DNA from: a virus
Lineage: Duplodnaviria > Heunggongvirae > Uroviricota > Caudoviricetes
Length of the DNA: 64,000 bases
Direction: 5' to 3' (one strand)
Virus record (IMG/VR): IMGVR_UViG_3300029705_000018
In this document: one piece after another, positions 1 through 64,000 of the stretch
Layout: each line of letters starts with the position of its first letter
Position numbering within the stretch: position 1 is the stretch's first letter
Position numbers and translations under genes: made by a program
The notes under the pieces: generated by a model
Seen by the model: the letters and a program-made list of their open reading frames with translations, nothing else
Database searches by the model: none
Told to the model about the DNA's origin: nothing

Positions 1-1155
1 GAAAATGCAATAATGGATTCTAAATTTAAAAACTTAGATGGTTTGGGTAAAGAAAATTTTCAAACTGTAATAGATTCATTTGAAGGAGACGAAGCAGATA
101 GAATCAATGAAATGATAGAGCACTTTGTCACGACAATGAATAGATTTTATTGGGCAAGTAAAGATGAATAGAAAAGTCAAAATGCATGGAAATATTTACA
201 AAATGCTTTAAAAGCCTTAGAAAAATCATTAACTGAATTAATGACTGAATTAAACATTTCTTCTGTAAATGAATTTGGAAATCAAACTGTAATGGGAGCA
301 ACTCTTGAAAAAGTTCAAACTGCATTAAATGCTTGCGGCATTACTTCATTTGATAGTGGTGTTGTAAATGAATTTTTAAAAAATGTAAATCAAATGAAGG
401 GTGATACATTAGAAGAATTAGGTGTTGCTTTTTTTAGAAAATTAAAGATCCCAAATATTGAAAGTATTCGTTTAGGTAGTGTTTATTTAAATACAGATGG
501 TAGAAAAGGTAGACATAGAGGTTAGTTAATTCAAGACTTAATTGCTTTTGATATTACTAGTCCAGATATTTTAAATGATATAGAGGTTGAATATCGTCCA
601 GTAGGATCTGATAAATATATAAAAGCTCCTTTGTCTAAATTATTTTAGGATATAGAAGCCGCCAATGGTCAAAATAAATAGATTTCAATCACAGATGAGA
701 CTTATGACGTACTTACTAATTTACAATCTATTAATATTCAGGCTAAGTCTGGTAAGAATCAGTTGCCATGGAACTAGAATGCTTCTACAAGTGTTTCTAT
801 TGGCGAATATGGTGAAGATAATTTAGATATATCAGTACGAAGAACTTTTTAGTTATTGAGTACTTTAAATGATGCTGAAAATGAAAAATAGCCTTGGGTT
901 GTAAAAGATAGCAGTCCTGACTACAATGCCTTAGCAAATTACGGTCTTGCTACTGTTATGCATAAAGTTTTACATTTATCAGAAGAGGGCAACCAGTATG
1001 TTTTAACTCCTTACGGCTTTATGACATTCTCTAAAAGAATGGAACAGCTATTAAAAACTGAAAATTATATTGCTTTAATTCAAGGTAATGTTGTTCTAGA
1101 AGGCGATAAGACTATGACTGATAAGCGTAAGGTTGGTATTACCAAAGGAAATTAA
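1..1155 (+). CDS. Phage structural protein, 5' partial. Frame 1 is continuous from position 1 to the TAA at 1153-1155 once TAG is read as sense. There are 7 in-frame TAGs at 169, 523, 646, 679, 775, 850 and 889.
   Basis: ORF-track fragments 241..525 and 958..1155 are both in frame 1. Manual translation of the gaps finds only TAG interruptions and no TAA or TGA. Position upstream of the tail genes. Confidence 0.6.
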
Positions 1156-1158
1156 AAT

Positions 1159-1187
1159 TTGACTCGCTCAAATTTTTTTGATATAAT
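1159..1187 (+). promoter_or_regulatory. Sigma-70/sigma-A consensus promoter TTGACT-N17-TATAAT with extended -10 TG
   Basis: TTGACT cgctcaaatttttttga TATAAT, read directly from the sequence. Lies upstream of gene 1218. Confidence 0.7.
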
Positions 1188-1217
1188 ATATAAAAAGAGA
1201 TAAAGGAGTGTTTATAA

Positions 1218-1757
1218 ATGGCAAAAATTCCATTTTCTAAACTTGATATGAAAATCAATTCTCGTGATTTTGTTATGTGTCACGAAAATTCAAAGGGAGA
1301 AGTTATCCAGTATGAAGTAAAAAACTATCTTCCTATTAAAGAAAAAATGGATTTAGTTTCTCGTATTATTAATCAGTCTACTGATGATAATGGTTTCTAT
1401 AATCCTATGAGAGTAAAGTTATATACTACTTTAGAAATGGTATATACTTATACTAATTTAACTTTCACTCCAAAGCAGAAAGAAGATCCTTTTAAATTGT
1501 ATGATTTATTAGTAAGTACCGGTTTATATAATGATATTACTAGTCATATTTGTACTGAAGATTTAGAGGAATTGGAAGGAAGTATTTGGGATACTATTAA
1601 AAGTATTTATAATTATCGTAATTCTGCTATGGGTATTTTAGAAAATATTACTGCAGATTATAGTAATTTAAATTTAGATGCAACTGAAATTCAGAGTAAG
1701 TTAGCTGATCCAAATAATATGGCTTTATTAAAGGATGTATTGGCTAAATTGGGCTAA
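1218..1757 (+). CDS. Hypothetical protein of 179 aa, possibly a tail assembly protein (it sits directly upstream of the tape-measure gene). No TAG; ends with TAA.
   Basis: Intact ORF. RBS AAAGGAG 8 nt upstream. A consensus promoter lies at 1159..1187. Confidence 0.7.
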   Translation: MAKIPFSKLDMKINSRDFVMCHENSKGEVIQYEVKNYLPIKEKMDLVSRIINQSTDDNGFYNPMRVKLYTTLEMVYTYTNLTFTPKQKEDPFKLYDLLVSTGLYNDITSHICTEDLEELEGSIWDTIKSIYNYRNSAMGILENITADYSNLNLDATEIQSKLADPNNMALLKDVLAKLG

Positions 1758-1804
1758 TTACATTTATTAACCTATCTAGATTTTCAATCTATTTAGGAAT
1801 AATC

Positions 1805-1847
1805 GCCGGTTAGATTATTTCAATCTAACCGGCTTATTTTTATTTTG
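1805..1847 (+). terminator. Rho-independent terminator
   Basis: Hairpin gccggttagattatttcaatctaaccggc followed by a T-run. Confidence 0.7.
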
Positions 1848-1881
1848 CAAAATAAAAATTGGAGAGAAAGGAGTATTTTAA

Positions 1882-4800
1882 ATGGCTAAACAGTTAAATG
1901 TAGATTTGCGATTTACGGCAAGTAATACACAAGCTAAACAGCAAATCCAAGATTTACAAAGTGCTTTAAATAATTTAATGACTACTGCAAGTAAAAATAC
2001 CACAGGCCTTGGTATTACTAAAGATATAGCTTAGGCAACTAATGAAGTCGCTAAATTATAGGCAATGTTAGAGTCTTCTAAAAATGCATCTGGTGGTTTA
2101 GATTTAGGTAAATTTAATCAGAGCTTAAGTTAGGGACAAACAAAAATTTCTGATTATGCCAGAACTCTAAGTTCTTTAGGTCCATAGGGAGATCAAGCTT
2201 TTGCTAAATTAGCAAAAGCAATTATTAACGCTGAAGTTCCTTTAAAAAGAACAAATAGTGTATTAAAAGAATTTAAAACTTCTCTTATGAATACTGCTAG
2301 ATGGCAATTGTCTTCTAGTATGTTACATGGTTTTATGGGAGCGGTACAATCTGCCTATGGTTACGCGCAAGATTTAAATGAATCTTTAAATAATATTCGT
2401 ATTGTTACTGGAGCAAATATTGATGAAATGTCACGATTTGCAAAAGAAGCTAATGCGGCAGCTTAGGCTTTAAGCACAACTACTACAGAATATACTAACG
2501 CTTCTTTGATTTTTTATCAATAGGGTTTAAGTGATGAAGAAGTTGCCAAGAGAACAGAAGTAACTGTAAAAATGGCAAATGCCGCAGGTGAAAGTGCTTA
2601 GAAAATTTCTGATCAATTAACTGCTGTTTGGAATAACTTCTATGACGGTTCCAAATCTTTGGAATATTATGCTGATGTTATGACTGCTCTTGGTGCAGCA
2701 ACTGCATCTAGTACTGATGAAATTGCAGGCGGTTTAGAAAAGTTTGCGGCAATTGGTTAGACTATTGGTTTAAGTTATGAATATGCTGCTTCTGCATTAG
2801 CAACTATTACTTCTAACACTCGTCAAAGTGAAGAAGTTGTTGGTACTGCATTAAAAACTATTTTTGCACGTATTCAAGGTTTAAATTTAGGTGAAACTCT
2901 TGAAGATGGAACTTCTTTAAATAAATATTCAGAAGCTTTATCAAAAATTGGAATTAGCATTTTTGAGTAGAATGGCGAAATCAAAAAGATGGATAACATT
3001 CTAAATGAAATGGCTGAAAAATGGGGAACTTTAGCGAAGGATCAACAAATTGCTTTAGCATAGACTGTTGCTGGCGTTCGTCAATATACTTAGCTAATTG
3101 CTTTAATGGATAACTGGAATGCTGGAGATTCTGATAGTATGACAGCTAACTTAAATACTGCTTATAATGCCACTGGCACTTTACAAGAACAAGCAGATAT
3201 TTATGCAGAATCTTGGGAAGCTGCAAAAGATAGAGTTACTGCAGCGGCAGAAGAAATTTATAACCAATTATTGAACGATGAATTTTTTATTGATTTAAAT
3301 AATGGTTTTGCAGGTTTCTTAAATATTATCTCTGATACTATCGACACTCTTGGTGGATTACCTGGAGTACTTACTGTTGCATCTAGCCTCATGATTAAAA
3401 TGTTTGGTAAAGATATGGCAAAAGCGATTGATGATTGGGGATATAATATTAAATTGCGCTCTAAAGAGGGCGTTTAGTCTTTAATGGAGCTTAGAGAGCA
3501 AGCAAAAAATTCTTTAAAAACAATGTATGCAGATAATGTAGACACTGGTCCTATAAATTCTGCATCTCAAATTGCTTTCAGTGAATATGCTTCTTTAACA
3601 GATGTAGTATTAGCAAAACAAAAAGAATTAACTGCTCAAGGTTAGATGCTTTCAGAAGAAAATCAAAAGCAAGTTCAATATTTATTACAAGCAAATGAAG
3701 CATATGGAGAGCAAGCAATTCTTGCTGCAAAATCTTTAGAGGCAGCTGAACAGTAGACTCGAGAAAATGAGATGCAATTAAGATATGCTGTTTAGAAGCA
3801 AAATACAAAAAATCCTGAAGACAAAAAAGTTGATTTTAAAACAACTTTAAAACCTCAGATTGATGAAGCTCAAAAAGCTTAGATGTAGTATTCTTCTTTG
3901 TATGATGTTTTTTTGAAATTAAAACAATTACAAAATAAAGGTTTAGATAGTGCAACAATAATTAAAGAACTGACTGAAATGAGTAATTAGGCTAAAGCGG
4001 CAGGCCTTGATATTTCACATTTTGATGCCATTTTACACTCTTTAAATAACGGAGATAGCGTAGTAGTTACTTTAAATGCAATTGAAAGCAATTTAGATGA
4101 TCTTGCATTGGAAGCTTTAAATACTGCAGAAACTGTTAAAAATTCTTTAACTGGAATGGGAATGGATGGCACTCAAGTTGATGCAATTCTTGATTAGTTA
4201 ATTGAATCTTGGAGACAGCAAGGTATTGTTACTGCGGATTTAGCAGAAAAATTAAAAAATATAAAAGTTAATGGAGATGCTGCGGCAGAAGCTATTAGTG
4301 GAATGCAAGGTCCTCCACCAACTGTCGGCCAGAAATTTATGGCAGTTGCAAATACAATTAGTAATATTGCTATGAGTATTAATGTAGTAAAAGGATTAAT
4401 TGATACTTGGAATAATGAAGATATGAGTTTTGGAGAGAAATTACTTTCCACTTTTACATCTCTTGGAATGGTTATTCCAATGGTTACAACTGCTTTTACT
4501 GGAAACAATCTTGCAATGTTAGGTAGTGTTTCTTCTTCTATTGTTGCAGCAGCAGGTTTTGATGGTGTTGCTATTTCTGCAAAAGTTGCTGCAGGTGGTG
4601 TTGGAGCATTGTGGGCAGCTTTATGGCCTATTGCATTAGTAGTTGCAGGCTTGACGTTAGTAATTACTGCATTAGCAGCTGGAGTAAAATATTTATCTGA
4701 TGAATATAATAAAGATGCTATTGCTGCTAACAAAGCTGCTGAAGCAGCAAATAATTTGAAAGAAGCATATGAAGAAACTAAGAAATCTTATGAAGATATG

Positions 4801-7800
4801 ATTTCTGCTATGGAAAATTATCAAAGTGCTAGAGACAGTCTTGATAATTTAACTAAGGGTACTGAAGCATATCGAGATGCCTTAAACGGAGCGAATGAAG
4901 CAGCTTTACAATTAATTAAAGCTGGTAATTTGATTCGTGGAGAAGATTACGATATTGTCGGTGGAGAAATCATTATTAAACAAGAATCAATTGATGCGGC
5001 TAAAGAAAATCAATATGGAAAAGTTCAAGAAGCATATGCTGCAAGTACAATGGCAAATGCAAATGCTAGTCGTTTAAAAGCTGAGGCAGATCAAACTAAA
5101 CTTACTCGAACTGATGATAAATCTATTTGGTAGGGCGTAGTTGAAGGTATGGTCACAGGAATGGCTGCAATGATGATTACTGGTAATGCTCCAGCAGTTT
5201 TAGCAGGTGCATTAACGGGTGGAGTTGTTGGAGCTATTGATACTGCTCTTATAAATAAAGCTAGTAATGAAGCACAACAAAAACAAATTGATGATTTAGT
5301 AGCTCTTTATGATGAAATGGGAGAAGCTGCTTTTGATTCTGTAGAACTTCAAAAATTAGGCATTGATACTGCTAATGAAGAATATATTAATTCTTTAAAA
5401 GAAATTGTTCGTGCTACCCATCAGGCTGCAGAAGAAATGGAAGTCGCCGCTGAGTTAGCCGCAACCTCTATTTTGAGTCAAGATGAGCGTTTTGCAAAGT
5501 CTCAAGATAGTGAAGAATTATATGCAGCAAGTGGAGAAATATATAATAAATTATATCAAGATAATTTAAAAAAATATCAAGAAGTTGATATTGCCAATTG
5601 GGTAGGAGCTGGAACTGAAGATGCTAAAGATTTATGGAATAAATATTTAGAGGCTTCTGGCTTAGACGAACTAAGAGGAATTAAAGCCACCAATTTTAGA
5701 AAAGATAATACTGTTGACTATGAGTATTATGATGAAGAGGGTAAGAAGCAAGAAGCTAATGTTGATTTGGCTACAATGGCTGCGGCAGTTGCAGCTGCAG
5801 AAGCAAATAATTTATTAGCTGATTCAGCAAATGTATTACTAGGAATATTTAATGAATTAAATAATTCTGGTAATGAAGCTGCTTAGGCATTAAAAAATAT
5901 TATCGCTTATGAAAATGTTGAAAAATCAACTAGAGCTGAGTTTGATGATTTAAAAAATGAATATGAATCAGCAGAAGATAAAACTGCTTATTTAAATGAA
6001 GCTTTTGGTGGTGCTGATGGTGTTATTGATGAAGCTGAATTAAAGGCTTTGGGGTATGATTCCATAGAAGCTTTATAGGCAGGAATTGAATAGGCCATTG
6101 AAGATGGTGAAGATGCTTGGGATGATGTTGGTAAACATTTAACTAGCACTGCAAAAAAAGCATTTAAAAATTCTATGGATTCTGGTATTTTTGATGATTT
6201 GACTTTAGAACAAACTAATCAAATGGCAGATCTCTTCCAAGATGCTTTCGCCAAGGGTGGAGTTGAAGGTTTAGATTCTCTATAGAATAGTTTAAATGTA
6301 ATGTTTGAGAAGTCTGGTCAAGATGCTGGAAAAATGGCTGCAATCTTAGCAAATGTTGATTGGCAAACTACTAATATTGAAGATTTAACTGCAATTTTAG
6401 AAGACGCAGGCATTGAAACTGATGGTTTTGCTAATGAGCTAGAAAACTTAATAGACTTAATGCAAGAGGGTCAAAACATTGGTTTTGACGGTGCGGCCGA
6501 TATTTATAAAACTGCTCATGAGATTATTGATGATCTTAAAACTGGAGATACTATTTCTAGTGAAGATTATGATAATCTTAAAACTATGGGCATTAATATG
6601 TCTGACTATTTTGTTCAAATGGCAGATGGGTCTTATAAATTAACTGCTGATGCAAAAGAATTCTATGATGTTGTTAATGCTAAAACTTTAGAACAATTCC
6701 AAAATAATATTGACGCTTTACGCGGTCAAAAAGCAGATGTAAATAATTTACAAAATAGTACCTATGATAAGGATTCTATTGCTACAATGGATACTAATAT
6801 GATAGGTATGATTAAACAAGATAATGATAAATTAGGAGATCAATTAACTTTCTTAAAAGCAATTGGTTCTGATTTAGAAAATCTTGATAGCTATATTCAA
6901 GAGATTGAAGCTGGTAGACAATTAACCCAACGTCAATTAAGAGAAATTCGCAACGAACTTGAAGAAAATGCTTGGCAATGGGATAATTTATCTCAAGTAA
7001 CTGAAGGGTTTGATGCAGAAATCCAACGTAATATGGATGCATATGCTATGTCTGCAACTACAGTTGGAGATTTAAATGATATGCTTCGCGAAGGATTAAT
7101 TAATGCTGAAGCATATAATAAAGCAATTGAATCCGTAATGGATGTGGAATTTGAGGCTGAAGGGTTAGATGTAGAAGCCGCTAATGATGTAGCAGATGCT
7201 TTCCGTGAAATGGCAGATGCTGGTGAAGCAGGCACAGAAGCTTTAAAAGACAATGAAGAAGCTGTTAAAGATGCTACTGTTCGTTATATGGAACTTAACG
7301 AAGCTATTACTGATATTTATGATAATTATGATGATTATATAGATGTTTTAAAAGCAGCAAGAAAAGCTTCAACTCCTTTAGAAAAAGCTAACCTATTAAA
7401 TGAAAAATCTGCTAGATCTTTAAGAACTTCTTTGGCAGGTTTGCTTGGCACTACAGAAGATTTAATTGATGCAGATTTAATGGCAGCAATTAATCCAGCA
7501 GATTTCGAAGCAGCTGCAAACGGTAGTGTTGAAGCTATTGATAGAATTAGAGAGGCTTTTATAAAATTATAGATTGAAGGTATTGATGGAATTACACTTG
7601 ATGGCTTAATGGCTGAATTAAATGCATTTAATGATGGTGCTTATATTGATTTAGACAATATGCCAATGCTATGGTCTTTAATTGAAGCAAAGGTTGCCGC
7701 AGGTGCAACTGCAGCTGACATTGAAGCTTTGTTAAGTGGTTTGAACATCGATGCTGATGTTAGTGATTTCTATGGTACGATGGAAGAAATGGCAGCTATT

Positions 7801-10800
7801 GCAGAGCAAGCTGGTTCTCGTGTAGTACAAGCTACTTCTTTCTCTCAAACATCAACGACTGAAACTGAAGCTACTCCACGTACAGTTGATAATGTAAATT
7901 TCACTGAAACTGTTACAACTACTAATCATCCGTCTATTGCGGCAGTGCCTATGACAAATGGTTTTGGACCATTAATTTATGGTACTAATATGGTTAGTTA
8001 TTAGAAGTCTGTAAGTGTTGATCCAGTAAGTTATCAAACTCAAGATACTGCAACTGCTACTGAAGTTGTCACTGAGAACGCTGCGGGTGAAGAAGGTAAA
8101 GTTCGTGGTATTTAGATAAATGGTGCTCATAAAGCTCCAACTGCTTCTAGAACTCCAAGTCCAACTAATACAACCAGAAAACCTGTATCATCAGGCAGTG
8201 GCGGTGGTGGTAGTAGTGGTAGTAAAGCAAAAGAACCTTCTAAACCAAAATAGATGGATACCACTAAACAAACTGATGTAGTAAAAAGATATAAAGAAAT
8301 TGATGATGCGCTTGATGATTTATCTGATGAATATGATAGAGCTTCTAAATCTGCAGATAGATTATGGGGCGAACATCGTTTAGATGCTCTTCGTGAACAA
8401 AATGCTTTAATTGAAGAGTAGCAAGAATTGTTAGCTGAAAAATAGCGTCAAGCAGAACGCTATATGAAACAAGATCAAGTTGCTTTACAATAGGCTGCAG
8501 CTGCAGCGGGATTAGCCTTCTCATTTGATGATAAAGGTAATATTACTAATTACACTGACTAGATGACTGTCCTTTATAATCAGTTAGCTGCCGCAGAATC
8601 TCGTTACAATTCTCTTGCTACTGGTGAAGCTCAAGAGTCTTATGAAGAAACTATTCTTGACCCTCTAAAAAATAAGATCCAAAACATTGAAGATGCAATG
8701 GAGTTATACGAAGAGAGTAAAGAATTATTTGAAGAATTGGGTATTAACATTGAAGATCTTCAAGATTAGATTATGCAAAATAATTATGATATTATAATGG
8801 ACGGTTTAGAGCTTCATATTGGTTTTAATGAAGAAGATTTAGAAATAATTAATTATTATTTATCTAAGATTGAAGATGATTTTTATTCTATGGCTGAAGC
8901 TGCTGCTTTAATAGCAAATCCAAAAGGAAATAGTCAATTGACTGAGTATATTTCTAATTTAGAAGAATATGAATCTTCTCTTCAAGGATTAAATAAAGCT
9001 TATGTCGCAGGAGAAATTACTGAAGCAATGTATCAAGAAGGCTTAGAAGAAGTCCGTTCTGGTATTAGAGATAATTTAAGTTCTTTAGTTGAATTAGATA
9101 ATACTATGAAAGAGTATTATAGTAAAACTCTAAATATGGCCTAGGAAGAATTAGCGAAGTATACTGACCGTATGGAGCATCAAACTGAAGTTCTAGAACA
9201 TTATCAATCTTTAATGGAAATTCTTGGCAAAGAAACTGACTATAACGGTTTAGGAATTATTCTTGAAGGTCAAGCAAAAACTATTGAAAATCAAATGAAG
9301 GTTGCTAAAGAAGCATATGCTATGTATCAATCTGAAGCAGATGAAAAGAAGAAATTGCTTGATTAGGCTATTGCCACAGGAAATACTGAAGCTGCAGAAG
9401 TATATCAGAAAGAATGGGAAGCTGCTAATGCTGCTGCCATGGAAGCTCAACAAGATATGCTTGATAAAACTGAAGAGTGGGCTGATGCATTACGAGCAAT
9501 ACTGGAGAATAAACTATCTGGTTTCGCTCAAAATTTAGAGAACGCTCTGACCGGAGGCACATCTTTTGATACTTTAACTACTTCTATGGAGCGAGCAGCT
9601 AGTCTACAAGAAGAATATTTAACAACGACTAACCAAATTTATGAGACTAATAAGTTGATGCGCGTTGCACAGCAAGCTATTGATAATTCCACTAGTAGTA
9701 TTGCAAAGCAAAAACTAAAAGGATTTATTAATGAAACTAAGCAATTGCAAGATCAAACAAAGTTAAGTAAATACGAGTTAGAAATTCAGCAAGCAAAATA
9801 TAATTTATTATTGGCTGAGATGGCTCTAGAAGATGCTCGTGATGCGAAAACTGTTGTTAGATTAAAGCGTGATAATGAAGGCAATCTTGGTTATGTATAT
9901 ACCGCAGATCAAGATAAGTTGGCCGAAGCGCAACAAGAGTTAGAAGACGCACAAAATAGTTTATATAATATTGGATTGGAAGGCGCTAATGAATATAGTG
10001 AAAAGTATCAGCAAACCATGAGTGAAATGTATGATACATTTACTGAACTCCAAGAGCAGTATTTGAGTGGTGAATTCGAAACTGAAGCTGAATATCAAGA
10101 TGCTATGTTAAAAGCTAAGGAATATTATTATGAAAAATTGAAGAGTTATTCTTCTCTGCATCAAATAGCATTGACTACAGATAGTCGAGTCATTGCAGAT
10201 GCTTGGTCTTCTGATTATAGCGAAATGATTTTCAATACTGAAGATTGGATGCGCGCAGTTACTGAATATGTTGGTAATGTAAATCTTGCATTTGACGAAT
10301 GGGAAGAAAATGTTGATACTATTACTAATGAGACTCTTGGACCAAATCTTGATACTCTTGAAGATAACGTTAAAGATATTACAGATGCTAATGATGCTTT
10401 AACTGATTCTATCGTAAAAGATGGCGGCGTTATTGACGCTATTGAGTCTGAATTGGATCAAGTTAGTGAATTGACTGGTAAATACGCTAATTTAAGACAA
10501 TAGATTCAGGGACTGATTGCGGATCATGAAACTCTTATGGTACGTATTGGCAATGAACCTAATCCTTACACTCCTCCTGGAACTGGTACTTCTGGAAGTT
10601 CTTCTTCTAGCGGAGGTAGTAGTGGAAGTTCTAATTCTGGTAATTCTTCTAGTGGTAGTGGTCGAGGTTCTAGTACAGCAAGCACATCTTCTGGAACTAG
10701 TACTAAAGAAGCAAGTGCTCCAGAATATAGTGACACTACTAAGCAAGGAGTTGCTCTCGCAATTTGGAATGGTGGTTTTGGTTGGGGTAACGGTACTACC

Positions 10801-11271
10801 CGCCGCAACCGGTTGGATGAAAAAGGATTTGATCCCGAAGAAATCCAGCGTATTGTTGATATTACTAATCCTAATGGAGATTGGCGTACTCGTTATGGAA
10901 TTTCTGACTTAAGTAAGTATGCTTATTCTAGTTTTGATACTGGTGGTTATACTGGAGCTTGGGGTTCTTATGGTAAGTTCGCTATGTTACATGAAAAAGA
11001 ATTGATTTTGAATCCAGGTGAAACTGAAAACTTTTTAGCAAGTATGGAAGTATTGCGTAGTATTATCAAGATGATTGACTTACAAAGCACTGCTTCTCAG
11101 CTAGGTGGATTGTTACATAGTCCTGGATATTACGCTCCTCAAACTTCTGAGGTATTAGAGCAAAATGTTCATATTGAAGCTAGCTTCCCTGAAGTAACTG
11201 ATAGATATGAAATTGAAGCTGCTTTGACTTCTATCGTCAATCGTGCTTCTCAATACGCTAACCGTAAATAA
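1882..11271 (+). CDS. Tape-measure-like giant tail protein of about 3,129 aa with 36 in-frame TAG sense codons. Contains an internal hydrophobic transmembrane-like segment (GMVIPMVTTAFTGNNLAMLGSV...LVVAGLTLVITALAAG) and long coiled-coil-like regions. Ends with TAA.
   Basis: Ten ORF-track pieces (3106, 4303, 5149, 6301, 7609, 8563, 8773, 9172, 9439, 10537) are all in frame 1. Every gap was translated by hand and contains only TAG. RBS GAGAAAGGAG before ATG 1882. A terminator follows at 11278. Confidence 0.8.
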
Positions 11272-11277
11272 ATTTTT

Positions 11278-11314
11278 GGGTAGGTTGTAGAAATACAACC
11301 TACCCTTTTTCTTA
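11278..11314 (+). terminator. Rho-independent terminator after the tape-measure gene
   Basis: gggtaggttgtagaaatacaacctaccc followed by tttttc. Confidence 0.75.
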
Positions 11315-11333
11315 TTTGGTCTAATATAAAAAA

Positions 11334-11362
11334 TTGACTTTTCTAAATTTTTATGATATAAT
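11334..11362 (+). promoter_or_regulatory. Sigma-70/sigma-A consensus promoter TTGACT-N17-TATAAT
   Basis: TTGACT tttctaaatttttatga TATAAT. Sits between the terminator at 11278 and gene 11387. Confidence 0.7.
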
Positions 11363-11386
11363 AGATTATAAGAGAGAAAGGAGATA

Positions 11387-14300
11387 TTGGTTGTGGTAAT
11401 AGATTATGCTGAGGAACTGTTAAAAGCAGTTGATATAGTTGTAGAATAGCGTATTCGAAATATCCAAATGGATACTACAATTATTTGTACTGTTACTGAT
11501 AATACAGAAAAGAAAAGTGGCATATATCAGGTAACTGATGGTGCCGCAAAATTTACTGCCAAAACCGATGCCAATAGTAGATATTATAATGTCGGAGATA
11601 CTGTAAGAGTTCTTGCTATTAAAGGCGATTTGGGTAACTGTTATATTAGTGGTAAATATTCTTATAATGATGACAGTGATCCCTTAACTTATATTTCTCC
11701 ATCTGAAACTGTTGTTGATATGACTGATAATCTGATTCCAGGTAAAGTAGATGCTTGGGGCATTACCGCAAATGGCGATGAAACTCAACTTCCTCTTTGG
11801 AGTGTAAATTTATCTAATTCAGATTATAAAGATTTACAAACTAACAGTATTTATAATACTCTTAATCTAAAGGCAGATTTTAAATGTCTTTTATCTAATT
11901 ATAAAATGAAAACAGGTACTTATGGTTTAATTTTACGATTAGATGTTAGACCAACAAATGATAATAGCCAAACAATTAGTCAATGGGTATCATTAGATTC
12001 CACAGATATGTTTGGTAATCCATATGCATTTATGGTATATTCTACACAAGAAGCCACATTCGATATTTCTGGATTGGGCACAATTGAAAGTCTTCAATTA
12101 TTTTTATATCAAAATGATGATTTTGAATTTTATAATGATAAAGGTTTCCCTGAGCGGTTACCTGCGGTTGATTTCAGTAATATTCTTGTGAAGAATATTT
12201 ATTTGAGTTTTGGCTCAGATTTAACTAAAGTAGAAGATAATACTTTACAAATTTATACTGGCGATAGTGCTATTTATAATATTAGCGACGATGGTAGTAA
12301 TTCTCGTGACATCGGATTGCTATGGTATAATAAAGACGAAGATAATACTTATATTGGTTTTAGTGATGGTATTTATGACCCCGGTTATGATGAAATTACT
12401 TATTTAGAAATAAGTGAAGTTGATAGTCGTTTGGTCGCTCAAATGGGCAAGGACGTTCCTAATGATGAAATTGCATTAGGGATTTCAGCTGATATTGAAG
12501 AGGCTCAACCGATTTTCAAAAATCTTCGTAATGCTTTAACAAGAGATTTAAGAAATAACTTAACTTCTTATCGAGATTAGATTCAATCAATTGAGACTTT
12601 TAAAGACGATTTTGAACTTCTGTTATCTGAAATTTCAATTGTCGGTTAGCAAATTGAAGAAGATCAAAAAACTATGACAGAAGAATATGCTACAATTTTA
12701 TCTGCGGCAAAAAAAATTCAAGATGGTATTGTTGTAGCTAAACCAAATCAAACTGTTACAATTGATAAGATAAAAGAAAAAGTAAATTCTGTTATTGGGG
12801 ATACAGATGCTTTATTGTCAGCAACAGAGACTGAAATAAAAGATAAATATACTGGTTTTGTAAGTATATATGATACTTATGAGGCTCGTATTGAAAAAGT
12901 CAAAAAGTCAATTACTGGTTATATCGATCAGCTGAATGCATTATTAGCTGATGATGCCAATAAGATGGATGCTTTCTTCCTGCCAGGTTATAATTTTGAG
13001 CCTTATGGAAGAACTGATTTTAGTGAATATGATAATAAATACTGTATTTACTGGTATCGGTATGAACCTGGTTATGCTAACTTAGAAGAAAGATTCCTTG
13101 AAACAGGATGGCATAGATTATCAAAAAAATTAAATGTTGGATTGCCTTCTGCAAAACTAAGTGAAGATAGTATTTATAATGCTAAAAAAACATTAAATCC
13201 AGAAGGAATTTTAGAAGTAGAATTAGATACTCAATACGTAGAAGAAAAATATATGGCAGTATTATTCTTTAATCATAATATGTATAAGAGTAATATTCTA
13301 ACTTTTACAAATGCAAATCCTCCTGTAGATGAGAAGATTGTAGACTAGGCTGATGCTTGTCGCATTGAGCATGGAGATAACTCTCAACCTTCTTATCAAG
13401 TTTATGGATTAAATAACTTATTAGTAAATGCGGCCGATGGTTATCGTAAACGCGAACTGTTATTGCGCTATGAGGGCTTGACCGCAGGTGATGAAGCATT
13501 ATACGGAGCGCAGATTTTCTGGTACATTCCTAAAAATTCAACTATGTTGAAATATGAACTTGAAGATTTTGACAGTTCTTGGTCTAATGATGAAAAGGCT
13601 ATGCCTGGAGTAACTTCTCCTTATTCTAAGACTGGTTATGTATGCTTCTATAAAACAATCGGTGGTACAGAAAGCACTGACGAAGATGGAAAAGTTCATT
13701 ATGAAATTGCAAATCGAGACAGATATTTTACATACCGCATAAAAGATTATTATTCTCAAAGTTTTACAAATAATACAATTTATTGTAGAGTTGTAAAACC
13801 TAATTATTATGACTGCAATGCAGAGATTTCTTTAATATTTAGTAGCTTTGGTACTTCTGGAACAGATTATACTTTAGTAATTTCTCCTAATACCGCAAAA
13901 GCTGCGGCAGATGGTGTATTAGAAGATGGAGCTAATCTTCCTCTTGGTCTGGCATTATATGATTATGATAATAATCGAATTAAGATTTTGGATAGTGCTC
14001 CGGCAGTTGATAATCCAGATCCATACTTAGCAAGTTTAGAATGGATTGGTCCTACTGGATATTATGCCGCACCAGTCTACAATAGTGATCCTAAAGGATA
14101 TGGTGTTGAAAGAATTAATATCACCTTAAAAGAGAGCGAAGGTCCATTGCAAAAATACTATAATGGTATTTTGAAAGCGACAGTCCCTTACCCTATTGAT
14201 GAATTAGGTGAAATTATCAATTTAATTTCTATTTATACTGTTCCTTATACAGCTGGAAATTATTATATTGAAGGTCCTGGTATTGTAGTTTATAACTCTG

Positions 14301-16972
14301 ATGGAGTTAATCCTACTTATTATAAAAATCCATATAAGATTTTTAGACGTAAGGAAGAAACTGATGCTGATGGTAATGTAATCCATGAAGCTGATTCTGA
14401 AGTTACTGGTGTAACTTGGAAGATTATGTATTATAAAGAAAATGGCGATATTATGACTGCCACAGATTGGGGTCAATCACAATATGCTGTTTTACAAAGT
14501 TATATGCCTAAATTGAATGAGCGAAATTGCTTGATTCCTTGTCATATTTTCTTAGAAAATAATGGTGGTACAATGGTTTATCCAGTTGTTACTTGTGAAG
14601 ATGAGGATGCAGTAGTAATTTGGGCTCAGCCAATTTATTGTATGAAAAATAGATACGCTTCTGCTATGATCAATAAATGGGACGGTAGTCTAGTTATTGA
14701 TGAAGAGAATGGAACTATTATGTCTACTATGGTAGGTGCGGGCCGCAAGAACTCAGAAAACCAATTTGAAGGTGTTTTACTGGGCGATGTAAATACCGCC
14801 TCTGAAGATAATGCTACTGGCGTAGGCTTATATGGTTTCCACAAAGGAGCGCAAAGCTTTAATTTCAATGTTGATGGTACTGCTTTTATCGGTAAATCTG
14901 GTAGAGGTAGAATCAAGTTTGATGGAAATACAGGTACTATTACAAGTGCTTCGTATGAACAAGCAAAAGATTCTTCTGGAATGAAAATTGATTTAGATGA
15001 TGGTATCATTGACATGAAGGGAGCTAAAATTGATGCTACTACTGGTAAGTATGTAGCAGATACTGCAAGTCATATTCATATTGATGTAAAAAGTCCTTAT
15101 TTCAAGATTGATAGTGTTAAAGGTAAAACTTTAATGTTTATCGGCGGAGAGAAAGAAGGATATTATTTACAATCTGACGAATATAATGAAACAAAATTTA
15201 CTTTGAATGAGACTGAATCTAATGGCTTAACTACACCAACTACTGATACTACTGGTACCGGTATGCGATTGGATTTAAAAAATGGTACATTAGATGCATT
15301 TGATTTTTATTTAACTTCAAAGAATGTAATGTTAAATTCAAAAGATTCAAGTAAACCTTATTTTGTTATTAAAGATAATTGTAACAATATGCTTATGCAT
15401 ATTGGTGGTACTAAGTTCTGGCTAAAATCTGCTGATTATAGTGAGACTGCAGCTGGTGAACCTGAATCTGGTATGAAAATTGATTTATCTACTGGTAAAA
15501 TTGATGCTTTTAATTTTTCATTAGTTTCTAGTAGAGTTAAATTGAGTACTAGCGGAACAGTAACAAAACCTTATTTAGAAATTGTTGGTAATGATATAAC
15601 TTTAATGCATATTTCTGAAGCGGGACAATATATTCGTTCTAATACTTTTATTCGAGAGGCTGCTGGTACTCCTGGAACAGGTATGGAAATTAATCTTGGT
15701 ACTGGAGAATTTACAGCTTATACATTTAATTTAAAAGCTGGTAATGCTTCTACTGGTCAATTAAGAATTGATAGTAGTGCCGCACAATATCCTTTGTGGA
15801 TAGGTACAATTGATAAAACCTATGATCCTGAAAATGATGATCCAGAAGATATAATTCCTAATTTTAAAGTTGATTGGGCCGGCAATTTTTATTCACAAGG
15901 TGGTAAATTTACCGGAGCAATTCATGCAACTAGCGGTACTCTTGGTAGTTTAACTGTTAGTGGTGTTTTGACAGGTGGTACTATTTCAGGTGCTACTATT
16001 GAAGGTGGCGTGTTAAAAGTAGGTCCAACCTCAGGAGAAACTGGTTATCAGTTATATGCTGATAACAAAGAGGTTGTAATTAAAAATGCAAAAATTATAA
16101 ATTGTGATATTTAGAGCGGCGATGGAGCTCCCACAGGTACTGGTGGATTTAGTGTCACTCCAGCGGGTATTATGAAAGGTTTTGGTTGTAGTTTAACAAA
16201 TGGATCTTTTACCACTTGTACTGTAATTGATTCTTTATATATCGGAGGAACTGTGGATGGAAAGACCGTTTCTGGCAATATTTATTTAAATGGTAATAAT
16301 AAAATATATTTTGGTTCTGGTACTGGTAATTATTTATATTTTTCAGATGATGGTCGTGTTTCAGTAAGTGCTTTAACGGCTTTTTATGCTAATAAAATAA
16401 ATGCTTCAAAAATAACTGCTTATCAAATTGTTGGTGCGCTAGAATCGAATGGCATGGAAGACTATAATACTCAAGTGTTATTTACTTCAGGAGCAAAAGT
16501 AAAAGGTCATTATTTATCAGCAGAAAATTCTTCTGGAGCTTTACTATTTTCAGCAGGTGATAATACCGCTGGTTTATATGCTAGTAGCGTTTATTTAGGT
16601 GGTACTAAGACCGCTTCTGTTAATGTAGCAGATGGTAATGGTAGTGTTGTAAGCTTAGAGGCATATATAAAATCAATAATAAAAGATAGCGTTACAGTAT
16701 CTGTGACTTCTGGAGCTAGTGATACAACAGTAACTGGTGGAACAGATGGGGTTTATACAGTAACAACAACAGATAATAAAACTGTTACAGCATCTTAGAC
16801 AATTTGTTGTTATACATATACACAACCTTCTGGAGGTTATTTTTCTACTACTGAAACAGCTGGTAGTCCGCCATCAGGTTCTTACTATACTTATTGTACT
16901 AAAGATAAATCTCAAACAAAAGATGTTTCAACTTCTGGTACAATTCAAGTAGCTGTTACTATTAAAGATTAA
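11387..16972 (+). CDS. Giant tail fibre or tail spike-like protein of about 1,860 aa with 6 in-frame TAGs at 11447, 12578, 12647, 13346, 16112 and 16796. Carries internal ~70-aa tandem repeats (GMKIDL.../GMRLDL.../GMEINL...).
   Basis: ORF pieces 11468, 12674, 13463 and 16172 are all in frame 2. TAA at 16970-72. Start assigned to TTG 11387 or GTG 11393 after RBS AAGGAG. A consensus promoter lies at 11334..11362. Confidence 0.7.
14968..15790 (+). repeat. Four ~70-aa tandem protein repeats inside tail-fibre gene 11387..16972
   Basis: Repeated G-M-x-[IL]-[DN]-L...G.[IL]DAF.F...KPY[FL] units in the translation. Confidence 0.5.
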
Positions 16973-16997
16973 AAAGGAGAAAAAGGAGATATACGTT

Positions 16998-17363
16998 ATG
17001 AAAATGACAAATTTAGAAATTTATAATACTGCAAGTCACCTTATGGAGGCTTTCAGTGATGGTAATCAAAAATTACCTGTTAAATTGAATTTCTTCTTAC
17101 AGAAGAATAAAAAGACTTTATTGGGTTTAGCTCAAGAAATTGAAGAGGCTCGTTTGAATGTTGCTAAAGAACTCGGCGTTCAAAATGAAAATGGTGGATA
17201 TACCGTCGAACCTGAAAATGTTGATAAGGCCCAAGCTGAATTAACTCAGTTGTTTAATATTGAGCAAGAGGTTGACATTGCTATGATTAGTTATGATGAT
17301 CTCGATCCTGGTATGACAATGACTGCTGCCCAGATGGAAGCATTATTGTTCATGATTAAGTAA
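16998..17363 (+). CDS. Hypothetical protein, 121 aa
   Basis: Intact ORF with RBS AAAAGGAG. A rho-independent terminator follows at 17370. Confidence 0.7.
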   Translation: MKMTNLEIYNTASHLMEAFSDGNQKLPVKLNFFLQKNKKTLLGLAQEIEEARLNVAKELGVQNENGGYTVEPENVDKAQAELTQLFNIEQEVDIAMISYDDLDPGMTMTAAQMEALLFMIK

Positions 17364-17369
17364 TTATAT

Positions 17370-17406
17370 GGGCTACTGGAAATTTTCCAGTAGCCCAATT
17401 TTTTAG
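17370..17406 (+). terminator. Rho-independent terminator
   Basis: gggctactggaaattttccagtagccc followed by aatttttt. Confidence 0.75.
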
Positions 17407-17425
17407 AGAGAAAGGAGTTAGAGTT

Positions 17426-20272
17426 ATGAAATTACATCCACCTGTTATAGATGGTAAATTACCTGCTTTTGCGGGAACCTCAATGAATATTCCTTTTATG
17501 TTGAATCGTGCAGTTGCTCTATCTGATTTGAATGAAGCCACTCCACTAAAATTGAAAATTAAAACTGTAAAAACCAACAGAGAGATTGGTACTTTTAGTG
17601 GTCAATATATATACAATAAAGCTACGGGTAATTATCATGCTAACTTTATTTTATCTGAAAAGAAAAATGAAATAAAATTTGGTACTTTTTATAAAGTTCA
17701 AATTGCTTTTGTTTCTAAGGATAATACTGTGGGTTATTATTCTACCGTAGGAATTATTAAATGTACTACATACCCCATCGTAAAAGTTTAGGGACAAAGT
17801 GATAATTTATCTAATAGTTATGAATATGTTGGTGTTTATCAACAGCCAAGCGAAGGTAATAAGTATGATACAACAGAAAAAGCTTACTCTTATTGTTTTG
17901 AATTAAGGGACATTGATGGAAATATTGTTTCTACAAGCGGAACTCAAATTCATAATAGCTCTTATGATACGGAGCCAGAAGAGATGCATGACCACTGGGT
18001 TTTGCGAAAGAATTTGAAAGAAGGAGTTCCTTATTATCTTACTTATAAAGTAACTACTACCAATGGATTAGAATGTGAAAGTCAAAGTTATCCAATTGTT
18101 ACTCAAGAAAGCGTAGACTCTTCTCTTCAAGAGAAATGTGATTTAATTGCCACTTCTAATTTTGAAGATGGTTTTATTCGTTTAAGTTTACGTCCAAAAG
18201 TGAAGCATGGTGTTATTGATGGTAGCTTTGTTTTGTCTCGTTCTTCTAGCGAAGATAATTTTGATAGCTGGAATGAGATTTACCGATTCTCTTATAAAAA
18301 TCTTCATGTATATGGAGATATTGGAGAATCTGCGGACTTATTAACAACTCACCCAGATTTTTGGGATAAGAATGATTTAATCCTTTGGGAAGATTTTACT
18401 GTGCAACAAGGTGTTCAATATGTTTATTCTATTCAAGCATTCAATGCTCAAGGATTATTTTCTAATCGAATGATAAATCATAAATGGACACTAGCTTATC
18501 GTGACAATGATATGAATGCCGCAGGCGACTATGAAGAGCCTGATGGTTATGATGAATACCGCAGAGGATATTATTTTGACAGCACTCCAGAAACTATTAC
18601 AGTTGATTTTGAAGATATGTTCTTATTTGATGGCTCTCGTCAATTAAAGATTAGATTTAATCCAAAGGTTACTTCTTTTAAGTCTACTGTTTTGGAATCT
18701 AAAATTGATACTTTAGGCGGTAAATATCCATTCGTATTTAGAAATGGTAATGTAGAATATAAAGAATTCCCTGTATCTGGATTATTATCTCTCATTAGTG
18801 ATCCAAATGAGTTCTTCTTAAAAGGTATTTAGACTGAGAAGTTATTATATCGTTCTTAGGCTAATGGCGATGAAATTATCGGTCCAGGAGATACTCATGT
18901 AACTATGGATAATTTACGCAGAGAACGCGAATTTAAAATGGAGGCTTTGTCTTGGCTAACAAATGGCAAGCCTAAGTTGTTCCGCTCTCCTAGCGAGGGT
19001 AATTTTATTGTTCGTATTATGAATGTATCCATGTCTCCACTTGATGTAGTGGGACGTATGCTTCATAGCTTTAGCGGAACTGCTTACGAGATTGCGGAAT
19101 GCACTTTTGATAATCTAAATACATATGGATTTATTTCTGCTCCTGATAGAGATAATCGCGATCTGAAAATCGGTTAGATTAGACTTGCGGACGCCGCAGA
19201 TCCCAAAAAAGATGTACAAGGATTTAGTGCAGAAGGTAATAAAATTACCACTCCCGCAATTTATCGAGCTAGCTTTACTGGTGTCGCTCCTGGAACAATT
19301 TTTGCATTAAACTTTGAAGATGGATATGGTAATGTTGAAATTGAAATTGGCTATACGGGTACTTATTATGTACAAGTACAGGATAAACCAATTACTTCAA
19401 TTACTTTATTAAAATCCGCAGATATTGATAAATTAGATTATACTAAGAAACCTGAGACCGATGATTGGAGAGACGCATATTTAACTTTCTGTTATTATGA
19501 TAGTAATCCTACTGATAATTTTAGTAAGATTACAAGCATCGCAGTACAAGACGAATTTAGACAATTTATTGGCACTGGCTTTAATGCTAATCTTATTTCT
19601 TTTTTGGAAGATATTCGTCGATAGACTGGTAGATTCCATTATTTGCGAATTAGCGAAAGACCAATTCGTCAGATTTATAAAGATAGTAACGGAGTTTGGT
19701 TCTTTAATCCACAGTTCACCGATCGTATATATGATACTGAATGGGATGCTAGTGTAATTTATCAAGTCGGAAATTCAGGAACTTATTATAGCGGTAAACC
19801 TCGTTCTCCCATGGGTAAGCCTGATTATCGTCTAAAGATTGTAAATGGTGATGGCGAGTATGAGGATGAAATCAAATTCGATGGTAGAAAATCACCTGGC
19901 ATCGAATTAGATAAATGGTGGCCTACTAATTCTTATAATAATGGTCGTATCAATAAATCTTCTGGTACTCACAGTAGAATTGATGCGATTACTGGTGTTG
20001 ATAAAATTGATGGAATTTATATTGGCACTGGTTTAATGGTTGAGATGGCTTATCGTGTTAAATTCTTAGGATATGATGTTGAGACTAGTAGTAGTGCAGT
20101 TAGAAATGCTAAAGCAACTTGGCAGGCTGCAATTGAGAATTGGGAAGCTGTCACTGGTGATGCAGAATCTACCAGAGAACAAATTGATGCTAGTTTACAA
20201 CAAATTGAATCTGCTTATGCAAAATATATAGAAGCACTTGAATATGCTTTGGCACAGGAGGTTGAAGATTAA
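17426..20272 (+). CDS. Large structural (baseplate or tail-associated) protein of about 948 aa with 5 in-frame TAGs at 17789, 18830, 18848, 19175 and 19622.
   Basis: ORF pieces 17426, 17984, 18905 and 19643 are all in frame 2. Gaps contain only TAG. TAA at 20270-72. RBS AGAGAGAAAGGAG. Confidence 0.7.
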
Positions 20273-23169
20273 TGGTTTATGATAAAAATTTTTTATTAGA
20301 GTTAGATAGAGATAAAAACAAAACCATTTATGCTCGTATCACAGCTTTGCGCTTTGATGAATCTCCTATTGAATTTATTGAAGGTCGTGTAACGCAGGGT
20401 TCCATCAATATCGATGGAACCTCTGCCATCAGACGCTCTTGTTCTTTAACCATGGTCGCCGCAGATTTTGATTATCGAAATTATTATTGGGGACTGAATA
20501 CTAAATTCAAGTTAGAAATTGGATTGGAAAATTATATCAATCCTGCCTACCCAAAAGTATGCTGGTTTGATTAGGGTGTCTTTTTAATTACTCAATTTAA
20601 TACAAGTCGTAATGCCTCAAGTTTTAATATTTCTGTATCTGGTAAAGATAAGATGTGTTAGCTAAATGGTGAAATTGGTGGTAATTTTGAATCTTCTGTT
20701 GATTTCGGTCAAATTGAAGAACAAAATCCTGATGGCTCTTGGAAAATTACTAAACTTCCAATTCATCGTATTATTCGCGAAATGATTCACCAATACGCCG
20801 GAGAGCCTTTTCACAATATTATTATCAATGATTTAGAAGAATATGGTTTAGAGCTTTTAGAGTATCAATACGATGTTCCAATGTTTTTATACAGACATAT
20901 TGATTCTCCAATTTATACAAACGCTTTATTAAAAGGTGAAGTCGAATGTAAGGTAGACAGAGTTAATCCAGAAACAAAAGAAGTAGAGCGAGTATCCATT
21001 CAAGTAAAAGATTTAACTAATACAGAATTAGAAATGTTAGTTGATCCATTGACTGGAACACCTAATCCCTCTGAAGTATGGATTTGGGACAGTGAAGAAA
21101 AGCAAGATATTCCTTATTATTTTGCTAAGATTGAAACTAATTAGACTGCAGGTTATCGAACTACTGAGTTAACTTACCCAGGTGATTTGATTGCGGCCGC
21201 AGGTGAAACAGTTACTTCTGTTTTAGATAAGATCGTAAATATGCTTGGTGAATTCGAGTATTTTTATGATTTATAGGGACAATTCATTTTCTAGAAAAAG
21301 CGTTCTTTTGTCAATACTTTATGGTCTCCATTGGTTGATAGTAGTTCCGATGATGAGGATGGTTCTTATGATGAACAATATGTAGAAAGCTTGGCGATTG
21401 CTTCCTCTCAAAGTTATGTATTCCATGAAGGAGAGCTAATTACTGCTTTCAATAATAATCCTAATTTGACTAATATGAAAAATGATTATTCAATTTGGGG
21501 TACTCGTGCTTCCGTTCAAAATACTGAAATTCCAATTCATATGCGCTATGCAATTGATAAGAAACCAACCTTCTACCGCACATATGACGGAAGTAAATTC
21601 TTTACAACTGAGAAAAAAACTGATGAAGATTTATATAATGAAATCTTTAGCGAGCTATATGAAGAATTTACTAAAAAGCCAAATCCAAATGGATTACCGG
21701 AAGATTGGTGGGATATTATGGATTGGGCTGAAAGATATAAAATGCTAAAAGGTTTTTATCCTCCTGGACGTATTGGCCAATACTGTTCTGAAGCAGTAAG
21801 TAAAAGAATTGATTTAAATTCTTATTTCCCTGCTCCTCCTGAGGATTAGAATTTGAATGATAGTAGAGGTAAATGGAATCATTATCGTGACATTTATATC
21901 TTTGATGTAGAAAGTGATGGAACTCTTGGATATTATGGACATTATAATGGATGTACTCATTATTATGAATATTTCTTAGAAAGAGCGTTAGAAGGATTAG
22001 GAACTTCTTACATTTATAAGCCAGAAATTCCCGAATCTGAAGGCGGCGATGTAAGTAATATTGTTGTTGATATTATGAAAAATCGTGTTTATAATCAAGA
22101 TTGGCGAGAAATTATTTATCAAATGGCTTTAGACTATTATCAGCATGGTCAAGAAGAAGATTTTGAGCAACGGATTATTGAAAATAATTATCCTTATTAT
22201 CCTACTGGATTGACTGGATATGAATCTTATTATATTGATTTACAAGGCTTTTGGAGACAGTTATATTATCCCATTGAAAGAACTGTGCAAGAATACCAAG
22301 ATGAAAAAGCAAAATTAATGGAAGAGAAAGGGTTCATTGGAAATTTTATTTATACTCCTGAATATATTGAAGAGAACAAAGAAGCATTATCTAACCTAGA
22401 TAAGAAATTTGATTATTTCTTCTATGTAAGAAAAGAAAAGGACGAAGAAGGCGTAGTGCATGAGCTAGATCGATTTGGACCTGAGCAAGAAGAAGATGAA
22501 ACAGATGACGCTTATGCGGAAAGAATAGACGCATTGTTATTACAATTCCAAGATGCTTTATACGTCACTTTAACTGAAATTGAAGAGCTTATTGCGAAGT
22601 GCGATACAAAAATTGAAGCAGTTGAAGAAGAAAGCTCTTATTATTATACCAAAGATGAACTTTATCCTCATTGGCGTAAAGATGTTTATGAATCTCCTTA
22701 GAGCTTGAATTTCTGGTTTGACTTTTTAGATACAGATGGAGAACTGGCACAATTCAATGTGTAGAATGTCGGTCGTAGGCCAAAAGTTGTAAATGATTCA
22801 AGTGTAAAATCCATTTATTTTAGAGATACACCGGACATTATTTTTAGAACTGCTGATGAGGGAGAAATAATGACTGGTTATAGATACATTTAGGCTCCAA
22901 TGATTGAGACCATGTTTAAGATTAGTACTCAAGGCAAATCCGCAAAAGATAAGTTAGATGAACTAATTTATACTCATGGATATTGCATTGAAAATGCTAC
23001 AATTACAACTATTCCAATCTATTATTTGGAACCTAATATTCGTGTGCATTTATATGACAACGAAACCAATCTATGCGGAGATTATATTATTAGCAAATAT
23101 ACTATTCCATTAGCATATAATGGAACAATGAGTATTACTGCTACTAAAGCCGCAGAAAATATTGTTTAA
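20272..23169 (+). CDS. Large structural protein of about 965 aa with 8 in-frame TAGs at 20572, 20656, 21142, 21265, 21283, 21847, 22699 and 22750. Its start overlaps the upstream stop (TAATG).
   Basis: ORF pieces 20272, 20782, 21331, 21853 and 22900 are all in frame 1. TAA at 23167-69. Confidence 0.65.
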
Positions 23170-23184
23170 AAGGAGGACGGACGA

Positions 23185-23554
23185 ATTGAAAGCTATTAGA
23201 CAATTTAGATATTATGGATCTGATTTGATTAATAATGAATTTGCCAAAATAAATAATTATCCAAATGATCCTTCTTTCCCAGAAAGATTGATCGGTGGTA
23301 ATATTTTTAATGAATATAGCGCAATCACAAAGCTTGGTATTCAAGGTCGTCCAGGTACAATGTTCTATTTGAATGATAGTAATTACCCAATCGTCATTGG
23401 CGAGACAGGTATTTATGAGATTGATTTAGAAGGTTATGGACAGATTTTCCGTATCAAATTTGACGGTCCTTCATTGAAGTGGTACGATGAAGATGGCAAA
23501 GGCGACCGTCTTCTAATTGACATTGTATTTGAAGGGTCAGGTGGAAGCGCATGA
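23185..23554 (+). CDS. Hypothetical protein of about 122 aa. TTG start after RBS AAAGGAGG. TGA stop.
   Basis: ORF 23162..23554. TTG 23185 is the start best spaced from the SD sequence. Confidence 0.55.
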
Positions 23555-25707
23555 GTTTTTATGGTAGCATATATTACCAATTAGTTGATGCTTTCAATCG
23601 ACTATGGTTTAGTAACTAGGGAAAAGACAGCATTATTTTCCCCGGTGAAGATAAATTAGTAAATCCAAATCCTGCTGAGGGTGTTCCAGAAGATACTTTT
23701 GAATATCATTCTCCTGGACGCCAAGGTGTTATCGACTTAAAGTCTGGTAACAGATGGATTGTTTTTACTTAGAATGAAGAAGATAAATCTTTCAAGATTT
23801 GGCATAGAGAAGCAGATGCCGAGAGTAATGTTCCTGGTAATGGTTTTTATCATGTTCCAAATATGTATTTGGTTGTTTAGCAAGATGGAGAAAAAATCGA
23901 ATAGGTTATTGATAGATGTATTCAAGAAACTTCTGACAGAATTGCAGAAGAGGGCGGAACTTTTACTTTAGAAGAGGGCTGTAGAGTAGTTGTTGAAATT
24001 CCAAGCAAAGAAGATAATGTTGATCCTTCTCATGCAATCTATAAATATACTATTGATGGTGAATGGGAAGAGGAATTAGAAGCAACTCAAGGAATGGTAA
24101 CCATTCTAAATCCCGATGATTTCTTTGTAACTACTGAATCTTATGCTGTAGATGGAGCAGGACATATGATTCCTGGTACTCGTCATTTATACAAGATGCC
24201 AAAGTCTGATGTTCAAGAAGAAATTGATGCTCTAAAGGCTCGTATGACGAAGAATGAAGAGCACGATGGAGAGCAAGACGACGATATTGATCTATTGGAA
24301 GAATATGTCGGTGATTGGAATCTATACAGAGGCGCAACCAATGATAAAGGATTTAATTATTGGATGCCGGGTGTCTCTGATGCCATTGGCGATATGTGTG
24401 AATTAATCGCAGGTCACCAAAATACTTTTAATGAAGATGGAAGCGTCAAAGATGTTTGGTCTGACTGGGAAGACCATCGTGATGTTAATATTGCTCGTGT
24501 TATCGGTAACTTAACACTATTAAGAGAAAGCTTAAAATCTTTTGATAATGCTCATTTTAGAGTTGATGATACTAAAATGAGTGATATTAGCTTGATTGAT
24601 GTTATTTTGTATATTAAAGATAATTTAGTTGCGACAAATACAACAACTCTTACTGGTCATAAAGGAAGACTTGATAACTTAACTGACGATATTAATAGAT
24701 TAACTTCAGATACTTTAGCTTTGACAAAACGTGCAGATGACTTAGAAGCAAAAGATATTGAAATTGAAGCTGATATTGATGCAATTAACGATCCTGCTAC
24801 TGGCATTTTGATTACTGCTAAAAATTATACTGATAGTTTAGCCAATGGCGCTGTAAAAGCAAATACTGATGCCATTGCCGCGATTAATGATCCTACTACA
24901 GGTATTTTAGCAAATGCTAAGTCTTATACTGATAATTTAGCAAATGGAGCAGTAAAAGATAATACTAATGCTATTACCGCAATTAATGATAGTGAAACTG
25001 GTATTTTAGCAAAGGCTAATAAGTATACAGATGAATTAGCCAATGGTGCAGTAACAGATAATGCTAATGCTATTATTGCAATTAATGATGGCGAAACTGG
25101 TATTTTAAAATCTGCAAATAATTACACTGATGATGAAATTGATAAATTAGATTATACTGACAGTGCTGCCGATGGACAATATGTCTATTCTGTAAATGAA
25201 ACTGATGGTATTATTGCAGTTGAGCATAAAGCTCTTCCTACTTATACTTTAACTTCTGGTAGTACCAATGGTACAGTCGCTTTCAATGGATCTGATGTAA
25301 TTGTAAAAGGATTAGGTACTGCTGCTTATTCTAATACAGACGCTTTTGATGCGGCTGGTGCGGCCGCAACTGCCAAGAACGAGGCAATTGCTGCAGCTAA
25401 AACCGAAACTGAAAATCAGATATAGGCATTAACTGAAGGCGCTATTGCAACTGCCAAGAGTGAAGCAATTGCTGAAGCCAAAACTGAAACTGAAAACCAA
25501 GTAAAAGCATTGGCTGAAGGTGCTGTTGCAGACAACAGTGCAGCAATTGAAGATTTAGAATTATTGCTTCAAAATTACAATGAACTGGTTGCGAAGGTAG
25601 CTGAGCTAGAAGGCAGAATTGCTGCCCTAGAACCCGCACCCGAAGAACCAGATCCAGAAGAACCAGATCCCACTCCAGGAGATGAAGGTTCTGAACCCAC
25701 TACATAA
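23551..25707 (+). CDS. Tail fibre-like protein of about 718 aa with 5 in-frame TAGs at 23617, 23770, 23878, 23902 and 25423. Carries five ~41-aa tandem repeats (AINDPxTGILxxAKxYTDxLANGAVKxNT) and a C-terminal coiled coil followed by a Pro/Glu-rich tail.
   Basis: ATG at 23551 overlaps the upstream TGA (ATGA). ORF pieces 24094 and 25510 are both in frame 1. TAA at 25705-07. Confidence 0.7.
24770..25150 (+). repeat. Five ~41-aa tandem repeats in fibre gene 23551..25707
   Basis: AINDPATGILITAKNYTDSLANGAVKANT repeated with small variations. Confidence 0.6.
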
Positions 25708-25770
25708 TTTCTTTCTATTGAGAAATTAATATATATAAGTAAATAATTTTTAGGAAGGAGAGAGATTATA

Positions 25771-27258
25771 TTGGCAAGATACGTTAAGTTTATGCGAGGT
25801 ACTCCTACACAGTACGCCGCTTTGGTTGAAAAAGATATTGATACCCTGTATTTTATTGCTGAACCTACTGCTAGTGAAGGTTGCTTGTACTTAGGTAATA
25901 AGTTAATTGCTGGTAATGGCGAAAGCAATAGCGGAGATCTATCTGAATTACTAAGTTTAAACGACTTATCTGATGTCATTGTAAATTCCTTAGACTTATC
26001 TGATGCTTCCTTTCTAATCTACAATCAATCTCAAGGTGCTTGGGTAAATTGTAGTAAAGAAGCATTAGTATTTGTTGGCTCTTCTTCTTTGTCCGACGGT
26101 AAGGCTGGCCTAGTGCCAGCCCCCGCAAAGGGCGAAGAAAATATGTTCTTGCGTGCGGACGGCACTTGGGCCGTTCCTGAAGGCGCAGGAGCTGCTTCTA
26201 ATGCTGTTGTTTATCAAGTAACCGCAGAAGCAGATGAGAGCAAGGAGGCCGCAATCGTTCGCATCGTAAATGGTGCTGAATTGCATAAAAATGATGTAGC
26301 AATCGTAAGAGTCTTAATTGCTAATGATATGTATGAGCATACTGCTTATGTATATGACGGTACAAATTGGGCCGCCATGGATGGCAATTATAACGCTGAA
26401 AATGTTTACTTCAAAAGCGATTTTGTATTTACTGAAAATGTAGGTACAGTAAAAATTCCAGAGTCTGGTAATATTGAAGTTCAGGCCGCAGGTTTGAATG
26501 TTGCTGAGTTCTTTAATAAGTTGTTCTCTGAGGTAAAAGATCCAACAATTACCGATGTAGAGTTCACTGTCTCCTGGGATGGAACTAAGACTTCTTATGA
26601 AGTTGGCACTTCTGTAATTCCTAAGTATACTTCTACTTTCACTCCTGGTAGTTATGAATTTGGCCCTGAAAGTACTGGCGTAACTGTTAGTAGTTATAGT
26701 GTTGTTGATACCAATAACAATACTGCTAATACAGCTTCTGGCTCCATGCCAGAAATTACCATTACTGATGATACTAAGTATTCTGTAGCAATTACTGCTA
26801 CTTATACTGATGGTGTTAAAGCCTATAATAACTTACAGCAAGAAAGCGCAGAATATATCAAGGGTGGTTCCGTAACTAAGGCTACTAGTTCTATTATTGG
26901 TTATCGCGCTTCTTTTGTTGGTGTTGATAATGGTACTGGAGCTATTGACTCTGCTGTAATTAGAGGTTTAGCTACTTCTTGGAATTATAATGCCGGTAAG
27001 GTTATTACTGTTGACGCAGAAACTATTAATAATCCTACTCGTATTATTATTGCTATTCCTGCTTCTAATACTCGTAATGGTATTAAAGAAATTATTATGC
27101 CTGAATCTATGAATTATAATTGCACTGCTGACTATGTACAGCAAGATAATGTTATGGTTGAAGGTGCTAATGGTGCTACCGCTGCTGAGTATGAAGTTTG
27201 GGTTTATGCTCCAAGTAAAATGGGTGTTGATGAAGTCCATAAAATTACTTTGAACTAA
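25771..27258 (+). CDS. Tail fibre protein of 495 aa with the conserved phage tail-fibre N-terminus (MARYVKFMRGT...YAAL...TLYF). No TAG.
   Basis: Intact ORF. TTG start after RBS GGAAGGAGAG. Confidence 0.7.
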   Translation: MARYVKFMRGTPTQYAALVEKDIDTLYFIAEPTASEGCLYLGNKLIAGNGESNSGDLSELLSLNDLSDVIVNSLDLSDASFLIYNQSQGAWVNCSKEALVFVGSSSLSDGKAGLVPAPAKGEENMFLRADGTWAVPEGAGAASNAVVYQVTAEADESKEAAIVRIVNGAELHKNDVAIVRVLIANDMYEHTAYVYDGTNWAAMDGNYNAENVYFKSDFVFTENVGTVKIPESGNIEVQAAGLNVAEFFNKLFSEVKDPTITDVEFTVSWDGTKTSYEVGTSVIPKYTSTFTPGSYEFGPESTGVTVSSYSVVDTNNNTANTASGSMPEITITDDTKYSVAITATYTDGVKAYNNLQQESAEYIKGGSVTKATSSIIGYRASFVGVDNGTGAIDSAVIRGLATSWNYNAGKVITVDAETINNPTRIIIAIPASNTRNGIKEIIMPESMNYNCTADYVQQDNVMVEGANGATAAEYEVWVYAPSKMGVDEVHKITLN

Positions 27259-27272
27259 GGAGGAATTGAAGA

Positions 27273-28694
27273 ATGGCTGTAATTAGACAAGATTTTAATG
27301 TCATGTACTTGCCTGCTGCTATTCAGAGAAATAATCCAATTCCTCTGGATAGTACTGCCTTATGGTATGACTATGATTTGATGGCTGCTTATGCAGCTAG
27401 TGATCCTACTGCCTATGTAGGTCAGATTTTAAGCTTGGTTGTTGATGATGTAGCTAATGCTTATATTATTACTAACTTAGCTGGAGATTTAGAAAAAGTT
27501 GGCTCTGCTGTTGTTGCTGATAACAAAACTATTGTTTTGGATAATGGCGCAGTAGCTTTCAAAGATTTTGGTAAGCGTTATTATAAATATGACGCAGAAA
27601 CCGAAGAATATACTTTACAGGAAGTTGATGAAAACCATCCTTGGATTGCTGGTCTAGAACCAAAAGTAACTAGTGAAGCCGGTCAATTGGTATTAGGTTG
27701 GTTTGAGCCAAATTCAACTACATTGGAAGGTGTAAATAGTTCTTTAAGCACTTTACAGACTTCTGTAAGTGATTTACAGGGTACTGTTGAGAGCTTGGGT
27801 ATCCAGGTTTCTTTGAATGAGAAGGCTTTAGAGAATGTTTATACTAAAGAAGAGACCTTAGCTGAAATTGCTAAGGCTGGACATCTAGTATATAAAAAAG
27901 TTGATAGTTTAGATGACATTCAGGCGGATATTGATAATGAAGATGCTAATGTTTCTAATACTATTTACTTAGTTCCTGTTTTAGAAGGCTTAGTAAATGA
28001 CGTATATGATGAATATATGGTTATTGATGGTGGGATTGAAAGATTAGGTTCTTGGGAAGTTAATCTTGATAATTATGCCACCAAGGATGATCTTGATGGA
28101 AAAGTTGATAAAGTTGATGGCTATGGACTAATGTCTACAGCTCAGACTGCTAAATTAGCTACCATTGAAGAAGGCGCTCAAAAGAACGTTATCAATGAAG
28201 TTAGTGATGAGTTTGAAATTACTGATGGTAAGTTAAAACTTATCAGCTTACCTGATACTGCTAATATTGCAAATCATACAACTATTTTATCTTTACAGTC
28301 TGGTATTGACTCTAAAGTCACTATTGTCCCAGGCAAGAGCTTAGTTGATGATACTCTAATTGCAAAGTTAGAGGCAATGAATGCAGAGGGCGAGAAAAAT
28401 GTTATCAATGCGGTTGATGAAAATGAATTAGCAATTGATGAAAACCGCACTTTATCTATTGTTTCCGTAAGTGGTTCTAAGATTGCTGAATTGGATTTAA
28501 ATGAAGATTTTAAGAATTTGTCTAATAATGTAGATAGTTTATCTACTGACTTAGCTGCTTTAAATGCTTCTTTACAATCTTTGGATACAACTTTAACTGC
28601 TTATAAGATTGAAGTTTCTCAAACTTATTTAACTAAGTCTGAGTTTGAGGATCGTTTTGCTTGGCATGAGTTATCTGACTTTGTCACTACTTAA
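27273..28694 (+). CDS. Tail fibre or coiled-coil structural protein, 473 aa. No TAG.
   Basis: Intact ORF. RBS AAGGAGG. Confidence 0.7.
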   Translation: MAVIRQDFNVMYLPAAIQRNNPIPLDSTALWYDYDLMAAYAASDPTAYVGQILSLVVDDVANAYIITNLAGDLEKVGSAVVADNKTIVLDNGAVAFKDFGKRYYKYDAETEEYTLQEVDENHPWIAGLEPKVTSEAGQLVLGWFEPNSTTLEGVNSSLSTLQTSVSDLQGTVESLGIQVSLNEKALENVYTKEETLAEIAKAGHLVYKKVDSLDDIQADIDNEDANVSNTIYLVPVLEGLVNDVYDEYMVIDGGIERLGSWEVNLDNYATKDDLDGKVDKVDGYGLMSTAQTAKLATIEEGAQKNVINEVSDEFEITDGKLKLISLPDTANIANHTTILSLQSGIDSKVTIVPGKSLVDDTLIAKLEAMNAEGEKNVINAVDENELAIDENRTLSIVSVSGSKIAELDLNEDFKNLSNNVDSLSTDLAALNASLQSLDTTLTAYKIEVSQTYLTKSEFEDRFAWHELSDFVTT

Positions 28695-28714
28695 TATAAG
28701 GAGGATTACTAATA

Positions 28715-30844
28715 ATGGCTGATGAAAAATTAAGTTTATTATTTAGAAGAGGTACAATCGACCAGATTTTAGCTGGCGATAATATTGTTCCTGGTGCCGT
28801 TTCTTTCTGTACTGATGAGCCTGGTATTTATCTAGATTTAACTACTGATGAAGGCGGCGGTGTTGCTAAGAGAGTCCGTGTCGGTGATTTCATCTCTGTT
28901 GCTAGCTTTGACGATATCAAGGCTGCTGCCGCAGCTGCTACAGATCCTGACAAAGCTTTCTCTGAGCATTGCTTATACTACTCTATCCAAGAGAATGCTT
29001 TGATGAAGTACAAGAAGAGCGAAAAGACTTTTGTACTTATCAATGATTTAAGTGATGTAAATGCTGATATTGCGGCCCTTGATGTTAGAATTACTACTAA
29101 TGAGGGCTATATTAAGACCTTGCAAACTAATTTAGCTACTGAGACTACTCGTGCTACTAACGCTGAAGCCGCCCTAAGAAATCGTATTGATGCTTTAACT
29201 GGCGGTGGAGATGGCTCTACTGATTCTTTAACCCAATTAAGAGCAGATTTAAATGCTGAAATTGAGGCTAGAGAAGATGGCGATGAGGCTTTACAAGGCA
29301 GTATTACCACTCTAAGTGGACGTGTTAGTACCAATGAGGGTGATATCTCTAACTTAAAGACTTTGTTTGGTCAATTACCAGATGGAGTTGCTACTAACAT
29401 TGTTGATTATGTAAATGCTAAGGTTCTTGCAGAGCAGGAACGTGCAACTGGTATTGAAAATGGCTTACGTACCGATGTAGATAAGAATACTGGTAATATC
29501 AGTACCTTAACAACTGGTTTGACTGATGAAGCTGCTCGTGCTAAGGCTGCTGAGCAAGCTAATGCGACTGCTGCTGCTAATGCTCAGTCTAAGGCTGATG
29601 AAGCTGCCACAGCTGCCGCCAATGAAGCTTCTCGTGCTATTGGAGTTGAAGGCAAGTTAAGAACACTTATTACTAACCTAACTAATACTCACACTACTGA
29701 TAAGAATGCTTTAGAGCAGTCTATTACTGGTTTAACTAGTAGCTTAGCTGCCACTACTGGTATTGCTAACGATGCTAAGACTCAGTCTGACACTAATAAA
29801 GCTGGTTTAGCTCAAGAATTGGTAGACCGTGCCACTGGCGATCAAGCTAATGCTGATGCTATTGAAGCCTTGGATGGCGAATTGGCCGAAGAAGTCGAAA
29901 GACTGGAAGGTTTGATTGGTGAGGCTGGCTCTAGTGCTGATGCTGTTCGGTTGAATTTGAATAAAGAAATTGCAGACCGTCAAGCAGCTGATCAGGCTAA
30001 TGCTCAAGCTATCGCTAATGTCGATACTGCTTTAGAACAGGAAAAGACAGCTCGTACTAATGCCGATACTGAGTTAGACGGAAAGATTACTACTGTTTCT
30101 AATGGTTTGGCTGCAACTGATGGTAAAGTTTCTACTTTAGAAAATTGGAAGACAACTGCTTCAAAACAAATTAAAGATTTAGAGGATTGGGCAACTGATA
30201 CTGATGACACAATTCAGCAGGAAGCTCAAGCCCGTCAGACTGCTATCAATAATTTAAACAATGCTTTGACTTCTGAAACTGAGGCTCGTGAGAAGAGAGA
30301 CGAAGAGTTAACTAATTTAATTAGTGCTGAAACCAAGGATCGTGAAGATGCTATTGCCGATGCTTTAACTCAGGCTGCTAATACTGCTGACGAAAAAGAC
30401 CAGGCTTTGCTAGATCTGATTAATGAGAATATGGCTGCCGCAAACTCCATGTCCTTCAAGGGTAGCGTAACCGGTTATGACAGCTTACCTGCTTCTGGAA
30501 TCCAGGCTGGTGACACTTACGTTGTAACTACTGCTTTTAGTAACGCTGAAACTGAGCCTCAGATTGGTGACTTATTGGTTGCTAGAGATGATCAGGCAGA
30601 CGGTGCTACTTTAGCTGATGCTAATGCTAAGAAGGATTTCTTCATCTGGGTTAAGACTGGTTATTCTACTTTCAATGATCCTGAATTGGTTGTTGAAGAT
30701 GCCAAGATCAAGATGAAGAGCCATTTAGGTGAAGTTTTAGGAACTGTTTCTGTTATTTCTGCTAGCGAGAATATTGTAACTAATATTTCTGGCGAAGGAA
30801 AAGACTGCACCGTAAATGTTAGCTTCGTATGGGGAACATTCTAA
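28715..30844 (+). CDS. Ala-rich coiled-coil fibre protein (fibritin or tail-fibre shaft-like), 709 aa. No TAG.
   Basis: Intact ORF. RBS AAGGAGG. A terminator follows at 30908. Confidence 0.7.
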   Translation: MADEKLSLLFRRGTIDQILAGDNIVPGAVSFCTDEPGIYLDLTTDEGGGVAKRVRVGDFISVASFDDIKAAAAAATDPDKAFSEHCLYYSIQENALMKYKKSEKTFVLINDLSDVNADIAALDVRITTNEGYIKTLQTNLATETTRATNAEAALRNRIDALTGGGDGSTDSLTQLRADLNAEIEAREDGDEALQGSITTLSGRVSTNEGDISNLKTLFGQLPDGVATNIVDYVNAKVLAEQERATGIENGLRTDVDKNTGNISTLTTGLTDEAARAKAAEQANATAAANAQSKADEAATAAANEASRAIGVEGKLRTLITNLTNTHTTDKNALEQSITGLTSSLAATTGIANDAKTQSDTNKAGLAQELVDRATGDQANADAIEALDGELAEEVERLEGLIGEAGSSADAVRLNLNKEIADRQAADQANAQAIANVDTALEQEKTARTNADTELDGKITTVSNGLAATDGKVSTLENWKTTASKQIKDLEDWATDTDDTIQQEAQARQTAINNLNNALTSETEAREKRDEELTNLISAETKDREDAIADALTQAANTADEKDQALLDLINENMAAANSMSFKGSVTGYDSLPASGIQAGDTYVVTTAFSNAETEPQIGDLLVARDDQADGATLADANAKKDFFIWVKTGYSTFNDPELVVEDAKIKMKSHLGEVLGTVSVISASENIVTNISGEGKDCTVNVSFVWGTF

Positions 30845-30907
30845 TTCGGACAGAAAAGGACAATAAATAAGTTGTTATTTTCAAATCCTTATGAAGGATG
30901 ATTATAT

Positions 30908-30946
30908 GGAGAGGATAATATAATTATCCTCTCCATTTTTTTTATA
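30908..30946 (+). terminator. Rho-independent terminator
   Basis: ggagaggataatataattatcctctcc followed by attttttttat. Confidence 0.75.
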
Positions 30947-30969
30947 TTTGGATAGAAAGGAGAGCAACA

Positions 30970-33900
30970 ATGGTAGATCAAAAAAATGTTTTACAATCTA
31001 TTGGCGCCCGTGAGACCGGCAATGTTTTTAGACCTGTAAATTGTACTGAGCAAGACATGAAGAGAAAACGTGCTATTCCAGGCTACTTATACTTCACACA
31101 AGATTCTCATAAGATTTATCAAGGCTTAGGCTCTGGTGAATACCAGATGGTCGGCGGCAGTTCTAGTATTTTCTACGGCAAATATCCTATGACCGATGAT
31201 GAAAAATACGGAACTAATGTTTTCTTTACTTTCTCTATGACTGAACATATTGAAGGAGAAAATGTTCCTGCCTTAGATTCTTTGATTTTGAATATACCTG
31301 ATGGCGGTTTTTACAGAGTATTAAATGTTGATGGTGACGCCATTGCTGTAGAAAGACTGGCTATGTCTGGCGGCGGTGGAGATAACACTGGTCCTGGCTC
31401 TAATCAAAAAGGTAATATTACTATTGAATATTACAATGGCGCTGACGTTGATACTAATATCACTATCTTAAATGGTGTTGAGCATTGGATTGAGTTTACT
31501 ATTACTGCAACTGATGAAGTTGGAGATATCTTAACTGAAACTGGTACCGCAAGTTGGGCTATTAATGGTAAGACTTATACTCAATCTGTAACTACTGGCT
31601 ATAATAAATTCAGAGTTGATGAACTTTTACCCATGGCAAAAGATGGTAACTATACTCGTATTAACTTGATGGTCTATATGAATACTGGCGGTATCACTGA
31701 TAACTATGCTAGTAAGCAATGGAATATCCAAAAAGTTGATTTGCGTTTAGAGTGGCCTTTCACTTATTCTGAAGATGAATATCGTAAAGATTCAACCTTT
31801 ACTTTAGTATTCAAACCTTTTGGTGGTATTAATTGTACCGCTCATATTACTTTTGACAATGGTTCTACTCTAGGACAAGATTACTTCGAGGAAGATATTC
31901 CTGCTAATCGCGCAAACGGTAATGAATTTACTACTCAAGCAATGAAGAGTCTGTCTTATGGTGAGCATACTTGTTCTATTTATTTGGATGCCACTATCAA
32001 TGAAGATACTGGAAAGCCAATTACTGTTAGAACACAAGAAATTGTTCATAGAATCACTTTCACCGAAGGTGGTACTTCTACAATTTTAACCGTCCCATTT
32101 GATCAAAAGACTGCTACTCAATATGACACTATTGAGATTCCATTCTTAGTTTATGACCCAGATACAACTGAATGTAGTGTTACTTTCTCTGTTAATGATA
32201 ACGTAATTTCTACTCGTAGCTACAACAGAGATAAGCAATCTATTCCTTACACAATTACCACTCATGGTACTATTAAGTTAGCTTTAGAGTCTACTAATGG
32301 TGATACTAAGAGAGAATTCAATATCACTGTTGAACCTTTGGATTTGAACAGAGAAGAAGTTAGTGGTGCAGCTTTTAGCTTAAAAGCAATTAATTTCTCT
32401 GGTAATGATGAAGTTATTAACTGGGTTGGCGGTAGTGAAACTAAGCCTGTAAGATTGAACTTCTCTGATAATTTTGACTGGCGTAATGGCGGTCTAAAAT
32501 ATGAAGTTCTTGCAGATGGAAGCATTGAAAAGTTTATCTGTGTGCGCCAGGGTACTTGGATGGAAATTGACTATAAGTTATTTGAAAATTTCAAAACTGG
32601 TACTACCGGTGGTAAGAACTTTAAGTTCTGCTTCAAGGCAGCCAACTGTTATGATTATGAAGCTCCAGTTTTAAGCTGTATCCATTATAATTATAACGAA
32701 ATTGAATTGACTGAAGATACTTATAGAACTAATAAGTATTATATCCTTTCTGGCTCTGATTATATTATTTCTAGAAATCCATTTGATGAAACTGCTACTT
32801 ATTTTGAGAAAGTAAGAGTCGCTGAAATTGGTCTAGAATTTGATGCTCAGAAAGCAACTTTCTCTTCTGCTACTTATCCTAATTTCGCAACTCAGTATTG
32901 TGAAAACTCTTATATTGAAGTTGAAACTGAAATTTGGCCCAATGTAGGAGATAGACAGCAAGGTAGTAAAACCGTTTATGGTGATCGCTACTTAATGATT
33001 TGGGTTGATGGTGTTCCTGCAGGTGCTAAGCCTTACAGCCAAAACATGGCTTTACAGCAAAATGATGCTCAAACCATTCGCATTGGTTCTGATTCTTGTG
33101 ACGTCTATGTATATACCGCAAAAGCATATGAACGTAGATTAACAAATGATGAACATTTAAATAACTTCGTTATGGATGCTCCTAGCGTTAATAAGATGCT
33201 AGAGCGCCATCGCCGCAATGATATTATTGACTCCAGTACCGGCGAAATTTCTTATGAGCTTTTGGTGCAGAAAAATCCTGGATGCCATGCTTATTTGTAT
33301 GATATTCCAGAATTAACTACTAATAAAGAAGATAAGATTGATGGCTGTACTTATTATGAGTTGATTAATGAATATGATAATTTAGGTAAGCCATTTATGA
33401 GAGCAGATAAAGTTAGAACTTATGTTCAGGGCACTTCTTCTGCCGCTTATGGTGTTGCCGCATTTAACTTACGTTCTGATTTTACTAAAAAAGGTAAAAT
33501 TTATGATAAGAATGGTAATGAAATCCCTGGATGGAGACCTTCTGATGAAGATGAATATATTGACATTGCTTGTACTAAAGTTAATGTTGCTTCTTGTGAA
33601 AATGCCAATAACGTTGTAAACGCAGAATGGTATAACAGATTCCAGCCTTACTGGGATGCTCACAGAAGAAAAGGTACTCGTTATGACAGTGATGGTAATT
33701 TATTATACAATCCTATGCGTGACTGTATGAAATTCCACTCTGGCGTTGTCTTCTTGAGAGACCACAATACACAATTCAAATATTTAGATGACAATGGAGA
33801 TCCTAAGAGTGAAATCTATTTGGAGTCCAATGCATTTATCAACCCAACTAACCCTGATTGGGAAGCAAAATATGCCGCAGAACCTTATTTTAAGATGTAT

Positions 33901-36900
33901 TCTATCGGCAATATGGGTAATGATAAGAAGAATTTGAATGTTTTCCATGATACTACCAATCCACGTGCGGCCTGTGTCGAAGTTCTAGATAACCAGAACG
34001 CAGAACACTGGATGACTATTTTCAATGAAAAAGCTTTTGAAAAAGAAGTTGTAGGTCAGGACGAAGAAGGTAAAGATATTACCAAGGGTCCATACTATGA
34101 GTTCCGTTATGGTCTTGTAGAAAATGAAGACTTGTTAGAAAATGAGCAGGGCATTACCGTAGAACAACAAGAACAAGATTTCTTGAGACTGGCTGAATGG
34201 TTCGCAATGAATGATCCAAGTCCATATGATGAGTTGTCTCACCCCAATGGATATACTGGTGAAGAATTGCCTGAACCTGTAACCTTTACTGATGATTTTG
34301 TGTTTGAAGGCTTCGATCCTCCTGGATACGAAGGCCAGCCAAATCCAACTGAAATTAGTCTAAAGGGTCAGAAAATTAGTCGTTACAAAGGTACTTATAC
34401 CCACGACACTAAAGATTATCGTATCGCTAAAATGTTGTATGAATGTGAAGATTACTTGGTTATGGATTCTGTTGTATTCCATTATTTGTATATCTCTCGT
34501 CACACCATGGTTGATAACGTTGCTAAGAACACTTTCTGGAGCACCGAAGATGGATTCCACTGGGATCTAACTAAAAACTACGATAATGATACTTCTGATG
34601 GTAATGATAATACTGGTAACTTGACTTATACATATGGTCTAGAAGTCGGTGATATTAACCCCAATGGTAAAGATGTTTTCAATGCTTCTCCTTCCGTATG
34701 GTTGAATTTCATTCATGAATTAAGAGAGGCTCAGCAATATCTATTCCAGGAGTTGAGTAAGAAGGGTGCTTGGGATGCTGATGATTATCTAGCTGAATTT
34801 AAGGCTCACCAAGATATTATTCCCGAAATTTGCTGGATTCAGGACTATGAAAGAAAATATATTCGTCCTAGACGCTTAGGTCTTGATGAAACTACTTTCT
34901 TAAGTCGTCTAGAGGGTGGTCGTAAGACTCACCAGAGAAAGCAATATGAAACTTATCAAGAGTTCTATCTGAACTCTAAATATGTTGCAAGTACTGCTTT
35001 CACAGACAGTGCTGGTATCGAATTCCGTTTCAATAAAGACGGTGATTTCGCATTGCAACCAACTGACGTTCTTCCCATGACTTTCTATATTGATTGTTAT
35101 GGCACTATCCACTTAGGTGGTCAGAAGAGAACTTCTACTCGTATTAAGAGAGGTAATTATTATAATGCCCCTGTCGGTGAATTGATTTCTGCCGCAAGCG
35201 ATGCTACTTGCTATATTTATGGTGCAAGTATGATTCAAACAATTAAAGACTTGTATAAGTTGTATCCTGGTTATGCCAAGATGACTAATGCAAGTAAATT
35301 GCGTGAATTTGAAATCGGTTCTGATATAGAAGGTTATTATAACCCTCGTTTGAGCGAAGTTAGCGTTGGTACTAACGCAATGTTACAAAAATTCCAGGCT
35401 AGAAATGTCGGTAACCCCGAGAATATTTCTATCCTAAGCTTAACTAACGCAACTCAGCTAGAAACTGTTCTAATGAGTGGTAGTGCTTTCAAAGAATTGT
35501 CTTTGGCTCCTAACGCAACTACCAAAGAACTTGAATTAAACCCATTAGCAATCTTCTCTGCAACAAATCTTCTTGATTTGGAAACTGTTAGATTGGATGA
35601 TGGAATTTATGATTCAATTCAGCAGGCTTACATTAATAACTGCCCTGGCTTAGATGTTTACACTTATCGCTTCGCAAAAGCTCCTTCTTTAACTAACTAT
35701 CAATTTACCGATGTAAATTGGGTTATTAATGATGAGACTGAAGATGATTTCGTCTTAGATGCCGATAATAATGTTGTAGCCTTTGCCGCTCTTGAAAACT
35801 TAACTGATAATAATACTGGTCCTAGACTTGGTACTACTACTGTTACTGCTTTAAGCGGTACATTAACAGTTGATAAGGCTTGCGCTATTGATGAATATAA
35901 GATTTACAAAACTTATGCAAAAACTTATCCAAACTTGATTTTCAAGTACACTGATAAAGTTGGTGCTAATTTCAACCCCGCAGTTGAATTAATTTTCTTA
36001 ACCAATGAAAATTCTGAGGAACAATATTACAGAGTATTGGGTAGCGGTGATACCTCTGGAGAAAATGCTCACAGTATTGCTTATCTAACTTCCGCACAAG
36101 GTCCTTTAGGTTTTGCTATTGGTACTCCTCACAAGGAATCTACTTCTTCTCATGATTTTGCATTTACTGGCTATTGGATTCATAAAAAGGATAATGTAAT
36201 TACTAAGTATTACAATACAAAAGATTTGCCAGATGGAGCAGTTCCAGAAGCATCTGCAATCTCCTTTGAAGATATTACTCCAACTGAAAGTATGACATTC
36301 TATCCAGAGTATATTACTACTGATAGAGAGTACAAAGTTCGCTTCTGCGACTGGGCTGGTAATATTATCTTACAGAATGGTGAAGAGTATTGGCCTGTTC
36401 CTTATGGTAAGACTTACGTCGAGGCCGCAGGTCCAATGACTAATTTCCACTATCGTGATAATACAGGTCTACAAGATCATATGAGATGGGCATTCCAAGG
36501 TTGGTCTAAGAACCAATACAAGGATAAGGAAATTAAGAATCCTGTTTATGAAGATTTGGCAACAATGGTAGTTACTAATGATGTGACTTTACATGGTCAC
36601 TATTTAACTGAAGACTGCCGTGATGTCGCTTCTAAATTGGAATATTTCAATTTCAGCGAGCGTGGTAAGATCTCAATCGCTGAGGAATATCGTGAAACTT
36701 TACAAGGTAAAATTACTTTACCTAGTGAATATGATGGTATCCCTCTAACTCAGGTAAAAGACTTTAAGAATATGGCTCGTGTTACTCACGTATTCTTCTT
36801 GAGAACCAATACTTCTTATACAAGTATTTTCCAACAAGCCTTCGAAGGAGCTTTAGCTTTGCAATATGTTGATTTGCCTATTGGAATTACTCATATCGGA

Positions 36901-37440
36901 ACATATGCTTTCAAGAGTATCAAGAGTTTAACTACTGTTGATATGAAATCTAATGTTGAAGAAATTGGTAGCCAGGCATTCTATGAAACCAACATTAACT
37001 TAACTTCTTTACCTGCTAAACTAAAACTTCTAAAGTCTGGTGCATTCATGGATTGTCGTGAATTGACTTTGTCTGCTTTACCAGCTTCTTTAGAGACTAT
37101 CGAAAGCCACGTATTTTTCTTATGTCCTAAGATTAGTATTAATCAATTGGGTGGCGGTGACGCTAAATTGAGTTATATCGGTATGCAAGCTTTTGGCGGC
37201 GGTTCTGGCGCTAATGGCACTGTTACTGATATTTACTTCGGCTCAACGGTTAACTTCATTGGTGAAAACGCCTTCAAGGGATATGGTAAAAATGGTCGTG
37301 TAAGTACTATTAGCTTTGCTAAACAAAGTGTTGAAGATTATCTAATGACTGATACAGCCTACCATACTAGTATTTCTACTATGGGATTTGATAATCCTCC
37401 TTACACTGAAGTTTGGGATTGGAAAGGAGAAGGTTCTTAA
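30970..37440 (+). CDS. Giant 2,156-aa tail-associated or adhesin protein with a C-terminal BspA-type leucine-rich-repeat region (...IGSQAFYETNINLTSLP...). No TAG.
   Basis: Single uninterrupted ORF. RBS GAAAGGAGAG. Confidence 0.8.
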   Translation: MVDQKNVLQSIGARETGNVFRPVNCTEQDMKRKRAIPGYLYFTQDSHKIYQGLGSGEYQMVGGSSSIFYGKYPMTDDEKYGTNVFFTFSMTEHIEGENVPALDSLILNIPDGGFYRVLNVDGDAIAVERLAMSGGGGDNTGPGSNQKGNITIEYYNGADVDTNITILNGVEHWIEFTITATDEVGDILTETGTASWAINGKTYTQSVTTGYNKFRVDELLPMAKDGNYTRINLMVYMNTGGITDNYASKQWNIQKVDLRLEWPFTYSEDEYRKDSTFTLVFKPFGGINCTAHITFDNGSTLGQDYFEEDIPANRANGNEFTTQAMKSLSYGEHTCSIYLDATINEDTGKPITVRTQEIVHRITFTEGGTSTILTVPFDQKTATQYDTIEIPFLVYDPDTTECSVTFSVNDNVISTRSYNRDKQSIPYTITTHGTIKLALESTNGDTKREFNITVEPLDLNREEVSGAAFSLKAINFSGNDEVINWVGGSETKPVRLNFSDNFDWRNGGLKYEVLADGSIEKFICVRQGTWMEIDYKLFENFKTGTTGGKNFKFCFKAANCYDYEAPVLSCIHYNYNEIELTEDTYRTNKYYILSGSDYIISRNPFDETATYFEKVRVAEIGLEFDAQKATFSSATYPNFATQYCENSYIEVETEIWPNVGDRQQGSKTVYGDRYLMIWVDGVPAGAKPYSQNMALQQNDAQTIRIGSDSCDVYVYTAKAYERRLTNDEHLNNFVMDAPSVNKMLERHRRNDIIDSSTGEISYELLVQKNPGCHAYLYDIPELTTNKEDKIDGCTYYELINEYDNLGKPFMRADKVRTYVQGTSSAAYGVAAFNLRSDFTKKGKIYDKNGNEIPGWRPSDEDEYIDIACTKVNVASCENANNVVNAEWYNRFQPYWDAHRRKGTRYDSDGNLLYNPMRDCMKFHSGVVFLRDHNTQFKYLDDNGDPKSEIYLESNAFINPTNPDWEAKYAAEPYFKMYSIGNMGNDKKNLNVFHDTTNPRAACVEVLDNQNAEHWMTIFNEKAFEKEVVGQDEEGKDITKGPYYEFRYGLVENEDLLENEQGITVEQQEQDFLRLAEWFAMNDPSPYDELSHPNGYTGEELPEPVTFTDDFVFEGFDPPGYEGQPNPTEISLKGQKISRYKGTYTHDTKDYRIAKMLYECEDYLVMDSVVFHYLYISRHTMVDNVAKNTFWSTEDGFHWDLTKNYDNDTSDGNDNTGNLTYTYGLEVGDINPNGKDVFNASPSVWLNFIHELREAQQYLFQELSKKGAWDADDYLAEFKAHQDIIPEICWIQDYERKYIRPRRLGLDETTFLSRLEGGRKTHQRKQYETYQEFYLNSKYVASTAFTDSAGIEFRFNKDGDFALQPTDVLPMTFYIDCYGTIHLGGQKRTSTRIKRGNYYNAPVGELISAASDATCYIYGASMIQTIKDLYKLYPGYAKMTNASKLREFEIGSDIEGYYNPRLSEVSVGTNAMLQKFQARNVGNPENISILSLTNATQLETVLMSGSAFKELSLAPNATTKELELNPLAIFSATNLLDLETVRLDDGIYDSIQQAYINNCPGLDVYTYRFAKAPSLTNYQFTDVNWVINDETEDDFVLDADNNVVAFAALENLTDNNTGPRLGTTTVTALSGTLTVDKACAIDEYKIYKTYAKTYPNLIFKYTDKVGANFNPAVELIFLTNENSEEQYYRVLGSGDTSGENAHSIAYLTSAQGPLGFAIGTPHKESTSSHDFAFTGYWIHKKDNVITKYYNTKDLPDGAVPEASAISFEDITPTESMTFYPEYITTDREYKVRFCDWAGNIILQNGEEYWPVPYGKTYVEAAGPMTNFHYRDNTGLQDHMRWAFQGWSKNQYKDKEIKNPVYEDLATMVVTNDVTLHGHYLTEDCRDVASKLEYFNFSERGKISIAEEYRETLQGKITLPSEYDGIPLTQVKDFKNMARVTHVFFLRTNTSYTSIFQQAFEGALALQYVDLPIGITHIGTYAFKSIKSLTTVDMKSNVEEIGSQAFYETNINLTSLPAKLKLLKSGAFMDCRELTLSALPASLETIESHVFFLCPKISINQLGGGDAKLSYIGMQAFGGGSGANGTVTDIYFGSTVNFIGENAFKGYGKNGRVSTISFAKQSVEDYLMTDTAYHTSISTMGFDNPPYTEVWDWKGEGS

Positions 37441-37652
37441 TGACTAAAGATAGAAAATACAGATACCTTGGCCGCAATGGTATTTTAGATACTAAGGTCC
37501 TTCTAGATGGTATCAATCATATCAATATCGTAACTATCAATGCTGATCCCGGCAAGATTTTAACTAATGGTGAGCGTACTCAGTACAGCGTCACTGTTGA
37601 AGAGGCCGAGGAACATAAGTGGAGAGAAATTACGGACAATACCAAAAAATAA
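37440..37652 (+). CDS. Small hypothetical protein of about 70 aa
   Basis: ATG overlaps the upstream TAA (TAATG). ORF-track entry 37413..37652. Confidence 0.45.
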   Translation: MTKDRKYRYLGRNGILDTKVLLDGINHINIVTINADPGKILTNGERTQYSVTVEEAEEHKWREITDNTKK

Positions 37653-37728
37653 GGTTATTTGATTTTTCAGTTCTAGGGAAGGGAAATTCCTTCCCTAGAA
37701 CAATATTATAAAGAAAGGAAGATATAAC

Positions 37729-39741
37729 GTGATTACAGTCTATAATAAAGATTATAAAGACCAATATACCGTTCTATTCCAAGACGCATATAACGTTTTA
37801 TTGGATATGCAGGCTAAAGATCCTCTTGGTGTAAAGATTAATCAGTCTGTTTTGGATAAAGGCAAAATCAGTTCTCTTGAAGAGTATTTTGCTCATATTG
37901 GTTATTTAGCAGATTATCACACTGAAAATATTAGAAATAATCCACCTTCTAATGTTGCATATCAAAACTCTGCTAAGTTCTTGATGCTTCCTATGGATGA
38001 AAAATACGATGTCAAGTCTGGCTGTTTTTACATTGACCTAAATACTAGAAATATTCAGGTTCCTGATATTTATAGTAAATATGGTGTTAGTGTTACTGGT
38101 GATCAGTTAGCCGAGACTTTGATGTTTAAGGTTCCTCGCTATTTCGATTATACTGACTTGGCTTCTACTGAAATTTATGTTCAGTGGACTAACCCAGCAG
38201 GAGACGAAGGTGCTTCTCGTATTGTCTTAGTTGACTTTGAAGCAGAAGAAGGTTATCTATTATTTGGTTGGCCTTTGACCAGTAAGGTTACTGTTGAAGG
38301 TAAAAATCCTTTGAAGTTCTCTGTTCGTTTCTTCGTAAGAAATGAAGAGAAAGAAATTCAGTACAGCTTAAATACTTTGGCTAGTTCTGTTATGATTAAG
38401 CAAGCTCTATATACTCATTTCAATGCTGACCTAGACATTGATGATCCATCTTTGTTGTTTGCGGCCGCAGTTGAAAATGGCGTTGACTCCAACATGACTC
38501 TACCTCAGATTCCTGTCTTCTTCTATGATTGGAAATTGGGTAATGACGAAGGAAAAGCTTTCTTAAAGAATGATGCAATTAAGCTATATGCTAGCGGTGC
38601 CACTGCTGATGCAGGTCAGTTGTGCTACAAGTGGTATTATACTCCTCGATTCATCGAAAATAATGTCGCTGTAACTAAAGATACTGAAGAAGTTTTCAAG
38701 GCTTACGCTGATGTAGATACTATCTTCAAGCCCACAAATGATACTGAAAAAGAAGCTGGCAAGACTTATTATGTTGAAGAAATCGAAGCTGAAACTGGCA
38801 ATCAGATTTATACTGTTTTCCTAGGCGATGCTTTTGAAGAGCCAGAAGAGGGAGAAGCTGCTCCTGTTTATTATGAGCAGGTAAGTGTTTATACCATTTT
38901 GGCTGTTGATGATGATGCTGAGGATTTGGGTGCTTCTACTGCGCTAGCACCTAATAAGAGATATTGGCCTCACGTCACCGGTGAATACAAGCTAACTTTG
39001 AACAATCAAGTTGGTAGTAGCAAATCTGCAGAGAGCGTTGATTCTTTGAAGTGCGTAATTCCTTGTGTTGAAAAAGTTGAGTTCACCGCAGATTTACCTA
39101 AGAACAAAGTTCTATCTACTATTGGCGAAGGCGAAGAGACTGTTAGCCAGGCTATTTTAACTGTTACTGTTGATGCAAATGACGGTGCTGAAAAGAGCTA
39201 TGTATGGTATGAAGCTGCTTCTTCTGACGCTGAATATGTTGAAGTTCCCAATGCTTCTAATGCTAGTATGACTGCTACTCAGCCAGGCTGGTATAAAGTT
39301 AAGGCTATCGGTACTTTGAACAGAGAGAGTATGTGGAAAGAAAGTTCTGAATGTAAGGTTACTTATCCTGCTGAAGCTCCTGAAATCGTCAAGTATCTAG
39401 TTGATGGTATCGAGTATCCTATTACAGATGATGACCCAACTTTAGAGAATGTTCCTGGCTTGAATACTCCTATTACCTTCAAGATTGAAATTGAAGAAAT
39501 GAATGAGTTCCAGACTGACGGTGTCACTTACAAGTGGTTCCGCAATACTCCTAACCAGAATGGTACTCCTATTAAGGATTCTGATCTAGATATTATTAGT
39601 GTAAATGGCAGTGAAATTACTGTTAAGCTATTAGCTAATAATGACTTGCCTGTTAATATTGCCTTCTATTACTGTGAAATCACTAATACTCTAGCAGGAG
39701 AAGAAAAGAAAACTACTTCTAAGGTATTCCAGATTTCTTAA
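37729..39741 (+). CDS. Structural or tail protein, 670 aa. GTG start. No TAG.
   Basis: Intact ORF. RBS AAAGGAAG. Confidence 0.7.
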   Translation: MITVYNKDYKDQYTVLFQDAYNVLLDMQAKDPLGVKINQSVLDKGKISSLEEYFAHIGYLADYHTENIRNNPPSNVAYQNSAKFLMLPMDEKYDVKSGCFYIDLNTRNIQVPDIYSKYGVSVTGDQLAETLMFKVPRYFDYTDLASTEIYVQWTNPAGDEGASRIVLVDFEAEEGYLLFGWPLTSKVTVEGKNPLKFSVRFFVRNEEKEIQYSLNTLASSVMIKQALYTHFNADLDIDDPSLLFAAAVENGVDSNMTLPQIPVFFYDWKLGNDEGKAFLKNDAIKLYASGATADAGQLCYKWYYTPRFIENNVAVTKDTEEVFKAYADVDTIFKPTNDTEKEAGKTYYVEEIEAETGNQIYTVFLGDAFEEPEEGEAAPVYYEQVSVYTILAVDDDAEDLGASTALAPNKRYWPHVTGEYKLTLNNQVGSSKSAESVDSLKCVIPCVEKVEFTADLPKNKVLSTIGEGEETVSQAILTVTVDANDGAEKSYVWYEAASSDAEYVEVPNASNASMTATQPGWYKVKAIGTLNRESMWKESSECKVTYPAEAPEIVKYLVDGIEYPITDDDPTLENVPGLNTPITFKIEIEEMNEFQTDGVTYKWFRNTPNQNGTPIKDSDLDIISVNGSEITVKLLANNDLPVNIAFYYCEITNTLAGEEKKTTSKVFQIS

Positions 39742-39759
39742 TAAAGGAGGTCAATAATT

Positions 39760-40407
39760 ATGTCACAGTTAAGTCAAACTGCTATTGACAAATTATATGA
39801 AATCCAAAGAAGTAATCCTCCAAAGATGGCTTCCATTCCATATGCGGAGGATTACATTGAAGTTGATTGGCGTACTCGCTCAATTGGAGAACGTGATATC
39901 CTAAGCACTGCTCGTGACCATAAATCCGAAAATTTATACTTTATCATGGATAGATATTGGGATTATATGGACTTGTCTACCACCACCTGTGTTATTTCTT
40001 ATAAGACTTATCCCGCAGACCCCCAGAAGCAAGGTGTGACTGGTTTATATGCCGTTCCATATTACGACATTTATACTCATAAAGCTACTCCTGGCACTTT
40101 GGAAAAGGATAAGATGGTTATTCCATGGTGTATTGATGGACGAGTAACTCAAGACGAAGCAGAAGTAGAATATGCCATTCGTTTTTATCGTGTTGATGCT
40201 GATGGAAAGAAAATCCTCTATAATATCAGCACCATGCCAAATGTTGGCAAAGTCCTATATGGACTAAACGTTCAGCCAAACGGCCTTGAAGACGCCGGAG
40301 ATCTAGCTGGTGATTATGATATTGCTAGTAGTATGTATGAACATTTTACTGACGAAATCAGAAAATTAAATCAGCAAGATATTTTTTGGATTGAATTTGT
40401 TTCATAA
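39760..40407 (+). CDS. Hypothetical structural protein, 215 aa
   Basis: Intact ORF with RBS AAGGAGG. A terminator follows at 40415. Confidence 0.7.
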   Translation: MSQLSQTAIDKLYEIQRSNPPKMASIPYAEDYIEVDWRTRSIGERDILSTARDHKSENLYFIMDRYWDYMDLSTTTCVISYKTYPADPQKQGVTGLYAVPYYDIYTHKATPGTLEKDKMVIPWCIDGRVTQDEAEVEYAIRFYRVDADGKKILYNISTMPNVGKVLYGLNVQPNGLEDAGDLAGDYDIASSMYEHFTDEIRKLNQQDIFWIEFVS

Positions 40408-40414
40408 CTTTTAT

Positions 40415-40452
40415 GGGTGGAAGTAATTTTTACTTCCACCCATTTTTTTTGT
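40415..40452 (+). terminator. Rho-independent terminator. A second weaker hairpin with a T-run follows at about 40479-40530.
   Basis: gggtggaagtaatttttacttccaccc followed by attttttttg. Confidence 0.75.
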
Positions 40453-40558
40453 TATTGGCCGAATAAAAATAATATACTAATCTCTTTTTTTATTTATATT
40501 AGAAAATAAAAAGAGATACTCTTTTTTTATAAAAATTTTTAGAAAAGGAGGAACATAT

Positions 40559-42664
40559 ATGGCAACTCTTCCACCCGATGGGATTTATAGTGGTTTTTAT
40601 ATTCGTTATTTTTTTGAAGGCGAAGAAATGACAGGCTACTATGGATCTAGTATGGGCATTTATAAAAGTGGAGATCCCGTCGAAGCGACAGTTACTTCAG
40701 ATTGGATTATTAATGGGCCTAATGGCGAAGCTGCTTTATGGTATTGGGATTCAAATTATTAGAATGAAATTCAAATTGGTAGTTCATTAAGTTTTCAAGC
40801 TCATATTTATTTAGATGATGGAATCTCCTTTGGAATTATCATATATGGAAAGAGAATGGATATCAAATTAAAGATGGGTGCGAAGACTGATCTTCCATCC
40901 AGTAAAAATAAAGGCACAGTATATTTTGCTAAAGATGGAGATAAAAACTTTGGTGAATTATATTATGATGATGAAAATGGCAATCGAGTAAAAATTGGCG
41001 GTAGCAATATTAGCAGCGCTAAATTTAAAATTTAGTATAATTCTAGCAATATTGATTTAGTTGATGGCCTTAGATTAGATTTAACTTTTGAAGATGGAAC
41101 TGTAATAGCTTCTAATTTTTTCCCTGAAGCAACAATATATAACCCTGGTTTAATGATGCCTGCCAAGAATAGTATTACAGAAATCCAATAGATGCCATTA
41201 GGATTGAAATCTTTTTATCCAGGCATTATAATTGGTACAATGCCTGCATTAGAATTAAATAACGGTTATGCCATTGGAATTGGAGATGCTGCAGTTTTAT
41301 TTGGAGATGATAGTACAGAATATAATAAAGTAGGAATAATTCAAAGTCCAGAAACTTTAATATTAGCTACAGAGGATTAGACCGCAGTGTTTAGTGTAAG
41401 CAATTAGGATAATACTCCAGGAATAGTGGCTATGGCTGGTGATGCAAGTTTTACGCTTGCAGAAGGTTATTTTTGGACAGGTTCCTTAGGAGCTGAATCT
41501 AATTATATTCCTACTGCTTATATTGAAGAACTTCATTCCACTTCAATCAATGCAGCCCAGTTTGAAGGAGCTTTTGCTGGAGATTTAGAAGGTACAGCTA
41601 GAGATGCAACTTCTTGGACCAATGCAATTCTTTTAAATGGCACTGAAGTTAAAGGCGGAGAAACTGAAGCAATTACTACTGCTAAATGGGGTGCTGAACG
41701 CAATATCTCTATTTCTGGCACTGCCGGCACAACTGGAACTATTGTTGATGGTTCTAATGAAGATGGTTATACTCTAATCATTCCCGCAACTATGATTGGT
41801 TTCACTAGCATCACTTCTACTAATTTATTGGCAACTAACTTAGGAGCTGCTGGAGCCCCAGTTGAAGTTGCTCATTTTAAAGAAACTTATTTCCATAATC
41901 CTAATAATAATAACTATAAGCATAAGCTAACAAGTAATGCTGGTTCTGCTGATTGTGAATTACAGCTACCTAATACTTCTGGCTTAATTGTTACTAAGGC
42001 TAGCACTACTGCGGCCGTTGGTGGTCTGAATGCACCAGTGTTTGTTGCTGCGAGCGGTGAAGTTACTGCTTGTTCTACTGTCTCTGTCGAGCATGGTGGT
42101 ACTGGCGCTAACTCTTTAAGTGCTTATTCTTTATTATATGGCAATGGAACTAATGCAGTAGGACAGGTTACTCCTATGGCCGCAGGCCGTATTTTAGTAT
42201 CTGGCGGTACTACTTCTGCTCCTCTATATGCTAGCCCAAGTTTAAGTTTCAGCACAGGCGCTTCTAATCCAACTATTAGTTTTGTCATTAATGGTGCTAC
42301 TTATACTTCTACTAATGGCATTCAATCTGCTACTGGCGAAAATCCTGGTCTAGTTTCTACTACTACTCAGACTTTTGCAGGAGCAAAGACTTTTACTGGA
42401 GCTGTTAATTTTAGCGCTGGTATCACAAGTACAACAGGTACATTCTCTGGACAAATCAATGCTACAAACATCAAGTTGAGTGGTCAATTGAAGAGTCATT
42501 CCGCAGGTACTTCTTATCTAACTTTGACTGATACTAAAGCAACTGTGACTTCTCCAACTGTTTATTTAAATGGTACAACTATCGTTCTAAATTCTAGTAA
42601 TTATGGTCCTACTTTACCAACTACTAATTTAGAAGAAGGTCGAATTTTCTTCTTATTGACTTAA
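40559..42664 (+). CDS. Tail fibre-like protein of about 701 aa with 5 in-frame TAGs at 40760, 41033, 41189, 41378 and 41405.
   Basis: ORF pieces 40559, 41192 and 41426 are all in frame 2. Gaps contain only TAG. TAA at 42662-64. Confidence 0.65.
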
Positions 42665-42696
42665 TAAAATCTAGGTGAGAAAGGAGAAAATATACA

Positions 42697-44871
42697 ATGG
42701 CAACTTATGATTGCACTATAAATGGTGTTCGTGCAAGAGTTGCTGCCACTGGAGTCTACTGGTTTGGACCCTCTGGCGGCAACCTAGGCACTTCTACAAC
42801 TGACGATGAAGGTTGGGGCGTTAATGATGGAGAAGATTTCTTCGGTGGAAATGTCAACCCCATGGCTTGTGATCCAAGCGGTAATAGTAAATTTACAGTT
42901 GCTATCAAAGTAACTACTCCAAATTTATCAAATGTTACTATTAGTGCTTTAACAATTACAGTTCAAGGTTTTGACCATACTTACAAAGGTCTTACTTCTA
43001 CTTATCCATTATATGCTAGTTTAAGAACTACTTCTACAAGTAGTAGTAGTGATACTTACAGCACTTTTAGAAATTACGCAATTGGAAGTGAGGCTAGTAC
43101 CAGTTCTCTTACTGGAAATTCTCTAAATCTTAATACTTGGTCTCCTACTTTCTACGGATCTTTTTCCCCAAATACTTCATATTATTTATTCTTATATACT
43201 AAATCTACAAGCCAAATTTATGGTTTTTATCACAGTGGCGCAATTTGCACTGATGCTTATGTTACTTATACTCAAAATGCAGCATCTTATACTGTAAGTT
43301 TGAGTAAAGGTACTGGTATCAGTTCTGTAAGTGGCGGTGGCACTTATACAGAAGGCGATTTAGTAACCATTAGAGCTACTCCATCTTCTGGATATAGCTT
43401 TGTAAACTGGACAGGTTCAGAAACTTCAACCGCAAACCCTTATAGTTTTTATATTTATGGTAATAAGTCTTATACTGCTAACGCAAGTTCTGCGACTTAT
43501 TTAGTTCAATATAAAGCTGGTACTTATGGTTCTGGTACAGAGAGTTCTGTTTATAAAACTCATGGTACAAATTTAACCTTAAAAGGAGTGCAATTCACTC
43601 GTTCTGGTTATACTCAAACTGATTGGGCTTCTGACGCCGCAGGTACGGTATGGGTAAATACCTTAAATGGAACTTATCAGACAGATGCTCCTGCAACTTT
43701 TTATCCATATTGGACACCCAATGTATATACATTAACCATTAATCCAAATGGTGGTACAATGTATAACGGTGACAATACTACTTCAAGTCCTTTTACCACA
43801 GAATTCTCTTATGGTACTCTAACTTATATTGGTAATTTAGATAGTTACGAAGGATACTAGCCAGACAATAAGCCAACAAAACCTGGTTATACTTGTACTG
43901 GATTTACTTTCTCTGGAGGCTCAGGTCAATAGAATACTAGTGGTGCTACTTTCTATTTTATGGGCGATAATCCAGCCGCCGCAATGGTTACTGCTTCTGA
44001 TACTCGCTCTTGGGTTTTCAATGGTAATTATGCTGGCAATGTAACTGCGACTGCAGAATGGGTTGGAAATACTTATACTGTTGTTTATAATGCTAATGGT
44101 GGTACTGGTTCTATGGCTAATACATCTCATACTTATGGTGAAGGCTCTAGTTTAAGAACTAATAGTTTTACCCATTCTGGTTATACCTTTACCGGATGGA
44201 ATACCAAAGAAGATGGAACAGGAACTACATATGCTAATAATGCTGTAGTAACTGATTTAACAACTACTGCCGGAGGAACTGTTACTTTATACGCTCAATG
44301 GGGTGAAGCCACTTATACAGTTATTTTCAATCTAAATGGTGGTAGTATTCAAAGTGGTGATTTTAGTAATATGACTTGTGCTCGTAATACTAATTATACC
44401 ATTCCTACTGGAACCATTGCAGCCAATGGCTTAATCTTCTTAGGATGGTCTACATCATCTTCTGCTACGACTGCGACTTATGAAGCTGGAGATACTTTCA
44501 ATAATATTGGAGCCGCAGGCGCAACAGTTATTTTATATGCAGTTTGGGATACAAAAGAGTTTACAATTAAATATCATGACAATAGCAATGGTAATACATT
44601 AAGTGTTAGTTGTATTCCTGCAGCTACCACCAATACTTTTAGAACTCTTCCTTCTGGATGGACGAAGGATGGCTATGAAGCTATTGGTTGGAGTAGATCT
44701 GCATCTGCCACTTCTCCTGACTATCGATTTGGTCAAGGATTTGTTGATGATTTAGGCGTAGCAGATGGAGCTACTTTAAATTTATATGTTGTTTGGACCC
44801 TGTAGCAACCATGGACTCTGACTCAATTATATATGTATATTGATTCTAGAGATTCATTTGTTCAATTCTAA
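42697..44871 (+). CDS. Tail fibre or adhesin of about 724 aa with about 5 Flg_new (Listeria-Bacteroides/InlB B-repeat) repeats. 3 in-frame TAGs at 43858, 43930 and 44803.
   Basis: ORF pieces 42697 and 43960 are both in frame 1. Repeated YTVxxNxNGG...GYTFxGW...TLYAxW motif. TAA at 44869-71. Confidence 0.65.
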
Positions 44872-44892
44872 TAAAAAAAAGGGGGATATAAT

Positions 44893-45300
44893 ATGGACTG
44901 GATGGTTATGTTATATCAAATTTTTGAACTTTGCGTTATTCCTCTCTTGGGTGTATTGACTATGTACTTAGTTCAATTCATTAAAATGAAGAGCCAAGAA
45001 ATCGCAGATAAGACTGATAGTGAATTAGCAGATAAGTACATTCAAATGCTTGCTGATACTATCACTACTTGCGTTATCGCAACTAATCAGACTTATGTTG
45101 AATCTTTGAAGAAGCAAGGTAAGTTTGATGCAGAAGCTCAGAAGGAAGCTTTCAATTTGACTTATAATGCAGTTATGTCTGTATTAACTGATGAAGCTAA
45201 GCATTATTTGGCTTCCATTTATGGCGACTTGACCGCCTACATTACTAGTCGTATTGAGGCTGAGGTTAATGTAAGTAAGATTGTTCCTGTTACTGAGTAA
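44893..45300 (+). CDS. Small membrane protein of 135 aa with an N-terminal transmembrane helix. Holin candidate.
   Basis: Intact ORF. Hydrophobic N-terminus MDWMVMLYQIFELCVIPLLGVLTMYLV. A strong terminator follows. Confidence 0.5.
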   Translation: MDWMVMLYQIFELCVIPLLGVLTMYLVQFIKMKSQEIADKTDSELADKYIQMLADTITTCVIATNQTYVESLKKQGKFDAEAQKEAFNLTYNAVMSVLTDEAKHYLASIYGDLTAYITSRIEAEVNVSKIVPVTE

Positions 45301-45310
45301 TTGCGGAGAT

Positions 45311-45353
45311 ACCCGAAAAATACCTAAAAAGTATTTTTCGGGTATTTTTTTTT
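45311..45353 (+). terminator. Rho-independent terminator after the holin-like gene
   Basis: acccgaaaaatacctaaaaagtatttttcgggt followed by a 9-T run. Confidence 0.75.
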
Positions 45354-45363
45354 GTCATTCGCA

Positions 45364-45496
45364 GGACCTCAAAAAGTTATGTCCCGGTATTCTTACGGTC
45401 CATTTTTGGTTATTTTTCATTCCAGTCGCGGTCCATTTTCGGTTAGGGTTCGGTCCTCGTTTGGACAAATTAGGGTAATTTTTCGGTCCTAATTTT
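45364..45496 (+). repeat. Array of four direct CGGTCC(A/T)...TTT 13-14-mers plus one inverted GGACC, in a non-coding stretch
   Basis: cggtccatttttgg at 45397, cggtccattttcgg at 45429, cggtcctcgtttgg at 45451, cggtcctaatttt at 45484 and ggacc at 45364. Confidence 0.6.
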
Positions 45497-45554
45497 CATA
45501 AAGCTATGAGGGGATTGGATAAAATATTTTTTGTATGGAGAGGAGACCTTACAT

Positions 45555-45989
45555 ATGTACTCAAACTATAATTATTATCCACAACAACCCTAGCAAGTCG
45601 CCCAATAGCAACCAGTGTACCAACCATTGTCTTACTTACGACAGGCGCCGCCGCAAGCAGGACTGAAAGGACGCTTGGTAGCATCATTGGAAGAGGCCCG
45701 TGCAACCTCTATTGACTTTGATGGTTCTGTATTCTACTTCCCAGATTTAGCGAACAGACGAATCTACACAAAACAAATAAATATGGATGGCACCGCATCA
45801 CTGTGTGTGTATGAATTAAGGGAAATGCCCGTTTAGAGAGAAGAGAGCGGTTCTGTTCCATCCGTTGAGAAATTTGTAACGAGAGAAGAGTTTGAGCAGG
45901 TCCTGGCGCAACTACAAATGCTCCAGAAGCCAACCGAGCCGGCCGTATCTGCCCCCGCAAAAGAAAAAGTAGAATTAATGTCATTCTAA
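45555..45989 (+). CDS. Hypothetical protein of about 144 aa with a Q/Y-rich N-terminus (YNYYPQQP-Q-QVAQ-Q-QPVYQ) and 3 in-frame TAGs at 45591, 45606 and 45834.
   Basis: ATG at 45555 after GGAGAGGAG. Frame 0 is continuous to the TAA at 45987-89. ORF-track piece 45615..45836 is in the same frame. Confidence 0.55.
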
Positions 45990-45999
45990 GGAGGTATGA

Positions 46000-46254
46000 A
46001 TGATGTATCCAGTAAACCCAAATAAATTAATCCAAATGATTAAATCCGGGCAAAATCCTCAGCAATTGATGTTATCAATTTTGAAAGGACAAGCCTATGA
46101 TAATCCCCTCGGAAAAAATCTCCTAAATTTAGCTCAATCTGGTCGCACTGTCGAATTAGAGAAAGTAATTCGCAACCTTTACGCCCAGTAGGGCGGTCAA
46201 AATTTCGACCAGGAGTTCGAAGCCTTTAAACGTGCATTAGGCTACAACACTTAA
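46000..46254 (+). CDS. Hypothetical protein of about 84 aa with 1 in-frame TAG at 46189
   Basis: ORF 46000..46191 continues in frame to the TAA at 46252-54. Confidence 0.5.
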
Positions 46255-46275
46255 AATTTAAGGAGGAAAAAAATT

Positions 46276-46992
46276 ATGTTCAATGGAAAAGGTTATAATT
46301 TATCTGATATCGCTGCTGTAACCCGTGGAAGTGGTACTGGTTTCGGTGGAGATGGCGACGGCGCATGGTGGCTGTTACTGTTATTCCTGTTTGCGGGATG
46401 GGGTAATGGTGGCTATGGCGGCGGCCTTGGCGCAGGTAACGCTCGCGACGCTGTTTCTTATGGCTTTGATATCAACAATCTAGAAAATGGAATCCGTGGA
46501 CTAGAGCATGGTCTATGCGATGGTTTCTATGACATGAACACTTCTTTGCTAACTGGTTTTGGTAATGTTACTATGGGTAATATGCAGAACACTAACGCCA
46601 TTATGGGCCGTTTGTGTGATATGTCCGCAGAGCAAGCTGCTTGTTGCTGCGAAACTCAGCGCTTGATTGAGAGAGGTTTGTGCGAAGTCAACTATAATAT
46701 CTTGACTCAATCTAACGCAACTAATACTAATATTGCCAATGCCGCGAGAGATATTATTGAAAACAATAATAATGGTGTTCGCTCTATCTTAGACTTCTTG
46801 ACTCAGGATAAGATTGCTACTTTGCAGGCTGAAAATCAGGCTTTGCGCTTGACCGCTTCTCAGCAAGCTCAGAACGCTTTCTTGATCGACCAGTTAGGAA
46901 CTAAGGCTCCTATTCCTGCATACATGGTAGCTAATCCATATGCTAGCTATGGTTGTGGTATGAACTACTATGCTGGATGTGGCTGCAACTAA
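46276..46992 (+). CDS. Gly/Cys-rich hypothetical protein of 238 aa with one hydrophobic segment (WWLLLLFLFAGW)
   Basis: Intact ORF with RBS AAGGAGG. GC content is visibly higher than in the flanking DNA. Confidence 0.65.
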   Translation: MFNGKGYNLSDIAAVTRGSGTGFGGDGDGAWWLLLLFLFAGWGNGGYGGGLGAGNARDAVSYGFDINNLENGIRGLEHGLCDGFYDMNTSLLTGFGNVTMGNMQNTNAIMGRLCDMSAEQAACCCETQRLIERGLCEVNYNILTQSNATNTNIANAARDIIENNNNGVRSILDFLTQDKIATLQAENQALRLTASQQAQNAFLIDQLGTKAPIPAYMVANPYASYGCGMNYYAGCGCN

Positions 46993-47011
46993 TATCTAAG
47001 GAGGAAAGTAT

Positions 47012-47434
47012 ATGGAAATTATTGCTAATGCTGTTCAAACAGTTCCCGCAAATCAGAATGTTTATTTCACTGATTCTGTTACTTCTGGAAATTATTCTAT
47101 CGAGCATCGTGATGGTAGTGGATTGGTGACTCTTCGCGGAGTCACCAATACTCAGTGCCGCGCCCGTTTTAGAGTACATTTCGGCGCAAATGTCGCGATT
47201 GCAGAAGGTGGCACCGTCGGACCAATTTCCTTAGCTATCTCTTTGGATGGTGAAGCGGTTCCAGCTACAATTATGACTGTCACCCCTGCCGCAGTTGGAG
47301 ATTTCTTCAATGTGAGCGCATCTATCTTTATTGATATTCCAAAAGGATGCTGCTCTCATGTGGCCGTGAAGAATATTTCTACTCAGCCAATTGATGTACA
47401 AAATGCAAATCTAATTGCTGAACGTTCTGCGTAA
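47012..47434 (+). CDS. Small 140-aa protein resembling the BclA C-terminal (C1q/TNF-like jelly-roll) domain
   Basis: Intact ORF with RBS AAGGAGG. Pattern NQNVYFTD...GNYSIEH..GSG.VTL..G.Y...F is typical of exosporium BclA_C-like domains. The call rests on motif recall only. Confidence 0.6.
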   Translation: MEIIANAVQTVPANQNVYFTDSVTSGNYSIEHRDGSGLVTLRGVTNTQCRARFRVHFGANVAIAEGGTVGPISLAISLDGEAVPATIMTVTPAAVGDFFNVSASIFIDIPKGCCSHVAVKNISTQPIDVQNANLIAERSA

Positions 47435-47445
47435 GGAGGGATAGT

Positions 47446-48027
47446 ATGGACCACGAAAGATTAAAACACATGAAAGAAACTTTAATGTGTGCTGTTGAAG
47501 TACAATTATGTGATTTGGGTGAAGTAGATACTAAAGAGCTTGGAGAAGCTATTGATATGATTAAAGATTTAGAAGAGGCAATCTACTATTGCACCGTTAC
47601 AGAAGCTATGAACAACTCTTCACACGAAATGGAGTTTGAAATGAAAAAAGGCGGCCATCACCAGTAGGAAAATGGTGACAGCCGCATGTATTATGACAGA
47701 AATCGTAGAAGTGATGGTACATTCTATGCTGACAATGATAATTCTTCTTCTTCTGGAATGAATAGTTCTAATGGAAGAAATTATTACGATGACCCAGGTA
47801 TGTGGCGCGATGAGCGCGAAGGCCGCAGTTATAATAGTCGTAGAATGTATATGGAAGCCAAGGATATGAAACGAGATAAAGCTACTCAATTGCGTGAGTT
47901 AGAAAAGTATATGCAAGAGCTATCTCTGGATATTACCGAAATGATTGCGGATGCTTCTCCAGAAGAAAAAGCATATCTTGAAAAGAAGATAACCGCATTG
48001 GCTTCTAAAATTGGTCAAATGAAATGA
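47446..48027 (+). CDS. Hypothetical protein of about 193 aa with 1 in-frame TAG at 47665. TGA stop.
   Basis: ORF pieces 47446 and 47686 are both in frame 1 and joined by a TAG. RBS AAGGAGG. Confidence 0.55.
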
Positions 48028-48335
48028 TTATAAATGGCGTGCGCTGGCGGGTCCGGTTGGTCTCGCCAGCCCATCCAATGCTACTTACGCCTTGGAGAAC
48101 TCACGCTCTTGGAGTTTGTGATAAAGTCACATAGACTATATGTATAGACAAGACTCTTTCCCCTCAACAACTAAAAGAAGTCTTATGTCATGAATTAGTT
48201 CATGCTTTTATGTTTAGCTATGCTGTGGATTTATCATATGATGAAGAGGAAATGGTAGCAGAGCTTATGACTGAATATGGAGAAGATATATTAGAACGGA
48301 CAAACGCGATTTATAATGGTATAAAAATGAAATAA
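48024..48335 (+). CDS. HExxH zincin-like small protein of 103 aa (SprT/ImmA-IrrE-like motif ...ICIDKTLSPQQLKEVLCHELVHAF...) with 1 in-frame TAG at 48132. Not present in the ORF track.
   Basis: ATG 48024 overlaps the upstream TGA (ATGA). Frame 0 is continuous to the TAA at 48333-35 and was hand-translated codon by codon. Confidence 0.5.
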
Positions 48336-48380
48336 GGGTCGATTATGAATAATCATAATCGACCCCTTATTTTTTTTTGG
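48331..48380. terminator. Bidirectional terminator at the junction where the plus and minus modules converge
   Basis: aataagggtcgattatga...tcataatcgaccccttatt hairpin flanked by a T-run on plus and an A-run on minus. Confidence 0.65.
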
Positions 48381-48381
48381 T

Positions 48382-48840
48382 TTAATCAACAACGTCGTCA
48401 TTATCAACTTTTAAGTCTAAAGCCATAGCCTTATCATAATAGATTTTAGCTTGACCGTTGCCACCCAAACCAGTATATAATTTATAGAACTCGGTTAACT
48501 GTTCCATCTGTGCAGGAGTAATATATCCCTGAGCTAAGAATCCTTTGCATAATTGTACTAAGCGGAAACGATAAGAAGCAATAATCAGATTCATATGAGT
48601 CTTCTCGATGTTCTCAGTTTCTCTGATATATTTTCTTAGTTCCTCTAATTCCTGATATACTGGTTCTAAATGGATCTCAATGGTGTCCTCGACATGTTGT
48701 CTCTCTTGGGCGGCGGCTAATTCTCTAGCGTTTCTTAATTCACGATTCAATTCACGAGTTTTGAACTTAGCATAACCAATTACACCGGCACTGATAAGAG
48801 CAAACAAAATCTCCATACCCCACTCAGCTAATAATTCCAT
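48382..48840 (-). CDS. Hypothetical protein of 152 aa with an N-terminal transmembrane helix followed by coiled coil
   Basis: Intact ORF. TAA stop. RBS AAAGGGGG. Confidence 0.6.
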   Translation of the reverse strand: MELLAEWGMEILFALISAGVIGYAKFKTRELNRELRNARELAAAQERQHVEDTIEIHLEPVYQELEELRKYIRETENIEKTHMNLIIASYRFRLVQLCKGFLAQGYITPAQMEQLTEFYKLYTGLGGNGQAKIYYDKAMALDLKVDNDDVVD

Positions 48841-48904
48841 TTAAAGTATCCCCCTTTCTAACTTCTCTGACATTTATAAGAAGTTGGATAGGGGGATTTA
48901 TTAG

Positions 48905-49390
48905 TTAGGACCAATCGAATACTTCGACCTTATTTTTGGTATAATGAGCGCCAATACAAATAGCATCACATTCATCCTGTGTTGGTTTTACATTATAGGT
49001 TTTTACAACCCAATCTTGTGCGGCTTTCTTCTAGGCTGGACGATCTTTTCCCTTGATACCAAGAGAAGATTTCCAGACGGTAGAAAGAACGGCGGTTCGA
49101 GGCATTTTCATTTCAACAAATAATTCATGTAAAACGCCAAATACCTCAGCCAATGCTTTAAAGGTGGCTACATTATTGACAACATTATTTTGAAGTTGAA
49201 TATCTTCAAAGACGACTTCGTCAATATCAAACTTCTCAATTAAACCAATAACTTCCTTGCGAATAAAGTGAAGTCTATCTCCAACATCGGTTTGAGTTGC
49301 GGAGAACTTGCCATAATTGTAAAGTTCACCATCATCAAATACTGCCCAACCAGTCACGCGACTGGCCTGGTCCAATGCAAGAGTTCTCAC
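48905..49390 (-). CDS. ruvC: RuvC-like Holliday junction resolvase of 161 aa. The C-terminal catalytic motif (DECDAICIGAHY) is reached only by reading the TAG at 49031-33 as sense.
   Basis: N-terminus MRTLALDQASRVTGWAVFD matches RuvC motif I. After the TAG the frame runs 42 more codons to the TAA at 48905-07. Those codons resemble RuvC ...QADAADALAIAITH. GTG start overlaps the dUTPase TGA. Confidence 0.8.
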
Positions 49391-49926
49391 TTAGAAGTAG
49401 AACCGAATCCGCCAGTGCGTTCGCCCATTACCACATCATCAGAAGTGATACCATATGGAAGAATGGTTGCCTGACCGATTGCGTCACCTTTCTTAATTTG
49501 AATATTAAATGGAGATAGATTGTAAATCTGGAAGAAAATCTCACCTTCATTATCGGGGTTATTGTAGTAATCAGCATCGATAATACCAATGCCGTTACCC
49601 AACATCAACCAATATTTCAAGGGAGAGGAACTGCGGACACTTAGTTGTAACCAAGAGCCAGGATCTAACTTACACTTCATTCCAGTAGAAACAAGAGTTG
49701 GCTTGAAACCAATCTTCTTAGTAAAGTCAGCCATTTGTTCCAGACTTACATATTCATCGACCTCAACAGGCCATAATAATTTTGCTTCTTCACACATCAA
49801 AGGAAGAGAAGGAATTACATAATCCTCTGCGGCGACCATGTCATATCCTGCGGATTGACTGGTTTTACGGACCGGCATAGCTAAGTCCGCGTCCGCATAC
49901 TTAGAAACTTTTTCAAAATGTGCCAT
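49387..49926 (-). CDS. dut: dUTPase / dCTP deaminase family protein, 179 aa
   Basis: Motifs SAGYDM, RSS, GIIDADY and GERTGGFGST. TGA stop. Confidence 0.85.
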   Translation of the reverse strand: MAHFEKVSKYADADLAMPVRKTSQSAGYDMVAAEDYVIPSLPLMCEEAKLLWPVEVDEYVSLEQMADFTKKIGFKPTLVSTGMKCKLDPGSWLQLSVRSSSPLKYWLMLGNGIGIIDADYYNNPDNEGEIFFQIYNLSPFNIQIKKGDAIGQATILPYGITSDDVVMGERTGGFGSTSK

Positions 49927-49931
49927 GATGA

Positions 49932-50174
49932 TTAACCCCTTTCATAAGTGACGGTATAAACATCCTCGGGGTCTTTCTCATTAGTGAAAATCTTAGTAGC
50001 AGTAACTACTTGATATTCTTCAATAACTTCACCCTTAGCCTTAATTTGCTTAGTCTTATAACTAAAAGCAGTTAGGTCAAAAGTGGGATCATCTAGTAAT
50101 TGTTCATGAAGAGCCTCAACATCGGCAATGGTGGGAACTCTATAAGTATCAACAGCTTTTAATAAATATTTCAT
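49932..50174 (-). CDS. Hypothetical protein, 80 aa
   Basis: Intact ORF. ATGA overlap with the upstream gene. Confidence 0.55.
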   Translation of the reverse strand: MKYLLKAVDTYRVPTIADVEALHEQLLDDPTFDLTAFSYKTKQIKAKGEVIEEYQVVTATKIFTNEKDPEDVYTVTYERG

Positions 50175-50449
50175 CTTATTACCTCTACAACAATATTATT
50201 TCGACTATAATTCATTTTTGAGTAAGCAAGAATATCTTCGGAAACAGCATTACCGAAAACACTATTGCCACTCAAATATACATGATCAATTTTCTTTTCA
50301 TTACTGATTGTACTGATTACCTCTGGAAGTCCTTCCATGGTGGTAATTGCTACGCACTCTTTATCTCCAGTATCTGTATCAACGATATAGACTCTCTGGT
50401 GCAAATCGAACATATGTAATTCACAATAAATTCTTTTCATTTCATTCAC
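50171..50449 (-). CDS. Hypothetical protein, 92 aa
   Basis: Intact ORF. GTG start. TGA stop. Confidence 0.5.
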   Translation of the reverse strand: MNEMKRIYCELHMFDLHQRVYIVDTDTGDKECVAITTMEGLPEVISTISNEKKIDHVYLSGNSVFGNAVSEDILAYSKMNYSRNNIVVEVIR

Positions 50450-50939
50450 CTACCTGAACTAAGCCACTATCATAAGGGAACAGATATAGACAGGTTGGGC
50501 CGTCATCTGTTTCCACCCAAATCTCCACGGCAGTGCCAGGTTCGTCGGGGTCAATGGCTTTAATTTTTCCCACATTTCGCAGACAATCAAGAACCTCTTG
50601 TGCGAAATACTGAGGCTCAATTAGTTTGAATACAGTAAAATAAGAAATCTCTTTACCGTAAAGCATATAGTATTTATTACGATACATTTCATGTAATGCT
50701 TCAATGGTTTGGATTGCCTTATTTAAATCAGCCAACTCAGGAAGCTGGGCGATAATTTGTTTATTCAAATCATATAGACCTAAATTCAAGCCTGCGCCAT
50801 CAGTTCTCATTGTAACCCAATGACCGTCATGATATACGCGAATTTCACCTGAAATGGAATCTTGAATTACTTCTCCTTCCATTGGTTCAAAATTGACTTG
50901 TGAAAGGTCCATTTTCTTGACAGTGAGTTTACTTCCCAT
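50442..50939 (-). CDS. Hypothetical protein, 165 aa
   Basis: Intact ORF downstream of the consensus promoter at 50970..50998. Confidence 0.6.
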   Translation of the reverse strand: MGSKLTVKKMDLSQVNFEPMEGEVIQDSISGEIRVYHDGHWVTMRTDGAGLNLGLYDLNKQIIAQLPELADLNKAIQTIEALHEMYRNKYYMLYGKEISYFTVFKLIEPQYFAQEVLDCLRNVGKIKAIDPDEPGTAVEIWVETDDGPTCLYLFPYDSGLVQVGE

Positions 50940-50969
50940 ATCAAGACCTCCTTTTACTCTTTATACTAA

Positions 50970-50998
50970 ATTATATCAATTTTTTTTATGTAAGTCAA
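50970..50998 (-). promoter_or_regulatory. Consensus promoter TTGACT-N17-TATAAT (minus strand). Identical 30-mer to the copy at 58562.
   Basis: Reverse complement reads TTGACT tacataaaaaaaattga TATAAT. Overlaps the nrdG stop and precedes gene 50442..50939. Confidence 0.7.
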
Positions 50999-51458
50999 TT
51001 ATACGCTGGTTGCGAGAGCCTCTCATTTCTAGAGTCAAATCTCGCTCTGCTTCAATATATGGACCGTCGATTAGGACGTCCGCTAATTCCAGACATGATT
51101 TGACATGAGGGTCGCCAGACCGCAATAATTCTTCATAAGTGTAGCCGCTCCAAATATATATCTTCACTTCTGGAAGCTTATGTCTTACCTCTTGGAGAAT
51201 CAAATTTACCAGAAAAGCATTTGCTTCACACAAAGGTTCACCGCCCATAATACATAAATTACGCTTGATTCCTTGTGCGGTTAGTCCTTCTAAAATCTTA
51301 TGTAAAGTATTATTTGTAAACTCCTTACCTCCATCAAAGGCCCAGGTGCCAGGATTATGACACCCAGGACAATGATGAGGACAGCCTTGTGTAAAAAAGC
51401 TTACACATAAACCTGGAGCAGCGGTGATATCATTTAGTATCAATCCACTGTATCTCAT
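50976..51458 (-). CDS. nrdG: Anaerobic ribonucleotide reductase activating protein (radical SAM)
   Basis: CxxxCxxC cluster GCPHHCPGCHNP. Length 160 aa. Adjacent to nrdD. Confidence 0.9.
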   Translation of the reverse strand: MRYSGLILNDITAAPGLCVSFFTQGCPHHCPGCHNPGTWAFDGGKEFTNNTLHKILEGLTAQGIKRNLCIMGGEPLCEANAFLVNLILQEVRHKLPEVKIYIWSGYTYEELLRSGDPHVKSCLELADVLIDGPYIEAERDLTLEMRGSRNQRIIDLHKKN

Positions 51459-51505
51459 AGTTATCTCTCTTTCTTATAGCGTAGCTAAGTTGTAGTTAGC
51501 AACAG

Positions 51506-53725
51506 TTAGGAAAATTGAGAATGCTTGACGCGGTGTTCAACCTCTGCTTGTTTTCCGTTGTTGAAATGGCGATAGTCAGTAGTCAAATAACCAGTTACAC
51601 GACGAAGCTGTTGAATATTCTGGCTTCCGCACTCGGGACAAGCATCATTGAACTCGCCTTGATAACCACAATCTAAGCAAGAGTCGATTGGGAAGTTGAA
51701 AGCTAAATAAGGGATATCTAGCTCTTTGAAAGCATAATCAATAATCTGCTCGATAGCCTTAGTATTCTTTACGAAAGTAGAATCCAATTCTACATAAGTG
51801 ATACAACCACCAGTAGGATACTTACAGAAAGGAGCTTCAATAGCTAACTTCTCAAAGATACCAACTTCCTGCCAAACAGGAACATGGTGACTGTTAGTCA
51901 AGAACTCCTTATCAGTAACATTAGGAATGATTCCATATTGCTTACGTAAGCCCTTCAGCGCGGTATGGCATAGACCTTCCGCAGGAGTAGCATAACAAGA
52001 GAAATTCAAATCGTGACGCTCGGAAGCTTCCTTAGCGTATTCATTGATTCTCTTGACAACCTTCAAAGCGAAAGCATGAACTTCGGAGTCTTCTGCGTGA
52101 TTCTTACCAAACAGAGCCTGGCACATTTCAGCAATACCGATATAACCCATAGCTAAAGTGCCGTGCTTCAATGCTTCATAGTTAGACATTTTGCACTTCT
52201 GAGCATCCTTCATAGTACCATTTTGATACATAAATGGAGCGGCCTCAGGTGGCTGATTAACCATAATATCAAAGCGCTCTAATAAACCTTGTTCACATAG
52301 CATCAATAAATCCTCAAACGCAGACCAGAAGCCGTCTAAGTCTGGGGTCTCACGCTCACCAAGGCAGATACCATATTCGATACCGAGCTTTGGCAAAATC
52401 ATAGTATTAGGAACAAGGTTACCACGTCCGACGCGATTATAAGATTTGCTGTGTCTGTCATAACCCAACATTGTGCGGCAACCCATTGTTGCGAAATATG
52501 TGTCAATATTATTTGGGTCTTCATGTGCTTCGGAATAATCACAATTGACAAAGTTGGGATAAATGCGCTTACTTAAAGATTCGATAGCCAACTGCTTCAA
52601 ATCATAGTTAGGATCTTCGGGATTAGCATTACAACCCTGCTTATATTGGAAAATACTAATTGGGAAAATAGGAGTTAGATGATGCTTACCAATACCAGAC
52701 AAGGAAGCCTCTAACATCTTGCGAGATACGAAACGACCTTCAACAGATTCGTCTCTACCAAAATTAATAGAAGTGAAAGGAACCTGAGAACCTGCGCGAG
52801 ACTCTAATGTATTCAAGTTGTGATACATAGCTTCGGCAGCCTGGGTGCCTTCGCGCTCAACCTGGCGGACCGCAAACTTATGTGCAGGATCATCTGCATA
52901 TGCGGGATTACCCATATCCAAATCGGGGAACTTGGCATGAATAACTAATTCAGCATCCTCTTCACTCATCTCTTGGACGTCAGTATAATACTGCATTAGC
53001 TTCTTCTTATAACTCTTCTTTACGAAAGGAGCCAAGTCATAATCCAAGTGAACAGTACCAACACCACCGAACTGAACTTGAGACTGGCACTGGTCAATAA
53101 CAGCAGTTTGTTGACAAGCACTACTGAAATTAGAAGGTGGTCTTACATCACCATTACGGGTTATAAAGCCATCGGTAAATAGCTTCTTCATATCAACGAA
53201 CAAGCAGTTATGCTGGCCGATATTAGTCTTTTCCATATCATGTTGATATAACAACATATTCTTGTGAGCATTTGAGACTTCTGGAGACAAAGTATAATCG
53301 AGGGCAATAATCTTCTGAATATCTGCGGAAGCCTCTTTCTCTCTACCAGAGAAGCTCTTTTCGTCAACATTAGCATTAGCATTTTCTACTGCAGTAGCTT
53401 CAATGCGCTTCATTACTGCTTTGACTAACTTGCTGCGACGAGTGCGCTCTTTACTACGCTGGTCGCGATATAGGATATATTCTTTTGCTACTTCTGGATA
53501 CTCGCTCTTCATCAAGTATCCTTCAACTAAATCTTGGATTTGCTCAACGCTCATATCAACATTGCGCTGACCAATTAAATCGGCAATCTCTTCGGCAGTT
53601 TCAGTCTCATAGACTGCGCCGTAAGTGCTAATCATAGCTTTGTTGATAGCTTGAACAATCTTATCGGGATTGAATAGAACTCTTGTTCCATCTCGTTTAA
53701 TTACATACATATATATTACCTCCAA
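51506..53725 (-). CDS. nrdD: Class III anaerobic ribonucleoside-triphosphate reductase
   Basis: N-terminal ATP-cone (VIKRDGTRVLFNPDKIVQAINKA). C-terminal Zn ribbon CLDCGYQGEFNDACPECG. Glycine-radical motif RRVTGYL. 739 aa. Confidence 0.9.
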   Translation of the reverse strand: MEVIYMYVIKRDGTRVLFNPDKIVQAINKAMISTYGAVYETETAEEIADLIGQRNVDMSVEQIQDLVEGYLMKSEYPEVAKEYILYRDQRSKERTRRSKLVKAVMKRIEATAVENANANVDEKSFSGREKEASADIQKIIALDYTLSPEVSNAHKNMLLYQHDMEKTNIGQHNCLFVDMKKLFTDGFITRNGDVRPPSNFSSACQQTAVIDQCQSQVQFGGVGTVHLDYDLAPFVKKSYKKKLMQYYTDVQEMSEEDAELVIHAKFPDLDMGNPAYADDPAHKFAVRQVEREGTQAAEAMYHNLNTLESRAGSQVPFTSINFGRDESVEGRFVSRKMLEASLSGIGKHHLTPIFPISIFQYKQGCNANPEDPNYDLKQLAIESLSKRIYPNFVNCDYSEAHEDPNNIDTYFATMGCRTMLGYDRHSKSYNRVGRGNLVPNTMILPKLGIEYGICLGERETPDLDGFWSAFEDLLMLCEQGLLERFDIMVNQPPEAAPFMYQNGTMKDAQKCKMSNYEALKHGTLAMGYIGIAEMCQALFGKNHAEDSEVHAFALKVVKRINEYAKEASERHDLNFSCYATPAEGLCHTALKGLRKQYGIIPNVTDKEFLTNSHHVPVWQEVGIFEKLAIEAPFCKYPTGGCITYVELDSTFVKNTKAIEQIIDYAFKELDIPYLAFNFPIDSCLDCGYQGEFNDACPECGSQNIQQLRRVTGYLTTDYRHFNNGKQAEVEHRVKHSQFS

Positions 53726-53729
53726 TTAA

Positions 53730-53760
53730 AAACCCTACATCTTGTGTAGAGGGCAAAATT
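53730..53760 (-). terminator. Rho-independent terminator (minus strand) after the kinase gene
   Basis: Reverse complement reads gccctctacacaagatgtaggg followed by tttttaatt. Confidence 0.55.
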
Positions 53761-53797
53761 TCTCTACTAAATATGGGTTTATGGATTGATCACTTAA

Positions 53798-54364
53798 TCA
53801 ATCTCGTCCTTGGGCGAATGTGGTCTCGGTCTGGTACACAATCTCTTCAGGGCCAGTCCAACCGTCCAATTCAGTGGCGTTTCTAATTTCAAAAAATGGG
53901 AAATCAATCTCGCCAAAATCAGAATAGTCAGCTAAGAAGCGACGACAAACTTCCTTGACGTCAGGATCTTCTTCTCGATTCAACTGACGCATTAGACGCA
54001 ACTTATCGGGCGTCCGCAAACGAATAGCTAGAACTTCACAATCCCCACGAGCCAAGAGATCATGGATGCCTTGAGGATTGAAAACTCCAACATTGATATT
54101 ATCTTCAACCACAGACTCGGTACTTGTGCCGTAATACCAATTATTGAACATTACACATTCAAGCATTTGGTCATTGTTAATTTTTTCTTTGAACTCATCC
54201 ATTGTGTGATAAAAATAATTCACACCATGCTGTTCACCCTGTCTCATAGGACGAGTAGTACAGCTAATAATTTTATGCCAGTCAGGTCTCATAGCGAGGA
54301 CCTTATTCAACATAAAGTCCTTGCCGGAGCCTGCCTCGCCAAACAAAGCAACGATTTTATACAT
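53798..54364 (-). CDS. Guanylate-kinase-like (d)NMP kinase of about 188 aa. The start is assumed to be the internal Met just before the P-loop.
   Basis: P-loop GEAGSGKD. TTRPMRQGEQHGVNYFY matches the guanylate kinase TTRxxRxGExxGxxYxF motif. ORF-track entry 53798..54400. Confidence 0.65.
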   Translation of the reverse strand: MYKIVALFGEAGSGKDFMLNKVLAMRPDWHKIISCTTRPMRQGEQHGVNYFYHTMDEFKEKINNDQMLECVMFNNWYYGTSTESVVEDNINVGVFNPQGIHDLLARGDCEVLAIRLRTPDKLRLMRQLNREEDPDVKEVCRRFLADYSDFGEIDFPFFEIRNATELDGWTGPEEIVYQTETTFAQGRD

Positions 54365-54365
54365 T

Positions 54366-54560
54366 TTATTCATCCTCGAACTCATATTCAATACTGCCAT
54401 TTTTAGTAGTGCTTGTTGTAGTCGTTCCGCAATTCAAACACTCATAGCAGTGCTGTGCAGGATAAGTACAGAGTGTATGAGTGCAACGCATGGGCTTACC
54501 GCACTCTTCACAGACAATCTGCACAACATACATAGCTTTTACTTTTCTTTTTTGGATCAT
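54366..54560 (-). CDS. Small Zn-ribbon protein, 64 aa
   Basis: Two CxxC pairs (CEECG...CYECLNCG). Confidence 0.5.
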   Translation of the reverse strand: MIQKRKVKAMYVVQIVCEECGKPMRCTHTLCTYPAQHCYECLNCGTTTTSTTKNGSIEYEFEDE

Positions 54561-57500
54561 TTATTCGTCTCCTTGATAACGAGCATCTAATAGTTTCAAA
54601 TCACCATTAGGATAAATTTTATCAATTTTATATAACTGGTGTCCACCAGTTGAAGCATACTTCTTAGAAATGAAATCATCACCAGAACGAATACCAGTTA
54701 CCACAATCATATTACCTCGATTGAACCAGGACTTTTCCATGATCTTCTTAGTTCCATCGGGTTGACGAGCAGAAATCTGCTTATCAAATAATGTGAAATA
54801 TTCTTTTCTAAATTTCACATTTACAACACCTGTGTTAGTCAAAATAGTAACTGTACTCTTAGTTTTATTCTTCGCGATACAAGTTCCGCAAATACGATTC
54901 AAGTGAAAGATATGGATTTCTTTGTCACCCTTTTTAAAAGTCTTTTCAATTACGGGGTCTTCTGGCAAAGCAAAGAAATCAACAAAGCCATACTTGTCAT
55001 TATTTACATGAGCCAATTCGTGCTCATGATAATAGAAGCACAATACTTCCATCTCCCATGCGGAGATACTGCCCTGGGCATATTTCTCCCAGTCTTCCAT
55101 GAAGATTTTTGTATTCAATGCTTCAAGGATTTCTTCCTTATCAGTAGCAATCCAATTTCTGAAAATGTTCATATACTTCTGATATACATTATCCCAAGTC
55201 TTGACTTTGATAAACCAAGCGAGATTATCGCTTTCCATCAAGTCTTCACATTCAATTTCATGTAAGAATGAAATTGCTCGTGGATCAAGACTATACATAT
55301 CTTTGTAAGCACATTCATCAGCCTTTGTAATTGCTTTTAGATAACGATTGAACTCATAAACTCTACGAGCCATAATTTGCTCTTCTGTGGATTCAGGTAA
55401 TAAACCATGCTTGATAAGACCACCCATATTCTGTAAAGTCAAACGGCTCTTCTTATCACAAGTCTCCCACAGATACCATGCCATTACGAAACGACGATCT
55501 TCCATATCATCAAAGGCACCGCCCTTGATTAGAGAAATCATTGCTTGCTTACCGGGCTTTACTTTCTGTAAGAAATCCTTGGGAGAAGCATATGGTCTAT
55601 TTGCGATGATTGCGGCGATAACATCATCGCCGACATTTAGCATACCTTTCAAACCAAACAGAATACGATTATTTTCCACGTCGGGAGCAAATCCAAATTG
55701 AGATTTATTGATATCAACCAGACTCACCTTGATGCCAGCCGCACGAATATCTCCAATTGCCTTAGCAATCTTACCATAGTCAGTGCTTGCGGTCTTACGA
55801 ATCTTACCAGACCGATCGGGCAGATCCTGGAAAGTCACGCCTTCGCTTAGGTCTTGTCCTTCTGGCTCATAAATATCAACAATCTCTTCTTCACTATTAT
55901 CTTCCAAAGAACCACTATTGACAATCAGACAAGCTGTATTCCAGTAGATGGGATTGAAATTCATGGCAAGATAAATAGATTGCATACCAACGAATGAATA
56001 AGGTAATGAGTGATTCAAGCTAAATGCGTATCCTAACTGAGGGGCAACCGCATTTTCCCAGAAGTAATTCGCAGAATTGACATGGTCAAATCTACTATAT
56101 ACATCCTCGCGCAACTGCGGAATCTTACTCATTTGCTTTTTACCGACAATCTTTCTTGCGGTATTTGCTTCACCTAATGTGAAGCCAGCGACATCCATCA
56201 ACAGTTCCATCATTTGCTCCTGGATTGCACAACAACCCCAATATTGATCACAATGCTTATGCATCAACGCAATCATATTAGAATCAAGTCCTGCTTGAAC
56301 CATTTCTCGATGAAACTCAGTCAAACCTTTCCGTTGAATACGGACGTATCTGTCCTGCTGAGACTCTTTGCCTTTTTCGCTCATCAGTCTCATCATGGCG
56401 TTTGCCGCAGTCATCTCCATAGGATTTTGAGGCTTCAACTTTTTCGCAATGGCTAGACCGACACCTGTGCTGAACTGAAACACGTCCAGAACATCACCGG
56501 CCGCAAGGTGATCCCAAATGCGCTGGTCAGTTGTATCCATTACTTCTGGATGGATATATTTATTATATAATTCACGCAAACTCAAATCTGGAATTACTTT
56601 ATCTGCTACCAAAAGTTCAAAACATTTAATAATCTTATCAGAAATTTCAGTAACCAGGAAGTCGTACTTAGTATCACCTGCGGCCTCAGCTTTATGTAGG
56701 TCATAACAGGTAATCAAGTCACCACTAGGAGTTCTCATAAAAGCTGCTGTATCAAATGGATCATCACCATATAAGATAACACCAGATGCGTGAGAAGAAC
56801 ATTTATTTACAAGTCCATCAATGGACTTGATAATATTTAGCAAACCAGGATACTGATTTACTTCTCGAATGAAAGCAACAACAGGCTTTCTGTCTTTACT
56901 TTCATTACCATTAACAACATCATCAATAGACCACAAAAAACCACGTTCCTGTGGGATTAGAGATGACATATATTGGGCTTGGTCGACATCAATTCCATCA
57001 GGAAAATCTTCACTTCGGTATCCTCGGCAGGCGGTAAGGATGGCTGATTTAGTTCCTTCTGTGCCGAAGGTTCCAACTTGGATAAGTCCAAGTTCACCTC
57101 TTTCTTTCCGAATTCTTCGAAAGATTTCTGGTCGCTTTGAGGGAGCGAGGTCAATATCAATATCGGGCAACTCAGCTCTTTCTTTGTTAAGAAAGCGCCA
57201 ATATGGTAACTTCCATCGTACTGGATCAAGTTGGGTGATACCCAAGAGATAGTTAGAGAGGAATCCAGTCGCTGAACCTCGTCCTGGACCAACGATACTG
57301 CCGCACTCCCAGAAGAGGTCAATATAGTGTTTGAATGTGTTGAAATAAGCGAAGAGACAATCTTCAAGCTTTCTTCCAATGTCGTCAATTACGTCTGCCT
57401 CCGTTTCAAGTCTATCCCAATATTCTCTCTTATCAATGAAGCCTTTTTCGTGCATACTCTTCAAGCATTCACCCAACCAATATCTCTCTTGATCATTACC

Positions 57501-58526
57501 CGCACAAATAATGCGATCTAAAGTGGGCCACTGATAAGAATCCCATTGAATATCTTCTGGCAATAAATCCCAAAGATTATCATAAAATGGAACTTGAACT
57601 TTAGGAATAATCTGCTTACGCTCCAAAGAGTAATCTTCAATTTTACTCTGAGCTTCTAAGGTCGCCGCAAAAATATCATCAATATCAACATCACTAAATG
57701 ACTTTGACAATAATGTTCGACACTCTTCTGGACTCATTAAATATGCGAACTCATAGAAGTCATCAACTTCTCGTTCACCATCTTTTGAGTTCAAATAAGA
57801 TTTATGGACAAATCTATCTTCTTTTGTCAAATAATGAGAGTCAGTACCAACAACCATATTGATACCATATGCTTTCGCAATTCTCATTAGTTTGCGGTTG
57901 ACCTCACATTGTTGACTTGCGCTTGAGGGAGCGCACTCAATATAAAAATCATCACCAAACAAGCCTCGACAATAATCAATAAAATCGCAAATCTGGTCAT
58001 AATAAACCTTTGCGTTTACCATATCATTTACTCGTTCAGCCTGCGACATATTCCAGGCGGCGGTAGATAATTCACCACCAAGACAAGCAGAGGTCGCAAT
58101 TACATGGCCACGATATTTGCTAATGATTTTAGTCATTTCTTCTTTCGTGATTGGCACACGCTTCATACCTCTATCAGTATAAGCGTAATACCATGCAATA
58201 GAACTCAATTCACGAAGTGCCTTATGTCCGATGGCATCCTTCGCAACTAAAATAAAGTGATAATATTTTATACCACTTTCTCGTTTATCTACTAAATAAA
58301 CCTCATTGCCTAAAGCGATTTTGAAGTCGGGATGGTTCTTTTTAACTTCCTTCGCATATTGATTTACTTCCATATGACCACTAATACATTCATGGTCAGT
58401 AATCGCAATGCCAGAAAGACCCAACTCAATCGCTTTGTCAATGAGGTCTTTTGGTCTATTGATACAATCGAGCAAGCGGATATTAGAATACATAGTATGA
58501 TTGTGAATATTGAAGTAAGTTGTCAT
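54561..58526 (-). CDS. dnaE: DNA polymerase III alpha (DnaE-type, family C) with an N-terminal PHP domain, 1,321 aa
   Basis: PHP motifs HNHTMYS...ITDHE. Palm motif LPDIDIDL. Uninterrupted ORF. A consensus promoter lies upstream at 58562..58590. Confidence 0.8.
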   Translation of the reverse strand: MTTYFNIHNHTMYSNIRLLDCINRPKDLIDKAIELGLSGIAITDHECISGHMEVNQYAKEVKKNHPDFKIALGNEVYLVDKRESGIKYYHFILVAKDAIGHKALRELSSIAWYYAYTDRGMKRVPITKEEMTKIISKYRGHVIATSACLGGELSTAAWNMSQAERVNDMVNAKVYYDQICDFIDYCRGLFGDDFYIECAPSSASQQCEVNRKLMRIAKAYGINMVVGTDSHYLTKEDRFVHKSYLNSKDGEREVDDFYEFAYLMSPEECRTLLSKSFSDVDIDDIFAATLEAQSKIEDYSLERKQIIPKVQVPFYDNLWDLLPEDIQWDSYQWPTLDRIICAGNDQERYWLGECLKSMHEKGFIDKREYWDRLETEADVIDDIGRKLEDCLFAYFNTFKHYIDLFWECGSIVGPGRGSATGFLSNYLLGITQLDPVRWKLPYWRFLNKERAELPDIDIDLAPSKRPEIFRRIRKERGELGLIQVGTFGTEGTKSAILTACRGYRSEDFPDGIDVDQAQYMSSLIPQERGFLWSIDDVVNGNESKDRKPVVAFIREVNQYPGLLNIIKSIDGLVNKCSSHASGVILYGDDPFDTAAFMRTPSGDLITCYDLHKAEAAGDTKYDFLVTEISDKIIKCFELLVADKVIPDLSLRELYNKYIHPEVMDTTDQRIWDHLAAGDVLDVFQFSTGVGLAIAKKLKPQNPMEMTAANAMMRLMSEKGKESQQDRYVRIQRKGLTEFHREMVQAGLDSNMIALMHKHCDQYWGCCAIQEQMMELLMDVAGFTLGEANTARKIVGKKQMSKIPQLREDVYSRFDHVNSANYFWENAVAPQLGYAFSLNHSLPYSFVGMQSIYLAMNFNPIYWNTACLIVNSGSLEDNSEEEIVDIYEPEGQDLSEGVTFQDLPDRSGKIRKTASTDYGKIAKAIGDIRAAGIKVSLVDINKSQFGFAPDVENNRILFGLKGMLNVGDDVIAAIIANRPYASPKDFLQKVKPGKQAMISLIKGGAFDDMEDRRFVMAWYLWETCDKKSRLTLQNMGGLIKHGLLPESTEEQIMARRVYEFNRYLKAITKADECAYKDMYSLDPRAISFLHEIECEDLMESDNLAWFIKVKTWDNVYQKYMNIFRNWIATDKEEILEALNTKIFMEDWEKYAQGSISAWEMEVLCFYYHEHELAHVNNDKYGFVDFFALPEDPVIEKTFKKGDKEIHIFHLNRICGTCIAKNKTKSTVTILTNTGVVNVKFRKEYFTLFDKQISARQPDGTKKIMEKSWFNRGNMIVVTGIRSGDDFISKKYASTGGHQLYKIDKIYPNGDLKLLDARYQGDE

Positions 58527-58561
58527 TCTATTATCCTCTTTCTTTTTACTTATTATACTAT

Positions 58562-58590
58562 ATTATATCAATTTTTTTTATGTAAGTCAA
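58562..58590 (-). promoter_or_regulatory. Consensus promoter TTGACT-N17-TATAAT (minus strand) upstream of the polymerase gene
   Basis: Reverse complement reads TTGACT tacataaaaaaaattga TATAAT. RBS AAGAGGA before the pol ATG at 58526. Confidence 0.7.
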
Positions 58591-59779
58591 TCTTTGGTGA
58601 CAATCACCAATTTCTCTGCCGCACGAGTGGCCGCAGTGTATAACCAACGAGCATGATCAACGGGCTGGAAGGGGAACTTTTCTTCCAGAACCAAGACGTT
58701 ATCCCATTCAGAACCCTGCGCTTTATGACAGGTAATGGCATATCCATAAGTAAATTCCTTTGGCACAACATCGCCAATACGATTTTTTAGCTTATTCAGC
58801 TTATACTTATCACGCCATTCAAGCTCGCTTTCGCCGCCCTTCATAATGCGAGGGTCCATATTGATATGACCATAATTCTCACCTAAGTCAGATTCAAATA
58901 CACCAGTAAGGATATTGATCTTACCCTTCTCATAAGCGTAAAACGGGACATTGATATGACTATACTTGGGATCATGTAATGTTCCAATAGTGCCATTTAC
59001 CAATGGGTCGCCGTTAGTCAAATTACCCCAGTCCCAGTAATTCCGCAGACAAATAACTTTATCTCCTTCTTCTGGCTCAGGTCCAAAACCTCGTTGCTGA
59101 CGCATGAAATCATTCATACTGTGCCGTTGTAGATTAGTCGCAACAAGAACCTGGTCTGCCCAATCAAGCATTCCGGTATTGAGCGCGCTGGCTGGATAAA
59201 TTTGAACTTGGTCATTCTTTATATATTCCAAAGGCTTCTGGTCTCGAATATCCATAGTCAAACGGATAATACCAGATTCAGTAGCCTGTCTCATAATTTC
59301 ATCAAGGAAGATATGAGGATGGTCAAGCAAATGATTATCCTCGTCTTTCTCAATGGGTGGCAACTGGAACGGGTCGCCAAGACAAATTACATATACATTA
59401 TGGGAGAATAATTTATCCATAATACTCTTGGGCGCCATGGACACCTCATCAACCACAACGACTGTATATTCCAAAGATTTCTTTGGGATTCTAGTAAATC
59501 CACCGCCTGGACGAGGCACGCTATCATAAAGCAGACGATGTAGAGTCATTGCGTTCTTATTGCCCTTCTTAGCTAGAACCTGGGCGGCCTTGCCTGTAAA
59601 AGTAGCAAAGCAAACTTTATTATGTTCTACATCTAATGCTTCAATGATAAATTTTACCAGAGTGCTCTTTCCTGTACCTGCCTTTAGGCGTAGCCAGCAA
59701 TCACAGTGTACTTTTCATGTGCTCTGTGTCTGGCTACGGCAATTTTCAAACCTTCTTCTTGCTTTCTTGTAAGAATCAC
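58587..59779 (-). CDS. Dda/RecD-like SF1 DNA helicase, interrupted. A 31-aa N-terminal ORF (59684..59779, GTG start) ends at a TAA. The Walker A motif onward (AGTGKST...DEVSM...GDPFQLPP...HKAQGSEWD) continues in the -1 frame, which has no start codon of its own.
   Basis: Hand translation around 59680-59720. The frames are consistent with one missing nucleotide near 59684-59690. Confidence 0.55.
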
Positions 59780-60336
59780 AGTTCTACTTCCTCTCTTTCT
59801 TCAATATTCAAATCTTCAATATTCCATAGATTATCATGTAGTTCTTTATGACAATTAGAACAAATTAAAATACATTTTTTACTTTCTTCTACTGCTTCTA
59901 ATAAGTGAAAATGGTCATTGCTAATTGTAAAATCTTTTTTAGAGGGGTCAATGTGATGAAATTCTAATGCTTTTATACATCTATCATATCCACATCTTAT
60001 ACATTTTCCACCACGAGATTCTTTTATTTTAGCTAAAAACATTCCTCTCGTTAATTGAACTCCATTTGGCATACAGTTATAACAACAGGTTCTTTGATGA
60101 GCCGTAGAAGTTAAAGGATAAAATTCTTTTCCACAAATGGGACAAATTTTTGGTTTTCCTTTATAAGAAGTATCTTTTTGATTCTTTTCTTTATTGGCGT
60201 ATTTTTCTCTGCGCGAAGCGTTTTGACATTCTATACTACAGTATTTTTTAGTAGAACGGATTGCCTCAAATTCATTTCCACACATAACACATTTATTTAT
60301 CATATATTTTCTCCTTTTTTGAAATATTTCTTTCAT
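59776..60336 (-). CDS. HNH endonuclease with N-terminal Zn-ribbon repeats, 186 aa
   Basis: C-terminal CIRCGYDR...LEFHHIDP...N...CSNCHKELH HNH motif. Several CxxC pairs. Confidence 0.75.
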   Translation of the reverse strand: MKEIFQKRRKYMINKCVMCGNEFEAIRSTKKYCSIECQNASRREKYANKEKNQKDTSYKGKPKICPICGKEFYPLTSTAHQRTCCYNCMPNGVQLTRGMFLAKIKESRGGKCIRCGYDRCIKALEFHHIDPSKKDFTISNDHFHLLEAVEESKKCILICSNCHKELHDNLWNIEDLNIEEREEVEL

Positions 60337-60404
60337 TATATTTCAAAAATAAGACAAGTAAATTCGTCAGCTTTGTCCGGAGTTTTACACAACGAACTTA
60401 CCTA

Positions 60405-60422
60405 ACCAAAGTTGCACAAGCA
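60405..60422. promoter_or_regulatory. Perfect 18-bp palindrome AAGTTGC-ACAA-GCAACTT between the HNH gene and the upstream gene. Operator-like, or a short terminator stem.
   Basis: Read directly from the sequence. Coordinates are approximate to within 2 nt. Confidence 0.35.
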
Positions 60423-60427
60423 ACTTA

Positions 60428-60661
60428 TCAATCATGCTCTCCTATTGCTTCATCTAAAATCTGAATAAAACGCATCATATCTCGTTCATGCCTACGTATG
60501 ACAGCCTCATGTGCTTTTGGTTCAGAGAACCCTTTACACTTCATCAATTCAATTTTGTCGTGTTCAAAGGCTTTTGCCTGGTATTCCTTAAAACGGAATA
60601 CCAGACTATCAAACATATAACCCTTTAAATGCTTATTATCACTAAAATGTACTTTTTCCAT
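60428..60661 (-). CDS. Hypothetical protein of 77 aa. An internal Met start is used because a consensus promoter sits immediately upstream and the longer ORF overlaps the next gene.
   Basis: ORF track gives 60428..60757. Promoter at 60681..60709 with ATG 60659-61 downstream. Confidence 0.45.
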   Translation of the reverse strand: MEKVHFSDNKHLKGYMFDSLVFRFKEYQAKAFEHDKIELMKCKGFSEPKAHEAVIRRHERDMMRFIQILDEAIGEHD

Positions 60662-60680
60662 ACTAATACCTTTTATTTTT

Positions 60681-60709
60681 ATTATACCAAAATATTTCTT
60701 ATAAATCAA
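60681..60709 (-). promoter_or_regulatory. Near-consensus promoter TTGATT-N17-TATAAT (minus strand)
   Basis: Reverse complement reads TTGATT tataagaaatattttgg TATAAT. Confidence 0.55.
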
Positions 60710-61028
60710 TAAGGAACATATTGTTGTCCAATTTAAGAAAATCTTCATCCCACTCAATTTGGGGAAAAATTTCTAAATCGCTTTTTTGTTTTGGGTTTTC
60801 GGCTGGCGCGTCTGGCACCGGTCGGATGGCGTCTTGGAGAGCAATTATATTGGCAATAGCATTGCTTATCGCTCTTTCAAGTTCATCGACTCTACATTCA
60901 AGCACTCGAAAAGAATCACTCAATGTAGTTGCAGTACTAGCCATATCACAAGTTAGCATATCAACTCTATCTTGGATTAGATCAACCATGTACTTTGCGC
61001 CATCAGCAGTTAATACTTGTAATGCCAT
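60699..61028 (-). CDS. Hypothetical protein, 109 aa
   Basis: Intact ORF. TAA stop. Confidence 0.55.
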   Translation of the reverse strand: MALQVLTADGAKYMVDLIQDRVDMLTCDMASTATTLSDSFRVLECRVDELERAISNAIANIIALQDAIRPVPDAPAENPKQKSDLEIFPQIEWDEDFLKLDNNMFLIDL

Positions 61029-61037
61029 ATATCCTCC

Positions 61038-62831
61038 TTAGAAGTAATACTTCTGTTCACCAACAATTTCATAATCCTCAATAATAATTTGAGGAGAAAC
61101 ACTTCCGTTCCAGACATTGCGTTCACATTTGCCAACTACATTGATGGTGATACAACCCATCTCACTCTTCAACTTCTCATATTCTTCTTGAGAAGATTTG
61201 AATTTGATAAGACTTGTGCCATTTGGTAAAGTGATCTTCAAAGTAGGACTCTTATCGGGAGACATGAGCACAATATTACCGCTTGATACATTGATATGTT
61301 CAATAGCAACAAATGGTTCATCAACGCCTTGACCCCAAAGAGATTTCAAACCAGCAATCTCAATGATATCACTACCTCTGAAATCTGCTCCACTGAAAAT
61401 GAAATCAACTTTATAACAAGGAGTAAAATCAAACTCAGCCAAAGCCTTATTTGAATACTCCACAAATTCAGAAAATACTTTATCGTAAATGCCAACGCCG
61501 AGCGCATTAGCATGGCCTTCCGCATACATTACCAGGCCACTATTTTGTAGGAACTGGCGCAAATTATCAAACTTAGATTTATCATAACCACGACCAGAGC
61601 CTTCCCAGCTTTGCTCCTGTAAAGTCATAATCTTCTTACCATTGGTATCAAATATGTCTTGCTCAGTAATTGTCTTATTCAGTAGTAAAACTGGACGCTG
61701 GTATTTAGCCATAAGTTGGTTGGCGATAAGACCGGTTAGATTGCGATCCGCAGAAAAAGAATCCAGCTTGATTGCCAGAATTTTATTCTTCAATAAATCT
61801 TTTTGCTTGATAATAGCTTCAATAGTCTCAAGCGCAGCATCTCTTGCCTTAGTCTGACGATTTTTGATATTCGTACAATTTCGGCACGCCTGCTCTACGC
61901 GAGTTTCTTGCTGACCCTTACAGCCTCTCTTGGTTGAAGGAATTAGCTCATATCCACGATAATCTAACATCGATTCAAACATCAATAACTTTTCCTCTTG
62001 GCTACCCATTCGGATAGTAGCATTGACATATGGAGCAACATAGAACGCAATACCAATAGGAGTGATACCGTCCTTTAGCGAATACTGTTGCTTATCAACC
62101 ATGCCTTTGAAATAAGGATTTCTGATATTTTGTAAGCCACGATGAATTAAATGCTTGGTTTCAAAATCTCTCAAATCCATCATATCGGCAATCATGCCAA
62201 GAGCAACCAAATCAAGAAACTGATCGGCATAATCAACATTCATAAGTTCGTCAATATAAGAACAAAACTTATAAACCATGCCGACACCAGAAAGAGATTT
62301 AGTTGGATAATCACATAGCTGGTTATTGATAACGCAAGCATATTCGCTAACTTTTTCAGCTTCGTGGTGGTCAATAACCAGAACATCTACTCCACGCTCA
62401 TGGAGCTTTTTATGTTCTTCATAATCATTTGAACTTGAGTCTGGCGCAATTACCAACTTTACATCAGCTGGAATTGTATTGAGAATAATACCATGTTCTT
62501 TACCATTATGGATGCGGTAATAAACATTATTCTGAACATATCCAGGAAATAGGCAGTTCAAATAATTGATTAGTGTTGCCGCTGAAGTGTAACCATCACA
62601 GTCGCTATCAATTTGGATTAGGATCTTGTGTCCTTGCGAGATGTGATAAATCAACAGCTTTACACCCTACGCGATATTCGCAATAAGGGAGGGTGCTAAA
62701 ATGTCTTCATCAGTTGTATTTAGATAATGCTCAATTTTATCGGGTTCAATGCCACGATTTACGAGTACCTGTTCGACCGCAGATAAAACATCCTTGTGCG
62801 GGATGCGAGGTACTATTAGTTGATATTCCAA
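61038..62831 (-). CDS. recJ: RecJ-like DHH-family single-strand DNA exonuclease of about 597 aa. The N-terminal 54 aa are reached only by reading the TAG at 62667-69 as sense.
   Basis: Motifs DSDCDG, VIAPDSS and VIDHH. The extension LSAVEQVLVNRGIEPDKIEHYL...ILAPSLIANIA-Q-GVKLLIYH matches the RecJ N-terminus. TTG start after RBS AAAGGAGG. Confidence 0.75.
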
Positions 62832-62857
62832 AAGAAATCAACCTCCTTTCATAATCC

Positions 62858-63178
62858 TTACCACTCCTTAGGATAAAAAAATTCGTAGTGACGAGGACCA
62901 AAAGGACAGCAAAGGGTTCGTAAAATTACAAGATAACAAAATTCCTGAGATACACGAGCATCAATCAAAGCATAATTGGCACGAATACCTCTACCGCTTT
63001 CATTTGCGGGAGCTACTCTCCAATAATCTCCATTTTCAAATTCAATAAATGAATTACTACGGGAATATATTTCTCTAACTGGATTGATACCTTTCCAAAT
63101 ATATTCATCTCGGACGCATTTTAATTGTCTTACACCATCGCCTGCTCTATCACAGGACCAAATAACACCTTTTATCAT
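62858..63178 (-). CDS. Hypothetical protein of about 106 aa (ATG start with ATGA overlap; the ORF track extends to 63202)
   Basis: Intact ORF. SD-like GAGGAAAAAAGA before the ATG. Confidence 0.45.
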   Translation of the reverse strand: MIKGVIWSCDRAGDGVRQLKCVRDEYIWKGINPVREIYSRSNSFIEFENGDYWRVAPANESGRGIRANYALIDARVSQEFCYLVILRTLCCPFGPRHYEFFYPKEW

Positions 63179-63507
63179 TCTTTTTTCCTCGTTCCTGCCC
63201 AACGGCGCTTACCAATCTCATGTCCTTCTGGACACATGGTGGCCGCTTCAATATGTATTTCTTTCTCATACTCATAGGGTTCTAGGTAACCCATCAATGG
63301 ATTGATGCAAGTTGTCTTTTCTTCTTCAAAAAACTTTGTATTACAATCCTTTTTATAGTACCAGCGACCGCATCCACTACACCAGTTACCCTGCGCCTGA
63401 ACATCAGTTTGAAGTTGAAGTAGCGCATCAAATGAATTAGCAATTACATTCATTCGCTCTTGAATGTCGTCGGGACCATTTTTGAATACTTCTTCTAAAA
63501 TTAACAT
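63175..63507 (-). CDS. Hypothetical Cys-containing protein, 110 aa
   Basis: Intact ORF. ATG overlaps the upstream TAA. Confidence 0.5.
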   Translation of the reverse strand: MLILEEVFKNGPDDIQERMNVIANSFDALLQLQTDVQAQGNWCSGCGRWYYKKDCNTKFFEEEKTTCINPLMGYLEPYEYEKEIHIEAATMCPEGHEIGKRRWAGTRKKE

Positions 63508-64000
63508 TAGAGAATTATCCTTTCTTTGAATAATTGTAAAAATATCTGCGGGCCGCAGTCGATCGGTGAGTCCTTGTATCCTGTAACCATATTCTTATCA
63601 AAGATAAAAGAAATTGTAGTAAAGTTCTTATATCTATCTCTTAGTCTGATTAGATTAGTTTTTAGGCGCTTATATTCAGCATCGCCAATTTCCTTGAACT
63701 GACGGTCAAAGGCAATGATTACTTCTTCGGCGCCCACATCCAAAAGCATCTGCATCTGGTGCGAAGATACACTTGAACCGCAACACGCAACAGAAATATC
63801 ATTTTCCAAACCAAAATAAGATTTATATAATAAACAGGATTTCTCACCTTCAAAGATAATAGCCTTTTTCATAAGACTAATATTATCTTTACTAAAATTG
63901 AAATTATATAAGTTCATGCCAAGAGGATGATTATATAATACTTTATTGATTTTTAGAGGTCTATACTTACCATACAACTCGCCCTCTTCTGCGCATACAG
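63507..64000 (-). CDS. dnaG: DnaG-like primase, TOPRIM part. Partial: the N-terminus lies beyond the window edge.
   Basis: AIIFEGEKSCLLY...VACCGSS...IIAFDRQFKEIGDAE fits the TOPRIM EG...D.D pattern. The frame is open to position 64000. Confidence 0.55.
   Translation of the reverse strand, partial: VCAEEGELYGKYRPLKINKVLYNHPLGMNLYNFNFSKDNISLMKKAIIFEGEKSCLLYKSYFGLENDISVACCGSSVSSHQMQMLLDVGAEEVIIAFDRQFKEIGDAEYKRLKTNLIRLRDRYKNFTTISFIFDKNMVTGYKDSPIDCGPQIFLQLFKERIIL

What the first reader, a model, noticed from the sequence alone, without database searches (positions are those of the whole stretch)
1..62831. Amber (TAG) reassigned to a sense codon, probably Gln, across the phage
About 80 TAG codons sit in frame inside 16 genes. 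In each case the frame on either side is identical and contains no TAA or TGA. Translation across them yields coherent proteins: a 3,129-aa tape-measure protein, RuvC regaining its catalytic C-terminus and RecJ regaining its N-terminus. None of the roughly 44 genes ends with TAG (about 28 end in TAA, about 10 in TGA). A Q-rich stretch, PQQP-TAG-QVAQ-TAG-QPVYQ in gene 45555, suggests Gln. The ORF track treats TAG as stop and so reports these genes as fragments. No tRNA, including a suppressor tRNA, release factor or glutaminyl-tRNA synthetase gene is visible in the window, so the decoding machinery must lie elsewhere on the genome or come from the host.
Basis: partly seen in the sequence, partly recalled or inferred. 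Interest (0 to 1): 0.9.

Follow-up and report, generated by a model that had tools for sequence, protein, structure and literature searches.

The report
Gut phage reads TAG as glutamine
This 64-kb stretch of a 183-kb SPbeta-like gut phage uses the stop codon TAG as a glutamine codon in its late (tail and lysis) genes. This trick is already well documented in other gut phages, and here the tRNA that would do the decoding could not be found in the 61% of the genome I could reach.

Summary
With TAG read as sense the window resolves into 44 genes at 95.1% coding density. Table 11 gives 80 fragments at 85.7%. There are 83 in-frame TAGs in 14 genes, and no gene ends in TAG (32 TAA, 12 TGA).

Codon-level alignments to related phages show TAG exchanging mainly with CAA and CAG, with the same substitution profile as true Gln codons. 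TAG therefore most likely encodes Gln (genetic code 15).

Recoding does not run across the whole phage. It is confined to late tail and lysis genes. The minus-strand replication genes have 2 TAGs in 5,023 codons, and a 14.6-kb tail-fibre island (25771-40407) has none.

The phage is a circular 183-kb SPbeta-like genome, distantly related to phAss-1 (NCBI taxon "Caudoviricetes code 15 clade"). The ENA copy of this genome already carries gene calls that read through TAG.

No tRNA of any kind occurs in about 112 of the 183 kb I could reach. A distant recoded relative does carry a Gln-like tRNA(CUA).

Verdict: a new member of a known kind, of modest interest. The only open point is how UAG is decoded.

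The parts
1..1155 (+). C-terminal 384 codons of a 441-aa late protein of unknown function. It has 7 in-frame TAGs in the window and 9 in the whole gene.
   Evidence: The frame is open apart from TAG. The ENA gene call for the same DNA is a single 441-aa product.
1882..11271 (+). Tape-measure protein, 3,129 aa, with 36 in-frame TAGs.
   Evidence: Pfam PhageMin_Tail (E = 2e-26) covers residues 192-398, across several TAGs. A CW_7 repeat lies near the C-terminus.
11468..16972 (+). 1,834-aa tail or baseplate protein with 5 TAGs.
   Evidence: orthologues in L085, L087 and L089 carry TAG or CAA at the same sites
17426..20272 (+). 948-aa tail protein with 5 TAGs.
20272..23169 (+). 965-aa tail protein (phrog_32343, and weakly the tail-protein family phrog_1887) with 9 TAGs.
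   Evidence: Eight of its 9 TAG sites align with TAG, CAA or CAG in relatives.
23551..25707 (+). 718-aa fibre-like protein with 5 TAGs.
25771..40407 (+). TAG-free island of seven tail or adhesin genes, including a 2,156-aa BspA-type LRR protein. It has 0 TAGs in 4,788 codons and a CAA:CAG ratio of 75:74.
   Evidence: Orthologues in relatives L085 and L089 carry 0-7 TAGs each, most of them 2 or more. L087, the closest relative here, carries none. The island is therefore a mosaic module.
40559..42664 (+). 701-aa fibre-like protein with 5 TAGs.
   Evidence: ENA calls it as one 701-aa product; JGI's table-11 calls split it into 4 pieces
42697..44871 (+). 724-aa protein with Flg_new repeats and 3 TAGs.
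44893..45300 (+). Holin (phrog_13712) with 0 TAGs.
45555..45989 (+). 144-aa Q-rich protein with 3 TAGs, containing the stretch PQQP-TAG-QVAQ-TAG-QPVYQ.
46000..46254 (+). 84-aa protein with 1 TAG.
47446..48027 (+). 193-aa protein with 1 TAG.
48024..48335 (+). 103-aa metalloprotease-like protein with 1 TAG. The PHROG match spans the TAG.
   Evidence: phrog_1233, residues 3-89
48905..49390 (-). RuvC-like resolvase, 161 aa, with 1 TAG at 49031-49033. Its catalytic DECDAI motif lies downstream of the TAG.
61038..62831 (-). RecJ exonuclease, 597 aa, with 1 TAG at 62667-62669. The start is TTG at 62831, behind an AAAGGAGG motif.
48382..63998 (-). Replication and nucleotide-metabolism block: dUTPase, NrdG, NrdD, guanylate kinase, DnaE-type Pol III alpha, UvrD-like helicase and RecJ. 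It has only 2 TAGs in 5,023 codons and none as a stop, so it reads the same under the standard code.

Best explanation
The window is 35% of a circular phage genome of about 183 kb. The phage is an SPbeta-like siphophage with a DnaE-type polymerase, and it uses genetic code 15, in which UAG encodes glutamine.

Shown:
- TAG is read through in at least 14 late genes and never terminates a gene.
- Among relatives, TAG is evolutionarily interchangeable with CAA and CAG.
- TAG-rich genes are depleted in CAG (CAA:CAG 232:44, against about 1:1 elsewhere). This is what C-to-T conversion of CAG to TAG would produce.
- Replication genes are almost free of TAG, so they read the same under the standard code.

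Inferred, from the model of Borges et al.:
- Infection starts under the host's standard code.
- A UAG decoder then becomes active, and only then can tail and lysis proteins be completed. Recoding thus acts as a timing or safety lock on late genes.
- The most abundant virion parts (tube, YonB-like protein, prohead protease) avoid TAG, while the low-copy tape measure has 36. This suggests that UAG decoding is costly or only partly efficient.

The decoder is not in the window, and not in the 112 kb of this genome I could read. My estimates are:
- about 0.3 that a canonical Gln-type tRNA(CUA) sits in the unread 71 kb;
- about 0.7 that decoding relies on something ARAGORN and Rfam cannot see, or on something supplied in trans.
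For: Gene structure:
- Coding density and gene count.
- 83 TAGs, with no gene ending in TAG.
- Open frames against off-frame stop density.
- SD motifs at code-15 starts but not at post-TAG restart codons.
- Domain matches spanning TAGs.

Gln assignment:
-. TAG changes go to Gln 44%, Lys 14% and Glu 9%, mirroring CAA and CAG. 14.6% of Gln-codon changes go to TAG.

Independent copies:
- The sequence is 100% identical in independent assemblies from ENA, JGI and IMG/VR.
- ENA gene calls on the same contig already read through TAG (3,129-aa tape measure).
- Circular 183-kb genome.

Distribution of TAG:
- Late versus early genes.

Wider lineage:
- Relatives are recoded too.
- A distant recoded relative, L125, carries a tRNA(CUA) with a U1-C72 mismatch and G73. 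From general knowledge these are features of tRNA-Gln. It resembles one of the phAss-1 suppressor tRNAs.

Literature:
- PMC10607447, PMC9523058, and bioRxiv 10.1101/2021.08.26.457843.
Against: - No protein-level evidence exists; the amino acid is inferred from substitution patterns only.
- No tRNA of any kind was found in the window or in about 48 kb of flanks of the same genome. None with a CUA anticodon was found in about 70 loci from close relatives. The decoding step is therefore unproven.
- The holin has no TAG, so the idea that lysis genes are the most heavily recoded is not obviously met here.
- RecJ, RuvC and a GIY-YIG endonuclease lie among early-type genes yet carry TAGs.
- The TAG-free island is explained by mosaicism, not by timing. 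This shows that TAG content is not a clean read-out of expression class.
Confidence: 0.9

Rival explanations
1. UAG is decoded as Gln without any phage-encoded canonical suppressor tRNA. Possible routes are a phage factor that neutralises RF1 so that host tRNA-Gln(CUG) reads UAG by first-position G-U wobble, a suppressor supplied by the host or by a co-resident element, or a non-canonical tRNA.
For: - There are zero tRNA genes in about 112 of 183 kb of this genome, and no CUA tRNA in any close relative locus.
- The positive controls worked.
- Borges et al. detected TAG suppressor tRNAs in only 40% of TAG-recoded genomes.
- Two recoded genomes of the phAss-1 group also lack them.
- Abundant virion proteins avoid TAG, as expected if decoding is inefficient.
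Against: - 39% of the genome is unread.
- Thirty-six TAGs in one essential protein demand high per-codon efficiency, which near-cognate reading rarely reaches.
- The distant relative L125 and phAss-1 do carry Gln-like tRNA(CUA) genes.
- No candidate RF1 inhibitor was identified.
Confidence: 0.4
2. UAG is a sense codon but encodes something other than Gln, for example Glu, Lys or pyrrolysine. Glu is conceivable if the host lacks GlnRS and the suppressor tRNA is charged by a non-discriminating GluRS without transamidation.
For: Glu and Lys codons are the next most frequent partners of TAG. At 24-34% identity to standard-code proteins, TAG sites align with D, L, K, Q, Y, R and V, which is uninformative.
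Against: The TAG substitution profile matches that of CAA and CAG, not that of GAA or AAA, whose own top partners are Glu/Asp and Lys/Arg. Changes to TAG are ten times more frequent from Gln codons than from any other well-sampled amino acid. TAG-rich genes are specifically depleted in CAG. TAGs also sit inside a Q-run.
Confidence: 0.06
3. The TAGs are genuine stops. The genes are pseudogenes, assembly errors, or sets of independently translated fragments.
For: JGI's table-11 gene calls list the fragments as separate genes.
Against: - Only TAG interrupts the frames; TAA and TGA never do, across 10,687 codons.
- The sequence is identical in independent assemblies.
- TAG positions are conserved or swapped with Gln codons in relatives.
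- No SD motif precedes the restart codons.
- Conserved domains span the TAGs.
Confidence: 0.01

Closest known systems
phAss-1 and the proposed Phassvirus group (Babkin et al. 2023, PMC10607447; NCBI taxon 'Caudoviricetes code 15 clade')
   Same: - Gut siphophage with TAG read as Gln in tail, tape-measure and other late genes.
- A tape measure of about 3,100-3,200 aa.
- DnaE-type Pol III alpha and NrdD/NrdG.
- Affinity to SPbeta-like phages and probable Clostridia-type hosts.
- Detectable protein similarity: tail protein 28.8% identity, prohead protease 36.9%.
   Different: - Only distant similarity, with no DNA-level match.
- The genome is 183 kb rather than 136 kb.
- phAss-1 has 36 tRNAs. Two of its three tRNA(CUA) genes lie next to nrdD (the third was not located here). 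This phage has no tRNA next to nrdD or anywhere in the 112 kb examined.
Alternatively coded gut phage clades of Borges et al. (Lak, crAss-like, Jade, Sapphire, Agate and others) and the earlier report by Ivanova et al. 2014
   Same: - Low-GC phages whose predicted hosts use the standard code.
- Recoded stops concentrated in structural and lysis genes.
- Replication genes compatible with the standard code.
- Mixed codes within one clade. Here relative L050 uses TGA as Trp.
- Suppressor tRNAs often undetectable.
   Different: Membership of any named clade was not tested, because no terminase tree was built. The holin here is TAG-free. A large TAG-free island inside the late operon reflects module exchange.
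crAss-like phages with experimentally validated code 15 (Peters et al. 2022, PMC9523058)
   Same: The same reassignment (UAG to Gln), proven there by metaproteomics.
   Different: An unrelated lineage (Crassvirales, Bacteroidota hosts). There is no proteomic evidence for the present phage.
Bacillus phage SPbeta and SPbeta-like phages of Firmicutes (standard code)
   Same: Shared structural and replication families: YonD, YonB, YonG, YomU, YomV, YomW, YorF, YorH and DnaE (precomputed Pfam hits).
   Different: Those phages use the standard code. The present lineage is larger and is known only from metagenomes.
E. coli supE-type amber suppressor, tRNA-Gln(CUA) (from general knowledge)
   Same: A functional analogue: a Gln tRNA with a CUA anticodon inserts Gln at UAG. 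The tRNA(CUA) genes of L125 and phAss-1 share the weak 1-72 pair and G73 typical of tRNA-Gln.
   Different: No such gene has been found in this phage so far.

Membership tests
Genetic code 15 (TAG to Gln) alternatively coded phages | Many in-frame TAGs inside otherwise open, conserved genes | tested here: met
   83 TAGs in 14 genes. There are no in-frame TAA or TGA codons in 10,687 codons. Domain matches span TAGs.
Genetic code 15 (TAG to Gln) alternatively coded phages | TAG is not used as a terminator, and coding density rises only when TAG, not TGA or TAA, is read as sense | tested here: met
   0 of 44 genes end in TAG. Coding density is 95.1% with TAG as sense, against 85.7% (table 11), 87.0% (TGA as sense) and 88.3% (TAA as sense).
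Genetic code 15 (TAG to Gln) alternatively coded phages | TAG aligns with glutamine in homologues | tested here: met
   Codon-level alignments to about 50 related loci. Alignments to distant standard-code proteins were uninformative.
Genetic code 15 (TAG to Gln) alternatively coded phages | Phage-encoded suppressor tRNA with a CUA anticodon. This is frequent but not universal: Borges et al. found it in 40% of TAG-recoded genomes. | tested here: inconclusive
   None in the window or in 48 kb of flanks, together 61% of the genome. The remaining 71 kb could not be fetched.
Genetic code 15 (TAG to Gln) alternatively coded phages | Recoding concentrated in late structural and lysis genes, with early genes compatible with the standard code | tested here: met
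   TAG density is 8.0 and 5.7 per 1,000 codons in the two late blocks, and 0.4 per 1,000 in the minus-strand replication block.
Genetic code 15 (TAG to Gln) alternatively coded phages | Gln observed at UAG positions in the proteins themselves | not testable with these tools
   This needs metaproteomics or expression experiments.
phAss-1 group / 'Caudoviricetes code 15 clade' | Signature gene set: a tape measure of about 3,100 aa, DnaE Pol III alpha, NrdD/NrdG, and SPbeta-like structural genes | tested here: met
   paper read
phAss-1 group / 'Caudoviricetes code 15 clade' | Monophyly with phAss-1 in TerL, major capsid protein, tape-measure and DnaE trees | not tested
   Only pairwise similarity was measured (28.8% and 36.9% identity). 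No trees were built.
SPbeta-like phages | SPbeta-family structural and replication proteins in conserved order | tested here: met
   Precomputed Pfam hits for YonG_N, YonD_N, YonB, YomW, YomV_2nd, YomU_Tube, YorF and YorH on the same contig. These families are missing from the local Pfam copy, so the hits could not be reproduced.

The most novel reading that the evidence does not exclude
The complete 183-kb genome, and its close relatives, may encode no tRNA at all. UAG-to-Gln decoding of 36 codons in one essential protein would then be achieved by a mechanism not yet described for phages. One example is phage-directed removal of RF1 activity, which would let host tRNA-Gln(CUG) read UAG. Another is dependence on a suppressor carried by the host or by another mobile element. 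This lineage would then be a tractable, abundant model for the roughly 60% of TAG-recoded phages in which no suppressor tRNA has been found.
Probability: 0.25. Interest if true: 0.7.

Novelty: new member of a known kind. Interest (0 to 1): 0.3.

Why it matters
In practical terms, table-11 annotation shatters the late genes of this abundant gut phage lineage into about twice as many false fragments. JGI's calls on the same DNA show this, and any functional or taxonomic analysis must use code 15.

In biological terms, the window adds a large SPbeta-like lineage to the recoded phages. That lineage has thousands of variants in public metagenomes, and it contains both TAG-to-Gln and TGA-to-Trp members.

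The window also shows recoding at the level of modules. A TAG-free tail-fibre island appears to have been swapped in from a relative with few or no TAGs, and abundant virion proteins avoid TAG.

The unresolved point is that no suppressor tRNA is visible in 61% of the genome or in close relatives. This touches the open question of how most recoded phages actually decode their reassigned stop codon.

Tried and rejected
- **GenBank phages (INPHARED), DNA level.** Megablast and blastn of window segments found no close relative.
- **MT835469.** tblastn of window proteins against this 176-kb human-gut phage, which shows no clear gain from reassigning any stop codon, gave alignments at 23-37% identity. 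Only nine TAG sites aligned, with no clear residue preference. This is too distant for the amino-acid test.
- **Walking out from the window to find the tRNA.**
  - A concatenated query (YonD-like protein plus ligase) was flooded by YonD variants.
  - A second concatenated query recovered neither identical protein.
  - The single metagenome scan returned one 6-kb contig.
  - The genome-contig scan found only phage-sized contigs binned into Treponema, Acutalibacteraceae and Agathobacter MAGs, which does not identify a host.
  - Leftward walking through identical IMG/VR contigs added 20 kb.
  - Rightward walking was possible only in relatives at 71-85% identity.
  - About 71 kb of this phage stay unread.
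- **Rfam at E<=1 on the window.** Only two chance-level hits (L20 leader, mir-616), rejected.
- **Identifying the TAG-free virion proteins.** The local Pfam copy lacks the PF27xxx SPbeta families, and PHROGs gave no function for the YonB-like protein. Its role as major capsid protein remains a guess.
- **Expression timing as the cause of the TAG-free island 25771-40407.** Rejected, because orthologues in other relatives carry TAGs.

Full report
**What is in the sequence**

The window has 36.4% GC. Under table 11 a greedy non-overlapping gene model gives 80 genes and 85.7% coding density. Thirty-eight of those genes end in TAG, and there are 11 strand switches. Reading TAG as sense gives 44 genes, 95.1% coding and 3 strand switches, and no gene ends in TAG (32 TAA, 12 TGA). 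The control reassignments gain almost nothing: 87.0% with TGA as sense and 88.3% with TAA as sense.

A curated list holds 83 in-frame TAGs in 14 genes. The largest gene, at 1882-11271, has 3,129 codons with 36 TAGs and no TAA or TGA. TAA+TGA density in the other two frames of the same genes is 4.5% and 12%. An open frame of that length therefore has a chance probability near e^-143.

Shine-Dalgarno 5-mers precede 25 of 42 code-15 starts, but none of the 62 start-like codons that follow in-frame TAGs. The table-11 fragments are therefore not separate genes.

- The tape measure carries a full PhageMin_Tail domain across several TAGs.
- RuvC regains its DECDAI motif, which aligns with DAADAL of E. 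coli RuvC. The weak Pfam RuvC match (E = 4e-4, below the gathering score) covers positions 2-142 of 148 across the TAG.
- RecJ regains an N-terminal segment that aligns with solved RecJ structures. Its start is TTG at 62831, behind AAAGGAGG.
- The Q-run with two TAGs is present in gene 45555.

**Which amino acid**

Distant standard-code homologues were uninformative. I therefore used closer relatives at the codon level.

Proteins of the same lineage are abundant in public metagenomes. There were 7,624 hits at E <= 1e-30 for a query that joined the prohead-protease-like protein to a ligase fragment, and 2,268 at E <= 1e-20 for a tail protein. DNA around them was fetched from ENA, Logan and IMG/VR.

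At 34 window TAG sites covered by relatives, the unique partner codons are CAA 16, TAG 14, CAG 6, GAA 8 and AAA 6. Where relatives have TAG, the window has CAA at 35 sites and CAG at 12, out of about 97 sites.

Pooled over window and flank genes, counting unique events:

| Codon | Changes go to | Lys | Glu |
|---|---|---|---|
| TAG | Gln 44% | 14% | 9% |
| CAA | Gln or TAG 41% | 13% | 10% |
| CAG | Gln or TAG 45% | 12% | 12% |

Of all changes at Gln codons, 14.6% go to TAG. For Glu, Lys, Ser and Arg the figure is at most 1.4%.

TAG-rich genes are depleted in CAG (CAA:CAG 232:44), while TAG-free genes have about 1:1. This is expected if TAG arose from CAG by C-to-T change. TAG therefore behaves as a third Gln codon. 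No protein-level evidence exists.

**Where TAG is used**

| Region | TAG per 1,000 codons |
|---|---|
| Late block 1-25707 | 8.0 |
| Late block 40559-48335 | 5.7 |
| Tail-fibre/adhesin island 25771-40407 | 0 (in 4,788 codons) |
| Minus-strand replication block | 0.4 |

The island is not a timing class. Most orthologous genes in relatives L085 and L089 carry 2-7 TAGs and are CAA-rich. L087, which is closest to the window in this region, is TAG-free and CAG-rich. The island is a mosaic module, probably imported from a relative with few or no TAGs.

Upstream of the window the tube, the YonB-like protein and the prohead protease have no TAG, while minor proteins have 2-9. Abundant proteins therefore avoid the codon.

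**What the phage is**

The window is 100% identical to ENA contig ERZ27248436 k141_1895590 (183,267 bp). The two ends of that contig meet inside the window at 46,419-46,422. The genome is therefore a complete circle or circular permutation of about 183 kb, and the window is 35% of it.

ENA's gene calls for that contig already read through TAG, giving a 3,129-aa tape measure. JGI's calls do not.

Neighbouring genes carry SPbeta-family domains (YonG, YonD, YonB, YomU, YomV, YomW, YorF, YorH) and a DnaE-type polymerase.

GenBank phages have no DNA-level relative. The nearest complete genome by protein similarity is phAss-1 (29-37% identity). It is a described TAG-to-Gln phage with a 3,149-aa tape measure, filed by NCBI under 'Caudoviricetes code 15 clade'.

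One relative, L050, at 68% identity in the prohead protease, is instead TGA-recoded. Its coding density is 91.0% under code 4, against 75.9% under code 11, and 7 of its 13 in-frame TGAs align with Trp. Mixed codes within a clade are known from Borges et al..

**How it is decoded**

The window has no tRNA by ARAGORN, by Rfam at gathering score or at E<=1, or by a custom scan for a CUA anticodon arm plus T-loop.

I extended the search to 9.5 kb on the right and 38 kb on the left of the same genome and found none. About 70 loci from close relatives, around the prohead protease, ligase, gyrase and lysin genes, also have no CUA tRNA.

The tools do find both tRNA(CUA) genes next to nrdD in phAss-1. 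They also find one inside a 12-tRNA array of L125, a distant recoded relative. The shorter phAss-1 tRNA(CUA) and the L125 one share a U1-C72 mismatch, G73 and the anticodon arm GGTCTCTAAAACC. From general knowledge these are Gln-like identity features.

About 71 kb of this genome could not be fetched, so the decoder remains unidentified.

Borges et al. detected TAG suppressor tRNAs in only 40% of TAG-recoded genomes. Taking a prior of about 0.5, informed by that figure and by the phAss-1 group and L125, and allowing for the 61% coverage with nothing found, I put about 0.3 on a canonical tRNA(CUA) in the unread part.

**Assessment**

It needs the refinement that recoding is limited to late genes and varies by module.

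The phenomenon is well established: Ivanova et al. 2014 (from general knowledge), Borges et al., Peters et al. 2022 (PMC9523058, with proteomic proof in crAss-like phages) and Babkin et al. 2023. This is a new member of a known kind.

The only part with real upside is the apparent absence of tRNA genes in this lineage.

Noticed in passing
L054 10,217-20,216 and L057 1-13,500 (same phage, early region to the left of the structural module): At least 24 copies of a near-consensus extended -10 promoter, CTTGACAAA-N12-TGnTATAAT. They are spaced every 90-1,000 bp (mostly 250-1,000), each ahead of a small ORF. GC here is 42-52%, against 36% in the window.
   Followed up: partly
window 25771-40407: A TAG-free, CAG-rich, higher-GC3 island of seven tail or adhesin genes (including a 2,156-aa BspA-type LRR protein) inside the TAG-rich late operon. 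Orthologues in some relatives carry TAGs, so it looks like a recently exchanged module.
   Followed up: yes
L050 (IMGVR_UViG_3300028591_000099): A relative of the same lineage is TGA-recoded. Coding density under code 4 is 91.0%, against 75.9% under code 11, and in-frame TGAs align with Trp. Both code 15 and code 4 therefore occur in this family.
   Followed up: partly
L125 12,202-16,458 (IMGVR_UViG_3300012979_000253): A distant TAG-recoded relative carries a 12-tRNA array. In it a tRNA(CUA) sits directly after tRNA-Leu(UAA), the same adjacency (Leu, then CUA tRNA) as in phAss-1. The L125 tRNA(CUA) and the shorter phAss-1 one both have a U1-C72 mismatch and G73.
   Followed up: partly
L007/L020 (10 kb upstream of the window): The tube (YomU-like), the YonB-like protein and the prohead-protease-like protein have 0 TAGs, while neighbouring minor proteins have 2-9. 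Abundant virion proteins avoid the recoded codon.
   Followed up: partly
L029 520-987 and 8189-10843; L062 1257-4337: Relatives encode an Mtd_N-domain protein, a possible target of a diversity-generating retroelement. Their ligase is split, and their GyrB gene is interrupted by a GIY-YIG homing endonuclease.
   Followed up: no
L095 1-9,800 (relative, beyond the gyrase genes): A second late-type block lies on the far side of the replication module. It holds an M15-peptidase lysin and three fibre-like proteins with 4-11 TAGs each.
   Followed up: no
window 46,419-46,422: The two ends of the 183,267-bp ENA contig meet here with a 4-nt overlap. The window bridges them, which shows the genome is circular or circularly permuted.
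   Followed up: yes

What the first reader, a model, noticed from the sequence alone, without database searches (positions are those of the whole stretch)
25771..40407. A 14.6-kb tail-fibre module with no TAG codons, embedded between heavily recoded genes
Six consecutive genes of about 4,700 codons contain zero in-frame TAGs. They include the 2,156-aa BspA-LRR protein. The flanking structural genes carry about 1 TAG per 90-300 codons; the tape-measure gene has 36. To the eye this block is also less AT-rich (about 38-40 % GC against about 31-33 %). I did not compute either figure. Tail-fibre and host-range modules are commonly exchanged between phages. One explanation is recent acquisition from a phage that uses the standard code. 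An alternative is that these genes must be translated before suppressor activity is available.
Basis: partly seen in the sequence, partly recalled or inferred. Interest (0 to 1): 0.75.

Follow-up and report, generated by a model that had tools for sequence, protein, structure and literature searches.

The report
TAG-free tail-fibre block in recoded phage
In a gut phage that reads the stop codon TAG as glutamine in most tail genes, a 14.6-kb run of putative tail-fibre genes has no TAG at all, and comparison with relatives suggests that selection keeps it that way rather than a recent import of foreign DNA.

Summary
Seven consecutive + strand ORFs (25771-40407, 4,755 codons) have no in-frame TAG. 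Neighbouring tail genes carry 76 TAG in 9,724 codons, so about 37 were expected (Poisson P = 7e-17). Base composition does not explain it. The matching silent C/T choice in leucine codons is as T-rich inside the block as outside, and out-of-frame TAG is not depleted.

The 'recent import from a standard-code phage' reading is not supported. The block is syntenic and orthologous in every relative I fetched. Its synonymous divergence from the closest relative matches that of the flanks. All nine close lineages examined are themselves recoded.

The block is TAG-poor in 19 of 19 recoded lineages (median 0.35 of the upstream density). It is nearly TAG-free in three further lineages, one separated from the window by dS of 0.7-0.95. 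Over that distance no conserved CAG became TAG (20 unchanged, 0 changed). Equivalent leucine sites mostly changed (29 changed, 9 unchanged; p = 1e-8).

The best reading is long-term selection keeping this module readable in the standard code. Why is inferred, not shown; independence from the suppressor is my preferred reason. This is a same-strand variant of the known early/late code partition. Interest is moderate.

The parts
1882..11271 (+). Tape-measure gene (3,129 aa) with 36 in-frame TAG. It serves as a reference for heavy recoding.
   Evidence: PHROG tape-measure families, E = 2e-59. TAG counts.
23551..25707 (+). gH, the upstream flank gene: a 718-aa coiled-coil, repeat-rich tail protein with 5 TAG and late-type codon usage.
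   Evidence: TAG is present in its homologs in all relatives.
25708..25770 (+). Intergenic region between gH and b1, strongly conserved, holding the ribosome-binding site. There is no terminator here, so b1-b3 are probably co-transcribed with the TAG-bearing genes upstream.
   Evidence: Alignment of 9 lineages. Terminator scan.
25771..27258 (+). b1, 495 aa from the TTG start, 0 TAG. A conserved core protein of the module with tandem Ig-like beta-sandwich domains in its C-terminal half.
   Evidence: More than 1,000 homologs. AlphaFold model with pLDDT 79.5. Only weak Ig-like fold matches. Pfam Phage_tail_C hit below the cut-off.
27273..28694 (+). b2, 473 aa, 0 TAG.
   Evidence: Homologs carry 0-3 TAG.
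28715..30844 (+). b3, 709 aa, 0 TAG. Hypervariable: dN is 0.14-0.39 against relatives.
   Evidence: Weak coiled-coil match to P22 tail needle gp26.
30906..30936 (+). Intrinsic-terminator-like hairpin (14-bp stem followed by a T run), immediately upstream of the b4 ribosome-binding site.
   Evidence: sequence read.
30970..37440 (+). b4, a 2,156-aa BspA-type leucine-rich-repeat protein. It has 0 TAG, 26 CAG and 43 CAA.
   Evidence: Pfam LRR_5, E = 1e-43. Counts. Homologs carry 0-12 TAG.
37440..37652 (+). Small 70-aa ORF with 0 TAG, conserved in relatives.
   Evidence: Called in L175, L178 and L179. Translation.
37807..39741 (+). b5, 644 aa, 0 TAG. It is nearly TAG-free in relatives too: 1 TAG against 31 CAG, pooled.
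39760..40407 (+). b6, 215 aa, 0 TAG.
40413..40443 (+). Strong intrinsic-terminator-like hairpin that closes the block. The recombination breakpoint between the window and L175 lies just after it, at about 40564.
40559..44871 (+). gP (701 aa, 5 TAG) and gQ (724 aa, 3 TAG, Listeria-Bacteroides repeat domains). These downstream flank genes return to TAG-rich, late-type codon usage.
   Evidence: They are TAG-rich in relatives too.

Best explanation
The block is a conserved putative tail-fibre or adhesin module of a family of roughly 90-210-kb gut siphovirus-like phages that read TAG as glutamine. The module comprises b1-b6 and includes the giant BspA-LRR protein.

In the neighbouring tail genes, TAG and CAG interchange freely as synonymous glutamine codons, and T-favouring mutation pressure makes TAG the commoner of the two. 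In this module, TAG is removed by purifying selection. The module therefore stays 'dual-coded': it gives the same proteins under the host's standard code and under the phage's code 15. In the window's lineage and at least three others the purge is essentially complete. In other lineages it is relaxed but still detectable.

My preferred reason, which is inferred and not shown, is that these proteins must be made efficiently without depending on suppressor-tRNA decoding of TAG. That could mean earlier synthesis than the TAG-gated genes, or avoiding the yield loss that TAG read-through causes. This matches their codon usage, which lies closer to the TAG-free early genes than to the TAG-rich late genes.

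The module also moves as a cassette between related recoded genomes by homologous recombination.
For: Shown:
1. Zero TAG in 4,755 codons against about 37 expected, with composition controls passed.
2. TAG means glutamine. Residues opposite TAG in relatives are Gln in 28% of cases against a 2.6% background.
3. In the flanks, C/T changes at xAG codons are as frequent as at the leucine control sites: window vs L011, 10/13 against 20/29.
4. In the block they are suppressed (xAG against leucine sites):
   - window vs L175: 1/46 against 22/55;
   - window vs L011: 5/29 against 27/49;
   - window vs L261: 0 changed and 20 kept, against 29 changed and 9 kept, p = 1e-8, at dS 0.7-0.95.
5. L175, L260 and L261 are recoded genomes with 1 TAG each in about 4,100, 1,680 and 3,770 block codons.
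6. In 19 of 19 recoded lineages the region from b1 onward has fewer TAG than the upstream tail genes. The median ratio is 0.35.
7. TAG positions in the block are less often shared between lineages than those in the flanks (11% against 29%), so they are younger.
8. An independent distant recoded lineage, L041, has 0 TAG in its 2,195-codon b4 homolog. Its standard-code sister L188 is equally distant in block and flank.
9. Codon-usage log-likelihood excluding Gln codons is -0.05 to -0.006 for b1 and b3-b6. TAG-rich late genes score +0.05 to +0.16 and the larger early genes about -0.03 to -0.16. CAG:CAA is 74:73 in the block, 74:83 in early genes and 43:232 upstream.
10. The window and L175 share the block at 92% nt up to position 40564 and only 84% beyond it.

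From the literature: Borges et al. (bioRxiv 10.1101/2021.08.26.457843) propose that selection enriches or depletes recoded stops in specific gene families. Their model has TAG-free genes translated by host machinery before the code switch.
Against: - L011, L013, L005, L009 and L014 carry 10-18 TAG in the same genes. The module can therefore function while depending on the suppressor, and the constraint is lineage-dependent for reasons I cannot explain.
- No terminator or clear promoter separates TAG-bearing gH from b1. b1-b3 are probably co-transcribed with TAG-gated genes, which weakens a simple 'expressed earlier' model.
- A terminator sits directly before b4, which suggests read-through or antitermination control rather than early expression.
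- gS has early-like codon usage yet is TAG-dense. b2 has late-like usage yet no TAG. The link between codon usage and TAG is therefore imperfect.
- There are no expression data, and no suppressor tRNA lies in the window.
- The lineages compared are not phylogenetically independent.
Confidence: 0.5

Rival explanations
1. One-off recent acquisition. The window's phage swapped in a tail-fibre module from a phage that uses the standard code, too recently for TAG to have accumulated.
For: - The block has higher GC3 and distinct codon usage, with sharp boundaries at gH|b1 and b6|gP.
- Tail genes in this family are clearly mosaic.
- Standard-code relatives of b1 exist at 36-44% identity or below.
Against: - The block is syntenic and orthologous in all relatives.
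- dS to the closest relative L011 is the same in block and flanks: 0.34-0.46 against 0.48-0.53.
- b3 has a different history from b4-b6 (dS 0.44 against 0.2-0.3 to L175), yet it is also TAG-free.
- The nearest homologs all sit in recoded genomes.
- There is no megablast match in 50,697 phage records.
Confidence: 0.07
2. Recurrent influx. In the whole family the fibre module is repeatedly replaced or patched by recombination with standard-code relatives. This resets TAG to zero. TAG then accumulates neutrally, as a form of amelioration.
For: - The block is TAG-poor family-wide and has a GC3 excess. The two measures correlate (Spearman rho = -0.51, p = 0.025).
- Block TAG positions are younger than flank ones.
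- Recombination of the block as a unit is visible between the window and L175.
- Code type is interleaved in the wider family, for example recoded L041 and standard-code L188.
Against: - It needs independent very recent imports into the window, L175, L260 and L261. Their blocks differ by dS 0.2-0.95, yet each has 0-1 TAG.
- It therefore needs a standard-code reservoir as diverse as the recoded clade. None of the nine close lineages examined uses the standard code.
- A single import followed by neutral drift is rejected by the leucine control (1/46 against 22/55).
- gP evolves just as fast and is probably also a host-interaction gene, yet it is TAG-rich with complete turnover of TAG positions.
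Confidence: 0.2
3. Selection against TAG exists, but for a different reason. Suppression is incomplete, and truncated fibre or adhesin fragments that still dock on the baseplate would poison assembly. TAG is therefore costlier in these genes than elsewhere.
For: It rests on the same selection evidence. The proteins are long and multi-domain, with conserved N-terminal parts and variable distal parts.
Against: - The tape measure is the most TAG-dense large gene (36 TAG), although truncated forms should be just as harmful.
- TAG positions in relatives' b4 are spread evenly and show no bias toward the N-terminus.
- gP and gQ, which are also likely distal tail proteins, are TAG-rich.
Confidence: 0.12
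4. Chance, base composition or a DNA-level bias produces the gap. Candidates include lower AT pressure, avoidance of the TAG/CTAG motif, or transcription-linked C-to-T mutation.
For: The block is about 4 GC points richer than the upstream region, and its GC3 is higher.
Against: - Poisson P = 7e-17.
- The leucine TTG/CTG control shows equal or stronger T preference in the block (0.93 against 0.85).
- Out-of-frame TAG is not depleted.
- gP-gQ have nearly the same total GC (36.5%) but carry TAG.
Confidence: 0.01

Closest known systems
Phages with TAG-to-Gln (code 15) recoding restricted to part of the genome: crAss-like, Lak, Garnet and Topaz clades (Ivanova 2014; Borges et al., bioRxiv 10.1101/2021.08.26.457843; Mgcod, bioRxiv 10.1101/2022.06.29.495998)
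   Same: - In-frame TAG aligned with Gln in structural genes.
- The replication genes on the opposite strand have almost no in-frame TAG, the only candidate being the RecJ-like ORF (TAG at 62667-62669).
- TAA is the dominant stop codon.
- TAG-free genes are 'dual-coded'.
- The literature proposes gene-family-specific enrichment and depletion of recoded stops.
   Different: - In those descriptions the code boundary coincides with the switch of coding strand between early and late genes. Here a 14.6-kb dual-coded island lies on the same strand, nested inside the recoded tail module and flanked by TAG-rich tail genes on both sides.
- Its TAG-free state is documented here by substitution-rate controls across diverged lineages.
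phAss-1 / proposed Phassvirus group (PMC10607447; GenBank OQ749652)
   Same: - Human-gut phage reading TAG as Gln.
- Tape measure of about 3,150 aa, against 3,129 here.
- DNA polymerase III alpha-type polymerase.
- Predicted host in Clostridia.
- In my re-analysis of OQ749652, TAG-rich tail genes have low GC3. The 538-aa and 429-aa ORFs have 0 TAG and GC3 of 0.46-0.54. By their lengths I take them to be the paper's 538-aa 'structural tail protein' and 429-aa 'receptor-binding tail fibre protein/pectate lyase'.
   Different: - The relationship is distant. The tape-measure N-terminus is 31% identical.
- phAss-1 was not among the three phage records matching b1 in a tblastn search.
- The window's polymerase is closest to SPbeta-like YorL, at 39%.
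- The fibre module content is different (pectate-lyase fibre there, BspA-LRR here).
Mosaic exchange of tail-fibre or host-range modules between phages
   Same: - Gene-by-gene changes in relatedness: b4 is 27% identical to L005 but 64% to L008.
- The block is shared at 92% with L175 while the rest of that genome is 84%.
- Window 45.5-48.3 kb is 92-99% identical to L179, a lineage whose block is only about 70% identical.
   Different: The exchange seen here is among recoded relatives. It does not by itself explain the absence of TAG, because the block stays TAG-free across dS of 0.2-0.95 inside recoded genomes.

Membership tests
Code-15 (TAG to Gln) recoded phage | In-frame TAG inside conserved genes that give full-length homologous proteins only if TAG is read through | tested here: met
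   Coding length rises from 48 kb to 67 kb when TAG is read as sense. The 3,129-aa tape measure has 36 TAG. Public gene calls on the same contigs give full-length products.
Code-15 (TAG to Gln) recoded phage | TAG aligns with glutamine in homologs | tested here: met
   243 of 878 residues opposite TAG are Gln (28%, against a 2.6% background). The next most frequent are Glu and Lys.
Code-15 (TAG to Gln) recoded phage | A phage-encoded suppressor tRNA with anticodon CTA | tested here: inconclusive
   No tRNA was found in the 64-kb window or in 18 related loci. These cover only the tail and part of the replication region, so the rest of the genome was not seen.
Early/late code partition as described for crAss-like phages (Mgcod, Borges) | Standard-code-compatible genes are the early genes, and the code boundary coincides with the switch of coding strand | tested here: not met
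   The minus-strand replication genes are TAG-free, as expected. The block, however, is TAG-free on the same strand as recoded tail genes and lies between them.
Horizontally acquired island from a foreign (standard-code) genome | Absent from, or non-orthologous in, close relatives; phylogenetic distance differs from the flanks | tested here: not met
   The gene order is the same in all relatives. dS to L011 is 0.34-0.46 in b1, b2 and b4 against 0.48-0.53 in gF and gG.
Horizontally acquired island from a foreign (standard-code) genome | Atypical composition or codon usage with sharp boundaries | tested here: met
   GC3 is 0.22-0.30 against 0.16-0.22. The codon-usage score flips at gH|b1 and at b6|gP. 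The same usage is shared with the phage's own early genes, so this feature is not diagnostic of foreign origin.
BspA-like leucine-rich-repeat surface or adhesin proteins (Pfam LRR_5) | Significant match to the LRR_5 repeat model | tested here: met
   b4 residues 1951-2075 and two further stretches match, with E = 9.7e-44 and 148.8 bits against a cut-off of 27.7.
Phage tail fibre or receptor-binding module | Recognisable fibre or receptor-binding domains, or a demonstrated place in the virion | tested here: inconclusive
   - The position downstream of the tape measure and baseplate-like genes fits.
- The b1 Phage_tail_C hit is below the cut-off (17.4 bits against 23.7).
- The AlphaFold model of b1 gives only Ig-like matches, with no E-value of 0.001 or better.
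- b3 has a weak match to tail needle gp26 (E = 0.0024).
- PHROG hits are all 'unknown function'.
phAss-1-like phages (proposed Phassvirus) | Close sequence relationship of signature proteins (TerL, capsid, tape measure, polymerase) | tested here: not met
   The tape-measure N-terminus is only 30.8% identical to OQ749652. The polymerase's best hits are SPbeta-like phages at 39%. TerL and capsid genes lie outside the window.

The most novel reading that the evidence does not exclude
Inside the virion-gene module of a recoded phage family, selection maintains a 'code-neutral' host-recognition cassette that the unmodified host translation system can read. The phage would then make its distal tail or adhesin proteins outside the TAG-gated translational programme. 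The same cassette could also work after transfer into either standard-code or recoded relatives. Lineages appear to switch between a strict regime (0-1 TAG) and a relaxed one (10-18 TAG).
Probability: 0.3. Interest if true: 0.65.

Novelty: new variant of a known kind. Interest (0 to 1): 0.45.

Why it matters
Stop-codon recoding in phages is thought to act as a translational timer that holds back late and lysis proteins. This case shows that the partition is finer than 'early strand against late strand'. A specific set of structural genes is exempt from the gate, and the exemption has been maintained over long divergence.

That gives a concrete handle for testing the timer model. Do TAG-free tail genes appear earlier, or at higher yield, than their TAG-bearing neighbours in the same operons?

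It also supplies a simple internal statistic for measuring selection on a reassigned codon in any recoded genome: the rate of CAG/TAG exchange compared with CTR/TTR exchange.

There is a practical consequence too. Window-based genetic-code callers and gene finders can mis-segment such genomes, and a TAG-free island should not be taken as evidence of foreign origin.

Tried and rejected
- Megablast of the block against 50,697 phage records gave no match.
- gH as a query in IMG/VR gave no relatives.
- IMG/VR, GTDB and JGI scans with a b1 profile returned only distant relatives, at most 47% identity. They were useful for the family-wide trend but held no close donors.
- A search among 259 fetched loci for standard-code loci with close block homologs found nothing above 76% identity for any gene, and nothing close to the window's clade.
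- Parsimony polarisation of third-position changes (AT-to-GC against GC-to-AT) showed only a weak effect that was not specific to the block. At this divergence the method is also biased.
- A comparison of the gH|b1 intergenic region found no promoter difference between TAG-free and TAG-bearing lineages; the region is almost identical in all of them.
- The sigma-70-type promoter scan gave no excess over shuffled sequence.
- PDB sequence searches for b1, b3 and b5, and a Foldseek search with the b1 model, gave no informative match.
- No tRNA was found in the window or in 18 related loci.
- I rejected a DNA-motif avoidance explanation because out-of-frame TAG is normal.
- I rejected expression-level or copy-number selection as the cause. 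The putative tail protein gA and the tape measure are the most TAG-dense genes, and Borges et al. report that tail-tube genes are preferentially recoded.


Full report
WHAT THE WINDOW IS

Reading TAG as sense raises the length of long ORFs from 48 kb to 67 kb. The + strand from 1 to 48335 carries tail-type genes. They include a 3,129-aa tape-measure protein (PHROG E = 2e-59) with 36 in-frame TAG.

The minus strand from 48382 to 64000 carries replication and nucleotide-metabolism genes. These include a DnaE/PolIII-alpha polymerase, NrdD/NrdG, a Dda-like helicase, RecJ, dUTPase and guanylate kinase. They have essentially no TAG.

The polymerase is 39% identical to SPbeta-like YorL. The tape-measure N-terminus is 31% identical to that of the published TAG-recoded gut phage phAss-1 (PMC10607447). 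Codons aligned opposite TAG in relatives are glutamine in 28% of cases, against a 2.6% background. TAG is therefore read as Gln (code 15). No tRNA gene lies in the window.

THE OBSERVATION

With only TAA and TGA as stops, the block contains b1 to b6 plus one small ORF:
- b1 25771-27258.
- b2 27273-28694.
- b3 28715-30844.
- b4 30970-37440, 2,156 aa, Pfam LRR_5, E = 1e-43.
- b5 37807-39741.
- b6 39760-40407.

Together they make 4,755 codons with no in-frame TAG. TAG-bearing neighbours carry 76 TAG in 9,724 codons, so 37 were expected (Poisson P = 7e-17). Without the tape measure, 29 were expected (P = 3e-13). The TAG-free run is 4,915 codons; the next longest is 921.

Fourteen contigs carry an identical b1. 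Four of them, from different samples, were fetched and show the same arrangement, so it is not an assembly chimera.

COMPOSITION DOES NOT EXPLAIN IT

- Out-of-frame TAG is as common in the block as upstream.
- The closest neutral analogue of CAG/TAG is the silent first-position C/T choice in leucine codons. TTG/(TTG+CTG) is 0.93 in the block and 0.85 upstream. TAG/(TAG+CAG) is 0 in the block and 0.61 in the flanks (Fisher p = 8e-22).
The block is 37.5% GC and upstream is 33.8%, but gP-gQ just downstream is 36.5% and the early region is 38.7%.
- The real contrast is in codon usage. GC3 is 0.22-0.30 in the block and 0.16-0.22 in TAG-rich genes.
- A codon-usage score that excludes Gln codons flips sharply at gH|b1 and at b6|gP. 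b1 and b3-b6 lie close to the early genes; b2 does not.
- Gln codon use in the block (CAG 74, CAA 73, TAG 0) is almost the same as in the early genes (74, 83, 0). Upstream late genes are very different (43, 232, 68).

RELATIVES

b1 has more than 1,000 full-length homologs on contigs of up to 208 kb. I fetched the genomic context of the following lineages, listed by b1 identity to the window unless stated:
- L260, 92%.
- L011, 89%.
- L013 and L178, 88%.
- L261, 83%.
- L005, 80%.
- L008 and L179, 66%.
- L009, 57%.
- L014, 47%.
- L175, found through b5 at 97% identity.

All have the same gene order (gD-gE-gF-gG-gH-b1-b2-b3-b4-small ORF-b5-b6-gP-gQ). All are recoded.

TAG per 1,000 codons, upstream against block:

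| Lineage | Upstream | Block |
|---|---|---|
| Window | 6.9 | 0 |
| L011 | 6.3 | 2.7 |
| L013 | 9.1 | 3.5 |
| L005 | 10.1 | 3.7 |
| L008 | 9.6 | 2.1 |
| L009 | 9.0 | 4.7 |
| L014 | 10.7 | 4.2 |

L175, L260 and L261 each have only 1 TAG, in about 4,100, 1,680 and 3,770 block codons. gP and gQ are TAG-rich wherever they were fetched: the window, L175, L178 and L179.

I added distant recoded relatives from IMG/VR, GTDB and JGI. In 19 of 19 lineages the region from b1 onward has fewer TAG than the region upstream. The median ratio is 0.35. The depletion correlates with a local GC3 excess (rho = -0.51, p = 0.025). The window is therefore the extreme of a family-wide pattern and not a singular event.

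AGAINST A RECENT IMPORT

- Synonymous divergence from the closest relative L011 is 0.48 and 0.53 in flanks gF and gG. It is 0.34, 0.41 and 0.46 in b1, b2 and b4. Only gH and b3 stand out, at about 0.65.
- b3 has a different history from b4-b6 (dS to L175 is 0.44 against 0.2-0.3), yet it is equally TAG-free.
- No close standard-code carrier of the block was found. The nearest standard-code relatives are at 44% b1 identity or below.
- The distant recoded lineage L041 also has 0 TAG in its 2,195-codon b4 homolog. Its standard-code sister L188 is equally distant in flank and block, at 56-67% aa identity.

FOR PURIFYING SELECTION

In the flanks, TAG and CAG behave as neutral synonyms. Between the window and L011, 10 of 13 xAG sites that hold a C in either genome differ. 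The leucine control gives 20 of 29.

In the block the same change is suppressed:

| Comparison | xAG sites changed | Leucine control sites changed |
|---|---|---|
| Window vs L011 | 5/29 (all five are TAG in L011) | 27/49 |
| Window vs L175 | 1/46 | 22/55 |
| Window vs L261 (dS 0.7-0.95) | 0 changed, 20 conserved CAG | 29 changed, 9 unchanged (p = 1e-8) |

Both partners in these comparisons are recoded genomes. A single import followed by neutral drift is therefore rejected. The influx model would need separate, very recent imports into at least four lineages, from a diverse standard-code reservoir that was not seen in any of the nine close contexts.

TAG positions in the block are also younger. 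Only 11% are shared between lineages, against 29% in the flanks.

By the outgroup L261, the nearly TAG-free state is ancestral for this clade. L011 and L013 each gained about 10-15 TAG independently. Over the same time the window gained about 9 TAG in gF-gH but none in the block. I cannot explain this split between strict and relaxed lineages. Their gH|b1 intergenic regions are virtually identical.

RECOMBINATION

The family is mosaic:
- The window and L175 align at 92% from at least 27813 to 40564, the start of gP. They are unalignable for 0.9 kb after that, and then align at 84%. The block's downstream edge is therefore a recombination breakpoint, and it lies just after the strong terminator at 40413-40443.
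- The window's gS-gW region is 92-99% identical to L179. gS and gU reach 98-99%, with dS of 0.02-0.03. L179's block is only about 70% identical to the window's.
- The module therefore travels as a cassette, but among recoded genomes.

MECHANISM

Shown: TAG is selectively excluded from this module, so its proteins are the same under code 11 and code 15.

Inferred: the benefit is independence from the suppressor, in timing or in yield. This agrees with the early-like codon usage. It also agrees with the model of Borges et al., in which host machinery translates TAG-free genes before the code switch, and with their proposal that selection enriches or depletes recoded stops by gene family.

One related point. 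An exact sigma-70-type motif, TTGACT-N14-TGATATAAT, precedes both replication operons (50970 and 58562, minus strand) and tail operons (1159 and 11334, plus strand). If it is functional, tail transcription is not obviously delayed, and TAG gating at translation would matter more.

Against a simple timing model:
- No terminator separates gH from b1.
- A terminator sits directly upstream of b4.
- Relaxed lineages show that the module can work with TAG.

A dominant-negative truncation model is less likely. The tape measure is the most TAG-dense large gene, and TAG positions in relatives' b4 are evenly spread.

COMPARISON WITH WHAT IS KNOWN

Partial recoding with dual-coded early genes is established. 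The sources are Ivanova 2014, cited from memory; Borges et al., bioRxiv 10.1101/2021.08.26.457843; and Mgcod, bioRxiv 10.1101/2022.06.29.495998. In those reports the code boundary follows the strand switch.

Here the dual-coded island is on the late strand, inside the tail module. In phAss-1 itself, my recount shows the same association. TAG-rich tail genes have GC3 of 0.20-0.27. The 538-aa and 429-aa ORFs have 0 TAG and GC3 of 0.46-0.54. By their lengths I take them to be the tail and receptor-binding proteins named in the paper. That paper did not discuss this.

I therefore rate the finding as a new variant of a known kind, of moderate interest.

LIMITS

- Gene starts are inferred.
- 'Tail fibre' is a positional and domain-based inference.
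- Lineages are metagenomic and not independent.
- There are no expression data.
- The rest of the genome, including any suppressor tRNA, was not available.

Noticed in passing
window 1159-1187 (+), 11334-11362 (+), 50970-50998 (-), 58562-58590 (-): There are four exact copies of a consensus extended -10 promoter motif, TTGACT-N14-TGATATAAT. The two minus-strand copies are identical over all 29 nt. They sit upstream of gB/tape measure, gD, the gene after NrdG, and the DnaE polymerase. Replication and tail operons therefore seem to share the same host-type promoter.
   Followed up: partly
window 45555-48335 compared with L179 17615-20400: This stretch is 92-99% nt identical to a lineage (L008/L179) whose fibre block is only about 70% identical. 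gS and gU are at 98-99% (dS 0.02-0.03); gW is at dS 0.15. It looks like a recent recombination tract at the 3' end of the late region.
   Followed up: partly
window 61038-62837 (-), TAG at 62667-62669: The RecJ-like exonuclease ORF extends 185 codons upstream of its first ATG. The DHH domain spans residues 70-214, and a TTG start follows an AAAGGAGG site. Read this way, this replication-module gene contains one in-frame TAG at codon 57. A start at the TTG just after the TAG cannot be excluded.
   Followed up: partly
window 46000-46254 (+): An unlisted 84-codon ORF lies between gS and gT, with one in-frame TAG at 46189. It is conserved as an 81-84-aa gene in L175, L178 and L179, with 1-2 TAG.
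   Followed up: partly
window 46276-46992 (+) gT; also gR 44893-45300 and gU 47012-47434: gT has 8 CAG and 0 TAG here, and 18 CAG and 0 TAG pooled over two relatives. gR and gU are also TAG-free in all lineages seen. These look like further gene families that avoid TAG in the late strand. The neighbouring gS is TAG-dense (3 TAG in 144 codons).
   Followed up: partly
window 25708-25770 and the aligned regions of L005, L008, L011, L013, L260, L261: The 63-nt gH|b1 intergenic region and the first codons of b1 are almost invariant. This holds even between lineages whose flanking proteins are only 50-65% identical, which suggests a conserved regulatory element.
   Followed up: partly
L263 (phAss-1, OQ749652) 5261-45950: In the published recoded phage phAss-1 the tape measure has 110 TAG in 3,150 codons. 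A run of genes at 35615-39648, plus the 538-aa and 429-aa ORFs at 42820-45950, have 0 TAG and GC3 of 0.43-0.58. By their lengths, the two ORFs appear to be the tail and receptor-binding proteins named in the paper. The TAG-rich, low-GC3 against TAG-free, high-GC3 patchwork is the same as in the window.
   Followed up: partly
window 40559-42664 (gP) compared with L175 12762-14867: gP has 5 TAG in the window and 5 in L175, none at the same position. Its N-terminal 0.9 kb cannot be aligned between the two. It is a fast-evolving tail gene with complete turnover of TAG positions, in contrast with the adjacent TAG-free block.
   Followed up: partly
window 37670-37699 (+): A 12-bp perfect hairpin (TTCTAGGGAAGG GAAA... 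CCTTCCCTAGAA) with no T run lies between the 70-aa ORF and b5. Its function is unknown.
   Followed up: no
window 10732-10866 (tape measure residues about 2951-2995): [quoted passage not shown] This hints at a cell-wall-degrading domain in the tape measure.
   Followed up: no

What the first reader, a model, noticed from the sequence alone, without database searches (positions are those of the whole stretch)
45364..45496. Array of CGGTCC-containing direct repeats in a non-coding spacer
Four copies of cGGTCC(a/t)..TTTyGG lie 22-33 bp apart, plus one inverted GGACC. They sit directly after a strong terminator and before the GC-rich small-gene island. The spacing is roughly helical, which suggests cooperative binding of a regulator (late activator or repressor) or an iteron-like element. 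No tRNA structure could be folded here.
Basis: seen in the sequence. Interest (0 to 1): 0.5.

Follow-up and report, generated by a model that had tools for sequence, protein, structure and literature searches.

The report
Helically phased regulator sites before phage cassette
In this gut phage the word GGTCC, or a weaker version of it, recurs exactly every 11 bases (one turn of the DNA helix) for about 130 bases just upstream of a conserved promoter, which looks like a docking platform for a still unknown regulatory protein controlling a widespread six-gene cassette of unknown function.

Summary
CGGTCC occurs at 45396, 45429, 45451 and 45484, with an inverted GGACC at 45364. The spacings are 33, 33, 22 and 33 bp, all multiples of 11. 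No other pair of GGWCC words lies within 70 bp anywhere in the 64-kb window.

The intervening 11-bp nodes carry weaker words (GGTAT, GGTTA, GGACA, GGTAA). Together they form a 12-node lattice from 45364 to 45489. It starts just after a terminator and runs into a promoter-like core with no -35 consensus, ahead of a conserved six-gene operon (A-F, 45555-48335).

In 42 distinct homologous leaders from metagenomes, GGTCC words fall on the same 11-bp lattice (Rayleigh R = 0.92 at period 11). Only the five word positions carry information; the spacers carry none. The array region as a whole is about 58% identical between lineages. A close relative differs from the window by an exact 11-nt indel that removes one repeat.

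No RNA structure, Rfam family, tRNA or replication gene supports another reading. The most likely reading is a helically phased DNA-binding array for a cooperative regulator, more likely an activator. The regulator was not identified. The iteron or origin reading is not supported. This is a new member of a known kind and of moderate interest.

The parts
45305..45357 (+). Intrinsic terminator after the holin gene (19-bp stem, then a T-run). Its loop region holds ATACCT-N5-AGTAT. The terminator sequence is conserved together with the cassette in other phage backgrounds.
   Evidence: Similar ACCCGAAA..TTTCGGGTATTTTTTTTT hairpins precede the leader in L048, L066, L072, L089, L139 and L140, where the upstream genes differ.
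45364..45368 (+). Node 11 of the lattice: GGACC, the inverted word.
   Evidence: It lies 33 bp upstream of the next GGTCC.
45386..45390 (+). Node 9: the weak word GGTAT. It corresponds to the AGGTAT arm of the ATACCT-N4-AGGTAT palindrome of most relatives. Node 10 (45375-45379, AGTTA) is degenerate.
45397..45401 (+). Node 7 (GGTTA, 45408-45412) follows 11 bp later.
   Evidence: Most relatives have a GGTCC directly after GGTATTnTTn.
45419..45423 (+). Node 6: the degenerate word ATTCC. Relatives have (A/C)ATTCC at the equivalent node.
45430..45434 (+). Node 4 (GGTTA, 45441-45445) follows 11 bp later. This repeat is missing from close relatives through an exact 11-nt indel.
   Evidence: L152 against the window; L054.
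45452..45456 (+). It is the most widely conserved GGTCC node in the family.
   Evidence: 11 of the 45 upstream GGTCC occurrences in the 42 leaders fall at this node, more than at any other..
45461..45469 (+). Node 2: the TTGGACAAA box (GGACA at 45463). The box T(T/A)GG(A/G)C(A/G) is nearly invariant in the leader family. It lies about -44 from the inferred transcription start.
   Evidence: It is kept even in the divergent leader L033.
45474..45479 (+). Node 1: GGTAA(T). It overlaps the only candidate -35 position, where the match to TTGACA is poor.
   Evidence: One search finds no sigma-70-type promoter on the + strand here.
45485..45489 (+). Most relatives have CCATCC, CCGTCC or a similar variant here; about six leaders share the window's CGGTCC.
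45497..45502 (+). Candidate -10 hexamer CATAAA. Relatives have CATAAT, TATAAT, TACATA or CACTAT, and divergent leaders have CATATAAT. The inferred start is near 45509.
   Evidence: This is an inference; no transcription start site data were available.
45506..45554 (+). Highly conserved untranslated leader ATGAGGGGATTGGATAAAATATTTTTTGTATGGAGAGGAGACCTTACAT, with the ribosome-binding site GGAGAGGAGACC at 45537-45548. Length differences of +1 and +2 nt between relatives rule out coding.
   Evidence: About 83% nt identity across lineages.
45555..48335 (+). Six-gene cassette: A 45555-45989 (in-frame TAG at 45591, 45606 and 45834), B 46000-46254, C 46276-46992, D 47012-47434, E 47446-48027, F 48024-48335. 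It is colinear in all relatives long enough to show it.
   Evidence: Relatives of the holin gene (L001-L003) lack the whole block.

Best explanation
The repeats are the strong nodes of a 12-node, 11-bp-period lattice of GGTCC-type words (45364-45489). This is a DNA-level docking array for a sequence-specific protein that binds cooperatively along one face of the helix. It lies directly upstream of, and runs into, the promoter of a portable six-gene cassette. The core promoter has a usable -10 hexamer (CATAAA; TATAAT-like in relatives) but no -35 match. The most likely mechanism is therefore activation. Protein bound at the nearly invariant TTGGACA box (about -44) and at the GGTCC nodes at about -55, -77, -110 and -143 would recruit or stabilise RNA polymerase, with the extra upstream nodes adding cooperativity. 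Repression by spreading over the -35 region and the spacer nodes is the main variant of the same model.

Shown here: the lattice, its conservation, word-only information content, site gain and loss in 11-bp steps, and linkage to the conserved promoter and operon. Inferred: that a protein binds, that it activates, and where transcription starts. The protein itself was not identified; it could be encoded by the phage outside the window, by the host, or by the cassette.
For: 1. The window spacings are 33, 33, 22 and 33 bp, and this is the only GGWCC cluster in 64 kb.
2. In 42 distinct homologous leaders, GGTCC starts fall at -3-11n from a conserved anchor, with n = 0, 3, 4, 5, 6, 7, 8, 9 and 11. 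Rayleigh R is 0.92 at period 11, against 0.54 at period 10 and 0.62 at period 12.
3. GGTCC is 16-fold enriched in the upstream region: 45 observed against 2.8 expected, in 28 of 41 leaders.
4. In the pooled lattice matrix, information sits only in positions 2-6 (R-G-T-C-C) and is absent from the 5-nt spacers. Period 11 gives the highest summed information: 1.65 bits, against 1.00 at period 12 and 0.5 or less at the other periods tested.
5. A close relative shows an exact 11-nt indel that removes one repeat. The ATACCT-N4-AGGTAT palindrome, which is two inverted words 11 bp apart, sits at -59, -70 or -81, again in 11-bp steps.
6. The array region is only about 58% identical between lineages, whereas the core plus untranslated leader and gene A are each about 83% identical. 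This is the pattern of binding-site turnover under constraint on word and phase.
7. No sigma-70-type promoter with a -35 match is found in the window or in L033, although L033 and L024 have a perfect TATAAT.
8. Among 1.06 Mb of fetched loci, clusters of 3 or more GGWCC occur almost only in these leaders, and there with 11n spacing.
9. There is a precedent in Firmicutes phages. Late activators of the Ltr superfamily bind 2-4 short direct repeats upstream of an otherwise silent promoter (PMC3753634).
Against: No DNA-binding protein was identified. There is no HTH, winged-helix, RHH or sigma Pfam hit among 72 window ORFs. Cassette proteins A-E have no family assignment. The gene A model is not AbrB-like, and the gene B model is too poor to use.

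The transcription start is inferred only. The leaders are related by descent, so counts and Rayleigh statistics overstate independence. Unit-length indels could arise from slippage alone. The strongest argument is therefore the word-only conservation against a 58% identical background, not the indels. More divergent cassettes (L024) lack the array, so it is not essential for cassette expression in every lineage.
Confidence: 0.6

Rival explanations
1. A decaying tandem duplication, that is a slippage-prone 11-, 22- or 33-bp minisatellite with no function. The periodicity would be a historical trace.
For: Copies 1 and 2 share 17 of 18 bases (CGGTCCATTTTYGGTTA). One unit is gained or lost between close relatives, as slippage would produce.
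Against: A neutral repeat should decay evenly over all 11 positions. Here only the five word positions carry information and the spacers carry none. The same lattice is occupied at different nodes in lineages whose array regions are only about 58% identical. The phase is fixed relative to the promoter core, not only between the repeats.
Confidence: 0.08
2. Intrinsically curved or UP-element-like DNA. Phased T-tracts would bend the DNA and stimulate the promoter without any dedicated protein.
For: In the window several units end in T4-5 tracts in phase (CCATTTTTGG, TTATTTTTCA, TAATTTTTCG). Upstream curved DNA is known to stimulate promoters in Firmicutes (my own knowledge, not checked here).
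Against: Across the family the spacer positions carry no information, whereas GGTCC does. In most relatives the spacers are CTCTTC, ACGGC or CGTTG rather than A or T tracts. The -38 to -59 stretch is not AT-rich.
Confidence: 0.08
3. An iteron array of a replication origin, or a parC-like centromere bound by an initiator or adaptor protein.
For: The period is 11 bp, as in the ten 11-bp parC repeats of plasmid R1 and the three 11-bp repeats bound by RepB of pMV158 (PMC9943647 and PMC4753449, listed; the R1 details are from my own knowledge). The array overlaps a promoter, as parC does. An AT-rich flank and a hairpin lie nearby.
Against: No initiator, ParM/ParA-type or ParR-type gene is detectable in the cassette or next to it. 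The replication genes lie at least 3 kb away on the other strand. The array moves with the cassette at a fixed distance from its start codon in many phage backgrounds, which does not fit a genome origin. Only 5 bp per unit are conserved.
Confidence: 0.07
4. An RNA-level element. The array would be part of a long 5' leader, with GGUCC repeats binding an RNA-binding protein or pairing with the AGGAGACC ribosome-binding site.
For: GGTCCT is partly complementary to AGGAGACC. The words are strongly strand-biased, 45 GGTCC against 5 GGACC.
Against: RNAalifold finds no conserved pairs in the array (energy 0.0). There is no covariation between CCATCC/CGGTCC and the GGATGG/GGATTGG variants (by inspection). 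Rfam gives no match. A strong terminator lies immediately upstream and no promoter-like site lies between it and the array. Conservation of an 11-nt phase relative to the -10 region is a property of DNA. The 5' leader folds no better than shuffled sequence (z = +0.9).
Confidence: 0.05
5. Sub-terminal binding sites for a recombinase or transposase that moves the cassette. The array would mark the left end of a mobile element.
For: The array sits at the left boundary of a block that is absent from relatives of the holin gene. The block occurs in many unrelated phage backgrounds. Phased sub-terminal repeats are typical of Tn7 and Mu ends (my own knowledge).
Against: There is no recombinase in the cassette. 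No matching inverted array lies at the right end, where only a terminator is found at 48336-48380. The lattice is anchored to the promoter and start codon rather than to a terminal inverted repeat.
Confidence: 0.05

Closest known systems
Repeat regions bound by late activators of the Ltr superfamily (RinA, ArpU, LtrC, Alt/DUF1492) in phages of Gram-positive bacteria (PMC3753634)
   Same: Short direct repeats in several copies lie just upstream of a promoter that is silent without the phage activator. The setting is a Firmicutes phage. Specificity resides in the repeats.
   Different: Ltr repeats are 7 nt long and occur in 2-4 copies. They lie immediately after the ltr gene and in front of terS. 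Here the words are 5 nt long on up to 12 nodes. The array lies after the holin gene and in front of an accessory cassette, and no Ltr-like gene is detected in the window.
Tandem boxes of the OmpR/PhoB family of response regulators (pho box; B. subtilis PhoP TT(A/T/C)ACA repeats; OmpR F1-F3 and C1-C3 sites). From my own knowledge.
   Same: Direct-repeat half-sites with a period of 10-11 bp. Contiguous arrays run from about -40 to -100. The arrays replace a missing -35 element. Conserved words alternate with A/T-rich spacers.
   Different: The word sequence is different. No winged-helix regulator has been identified. The array here is longer (about 130 bp) and is capped by an inverted word or palindrome.
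parC centromere of plasmid R1 bound by ParR; 11-bp direct repeats bound by RepB of pMV158 (PMC9943647, PMC4753449)
   Same: The unit is exactly 11 bp. There are many units. The array overlaps a promoter (parC). Binding is cooperative on one face of the helix.
   Different: Those units are conserved over most of their 11 bp. They are linked to partition or replication genes, which are absent here.
Filaments of P2 Cox or lambda Xis on phased direct repeats (PMC3936717)
   Same: A small phage protein oligomerises on direct repeats spaced about one helical turn apart. It can repress or activate a neighbouring promoter.
   Different: Cox boxes are longer (about 9 bp; my own knowledge, not checked here) and lie at the lysis-lysogeny switch or the attachment site. 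No Cox- or Xis-like gene has been found here.
CtsR operator (A/GGTCAAA-NAN-A/GGTCAAA) of Firmicutes
   Same: A GGTC-containing heptad in direct repeat close to a promoter.
   Different: It was tested and fails. No match with 3 or fewer mismatches lies in the array. The period is 10 bp rather than 11, and the word is GGTCAAA rather than GGTCC.

Membership tests
Ltr-type late-activator repeat region (RinA/ArpU/LtrC/Alt) | 2-4 direct repeats of about 7 nt upstream of the regulated promoter | tested here: inconclusive
   Direct repeats lie upstream of a promoter that lacks a -35 element. However, the conserved word is 5 nt long and occupies up to 12 nodes of an 11-bp lattice.
Ltr-type late-activator repeat region (RinA/ArpU/LtrC/Alt) | Repeats lie immediately downstream of the activator gene and upstream of terS | tested here: not met
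   The upstream gene is a holin (phrog_13712). The downstream genes are an accessory cassette, not terS.
Ltr-type late-activator repeat region (RinA/ArpU/LtrC/Alt) | A cognate Ltr protein is encoded by the phage | tested here: inconclusive
   There is no sigma-70 region 4, RinA, ArpU or DUF1492 hit among 72 window ORFs. The window covers only about 64 kb of a genome of about 203 kb.
Plasmid or phage iteron origin | Tandem repeats of 17-22 bp conserved over most of their length | tested here: not met
   Only 5 of 11 positions carry information. Composite 22-bp units are seen only in the window lineage.
Plasmid or phage iteron origin | An adjacent initiator (rep) gene, or a location at the origin of replication | tested here: not met
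   No Rep-like family is found in the cassette or among its neighbours. The array travels with the cassette.
R1 parC-type centromere | Arrays of 11-bp direct repeats flanking or overlapping the promoter of the operon | tested here: met
   There are 12 nodes at an 11-bp period, and they run into the -35 region and the spacer.
R1 parC-type centromere | The operon encodes an NTPase (ParM or ParA) and an adaptor protein (ParR) | tested here: not met
   Proteins A-E have no Pfam, NCBIfam or PADLOC family. F is a small protein with a weak match to the ImmA/IrrE (Peptidase_M78) HExxH domain.
OmpR/PhoB-type box array | Direct-repeat half-sites at a 10-11 bp period that replace the -35 element | tested here: met
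   The period is 11 bp. The words are oriented, 45 GGTCC against 5 GGACC. No -35 consensus is present.
OmpR/PhoB-type box array | Bound by a winged-helix response regulator | not testable with these tools
   This needs a binding assay. No Trans_reg_C hit is found in the window.
CtsR operator | RGTCAAA-NAN-RGTCAAA | tested here: not met
   No match with 3 or fewer mismatches lies in 45300-45560.
Known structured RNA or tRNA | A match to an Rfam covariance model or a tRNA fold | tested here: not met
   ARAGORN finds 0 genes. Rfam gives only chance-level hits, with E above 1. RNAalifold finds no pairs in the array.

The most novel reading that the evidence does not exclude
The lattice may not be an ordinary activator site. 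It could be the assembly track of a helical nucleoprotein filament, like those of ParR, Cox or MraZ, formed by an unknown phage protein. The track would run from the module's own terminator, through the palindrome, into the promoter. A single filament could then both insulate the cassette and switch it on, in step with the TAG-to-glutamine code switch of the phage. The track length would be tuned in 11-bp steps as the module moves between phages.
Probability: 0.15. Interest if true: 0.65.

Novelty: new member of a known kind. Interest (0 to 1): 0.45.

Why it matters
The array is the control region of a six-gene cassette of unknown function. The cassette's D protein has at least 7,967 homologues in metagenomes, all unnamed. 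The cassette sits after the lysis genes in many gut Firmicutes phages, including TAG-recoded phages of about 200 kb. A sharply defined and easily mutated binding lattice gives an experimental handle. DNA-affinity capture could identify the regulator. Reporter fusions could show when the cassette is expressed. The 11-bp step offers a clean test of face-of-helix dependence. It is also a clear natural example of binding-site turnover that keeps word and phase while the rest of the sequence drifts.

Tried and rejected
2. Gene B as a small helix-turn-helix protein. The model has pLDDT 58 and is not usable.
3. RNA leader or riboswitch. RNAalifold finds no conserved pairs in the array, and the untranslated leader folds no better than shuffled sequence. 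Rfam gives nothing.
4. An upstream ORF in ATGAGGGG...ATG. Length differences of +1 and +2 nt between relatives rule it out.
5. CtsR operator. No match.
6. Promoter types sigma-B, sigma-H, sigma-54, ECF, sigma-E/K, and GerE or SpoIIID boxes, compared by eye with consensus sequences recalled from memory. None fits consistently across the family. TTGGACAA matches the SpoIIID consensus WWRRACAR in the window, but this does not hold in many relatives.
7. A regulon search. There is no second array in the window or in the flanks of relatives.
8. A scan of viral contigs for the exact repeat gave only 2 unrelated hits.
9. Annotated phages in GenBank do not contain this leader. Butyrivibrio phage Ceridwen and Dulem virus 33 carry only relatives of genes C and D, with unrelated upstream DNA.
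10. A defence-system assignment for the cassette. PADLOC gives none.

Full report
**Observation.** Reading 44900-46100 shows CGGTCC on the + strand at 45396, 45429, 45451 and 45484, and GGACC at 45364. CGGTCC occurs 9 times in the window on both strands, against 4.5 expected. Four of these lie within 94 bp. GGTCC (26) and GGACC (18) are at the frequency expected from base composition over the whole window, about 22 each. Even so, this is the only place where two such words lie within 70 bp of each other. The four spacings are 33, 33, 22 and 33 bp, all multiples of 11. The repeat finder recovers the family CGGTCCATTTTTGG / CGGTCCATTTTCGG / CGGTCCTCGTTTGG. A strong terminator (19-bp stem at 45305-45349, then a T-run) lies directly upstream, after a holin gene at 44893-45300 (phrog_13712).

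**Context.**
- The window is part of a large phage. The same sequence lies on a 203-kb metagenome contig.
- Many + strand genes contain in-frame TAG codons. The first gene after the repeats reads MYSNYNYYPQQP-TAG-QVAQ-TAG-QP... Independent gene calls on ENA contigs read it through as 144 aa.
- This fits TAG-to-glutamine recoding as described for gut phages (bioRxiv 10.1101/2021.08.26.457843 and PMC9523058).
- Downstream of the repeats lies a six-gene operon, A-F (45555-48335). It is GC-richer than its surroundings.
- Phages whose holin is 63-67% identical (L001-L003) go straight from the holin terminator to the convergent minus-strand genes. The block from the repeats to gene F is therefore an inserted module.

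**Relatives.**
- The D protein (47012-47434) led to 14 viral loci and 3 genome loci from Clostridia, Acutalibacteraceae and "Bacilli" MAGs.
- A metagenome scan for the 16-mer at the start codon of gene A, after filtering, raised the set to 42 distinct leaders.
- Wherever the contig is long enough, A-B-C-D-E-F are colinear.
- The last roughly 95 nt before the ATG, comprising the promoter-like core and the untranslated leader, are about 83% identical to the window. That equals the conserved part of gene A. The region upstream of this, which holds the repeats, is only about 58% identical.

**The lattice.**
- Measured from the ATG, or more precisely from the conserved CCTAATTTT block, GGTCC words in all leaders fall at -3-11n, with n = 0, 3, 4, 5, 6, 7, 8, 9 and 11.
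- The Rayleigh statistic is 0.92 at period 11, 0.54 at period 10 and 0.62 at period 12.
- When the window is cut into 11-mers, every node carries a related word: aGGACC, aAGTTA, cGGTAT, cGGTCC, tGGTTA, cATTCC, cGGTCC, cGGTTA, cGGTCC, tGGACA, gGGTAA, cGGTCC.
- Pooling the nodes of all leaders, information is confined to positions 2-6 (R-G-T-C-C) and is absent from the five spacer positions. Period 11 gives more summed information than any other period from 8 to 14.
- GGTCC is 16-fold enriched in this region. It is strongly oriented, with 45 GGTCC against 5 GGACC.
- A close relative in the same genomic context (L152) differs from the window by an exact 11-nt indel that removes repeat 2.
- Most leaders have a palindrome ATACCT-N4-AGGTAT, which is two inverted words 11 bp apart. 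It sits at -59, -70 or -81 from the anchor, again in 11-bp steps.
- Among 1.06 Mb of fetched loci, clusters of three or more GGWCC words occur almost only in these leaders, and there with 11n spacing.

**What the array abuts.**
- The conserved core reads T(T/A)GG(A/G)C(A/G) ... nnTAATTTTCC(A/G)TCCTAATTTT-yAyAww-NNN-ATGAGGGGA(T)GGATAA...TTTTTTGTATGGA(n)AGGAGACCTTACATATG.
- The hexamer yAyAww is CATAAA in the window and CATAAT, TATAAT, TACATA or CACTAT elsewhere. It becomes CATATAAT in two more divergent cassettes, L033 and L024.
- No sigma-70-type -35 partner is found in the window or in L033. In L024 the only + strand site found lies elsewhere, further downstream, and does not partner the TATAAT.
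- I therefore place a promoter with a -10 hexamer but no -35 at 45497-45502, with a start near 45509. This is an inference.
- On that numbering the nodes are centred near -22, -33, -44 (the TTGGACA box, nearly invariant), -55, -66, -77 and so on to -143.
- L033 keeps GGAAA-N6-GGACA and the core. L024 keeps the core but has different upstream repeats (TTTGTG three times). The array therefore behaves as a lineage-specific regulatory input attached to a common core promoter.

**Alternatives tested.**
- RNA. RNAalifold finds no conserved pair in the array. The untranslated leader folds no better than shuffled sequence. Rfam and ARAGORN find nothing. A terminator lies immediately upstream.
- Coding. 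Length differences of +1 and +2 nt in the ATGAGGGG...ATG stretch exclude an upstream ORF.
- Curvature. The spacers carry no information across the family, so phased T-tracts are not the conserved feature.
- Neutral minisatellite. Even decay is not seen. Only the word and its phase are kept, against a background of 58% identity.
- Origin or iterons. No initiator is detectable, and the array moves with the cassette.
- Mobile-element end. There is no recombinase and no inverted array at the right end.
- CtsR operator. No match.

**Search for the regulator.**
- Pfam finds no DNA-binding or sigma domain in 72 ORFs of the window. The minus-strand block encodes NrdD, NrdG-like, PolIII-alpha, helicase, RecJ and dUTPase proteins.
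- Cassette proteins A-E match no Pfam, NCBIfam or PADLOC family. F has a weak match to the ImmA/IrrE (Peptidase_M78) HExxH domain.
- The model of B is unusable.
- The binder remains unknown. It may be encoded in the roughly 140 kb of the genome outside the window, or by the host.

**Comparison with known systems.**
- In function the array resembles three known kinds. The first is the repeat regions of Ltr-type late activators of Gram-positive phages, which have 2-4 direct 7-nt repeats that are necessary and sufficient for activation (PMC3753634). The second is the tandem boxes of OmpR/PhoB-type regulators, which have an 11-bp period and replace the -35 element (my own knowledge). The third is 11-bp repeat tracks such as R1 parC or the pMV158 RepB bind locus.
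- It is not a member of the Ltr class by position or by neighbouring gene.
- It is not an iteron origin, because there is no initiator and only 5 bp per unit are conserved.
- It is not a parC centromere, because there are no partition genes.
- It is not a CtsR operator.

**Verdict.** This is a genuine, conserved, helically phased array of protein-binding words controlling the promoter of a portable cassette. It is more likely an activator platform, but this is unproven, and the regulator is not identified. It is a new member of a known kind of cis-regulatory element. Interest is moderate, mainly because it gives a clean experimental handle on a very widespread phage cassette of unknown function in code-15 phages.

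Noticed in passing
window 1-48335, + strand; for example 1882-11271, 11372-16972, 17360-20272, 20266-23169, 23533-25707, 40481-42664, 42679-44871: Many + strand genes carry in-frame TAG codons. The stretch 1882-11271 is a single reading frame of 3130 codons interrupted only by 36 TAGs. All eight ORFs of 100 aa or more that the standard code yields in this stretch lie in that one frame. ENA gene calls on identical contigs read TAG through. This fits TAG-to-glutamine (code 15) recoding. The minus-strand replication genes and the long genes at 25771-40407 are almost free of TAG.
   Followed up: partly
whole window: ARAGORN finds no tRNA gene, and so no suppressor tRNA-CUA, in these 64 kb despite heavy use of in-frame TAG. 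It must lie elsewhere in the genome of about 203 kb.
   Followed up: no
window 45555-48335: The six-gene cassette A-F has an unknown function. A has a Q/P/Y-rich N-terminus and a small beta-alpha-beta3 domain (weak PepSY-like model). B is predicted to be helical, from a low-confidence model. C has a hydrophobic, glycine-rich N-terminal stretch and a Cys-rich C-terminus (judged by eye). D looks beta-rich by eye and has a CC motif; its family has at least 7,967 metagenomic homologues, all labelled hypothetical or unnamed. E is acidic with an N/S/Y-rich low-complexity stretch. F is a small protein with a weak match to the ImmA/IrrE HExxH domain. The cassette is inserted between the holin terminator and the convergent genes when compared with relatives L001-L003. 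Relatives of C and D alone sit after the lysis genes in 40-kb phages such as Butyrivibrio phage Ceridwen and Dulem virus 33.
   Followed up: partly
window 45506-45554: The 5' leader ATGAGGGGATTGGATAAAATATTTTTTGTATGGAGAGGAGACC is as conserved as coding sequence (about 83%). It has two (A/U)UGGA motifs about 25 nt apart, one of them at the ribosome-binding site. A small invariant hairpin (GUAUG...CAUAU) could cover the ribosome-binding site and the start codon. This may be a translational control site, for example of the CsrA type. There is no covariation and no excess folding energy.
   Followed up: partly
window 45305-45357 and the equivalent positions in L048, L066, L072, L089, L139, L140: The terminator in front of the array is conserved in sequence along with the cassette, even where the upstream gene differs. 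Its loop carries the same ATACCT..AGGTAT-type palindrome roughly in phase with the lattice. The module seems to bring its own upstream insulator, which may also be part of the protein-binding track.
   Followed up: partly
L024 4300-4450: A more divergent copy of the same cassette keeps the core promoter (CATATAAT) but has a different upstream region. That region has three TTTGTG words and a divergently transcribed gene. This suggests that regulatory inputs are swapped on a common core promoter.
   Followed up: no
window 48382-64000, minus strand: This block encodes replication and nucleotide-metabolism genes: anaerobic ribonucleotide reductase NrdD with its radical-SAM activase, PolIII-alpha (1321 aa), a UvrD-like helicase, RecJ, dUTPase and guanylate kinase. 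It points to a strictly anaerobic host. The block converges on the cassette at about 48.35 kb, where the cumulative GC skew peaks.
   Followed up: no
window 42679-44871: The tail-fibre-like or adhesin-like gene directly upstream of the holin carries Listeria-Bacteroides repeat (Flg_new) domains. ENA calls it as a single 724-aa protein when its 3 in-frame TAGs are read through. A BspA-type LRR protein is also encoded somewhere in the window.
   Followed up: no

Follow-up and report, generated by a model that had tools for sequence, protein, structure and literature searches.

Distal knobs with a TNF-like fold are known from several viral fibres, namely PRD1 P5, the adenovirus fibre, the tail fibres of cyanophages A-1(L) and A4 and the Sf6 needle knob, and jelly rolls of the TNF/C1q type have been solved for BclA-CTD, the F-BclA tip and ExsFA/BxpB (1wck, 9h38 and 7r1m), proteins from the exosporium and the endospore appendages of Bacillus. 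At the genomic level, the morons defined for lambdoid phages are flanked by terminators, have their own regulatory region and composition and are present or absent between related genomes, and Firmicutes prophages have a lysogenic-conversion slot after the lysis genes. The locus described here is a cassette of five genes (g1 to g5) in a window of 64,000 nt, i.e., the whole stretch of DNA that was analysed (IMG/VR record IMGVR_UViG_3300029705_000018, Caudoviricetes). Its composition and its presence or absence agree with those of the morons, as do its predicted terminators and putative regulatory region, and in temperate relatives it lies in the same post-lysis position as the conversion slot. 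It differs from morons in having five genes rather than one, in being a constant part of most genomes in a large lineage, in encoding products with no obvious secretion signal, and in its recoded TAG codons, which would imply late lytic and not prophage expression. In comparison with the fibres that have TNF-like knobs, shaft and knob would here be separate polypeptides, g3 and g4 (we infer both their contact and the attachment to the virion), and those fibres do not have the hydrophobic Gly-rich N-terminus found in g3.

Gene content, genetic code and regulatory region

The source phage is large (about 200 kb), TAG-recoded and known from metagenome assemblies alone. Calling open reading frames in the window with TAA and TGA as the sole stops gave six genes on the + strand (45555-48335) between two predicted terminators, arranged as follows.

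44893-45300, + strand: holin-like gene (phrog_13712 'holin', E 8.8e-35), backbone, outside the cassette
45305-45349, + strand: intrinsic terminator, 19-bp stem then T run, ending the upstream late operon
45350-45554, + strand: putative cassette regulatory region with direct repeats, promoter-like box and RBS
45555-45989, + strand: g1, 144 aa, three in-frame TAG
46000-46254, + strand: g2, 84 aa, one TAG
46276-46992, + strand: g3, 238 aa, no TAG
47012-47434, + strand: g4, 140 aa, no TAG
47446-48027, + strand: g5, 193 aa, one TAG, last gene of the indel unit
48024-48335, + strand: g6, 103 aa, one TAG, motif HELVH
48336-48365, no single strand: bidirectional terminator common to g6 and the convergent - strand gene, 13- and 15-bp stems, T runs on both strands
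48382-48840, - strand: m152, convergent backbone neighbour (phrog_4105 and phrog_4257, function not assigned)

The initial annotation had described six small genes, four of them with recoded TAG, between a lysis-like gene and a replication module, and this description was confirmed: TAG is present in g1, g2, g5 and g6, the holin-like gene lies upstream, and resolvase- and polymerase-type genes lie downstream (RuvC-like resolvase, dUTPase, NrdG/NrdD and PolIII-alpha). Judging from the alignments, TAG is a sense codon in the window and probably read as Gln; relatives mostly have Gln in the TAG-bearing columns. Within the window, no tRNA genes, and hence no suppressor tRNA, and no lysogeny genes were found, and a search of the cassette and its surroundings against Rfam gave no RNA family, the sole two matches being chance-level microRNA.

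Terminator-like hairpins bracket the six genes, one on each side, and the upstream one contains a perfect 15-nt inverted repeat. The regulatory region that follows it holds four CGGTCC direct repeats (at 45396, 45429, 45451 and 45484, with a spacing of 33, 22 and 33 bp), which make up four of the nine CGGTCC sites of the window when both strands are counted. Downstream of the repeats are a promoter-like box, TTTTCATAAAGCTATGAGGGG, at 45493-45513 and then the RBS; upstream of g1, a simple sigma-70 scan identified no strong promoter. Terminator, repeats and box are arranged in this way in relatives too, with repeats that are lineage-specific (TTGGCAAAA, GTGAG).

The cassette has 6.6 TAG per 1000 codons, compared with 5-8 in the recoded late genes and 0.42 in the - strand replication genes, and the cassettes of relatives contain as many as 21 TAG each. 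In such phages, recoded codons mark the late structural and lysis genes, recoding being strongest in the lysis genes (bioRxiv 10.1101/2021.08.26.457843). The TAG density thus argues for a placement of the cassette among the late lytic genes and, given the in-frame TAG in g1, g2 and g5, recoded phages would make these proteins only after the code switch, late in infection. A role in lysogeny for the cassette of this phage is not supported by its codon content.

Extent, dispensability and distribution of the cassette

Synteny of g1 to g6 extends over about 60 related loci of large phages, with protein identities of 36-100%, and the holin gene is found directly upstream of g1 in 32 of the related loci. 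The extent of the unit is defined by two relatives. In L171 the gene order is holin, g6, m152, with a clean 2.85-kb gap where L045 has the promoter region and g1-g5; the segment 6286-9133 of L045 is absent from L171, the flanks being colinear at 74-87% nucleotide identity, and by homology with this segment the regulatory region of the window falls inside the indel. This indel led us to reject all six genes as one unit, and since the gap covers the upstream region and g1-g5, the cassette consists of g1-g5. Together with the upstream region (about 45350-48027), these genes are a dispensable, apparently self-contained accessory operon. Because L171, which does not have g1-g5, keeps g6 beside the holin, g6 is a backbone gene, predicted to be co-transcribed here with the cassette, and lies outside the mobile unit; its Gln-codon usage agrees with that of the holin gene and m152. 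A partial loss, of g2-g4 and half of g5, was found in L148. As such natural deletion variants exist, an essential virion role is excluded; decoration of the capsid or tail, the second option of the initial annotation, may still apply. The position of the cassette also differs among genomes. The earlier proposal of a moron cluster therefore holds as regards the predicted regulatory region and terminators, the composition and the clean presence/absence, but not for a unit of six genes, the unit being g1-g5.

The core of the cassette (g1, g2-like, g3, g4 and g5-like) is also found in small, otherwise unrelated phages of gut and rumen Clostridia, usually directly after the lysis genes. The small phages have a ~70-aa g2 counterpart in the same position (cluster C4) and shorter g5 counterparts (C9, C13), and their cassette is accompanied by a gene of 125 aa in which Cys, His and Asp residues are conserved. 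The carriers comprise a Ceridwen-type siphovirus, a Vescimonas prophage and phages of about 200 kb, the homologues of g1, g3 and g4 being QHJ73766, QHJ73768 and QHJ73769 in Ceridwen and WP_212821117, WP_212821119 and WP_212821121 in the Vescimonas MM35 prophage. An endolysin or holin gene precedes the cassette in Ceridwen, in Dulem virus 33 and in the prophage of Vescimonas, and the position in temperate relatives is post-lysis, beside the integrase or the prophage end. In Dulem virus 39 the cassette comes after the integrase, and that of Dulem virus 35 lies within the head module, flanked by the portal/minor capsid genes on one side and the major capsid gene on the other. In two loci (L085 and L087) a phrog_199 holin lies directly 3' of the g5 counterpart, and in some loci phrog_4247, a 'virion structural protein', adjoins the cassette. 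A small ORF resembling sigma-70 region 4 was detected upstream of the Vescimonas prophage cassette, below threshold (E 7.8e-5).

The region is more GC-rich than its surroundings, as the initial annotation had stated (GC 0.417; whole window 0.364, upstream flank 0.353, downstream flank 0.387), and lies at the 99.4th percentile among windows of the same size. This excess is real and modest, and it sets the composition apart from the flanks, as in morons; the GC3 of the - strand replication genes is similar to that of the region. In relatives, GC was above the flanks in 31 of 32 and 32 of 32 cases, and the GC of the cassette scales with that of the backbone, from 0.33 to 0.575. The excess was therefore rejected as a mark of recent foreign import, considering that nearly all relatives share it and that it tracks the backbone. 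With synteny in the related large-phage loci as well, the notion of a recently imported island was abandoned.

Predicted products

For the six proteins, Pfam gave a match to g6 only and NCBIfam nothing meaningful, PADLOC gave no match at E<=1, and the cassette proteins matched only PHROGs families of 'unknown function'. In structure prediction, g4 models as a ten-strand TNF/C1q jelly roll that can be superposed on BclA-CTD or TNF, in agreement with the fold proposed for this protein from its sequence. The solved structures nearest to the g4 model are Bacillus exosporium proteins, and g4 is, according to the model, a stand-alone jelly roll of the BclA-CTD/ExsFA type. The identity to BclA-CTD, the F-BclA tip and ExsFA/BxpB is only 12-20%. 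No Pfam family, including BclA_C, was matched by g4 at E<=1, NCBIfam gave no match, and a profile of 40 g4 sequences found nothing at E<=10 among PDB sequences. The protein begins directly with the first beta strand, with neither an N-terminal anchoring motif nor a collagen-like GXX stalk, and a Cys-Cys pair at 113-114 is invariant. Its family contains at least 7967 clusters at 90% identity; among the best 150 of 804 family clusters, the proteins are 78-196 aa long with no long fusions and, in contrast to BclA, have no collagen-like stalk. Further differences to BclA and ExsFA are that g4 is encoded by phages, as a separate ~140-aa protein next to g3, and is also present in hosts from non-spore-forming taxa.

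The g3 protein contains 14% Gly and nine Cys and ends in GCGCN, as had been noted. Its N-terminus is Gly-rich with a short hydrophobic segment (WWLLLLFLF); beyond it, two long helices are predicted, the motif CCCE is invariant and the tail is rich in Pro and Cys. Of the earlier label of a Gly/Cys-rich membrane protein, the composition and the C-terminal end stand, while the membrane nature is plausible, the hydrophobic stretch being only ~13 residues long (Kyte-Doolittle 19-residue maximum 1.14). The protein matches phrog_16490 (E 7e-34) and belongs to a family of at least 7856 clusters at 90% identity; its AF2 model, of poor quality (pLDDT 47.7), shows helices and a Cys tail that is disordered. 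The absence of TAG from g3 is accompanied by a preference for CAG across relatives. No other cassette gene is as variable or as mosaic: compared with the window copy, g3 is either 81-100% or 36-53% identical, independent of the neighbours, and in L056, for instance, g3 is 89% identical whereas the adjoining genes are 44-64% identical. Such a pattern is typical of interaction-specificity genes. A g3 profile found nothing significant among PDB sequences, and its matches to about 17 influenza HA2 chains (E 0.4-1.4) were treated as coiled-coil noise. The possibility that the N-terminus (YSLADIAAATGG) is a double-glycine leader for a C39-type peptidase was considered and found unsupported, the motif being only partly conserved; at the leader-like site the window copy has LSDIAAVTRGSG and another subgroup FTMPVAPM. 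The Cys-His-Asp protein of the small phages, the candidate for such a peptidase, has no Pfam match whatsoever.

The Q/Y-rich character ascribed to the first product is borne out by 10 Q, 6 Y and 6 P among the first 35 residues of g1; after this Q/Y/P-rich low-complexity N-terminus come a small globular domain (~60 aa), a helix bearing FVTxEEF and a charged tail. Present in 80 of 89 g4 loci by profile search, g1 is a core cassette gene; it matches phrog_21718 (E 2.8e-12) and has no Pfam or PDB match, its profile also giving nothing significant in PDB sequences. The small g2 protein is helical, has a high content of Q, N and M and contains a conserved NPQQ motif, and in g5 conserved acidic helical N- and C-terminal domains flank a disordered centre rich in R, S, Y, N and D. 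The g5 family contains 4738 clusters at 90% identity, none of them named.

In the backbone, g6 carries HELVH at residues 56-60 and scores 23.4 bits against PF06114, marginally above the cut-off of 22, with matches to DUF6782 and SprT-like families below threshold; a PDB sequence search gave nothing significant. The motif CHE[LI]xHA...EE is conserved and HExxH is invariant in relatives, so the HExxH zincin assignment was retained, and on its motif g6 would be a minimal, ImmA/IrrE-like one. As in ImmA/IrrE (Peptidase_M78), HExxH is followed by a conserved acidic pair, but g6 has only 103 aa and no adjacent XRE-type repressor substrate: no XRE/ImmR-type repressor was found beside it, and g5, the holin and m152 have no HTH match. 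The convergent m152 has a hydrophobic helix at the N-terminus and a conserved domain at the C-terminus, together with a coiled coil; it is found in 49 related loci and is heavily TAG-recoded in relatives (23% of Gln-type codons).

Possible functions of the cassette

We interpret the cassette, with a probability of only about 0.3, as an optional late accessory operon for an assembly of a stalk (g3) and a knob (g4), likeliest an adhesion or decoration fibre of the virion. The operon is regarded as a discrete unit because of the terminators predicted on both sides and the upstream repeats with the conserved box, as optional because of the clean L171/L045 indel and the partial loss in L148, and as late because its TAG density equals that of recoded late genes. 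The pairing of stalk and knob is suggested by the presence of g3 in 88 of 89 g4 loci, adjacent to or overlapping g4, and the stalk by the helical g3 model with its disordered Cys tail. The mosaicism of g3, as in interaction-specificity genes, points to a fibre, and the head-module location in Dulem virus 35, as well as the adjacency to phrog_4247 elsewhere, to the virion. The products would be made late in lytic infection and, having no obvious export signals, would assemble in the cytoplasm. g3 would form a long helical stalk, anchored by its Gly-rich hydrophobic N-terminus, and its Cys/Pro-rich C-terminal tail may dock a putative g4 trimer as the distal knob, a contact that we purely infer, giving a split form of the shaft-plus-TNF-like-knob design of BclA, the adenovirus fibre and PRD1 P5. 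With their low-complexity Q/Y or R/S/Y segments, g1, g2 and g5 could be adaptor, chaperone or matrix partners, and the hypervariable middle of g3 would bear the lineage-specific variation. The virion surface is the most likely destination of the assembly, which would there be an optional fibre for adhesion or decoration. Literature searches found no described phage module of the TNF/BclA-like type. Several observations speak against this interpretation. No virion proteome of a carrier phage, sequenced and cultured ones included, was found in the literature; the cassette moves among very different phages, which a self-sufficient or host-directed function would fit more easily than attachment to a specific virion; decoration proteins do not usually have a hydrophobic segment such as WWLLLLFLF, which suggests a membrane; and five genes are many for decoration. 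Moreover, the g3 model has low confidence, the codon usage of the cassette differs from that of other late structural genes, and the repeated linkage to holins could mean a lysis-related role.

Such a role in lysis or egress, which we consider rather unlikely, would have a membrane-anchored coiled-coil g3 working with the holin neighbourhood, with g4 and the low-complexity proteins as partners, and would serve to adjust when lysis occurs, to break through an envelope layer, or to keep progeny from being lost to debris by masking its receptors. It would account for the position of the cassette, which both here and in 32 or more relatives lies precisely between the holin and g6/m152, in Ceridwen, in Dulem virus 33 and in the prophage of Vescimonas comes after the endolysin or holin, and in L085 and L087 precedes the phrog_199 holin. 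It is also consistent with the strong recoding of lysis genes and with g3 being i-spanin-like in outline (short hydrophobic N-terminal segment, two long helices, conserved Cys). The space after lysis genes is, however, a well-known permissive site for morons, so the linkage is weak evidence, and in Dulem viruses 35 and 39 the cassette lies away from lysis genes. In addition, no PHROG lysis family was matched, the hydrophobic stretch of g3 is too short for a confident transmembrane helix, and we know of no TNF-like fold in any lysis protein. The portability among unrelated phages, the dispensability and the accessory slot at the prophage end would fit a host-directed conflict module, for superinfection exclusion or for defence and counter-defence versus other mobile elements, in which g3 would act at the membrane, as effector or blocker, and g4 would sense or bind. 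The hypervariable, mosaic g3, the dedicated operator-like repeat array, the small protease-like companion gene (g6 here, the 125-aa Cys/His/Asp gene in small phages) and the sub-threshold sigma-like ORF of the Vescimonas prophage agree with this. We nevertheless regard it as improbable, given that none of the six proteins has a PADLOC match, that no enzymatic effector domain was detected and that the TAG in g1, g2 and g5 means late synthesis in recoded phages, while genes for exclusion or counter-defence are usually active at an early stage or in the lysogen.

Two further readings start from the resemblance to spore surface material. It is quite improbable that the cassette builds, late in infection, an exosporium- or coat-like layer, i.e., a cross-linkable, self-assembling matrix or fibre of g4 trimers, Cys-rich g3 and g1/g5 partners. 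Processing would fall to a small enzyme, a protease or a transglutaminase-like one (g6, or in small phages the Cys-His-Asp protein), and the material would coat or embed virions or the lysing cell and protect or retain progeny in the gut, as a bacterial-virus counterpart of spore coats and occlusion bodies. Least likely of all is that BclA/ExsFA-like and Cys/Gly/Tyr-rich coat-like phage proteins, assembled in the mother cell, modify the spore coat, exosporium or cell surface, although the nearest structures of g4, the coat-like compositions (Q/Y-, Gly-, Cys- and R/S/Y-rich), the moron-like genomic behaviour and the lack of signal peptides, consistent with assembly in the mother-cell cytoplasm, would all agree with it. 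The spore link drawn in the initial annotation found no sequence support, since none of the six proteins matched coat or exosporium families (ExsY/CotY, GerQ, CdeC and similar) in Pfam or NCBIfam. Nor are the carrier hosts limited to spore formers, as the core cassette is retained in phage Ceridwen of Butyrivibrio fibrisolvens, a non-spore-forming species, and in a prophage of Vescimonas fastidiosa. Ceridwen has been observed only in lytic growth, on Butyrivibrio fibrisolvens (PMC7372960), and the Vescimonas type species/strain was reported as non-spore-forming (PMC11334427). The TAG codons would tie translation to the late lytic programme, in a window with no lysogeny genes. A role on the surface of the living host, also suggested earlier, is not favoured either: read directly, the products have no N-terminal export signal, bar a possible anchor in g3. 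We find no grounds for a function directed at spores, and the BclA-like fold and coat-like composition should not be read as evidence of one.

The analysis delimits the true unit, g1-g5, with its conserved core, its apparent late-gene character and its dispensability. If the cassette encodes optional virion fibres, it would bear on gut-phage host range or mucus adherence, and if it acts on the envelope, it would be a new player in the lysis of thin-walled Clostridia. Two cultured systems lend themselves to addressing this: Butyrivibrio phage Ceridwen, grown on strain DSM 3071, and Vescimonas fastidiosa MM35 with its prophage. Since the g3, g4 and g5 families each comprise thousands of gut and rumen metagenome clusters with no Pfam or functional name, the cassette is among the commoner unexplained gene sets of Clostridia phages.

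Gene content, recoding and borders

ORF calling with the standard code breaks the region at 45555-48335 into fragments; when TAG is read as sense, six closely packed genes (g1 to g6) are obtained, with terminators on both sides:

45305-45349, strong terminator, 3' of the upstream holin-like gene (match to phrog_13712)
45555-45989, + strand, g1, 3 in-frame TAG
46000-46254, + strand, g2, 1 in-frame TAG
46276-46992, + strand, g3, 0 in-frame TAG
47012-47434, + strand, g4, 0 in-frame TAG
47446-48027, + strand, g5, 1 in-frame TAG
48024-48335, + strand, g6, 1 in-frame TAG
48336-48365, bidirectional terminator, 3' of g6

TAG thus lies inside four of the six genes, as the initial annotation had stated. 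Across the window, many late genes clearly read TAG as sense (36 in-frame TAG in one 3129-aa protein), and the TAG-bearing alignment columns of cassette homologues mostly hold Gln in the other sequences; no tRNA gene was found within the window. The cassette carries 6.6 TAG per 1000 codons, recoded late genes 5.1 and 8.2, and the - strand replication genes 0.42, while counts per cassette reach 21 in relatives. Late genes for structural and lysis proteins are the ones that such codons mark in recoded phages (bioRxiv 10.1101/2021.08.26.457843).

Downstream of g6, the convergent gene m152 (48382-48840, - strand) encodes a protein that begins with a hydrophobic helix and also contains a coiled coil and the conserved domain LIxSYRFRL...LGGNGQA; it may be a lysis-associated membrane protein. 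In relatives it is heavily recoded (TAG makes up 23% of its Gln-type codons), as is the holin. No canonical endolysin was recognized among the window proteins searched.

Cassette products

No sequence match to g4 was found in Pfam, NCBIfam or PDB. Its AlphaFold2 model, based on 40 homologues, is confident (pLDDT 86.6, pTM 0.80) and all-beta, and confirms, in structural terms, the BclA-type fold (a TNF/C1q jelly roll) proposed for the protein starting at 47012. Searching 1.84 billion cluster representatives with a profile returned a g4 family of 804 clusters; since the best 150 of these all measure 78-196 aa, g4 stands alone and does not form the tip of a collagen-like fibre. Similar stand-alone proteins of 130-142 aa are present in BFVD; they come from contigs of gut sipho-, myo- and podoviruses, and one is labelled 'BclA protein'.

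The g3 protein starts with a Gly-rich segment; its hydrophobic core spans ~13 residues, too few to assign a transmembrane helix with confidence. An invariant CCCE motif follows, and the tail reads PxPAYxVxNP...CC...GCGC. The AF2 model of g3 is poor (pLDDT 47.7) but predicts a pair of long helices and disorder in the tail. The N-terminus of g1 is rich in Q, Y and P and precedes a small globular region, which is conserved, and an FVTxEEF helix. The small g2 is helical and high in Q, N and M; in g5, conserved ends that are acidic and helical enclose a centre rich in R, S, Y, N and D; and g6 is a minimal HExxH zincin barely above the Peptidase_M78 cut-off. At 90% identity, the families comprise at least 7856 (g3), at least 7967 (g4) and 4738 (g5) clusters, all unnamed.

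Synteny and the optional unit

The exact g3 sequence occurs on contigs of up to ~206 kb, the one examined being 203 kb long. With g4 as bait, 89 loci were collected from annotated phage records, encoding contigs, species-representative genomes and IMG/VR; about 60, from large phages, retain strict g1-g6 synteny at 36-100% identity, usually with the holin upstream and m152 downstream. With m152 as bait, 80 loci were obtained, of which 72 had the cassette, six were cut by a contig end and two were informative natural deletion variants. In one (L171, 9438-10260), the order is holin-g6-m152, with the holin directly before g6 and g1-g5 absent; its relative L045, with flanks at 74-87% nucleotide identity, has 2848 extra bases that correspond exactly to the regulatory region plus g1-g5. 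The other (L148, 9450-11092) kept g1 and the C-terminal half of g5; the N-terminal half of that gene is gone, as are g2-g4. These two loci show g1-g5 to be a dispensable indel unit and g6 a backbone gene, and the Gln-codon usage of g6 resembles that of the holin and m152, unlike g3 and g4. The conserved backbone around the cassette consists of m152, the holin and g6. Within the cassette, the g3-g4 core pair seems to have been exchanged more often than the other genes, given the absence of TAG from both here, the lowest TAG share and CAG preference of g3 across relatives, and g3 mosaicism (89% identity to the copy in locus L056 versus 44-64% for neighbouring genes).

The region is richer in GC than its surroundings, as had been noticed (0.417 versus 0.364 for the window, which ranks at the 99.4th percentile among windows of its size). 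In GC3 (0.30-0.43), the cassette genes are like the - strand replication genes and unlike the low-GC3 structural genes. We considered and rejected recent import as the source, since the excess recurs in relatives (cassette GC is above both flanks in 31 and 32 of 32 distinct ones) and scales with the backbone over a span of 0.33 to 0.575, the top value being that of a Vescimonas prophage. It is therefore a constant feature of the cassette, as would fit products rich in Gly, Ala, Pro and Arg together with some codon bias.

Occurrence in unrelated phages

In small phages and prophages, profile searches recovered the cassette core, made up of g1, g3, g4, a small gene like g2 and a shortened counterpart of g5, at varied positions:

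Butyrivibrio phage Ceridwen, after the endolysin
Dulem virus 33, between lysis genes and integrase
Dulem virus 39, after an integrase
Dulem virus 35, within the head module
Several IMG/VR contigs, between a phrog_4247 'virion structural protein' and holin-terminase-portal (terminase and portal labelled from size and order)
Vescimonas fastidiosa MM35 prophage, at the extreme end, after holin and amidase, adjoining host genes

Except in Dulem virus 39, g6 is absent from them. Directly upstream of g1 in 21 small-phage loci lies a phrog_3754 gene of ~125 aa with conserved Cys, His and Asp (e.g., L001, 4068-4445), which, apart from Dulem virus 39, occurs wherever g6 is missing. Its product has no match in Pfam; judging by two near-invariant motifs, NPNP..GDC..RA and H(V)V..DG.YYD.WDSG, it may be an enzyme of the papain-like Cys-His-Asp type. 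In V. fastidiosa pMM35_01 (L091, 17463-18412), the unannotated gap between amidase and g1 contains a small ORF that resembles sigma-70 region 4 at a sub-threshold level (E 7.8e-5), a terminator-like hairpin after it, and an unannotated copy of the 125-aa gene preceding g1. In IMGVR_UViG_3300021426_000542 (L083, 5932-7864), the g3 homologue is interrupted at its CCCE motif by a ~1.3-kb insert with a 326-aa ORF, a putative GIY-YIG-type homing endonuclease, and a group I intron match (RF00028, E 1.3e-8, 41 bits, under the gathering score of 50).

Interpretation

The g1-g5 block is a portable, optional, late-class operon with the g3-g4 pair as its conserved heart; it can be described as a late moron of several genes, one of them encoding a TNF-like protein that stands alone. 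Of the earlier interpretation, the fold and the moron-like behaviour (g1-g5 cleanly gained or lost between L171 and L045) stand, while the recent-island reading gives way to some 60 syntenic relatives and a GC excess that follows the backbone. The link to spores also falls: only lytic growth has been seen for Ceridwen, on a Butyrivibrio strain (PMC7372960), and the published description of the Vescimonas type strain has it as non-spore-forming (PMC11334427), which argues against a spore-specific role. Despite the BclA-like fold, spore or surface conversion is very improbable.

Our leading and still tentative reading (probability about 0.3) is a split stalk-and-knob assembly decorating the virion as an optional adhesion fibre. 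The g3 protein would be the helical stalk, its Cys-rich tail gripping a g4 trimer, and g1, g2 and g5 would be helpers of this assembly; as no export signals were noticed when reading the sequences, assembly would probably be cytoplasmic. What speaks most strongly against such a fibre is that the cassette is portable and that g3 has a hydrophobic segment. Among the chief rivals, a role as an envelope or lysis accessory is less likely than the fibre; the cassette often adjoins lysis genes, and also sits in a head module. A conflict module directed at the host is unlikely, and defence models matched none of the six proteins. Being abundant, unexplained and testable, the cassette merits attention.

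Regulation

Upstream of g1, every lineage has the same layout of terminator, direct repeats and a conserved box, TTTTCATA(T/A)A..(A/T)ATGARRGG. In the window, four direct CGGTCC repeats (45396-45489; spacing 33, 22 and 33 bp, all multiples of 11), four of the nine CGGTCC sites in the window, lie just upstream of this promoter-like box and look like operator sites for a regulator; other lineages have TTGGCAAAA or GTGAG repeats at the same place. The constant layout with lineage-specific repeats suggests that a co-evolving DNA-binding protein controls the cassette. Two late operons are preceded by near-consensus extended -10 promoters (TTGAC-N17-TGATATAAT; at 1160-1190 and 11337-11368); the cassette has no promoter of this type, which suggests that it is controlled separately from other late operons.

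Elsewhere on the late strand, in-frame TAG is missing from six consecutive genes (25771-40407; 4724 codons), one of which encodes a 2156-aa LRR_5 protein. These genes use CAG about as often as CAA, while in the flanking late genes CAA is strongly preferred and TAG occurs 5-8 times per 1000 codons. The block may have been swapped in recently from a phage with the standard code; alternatively, its expression may precede the code switch.
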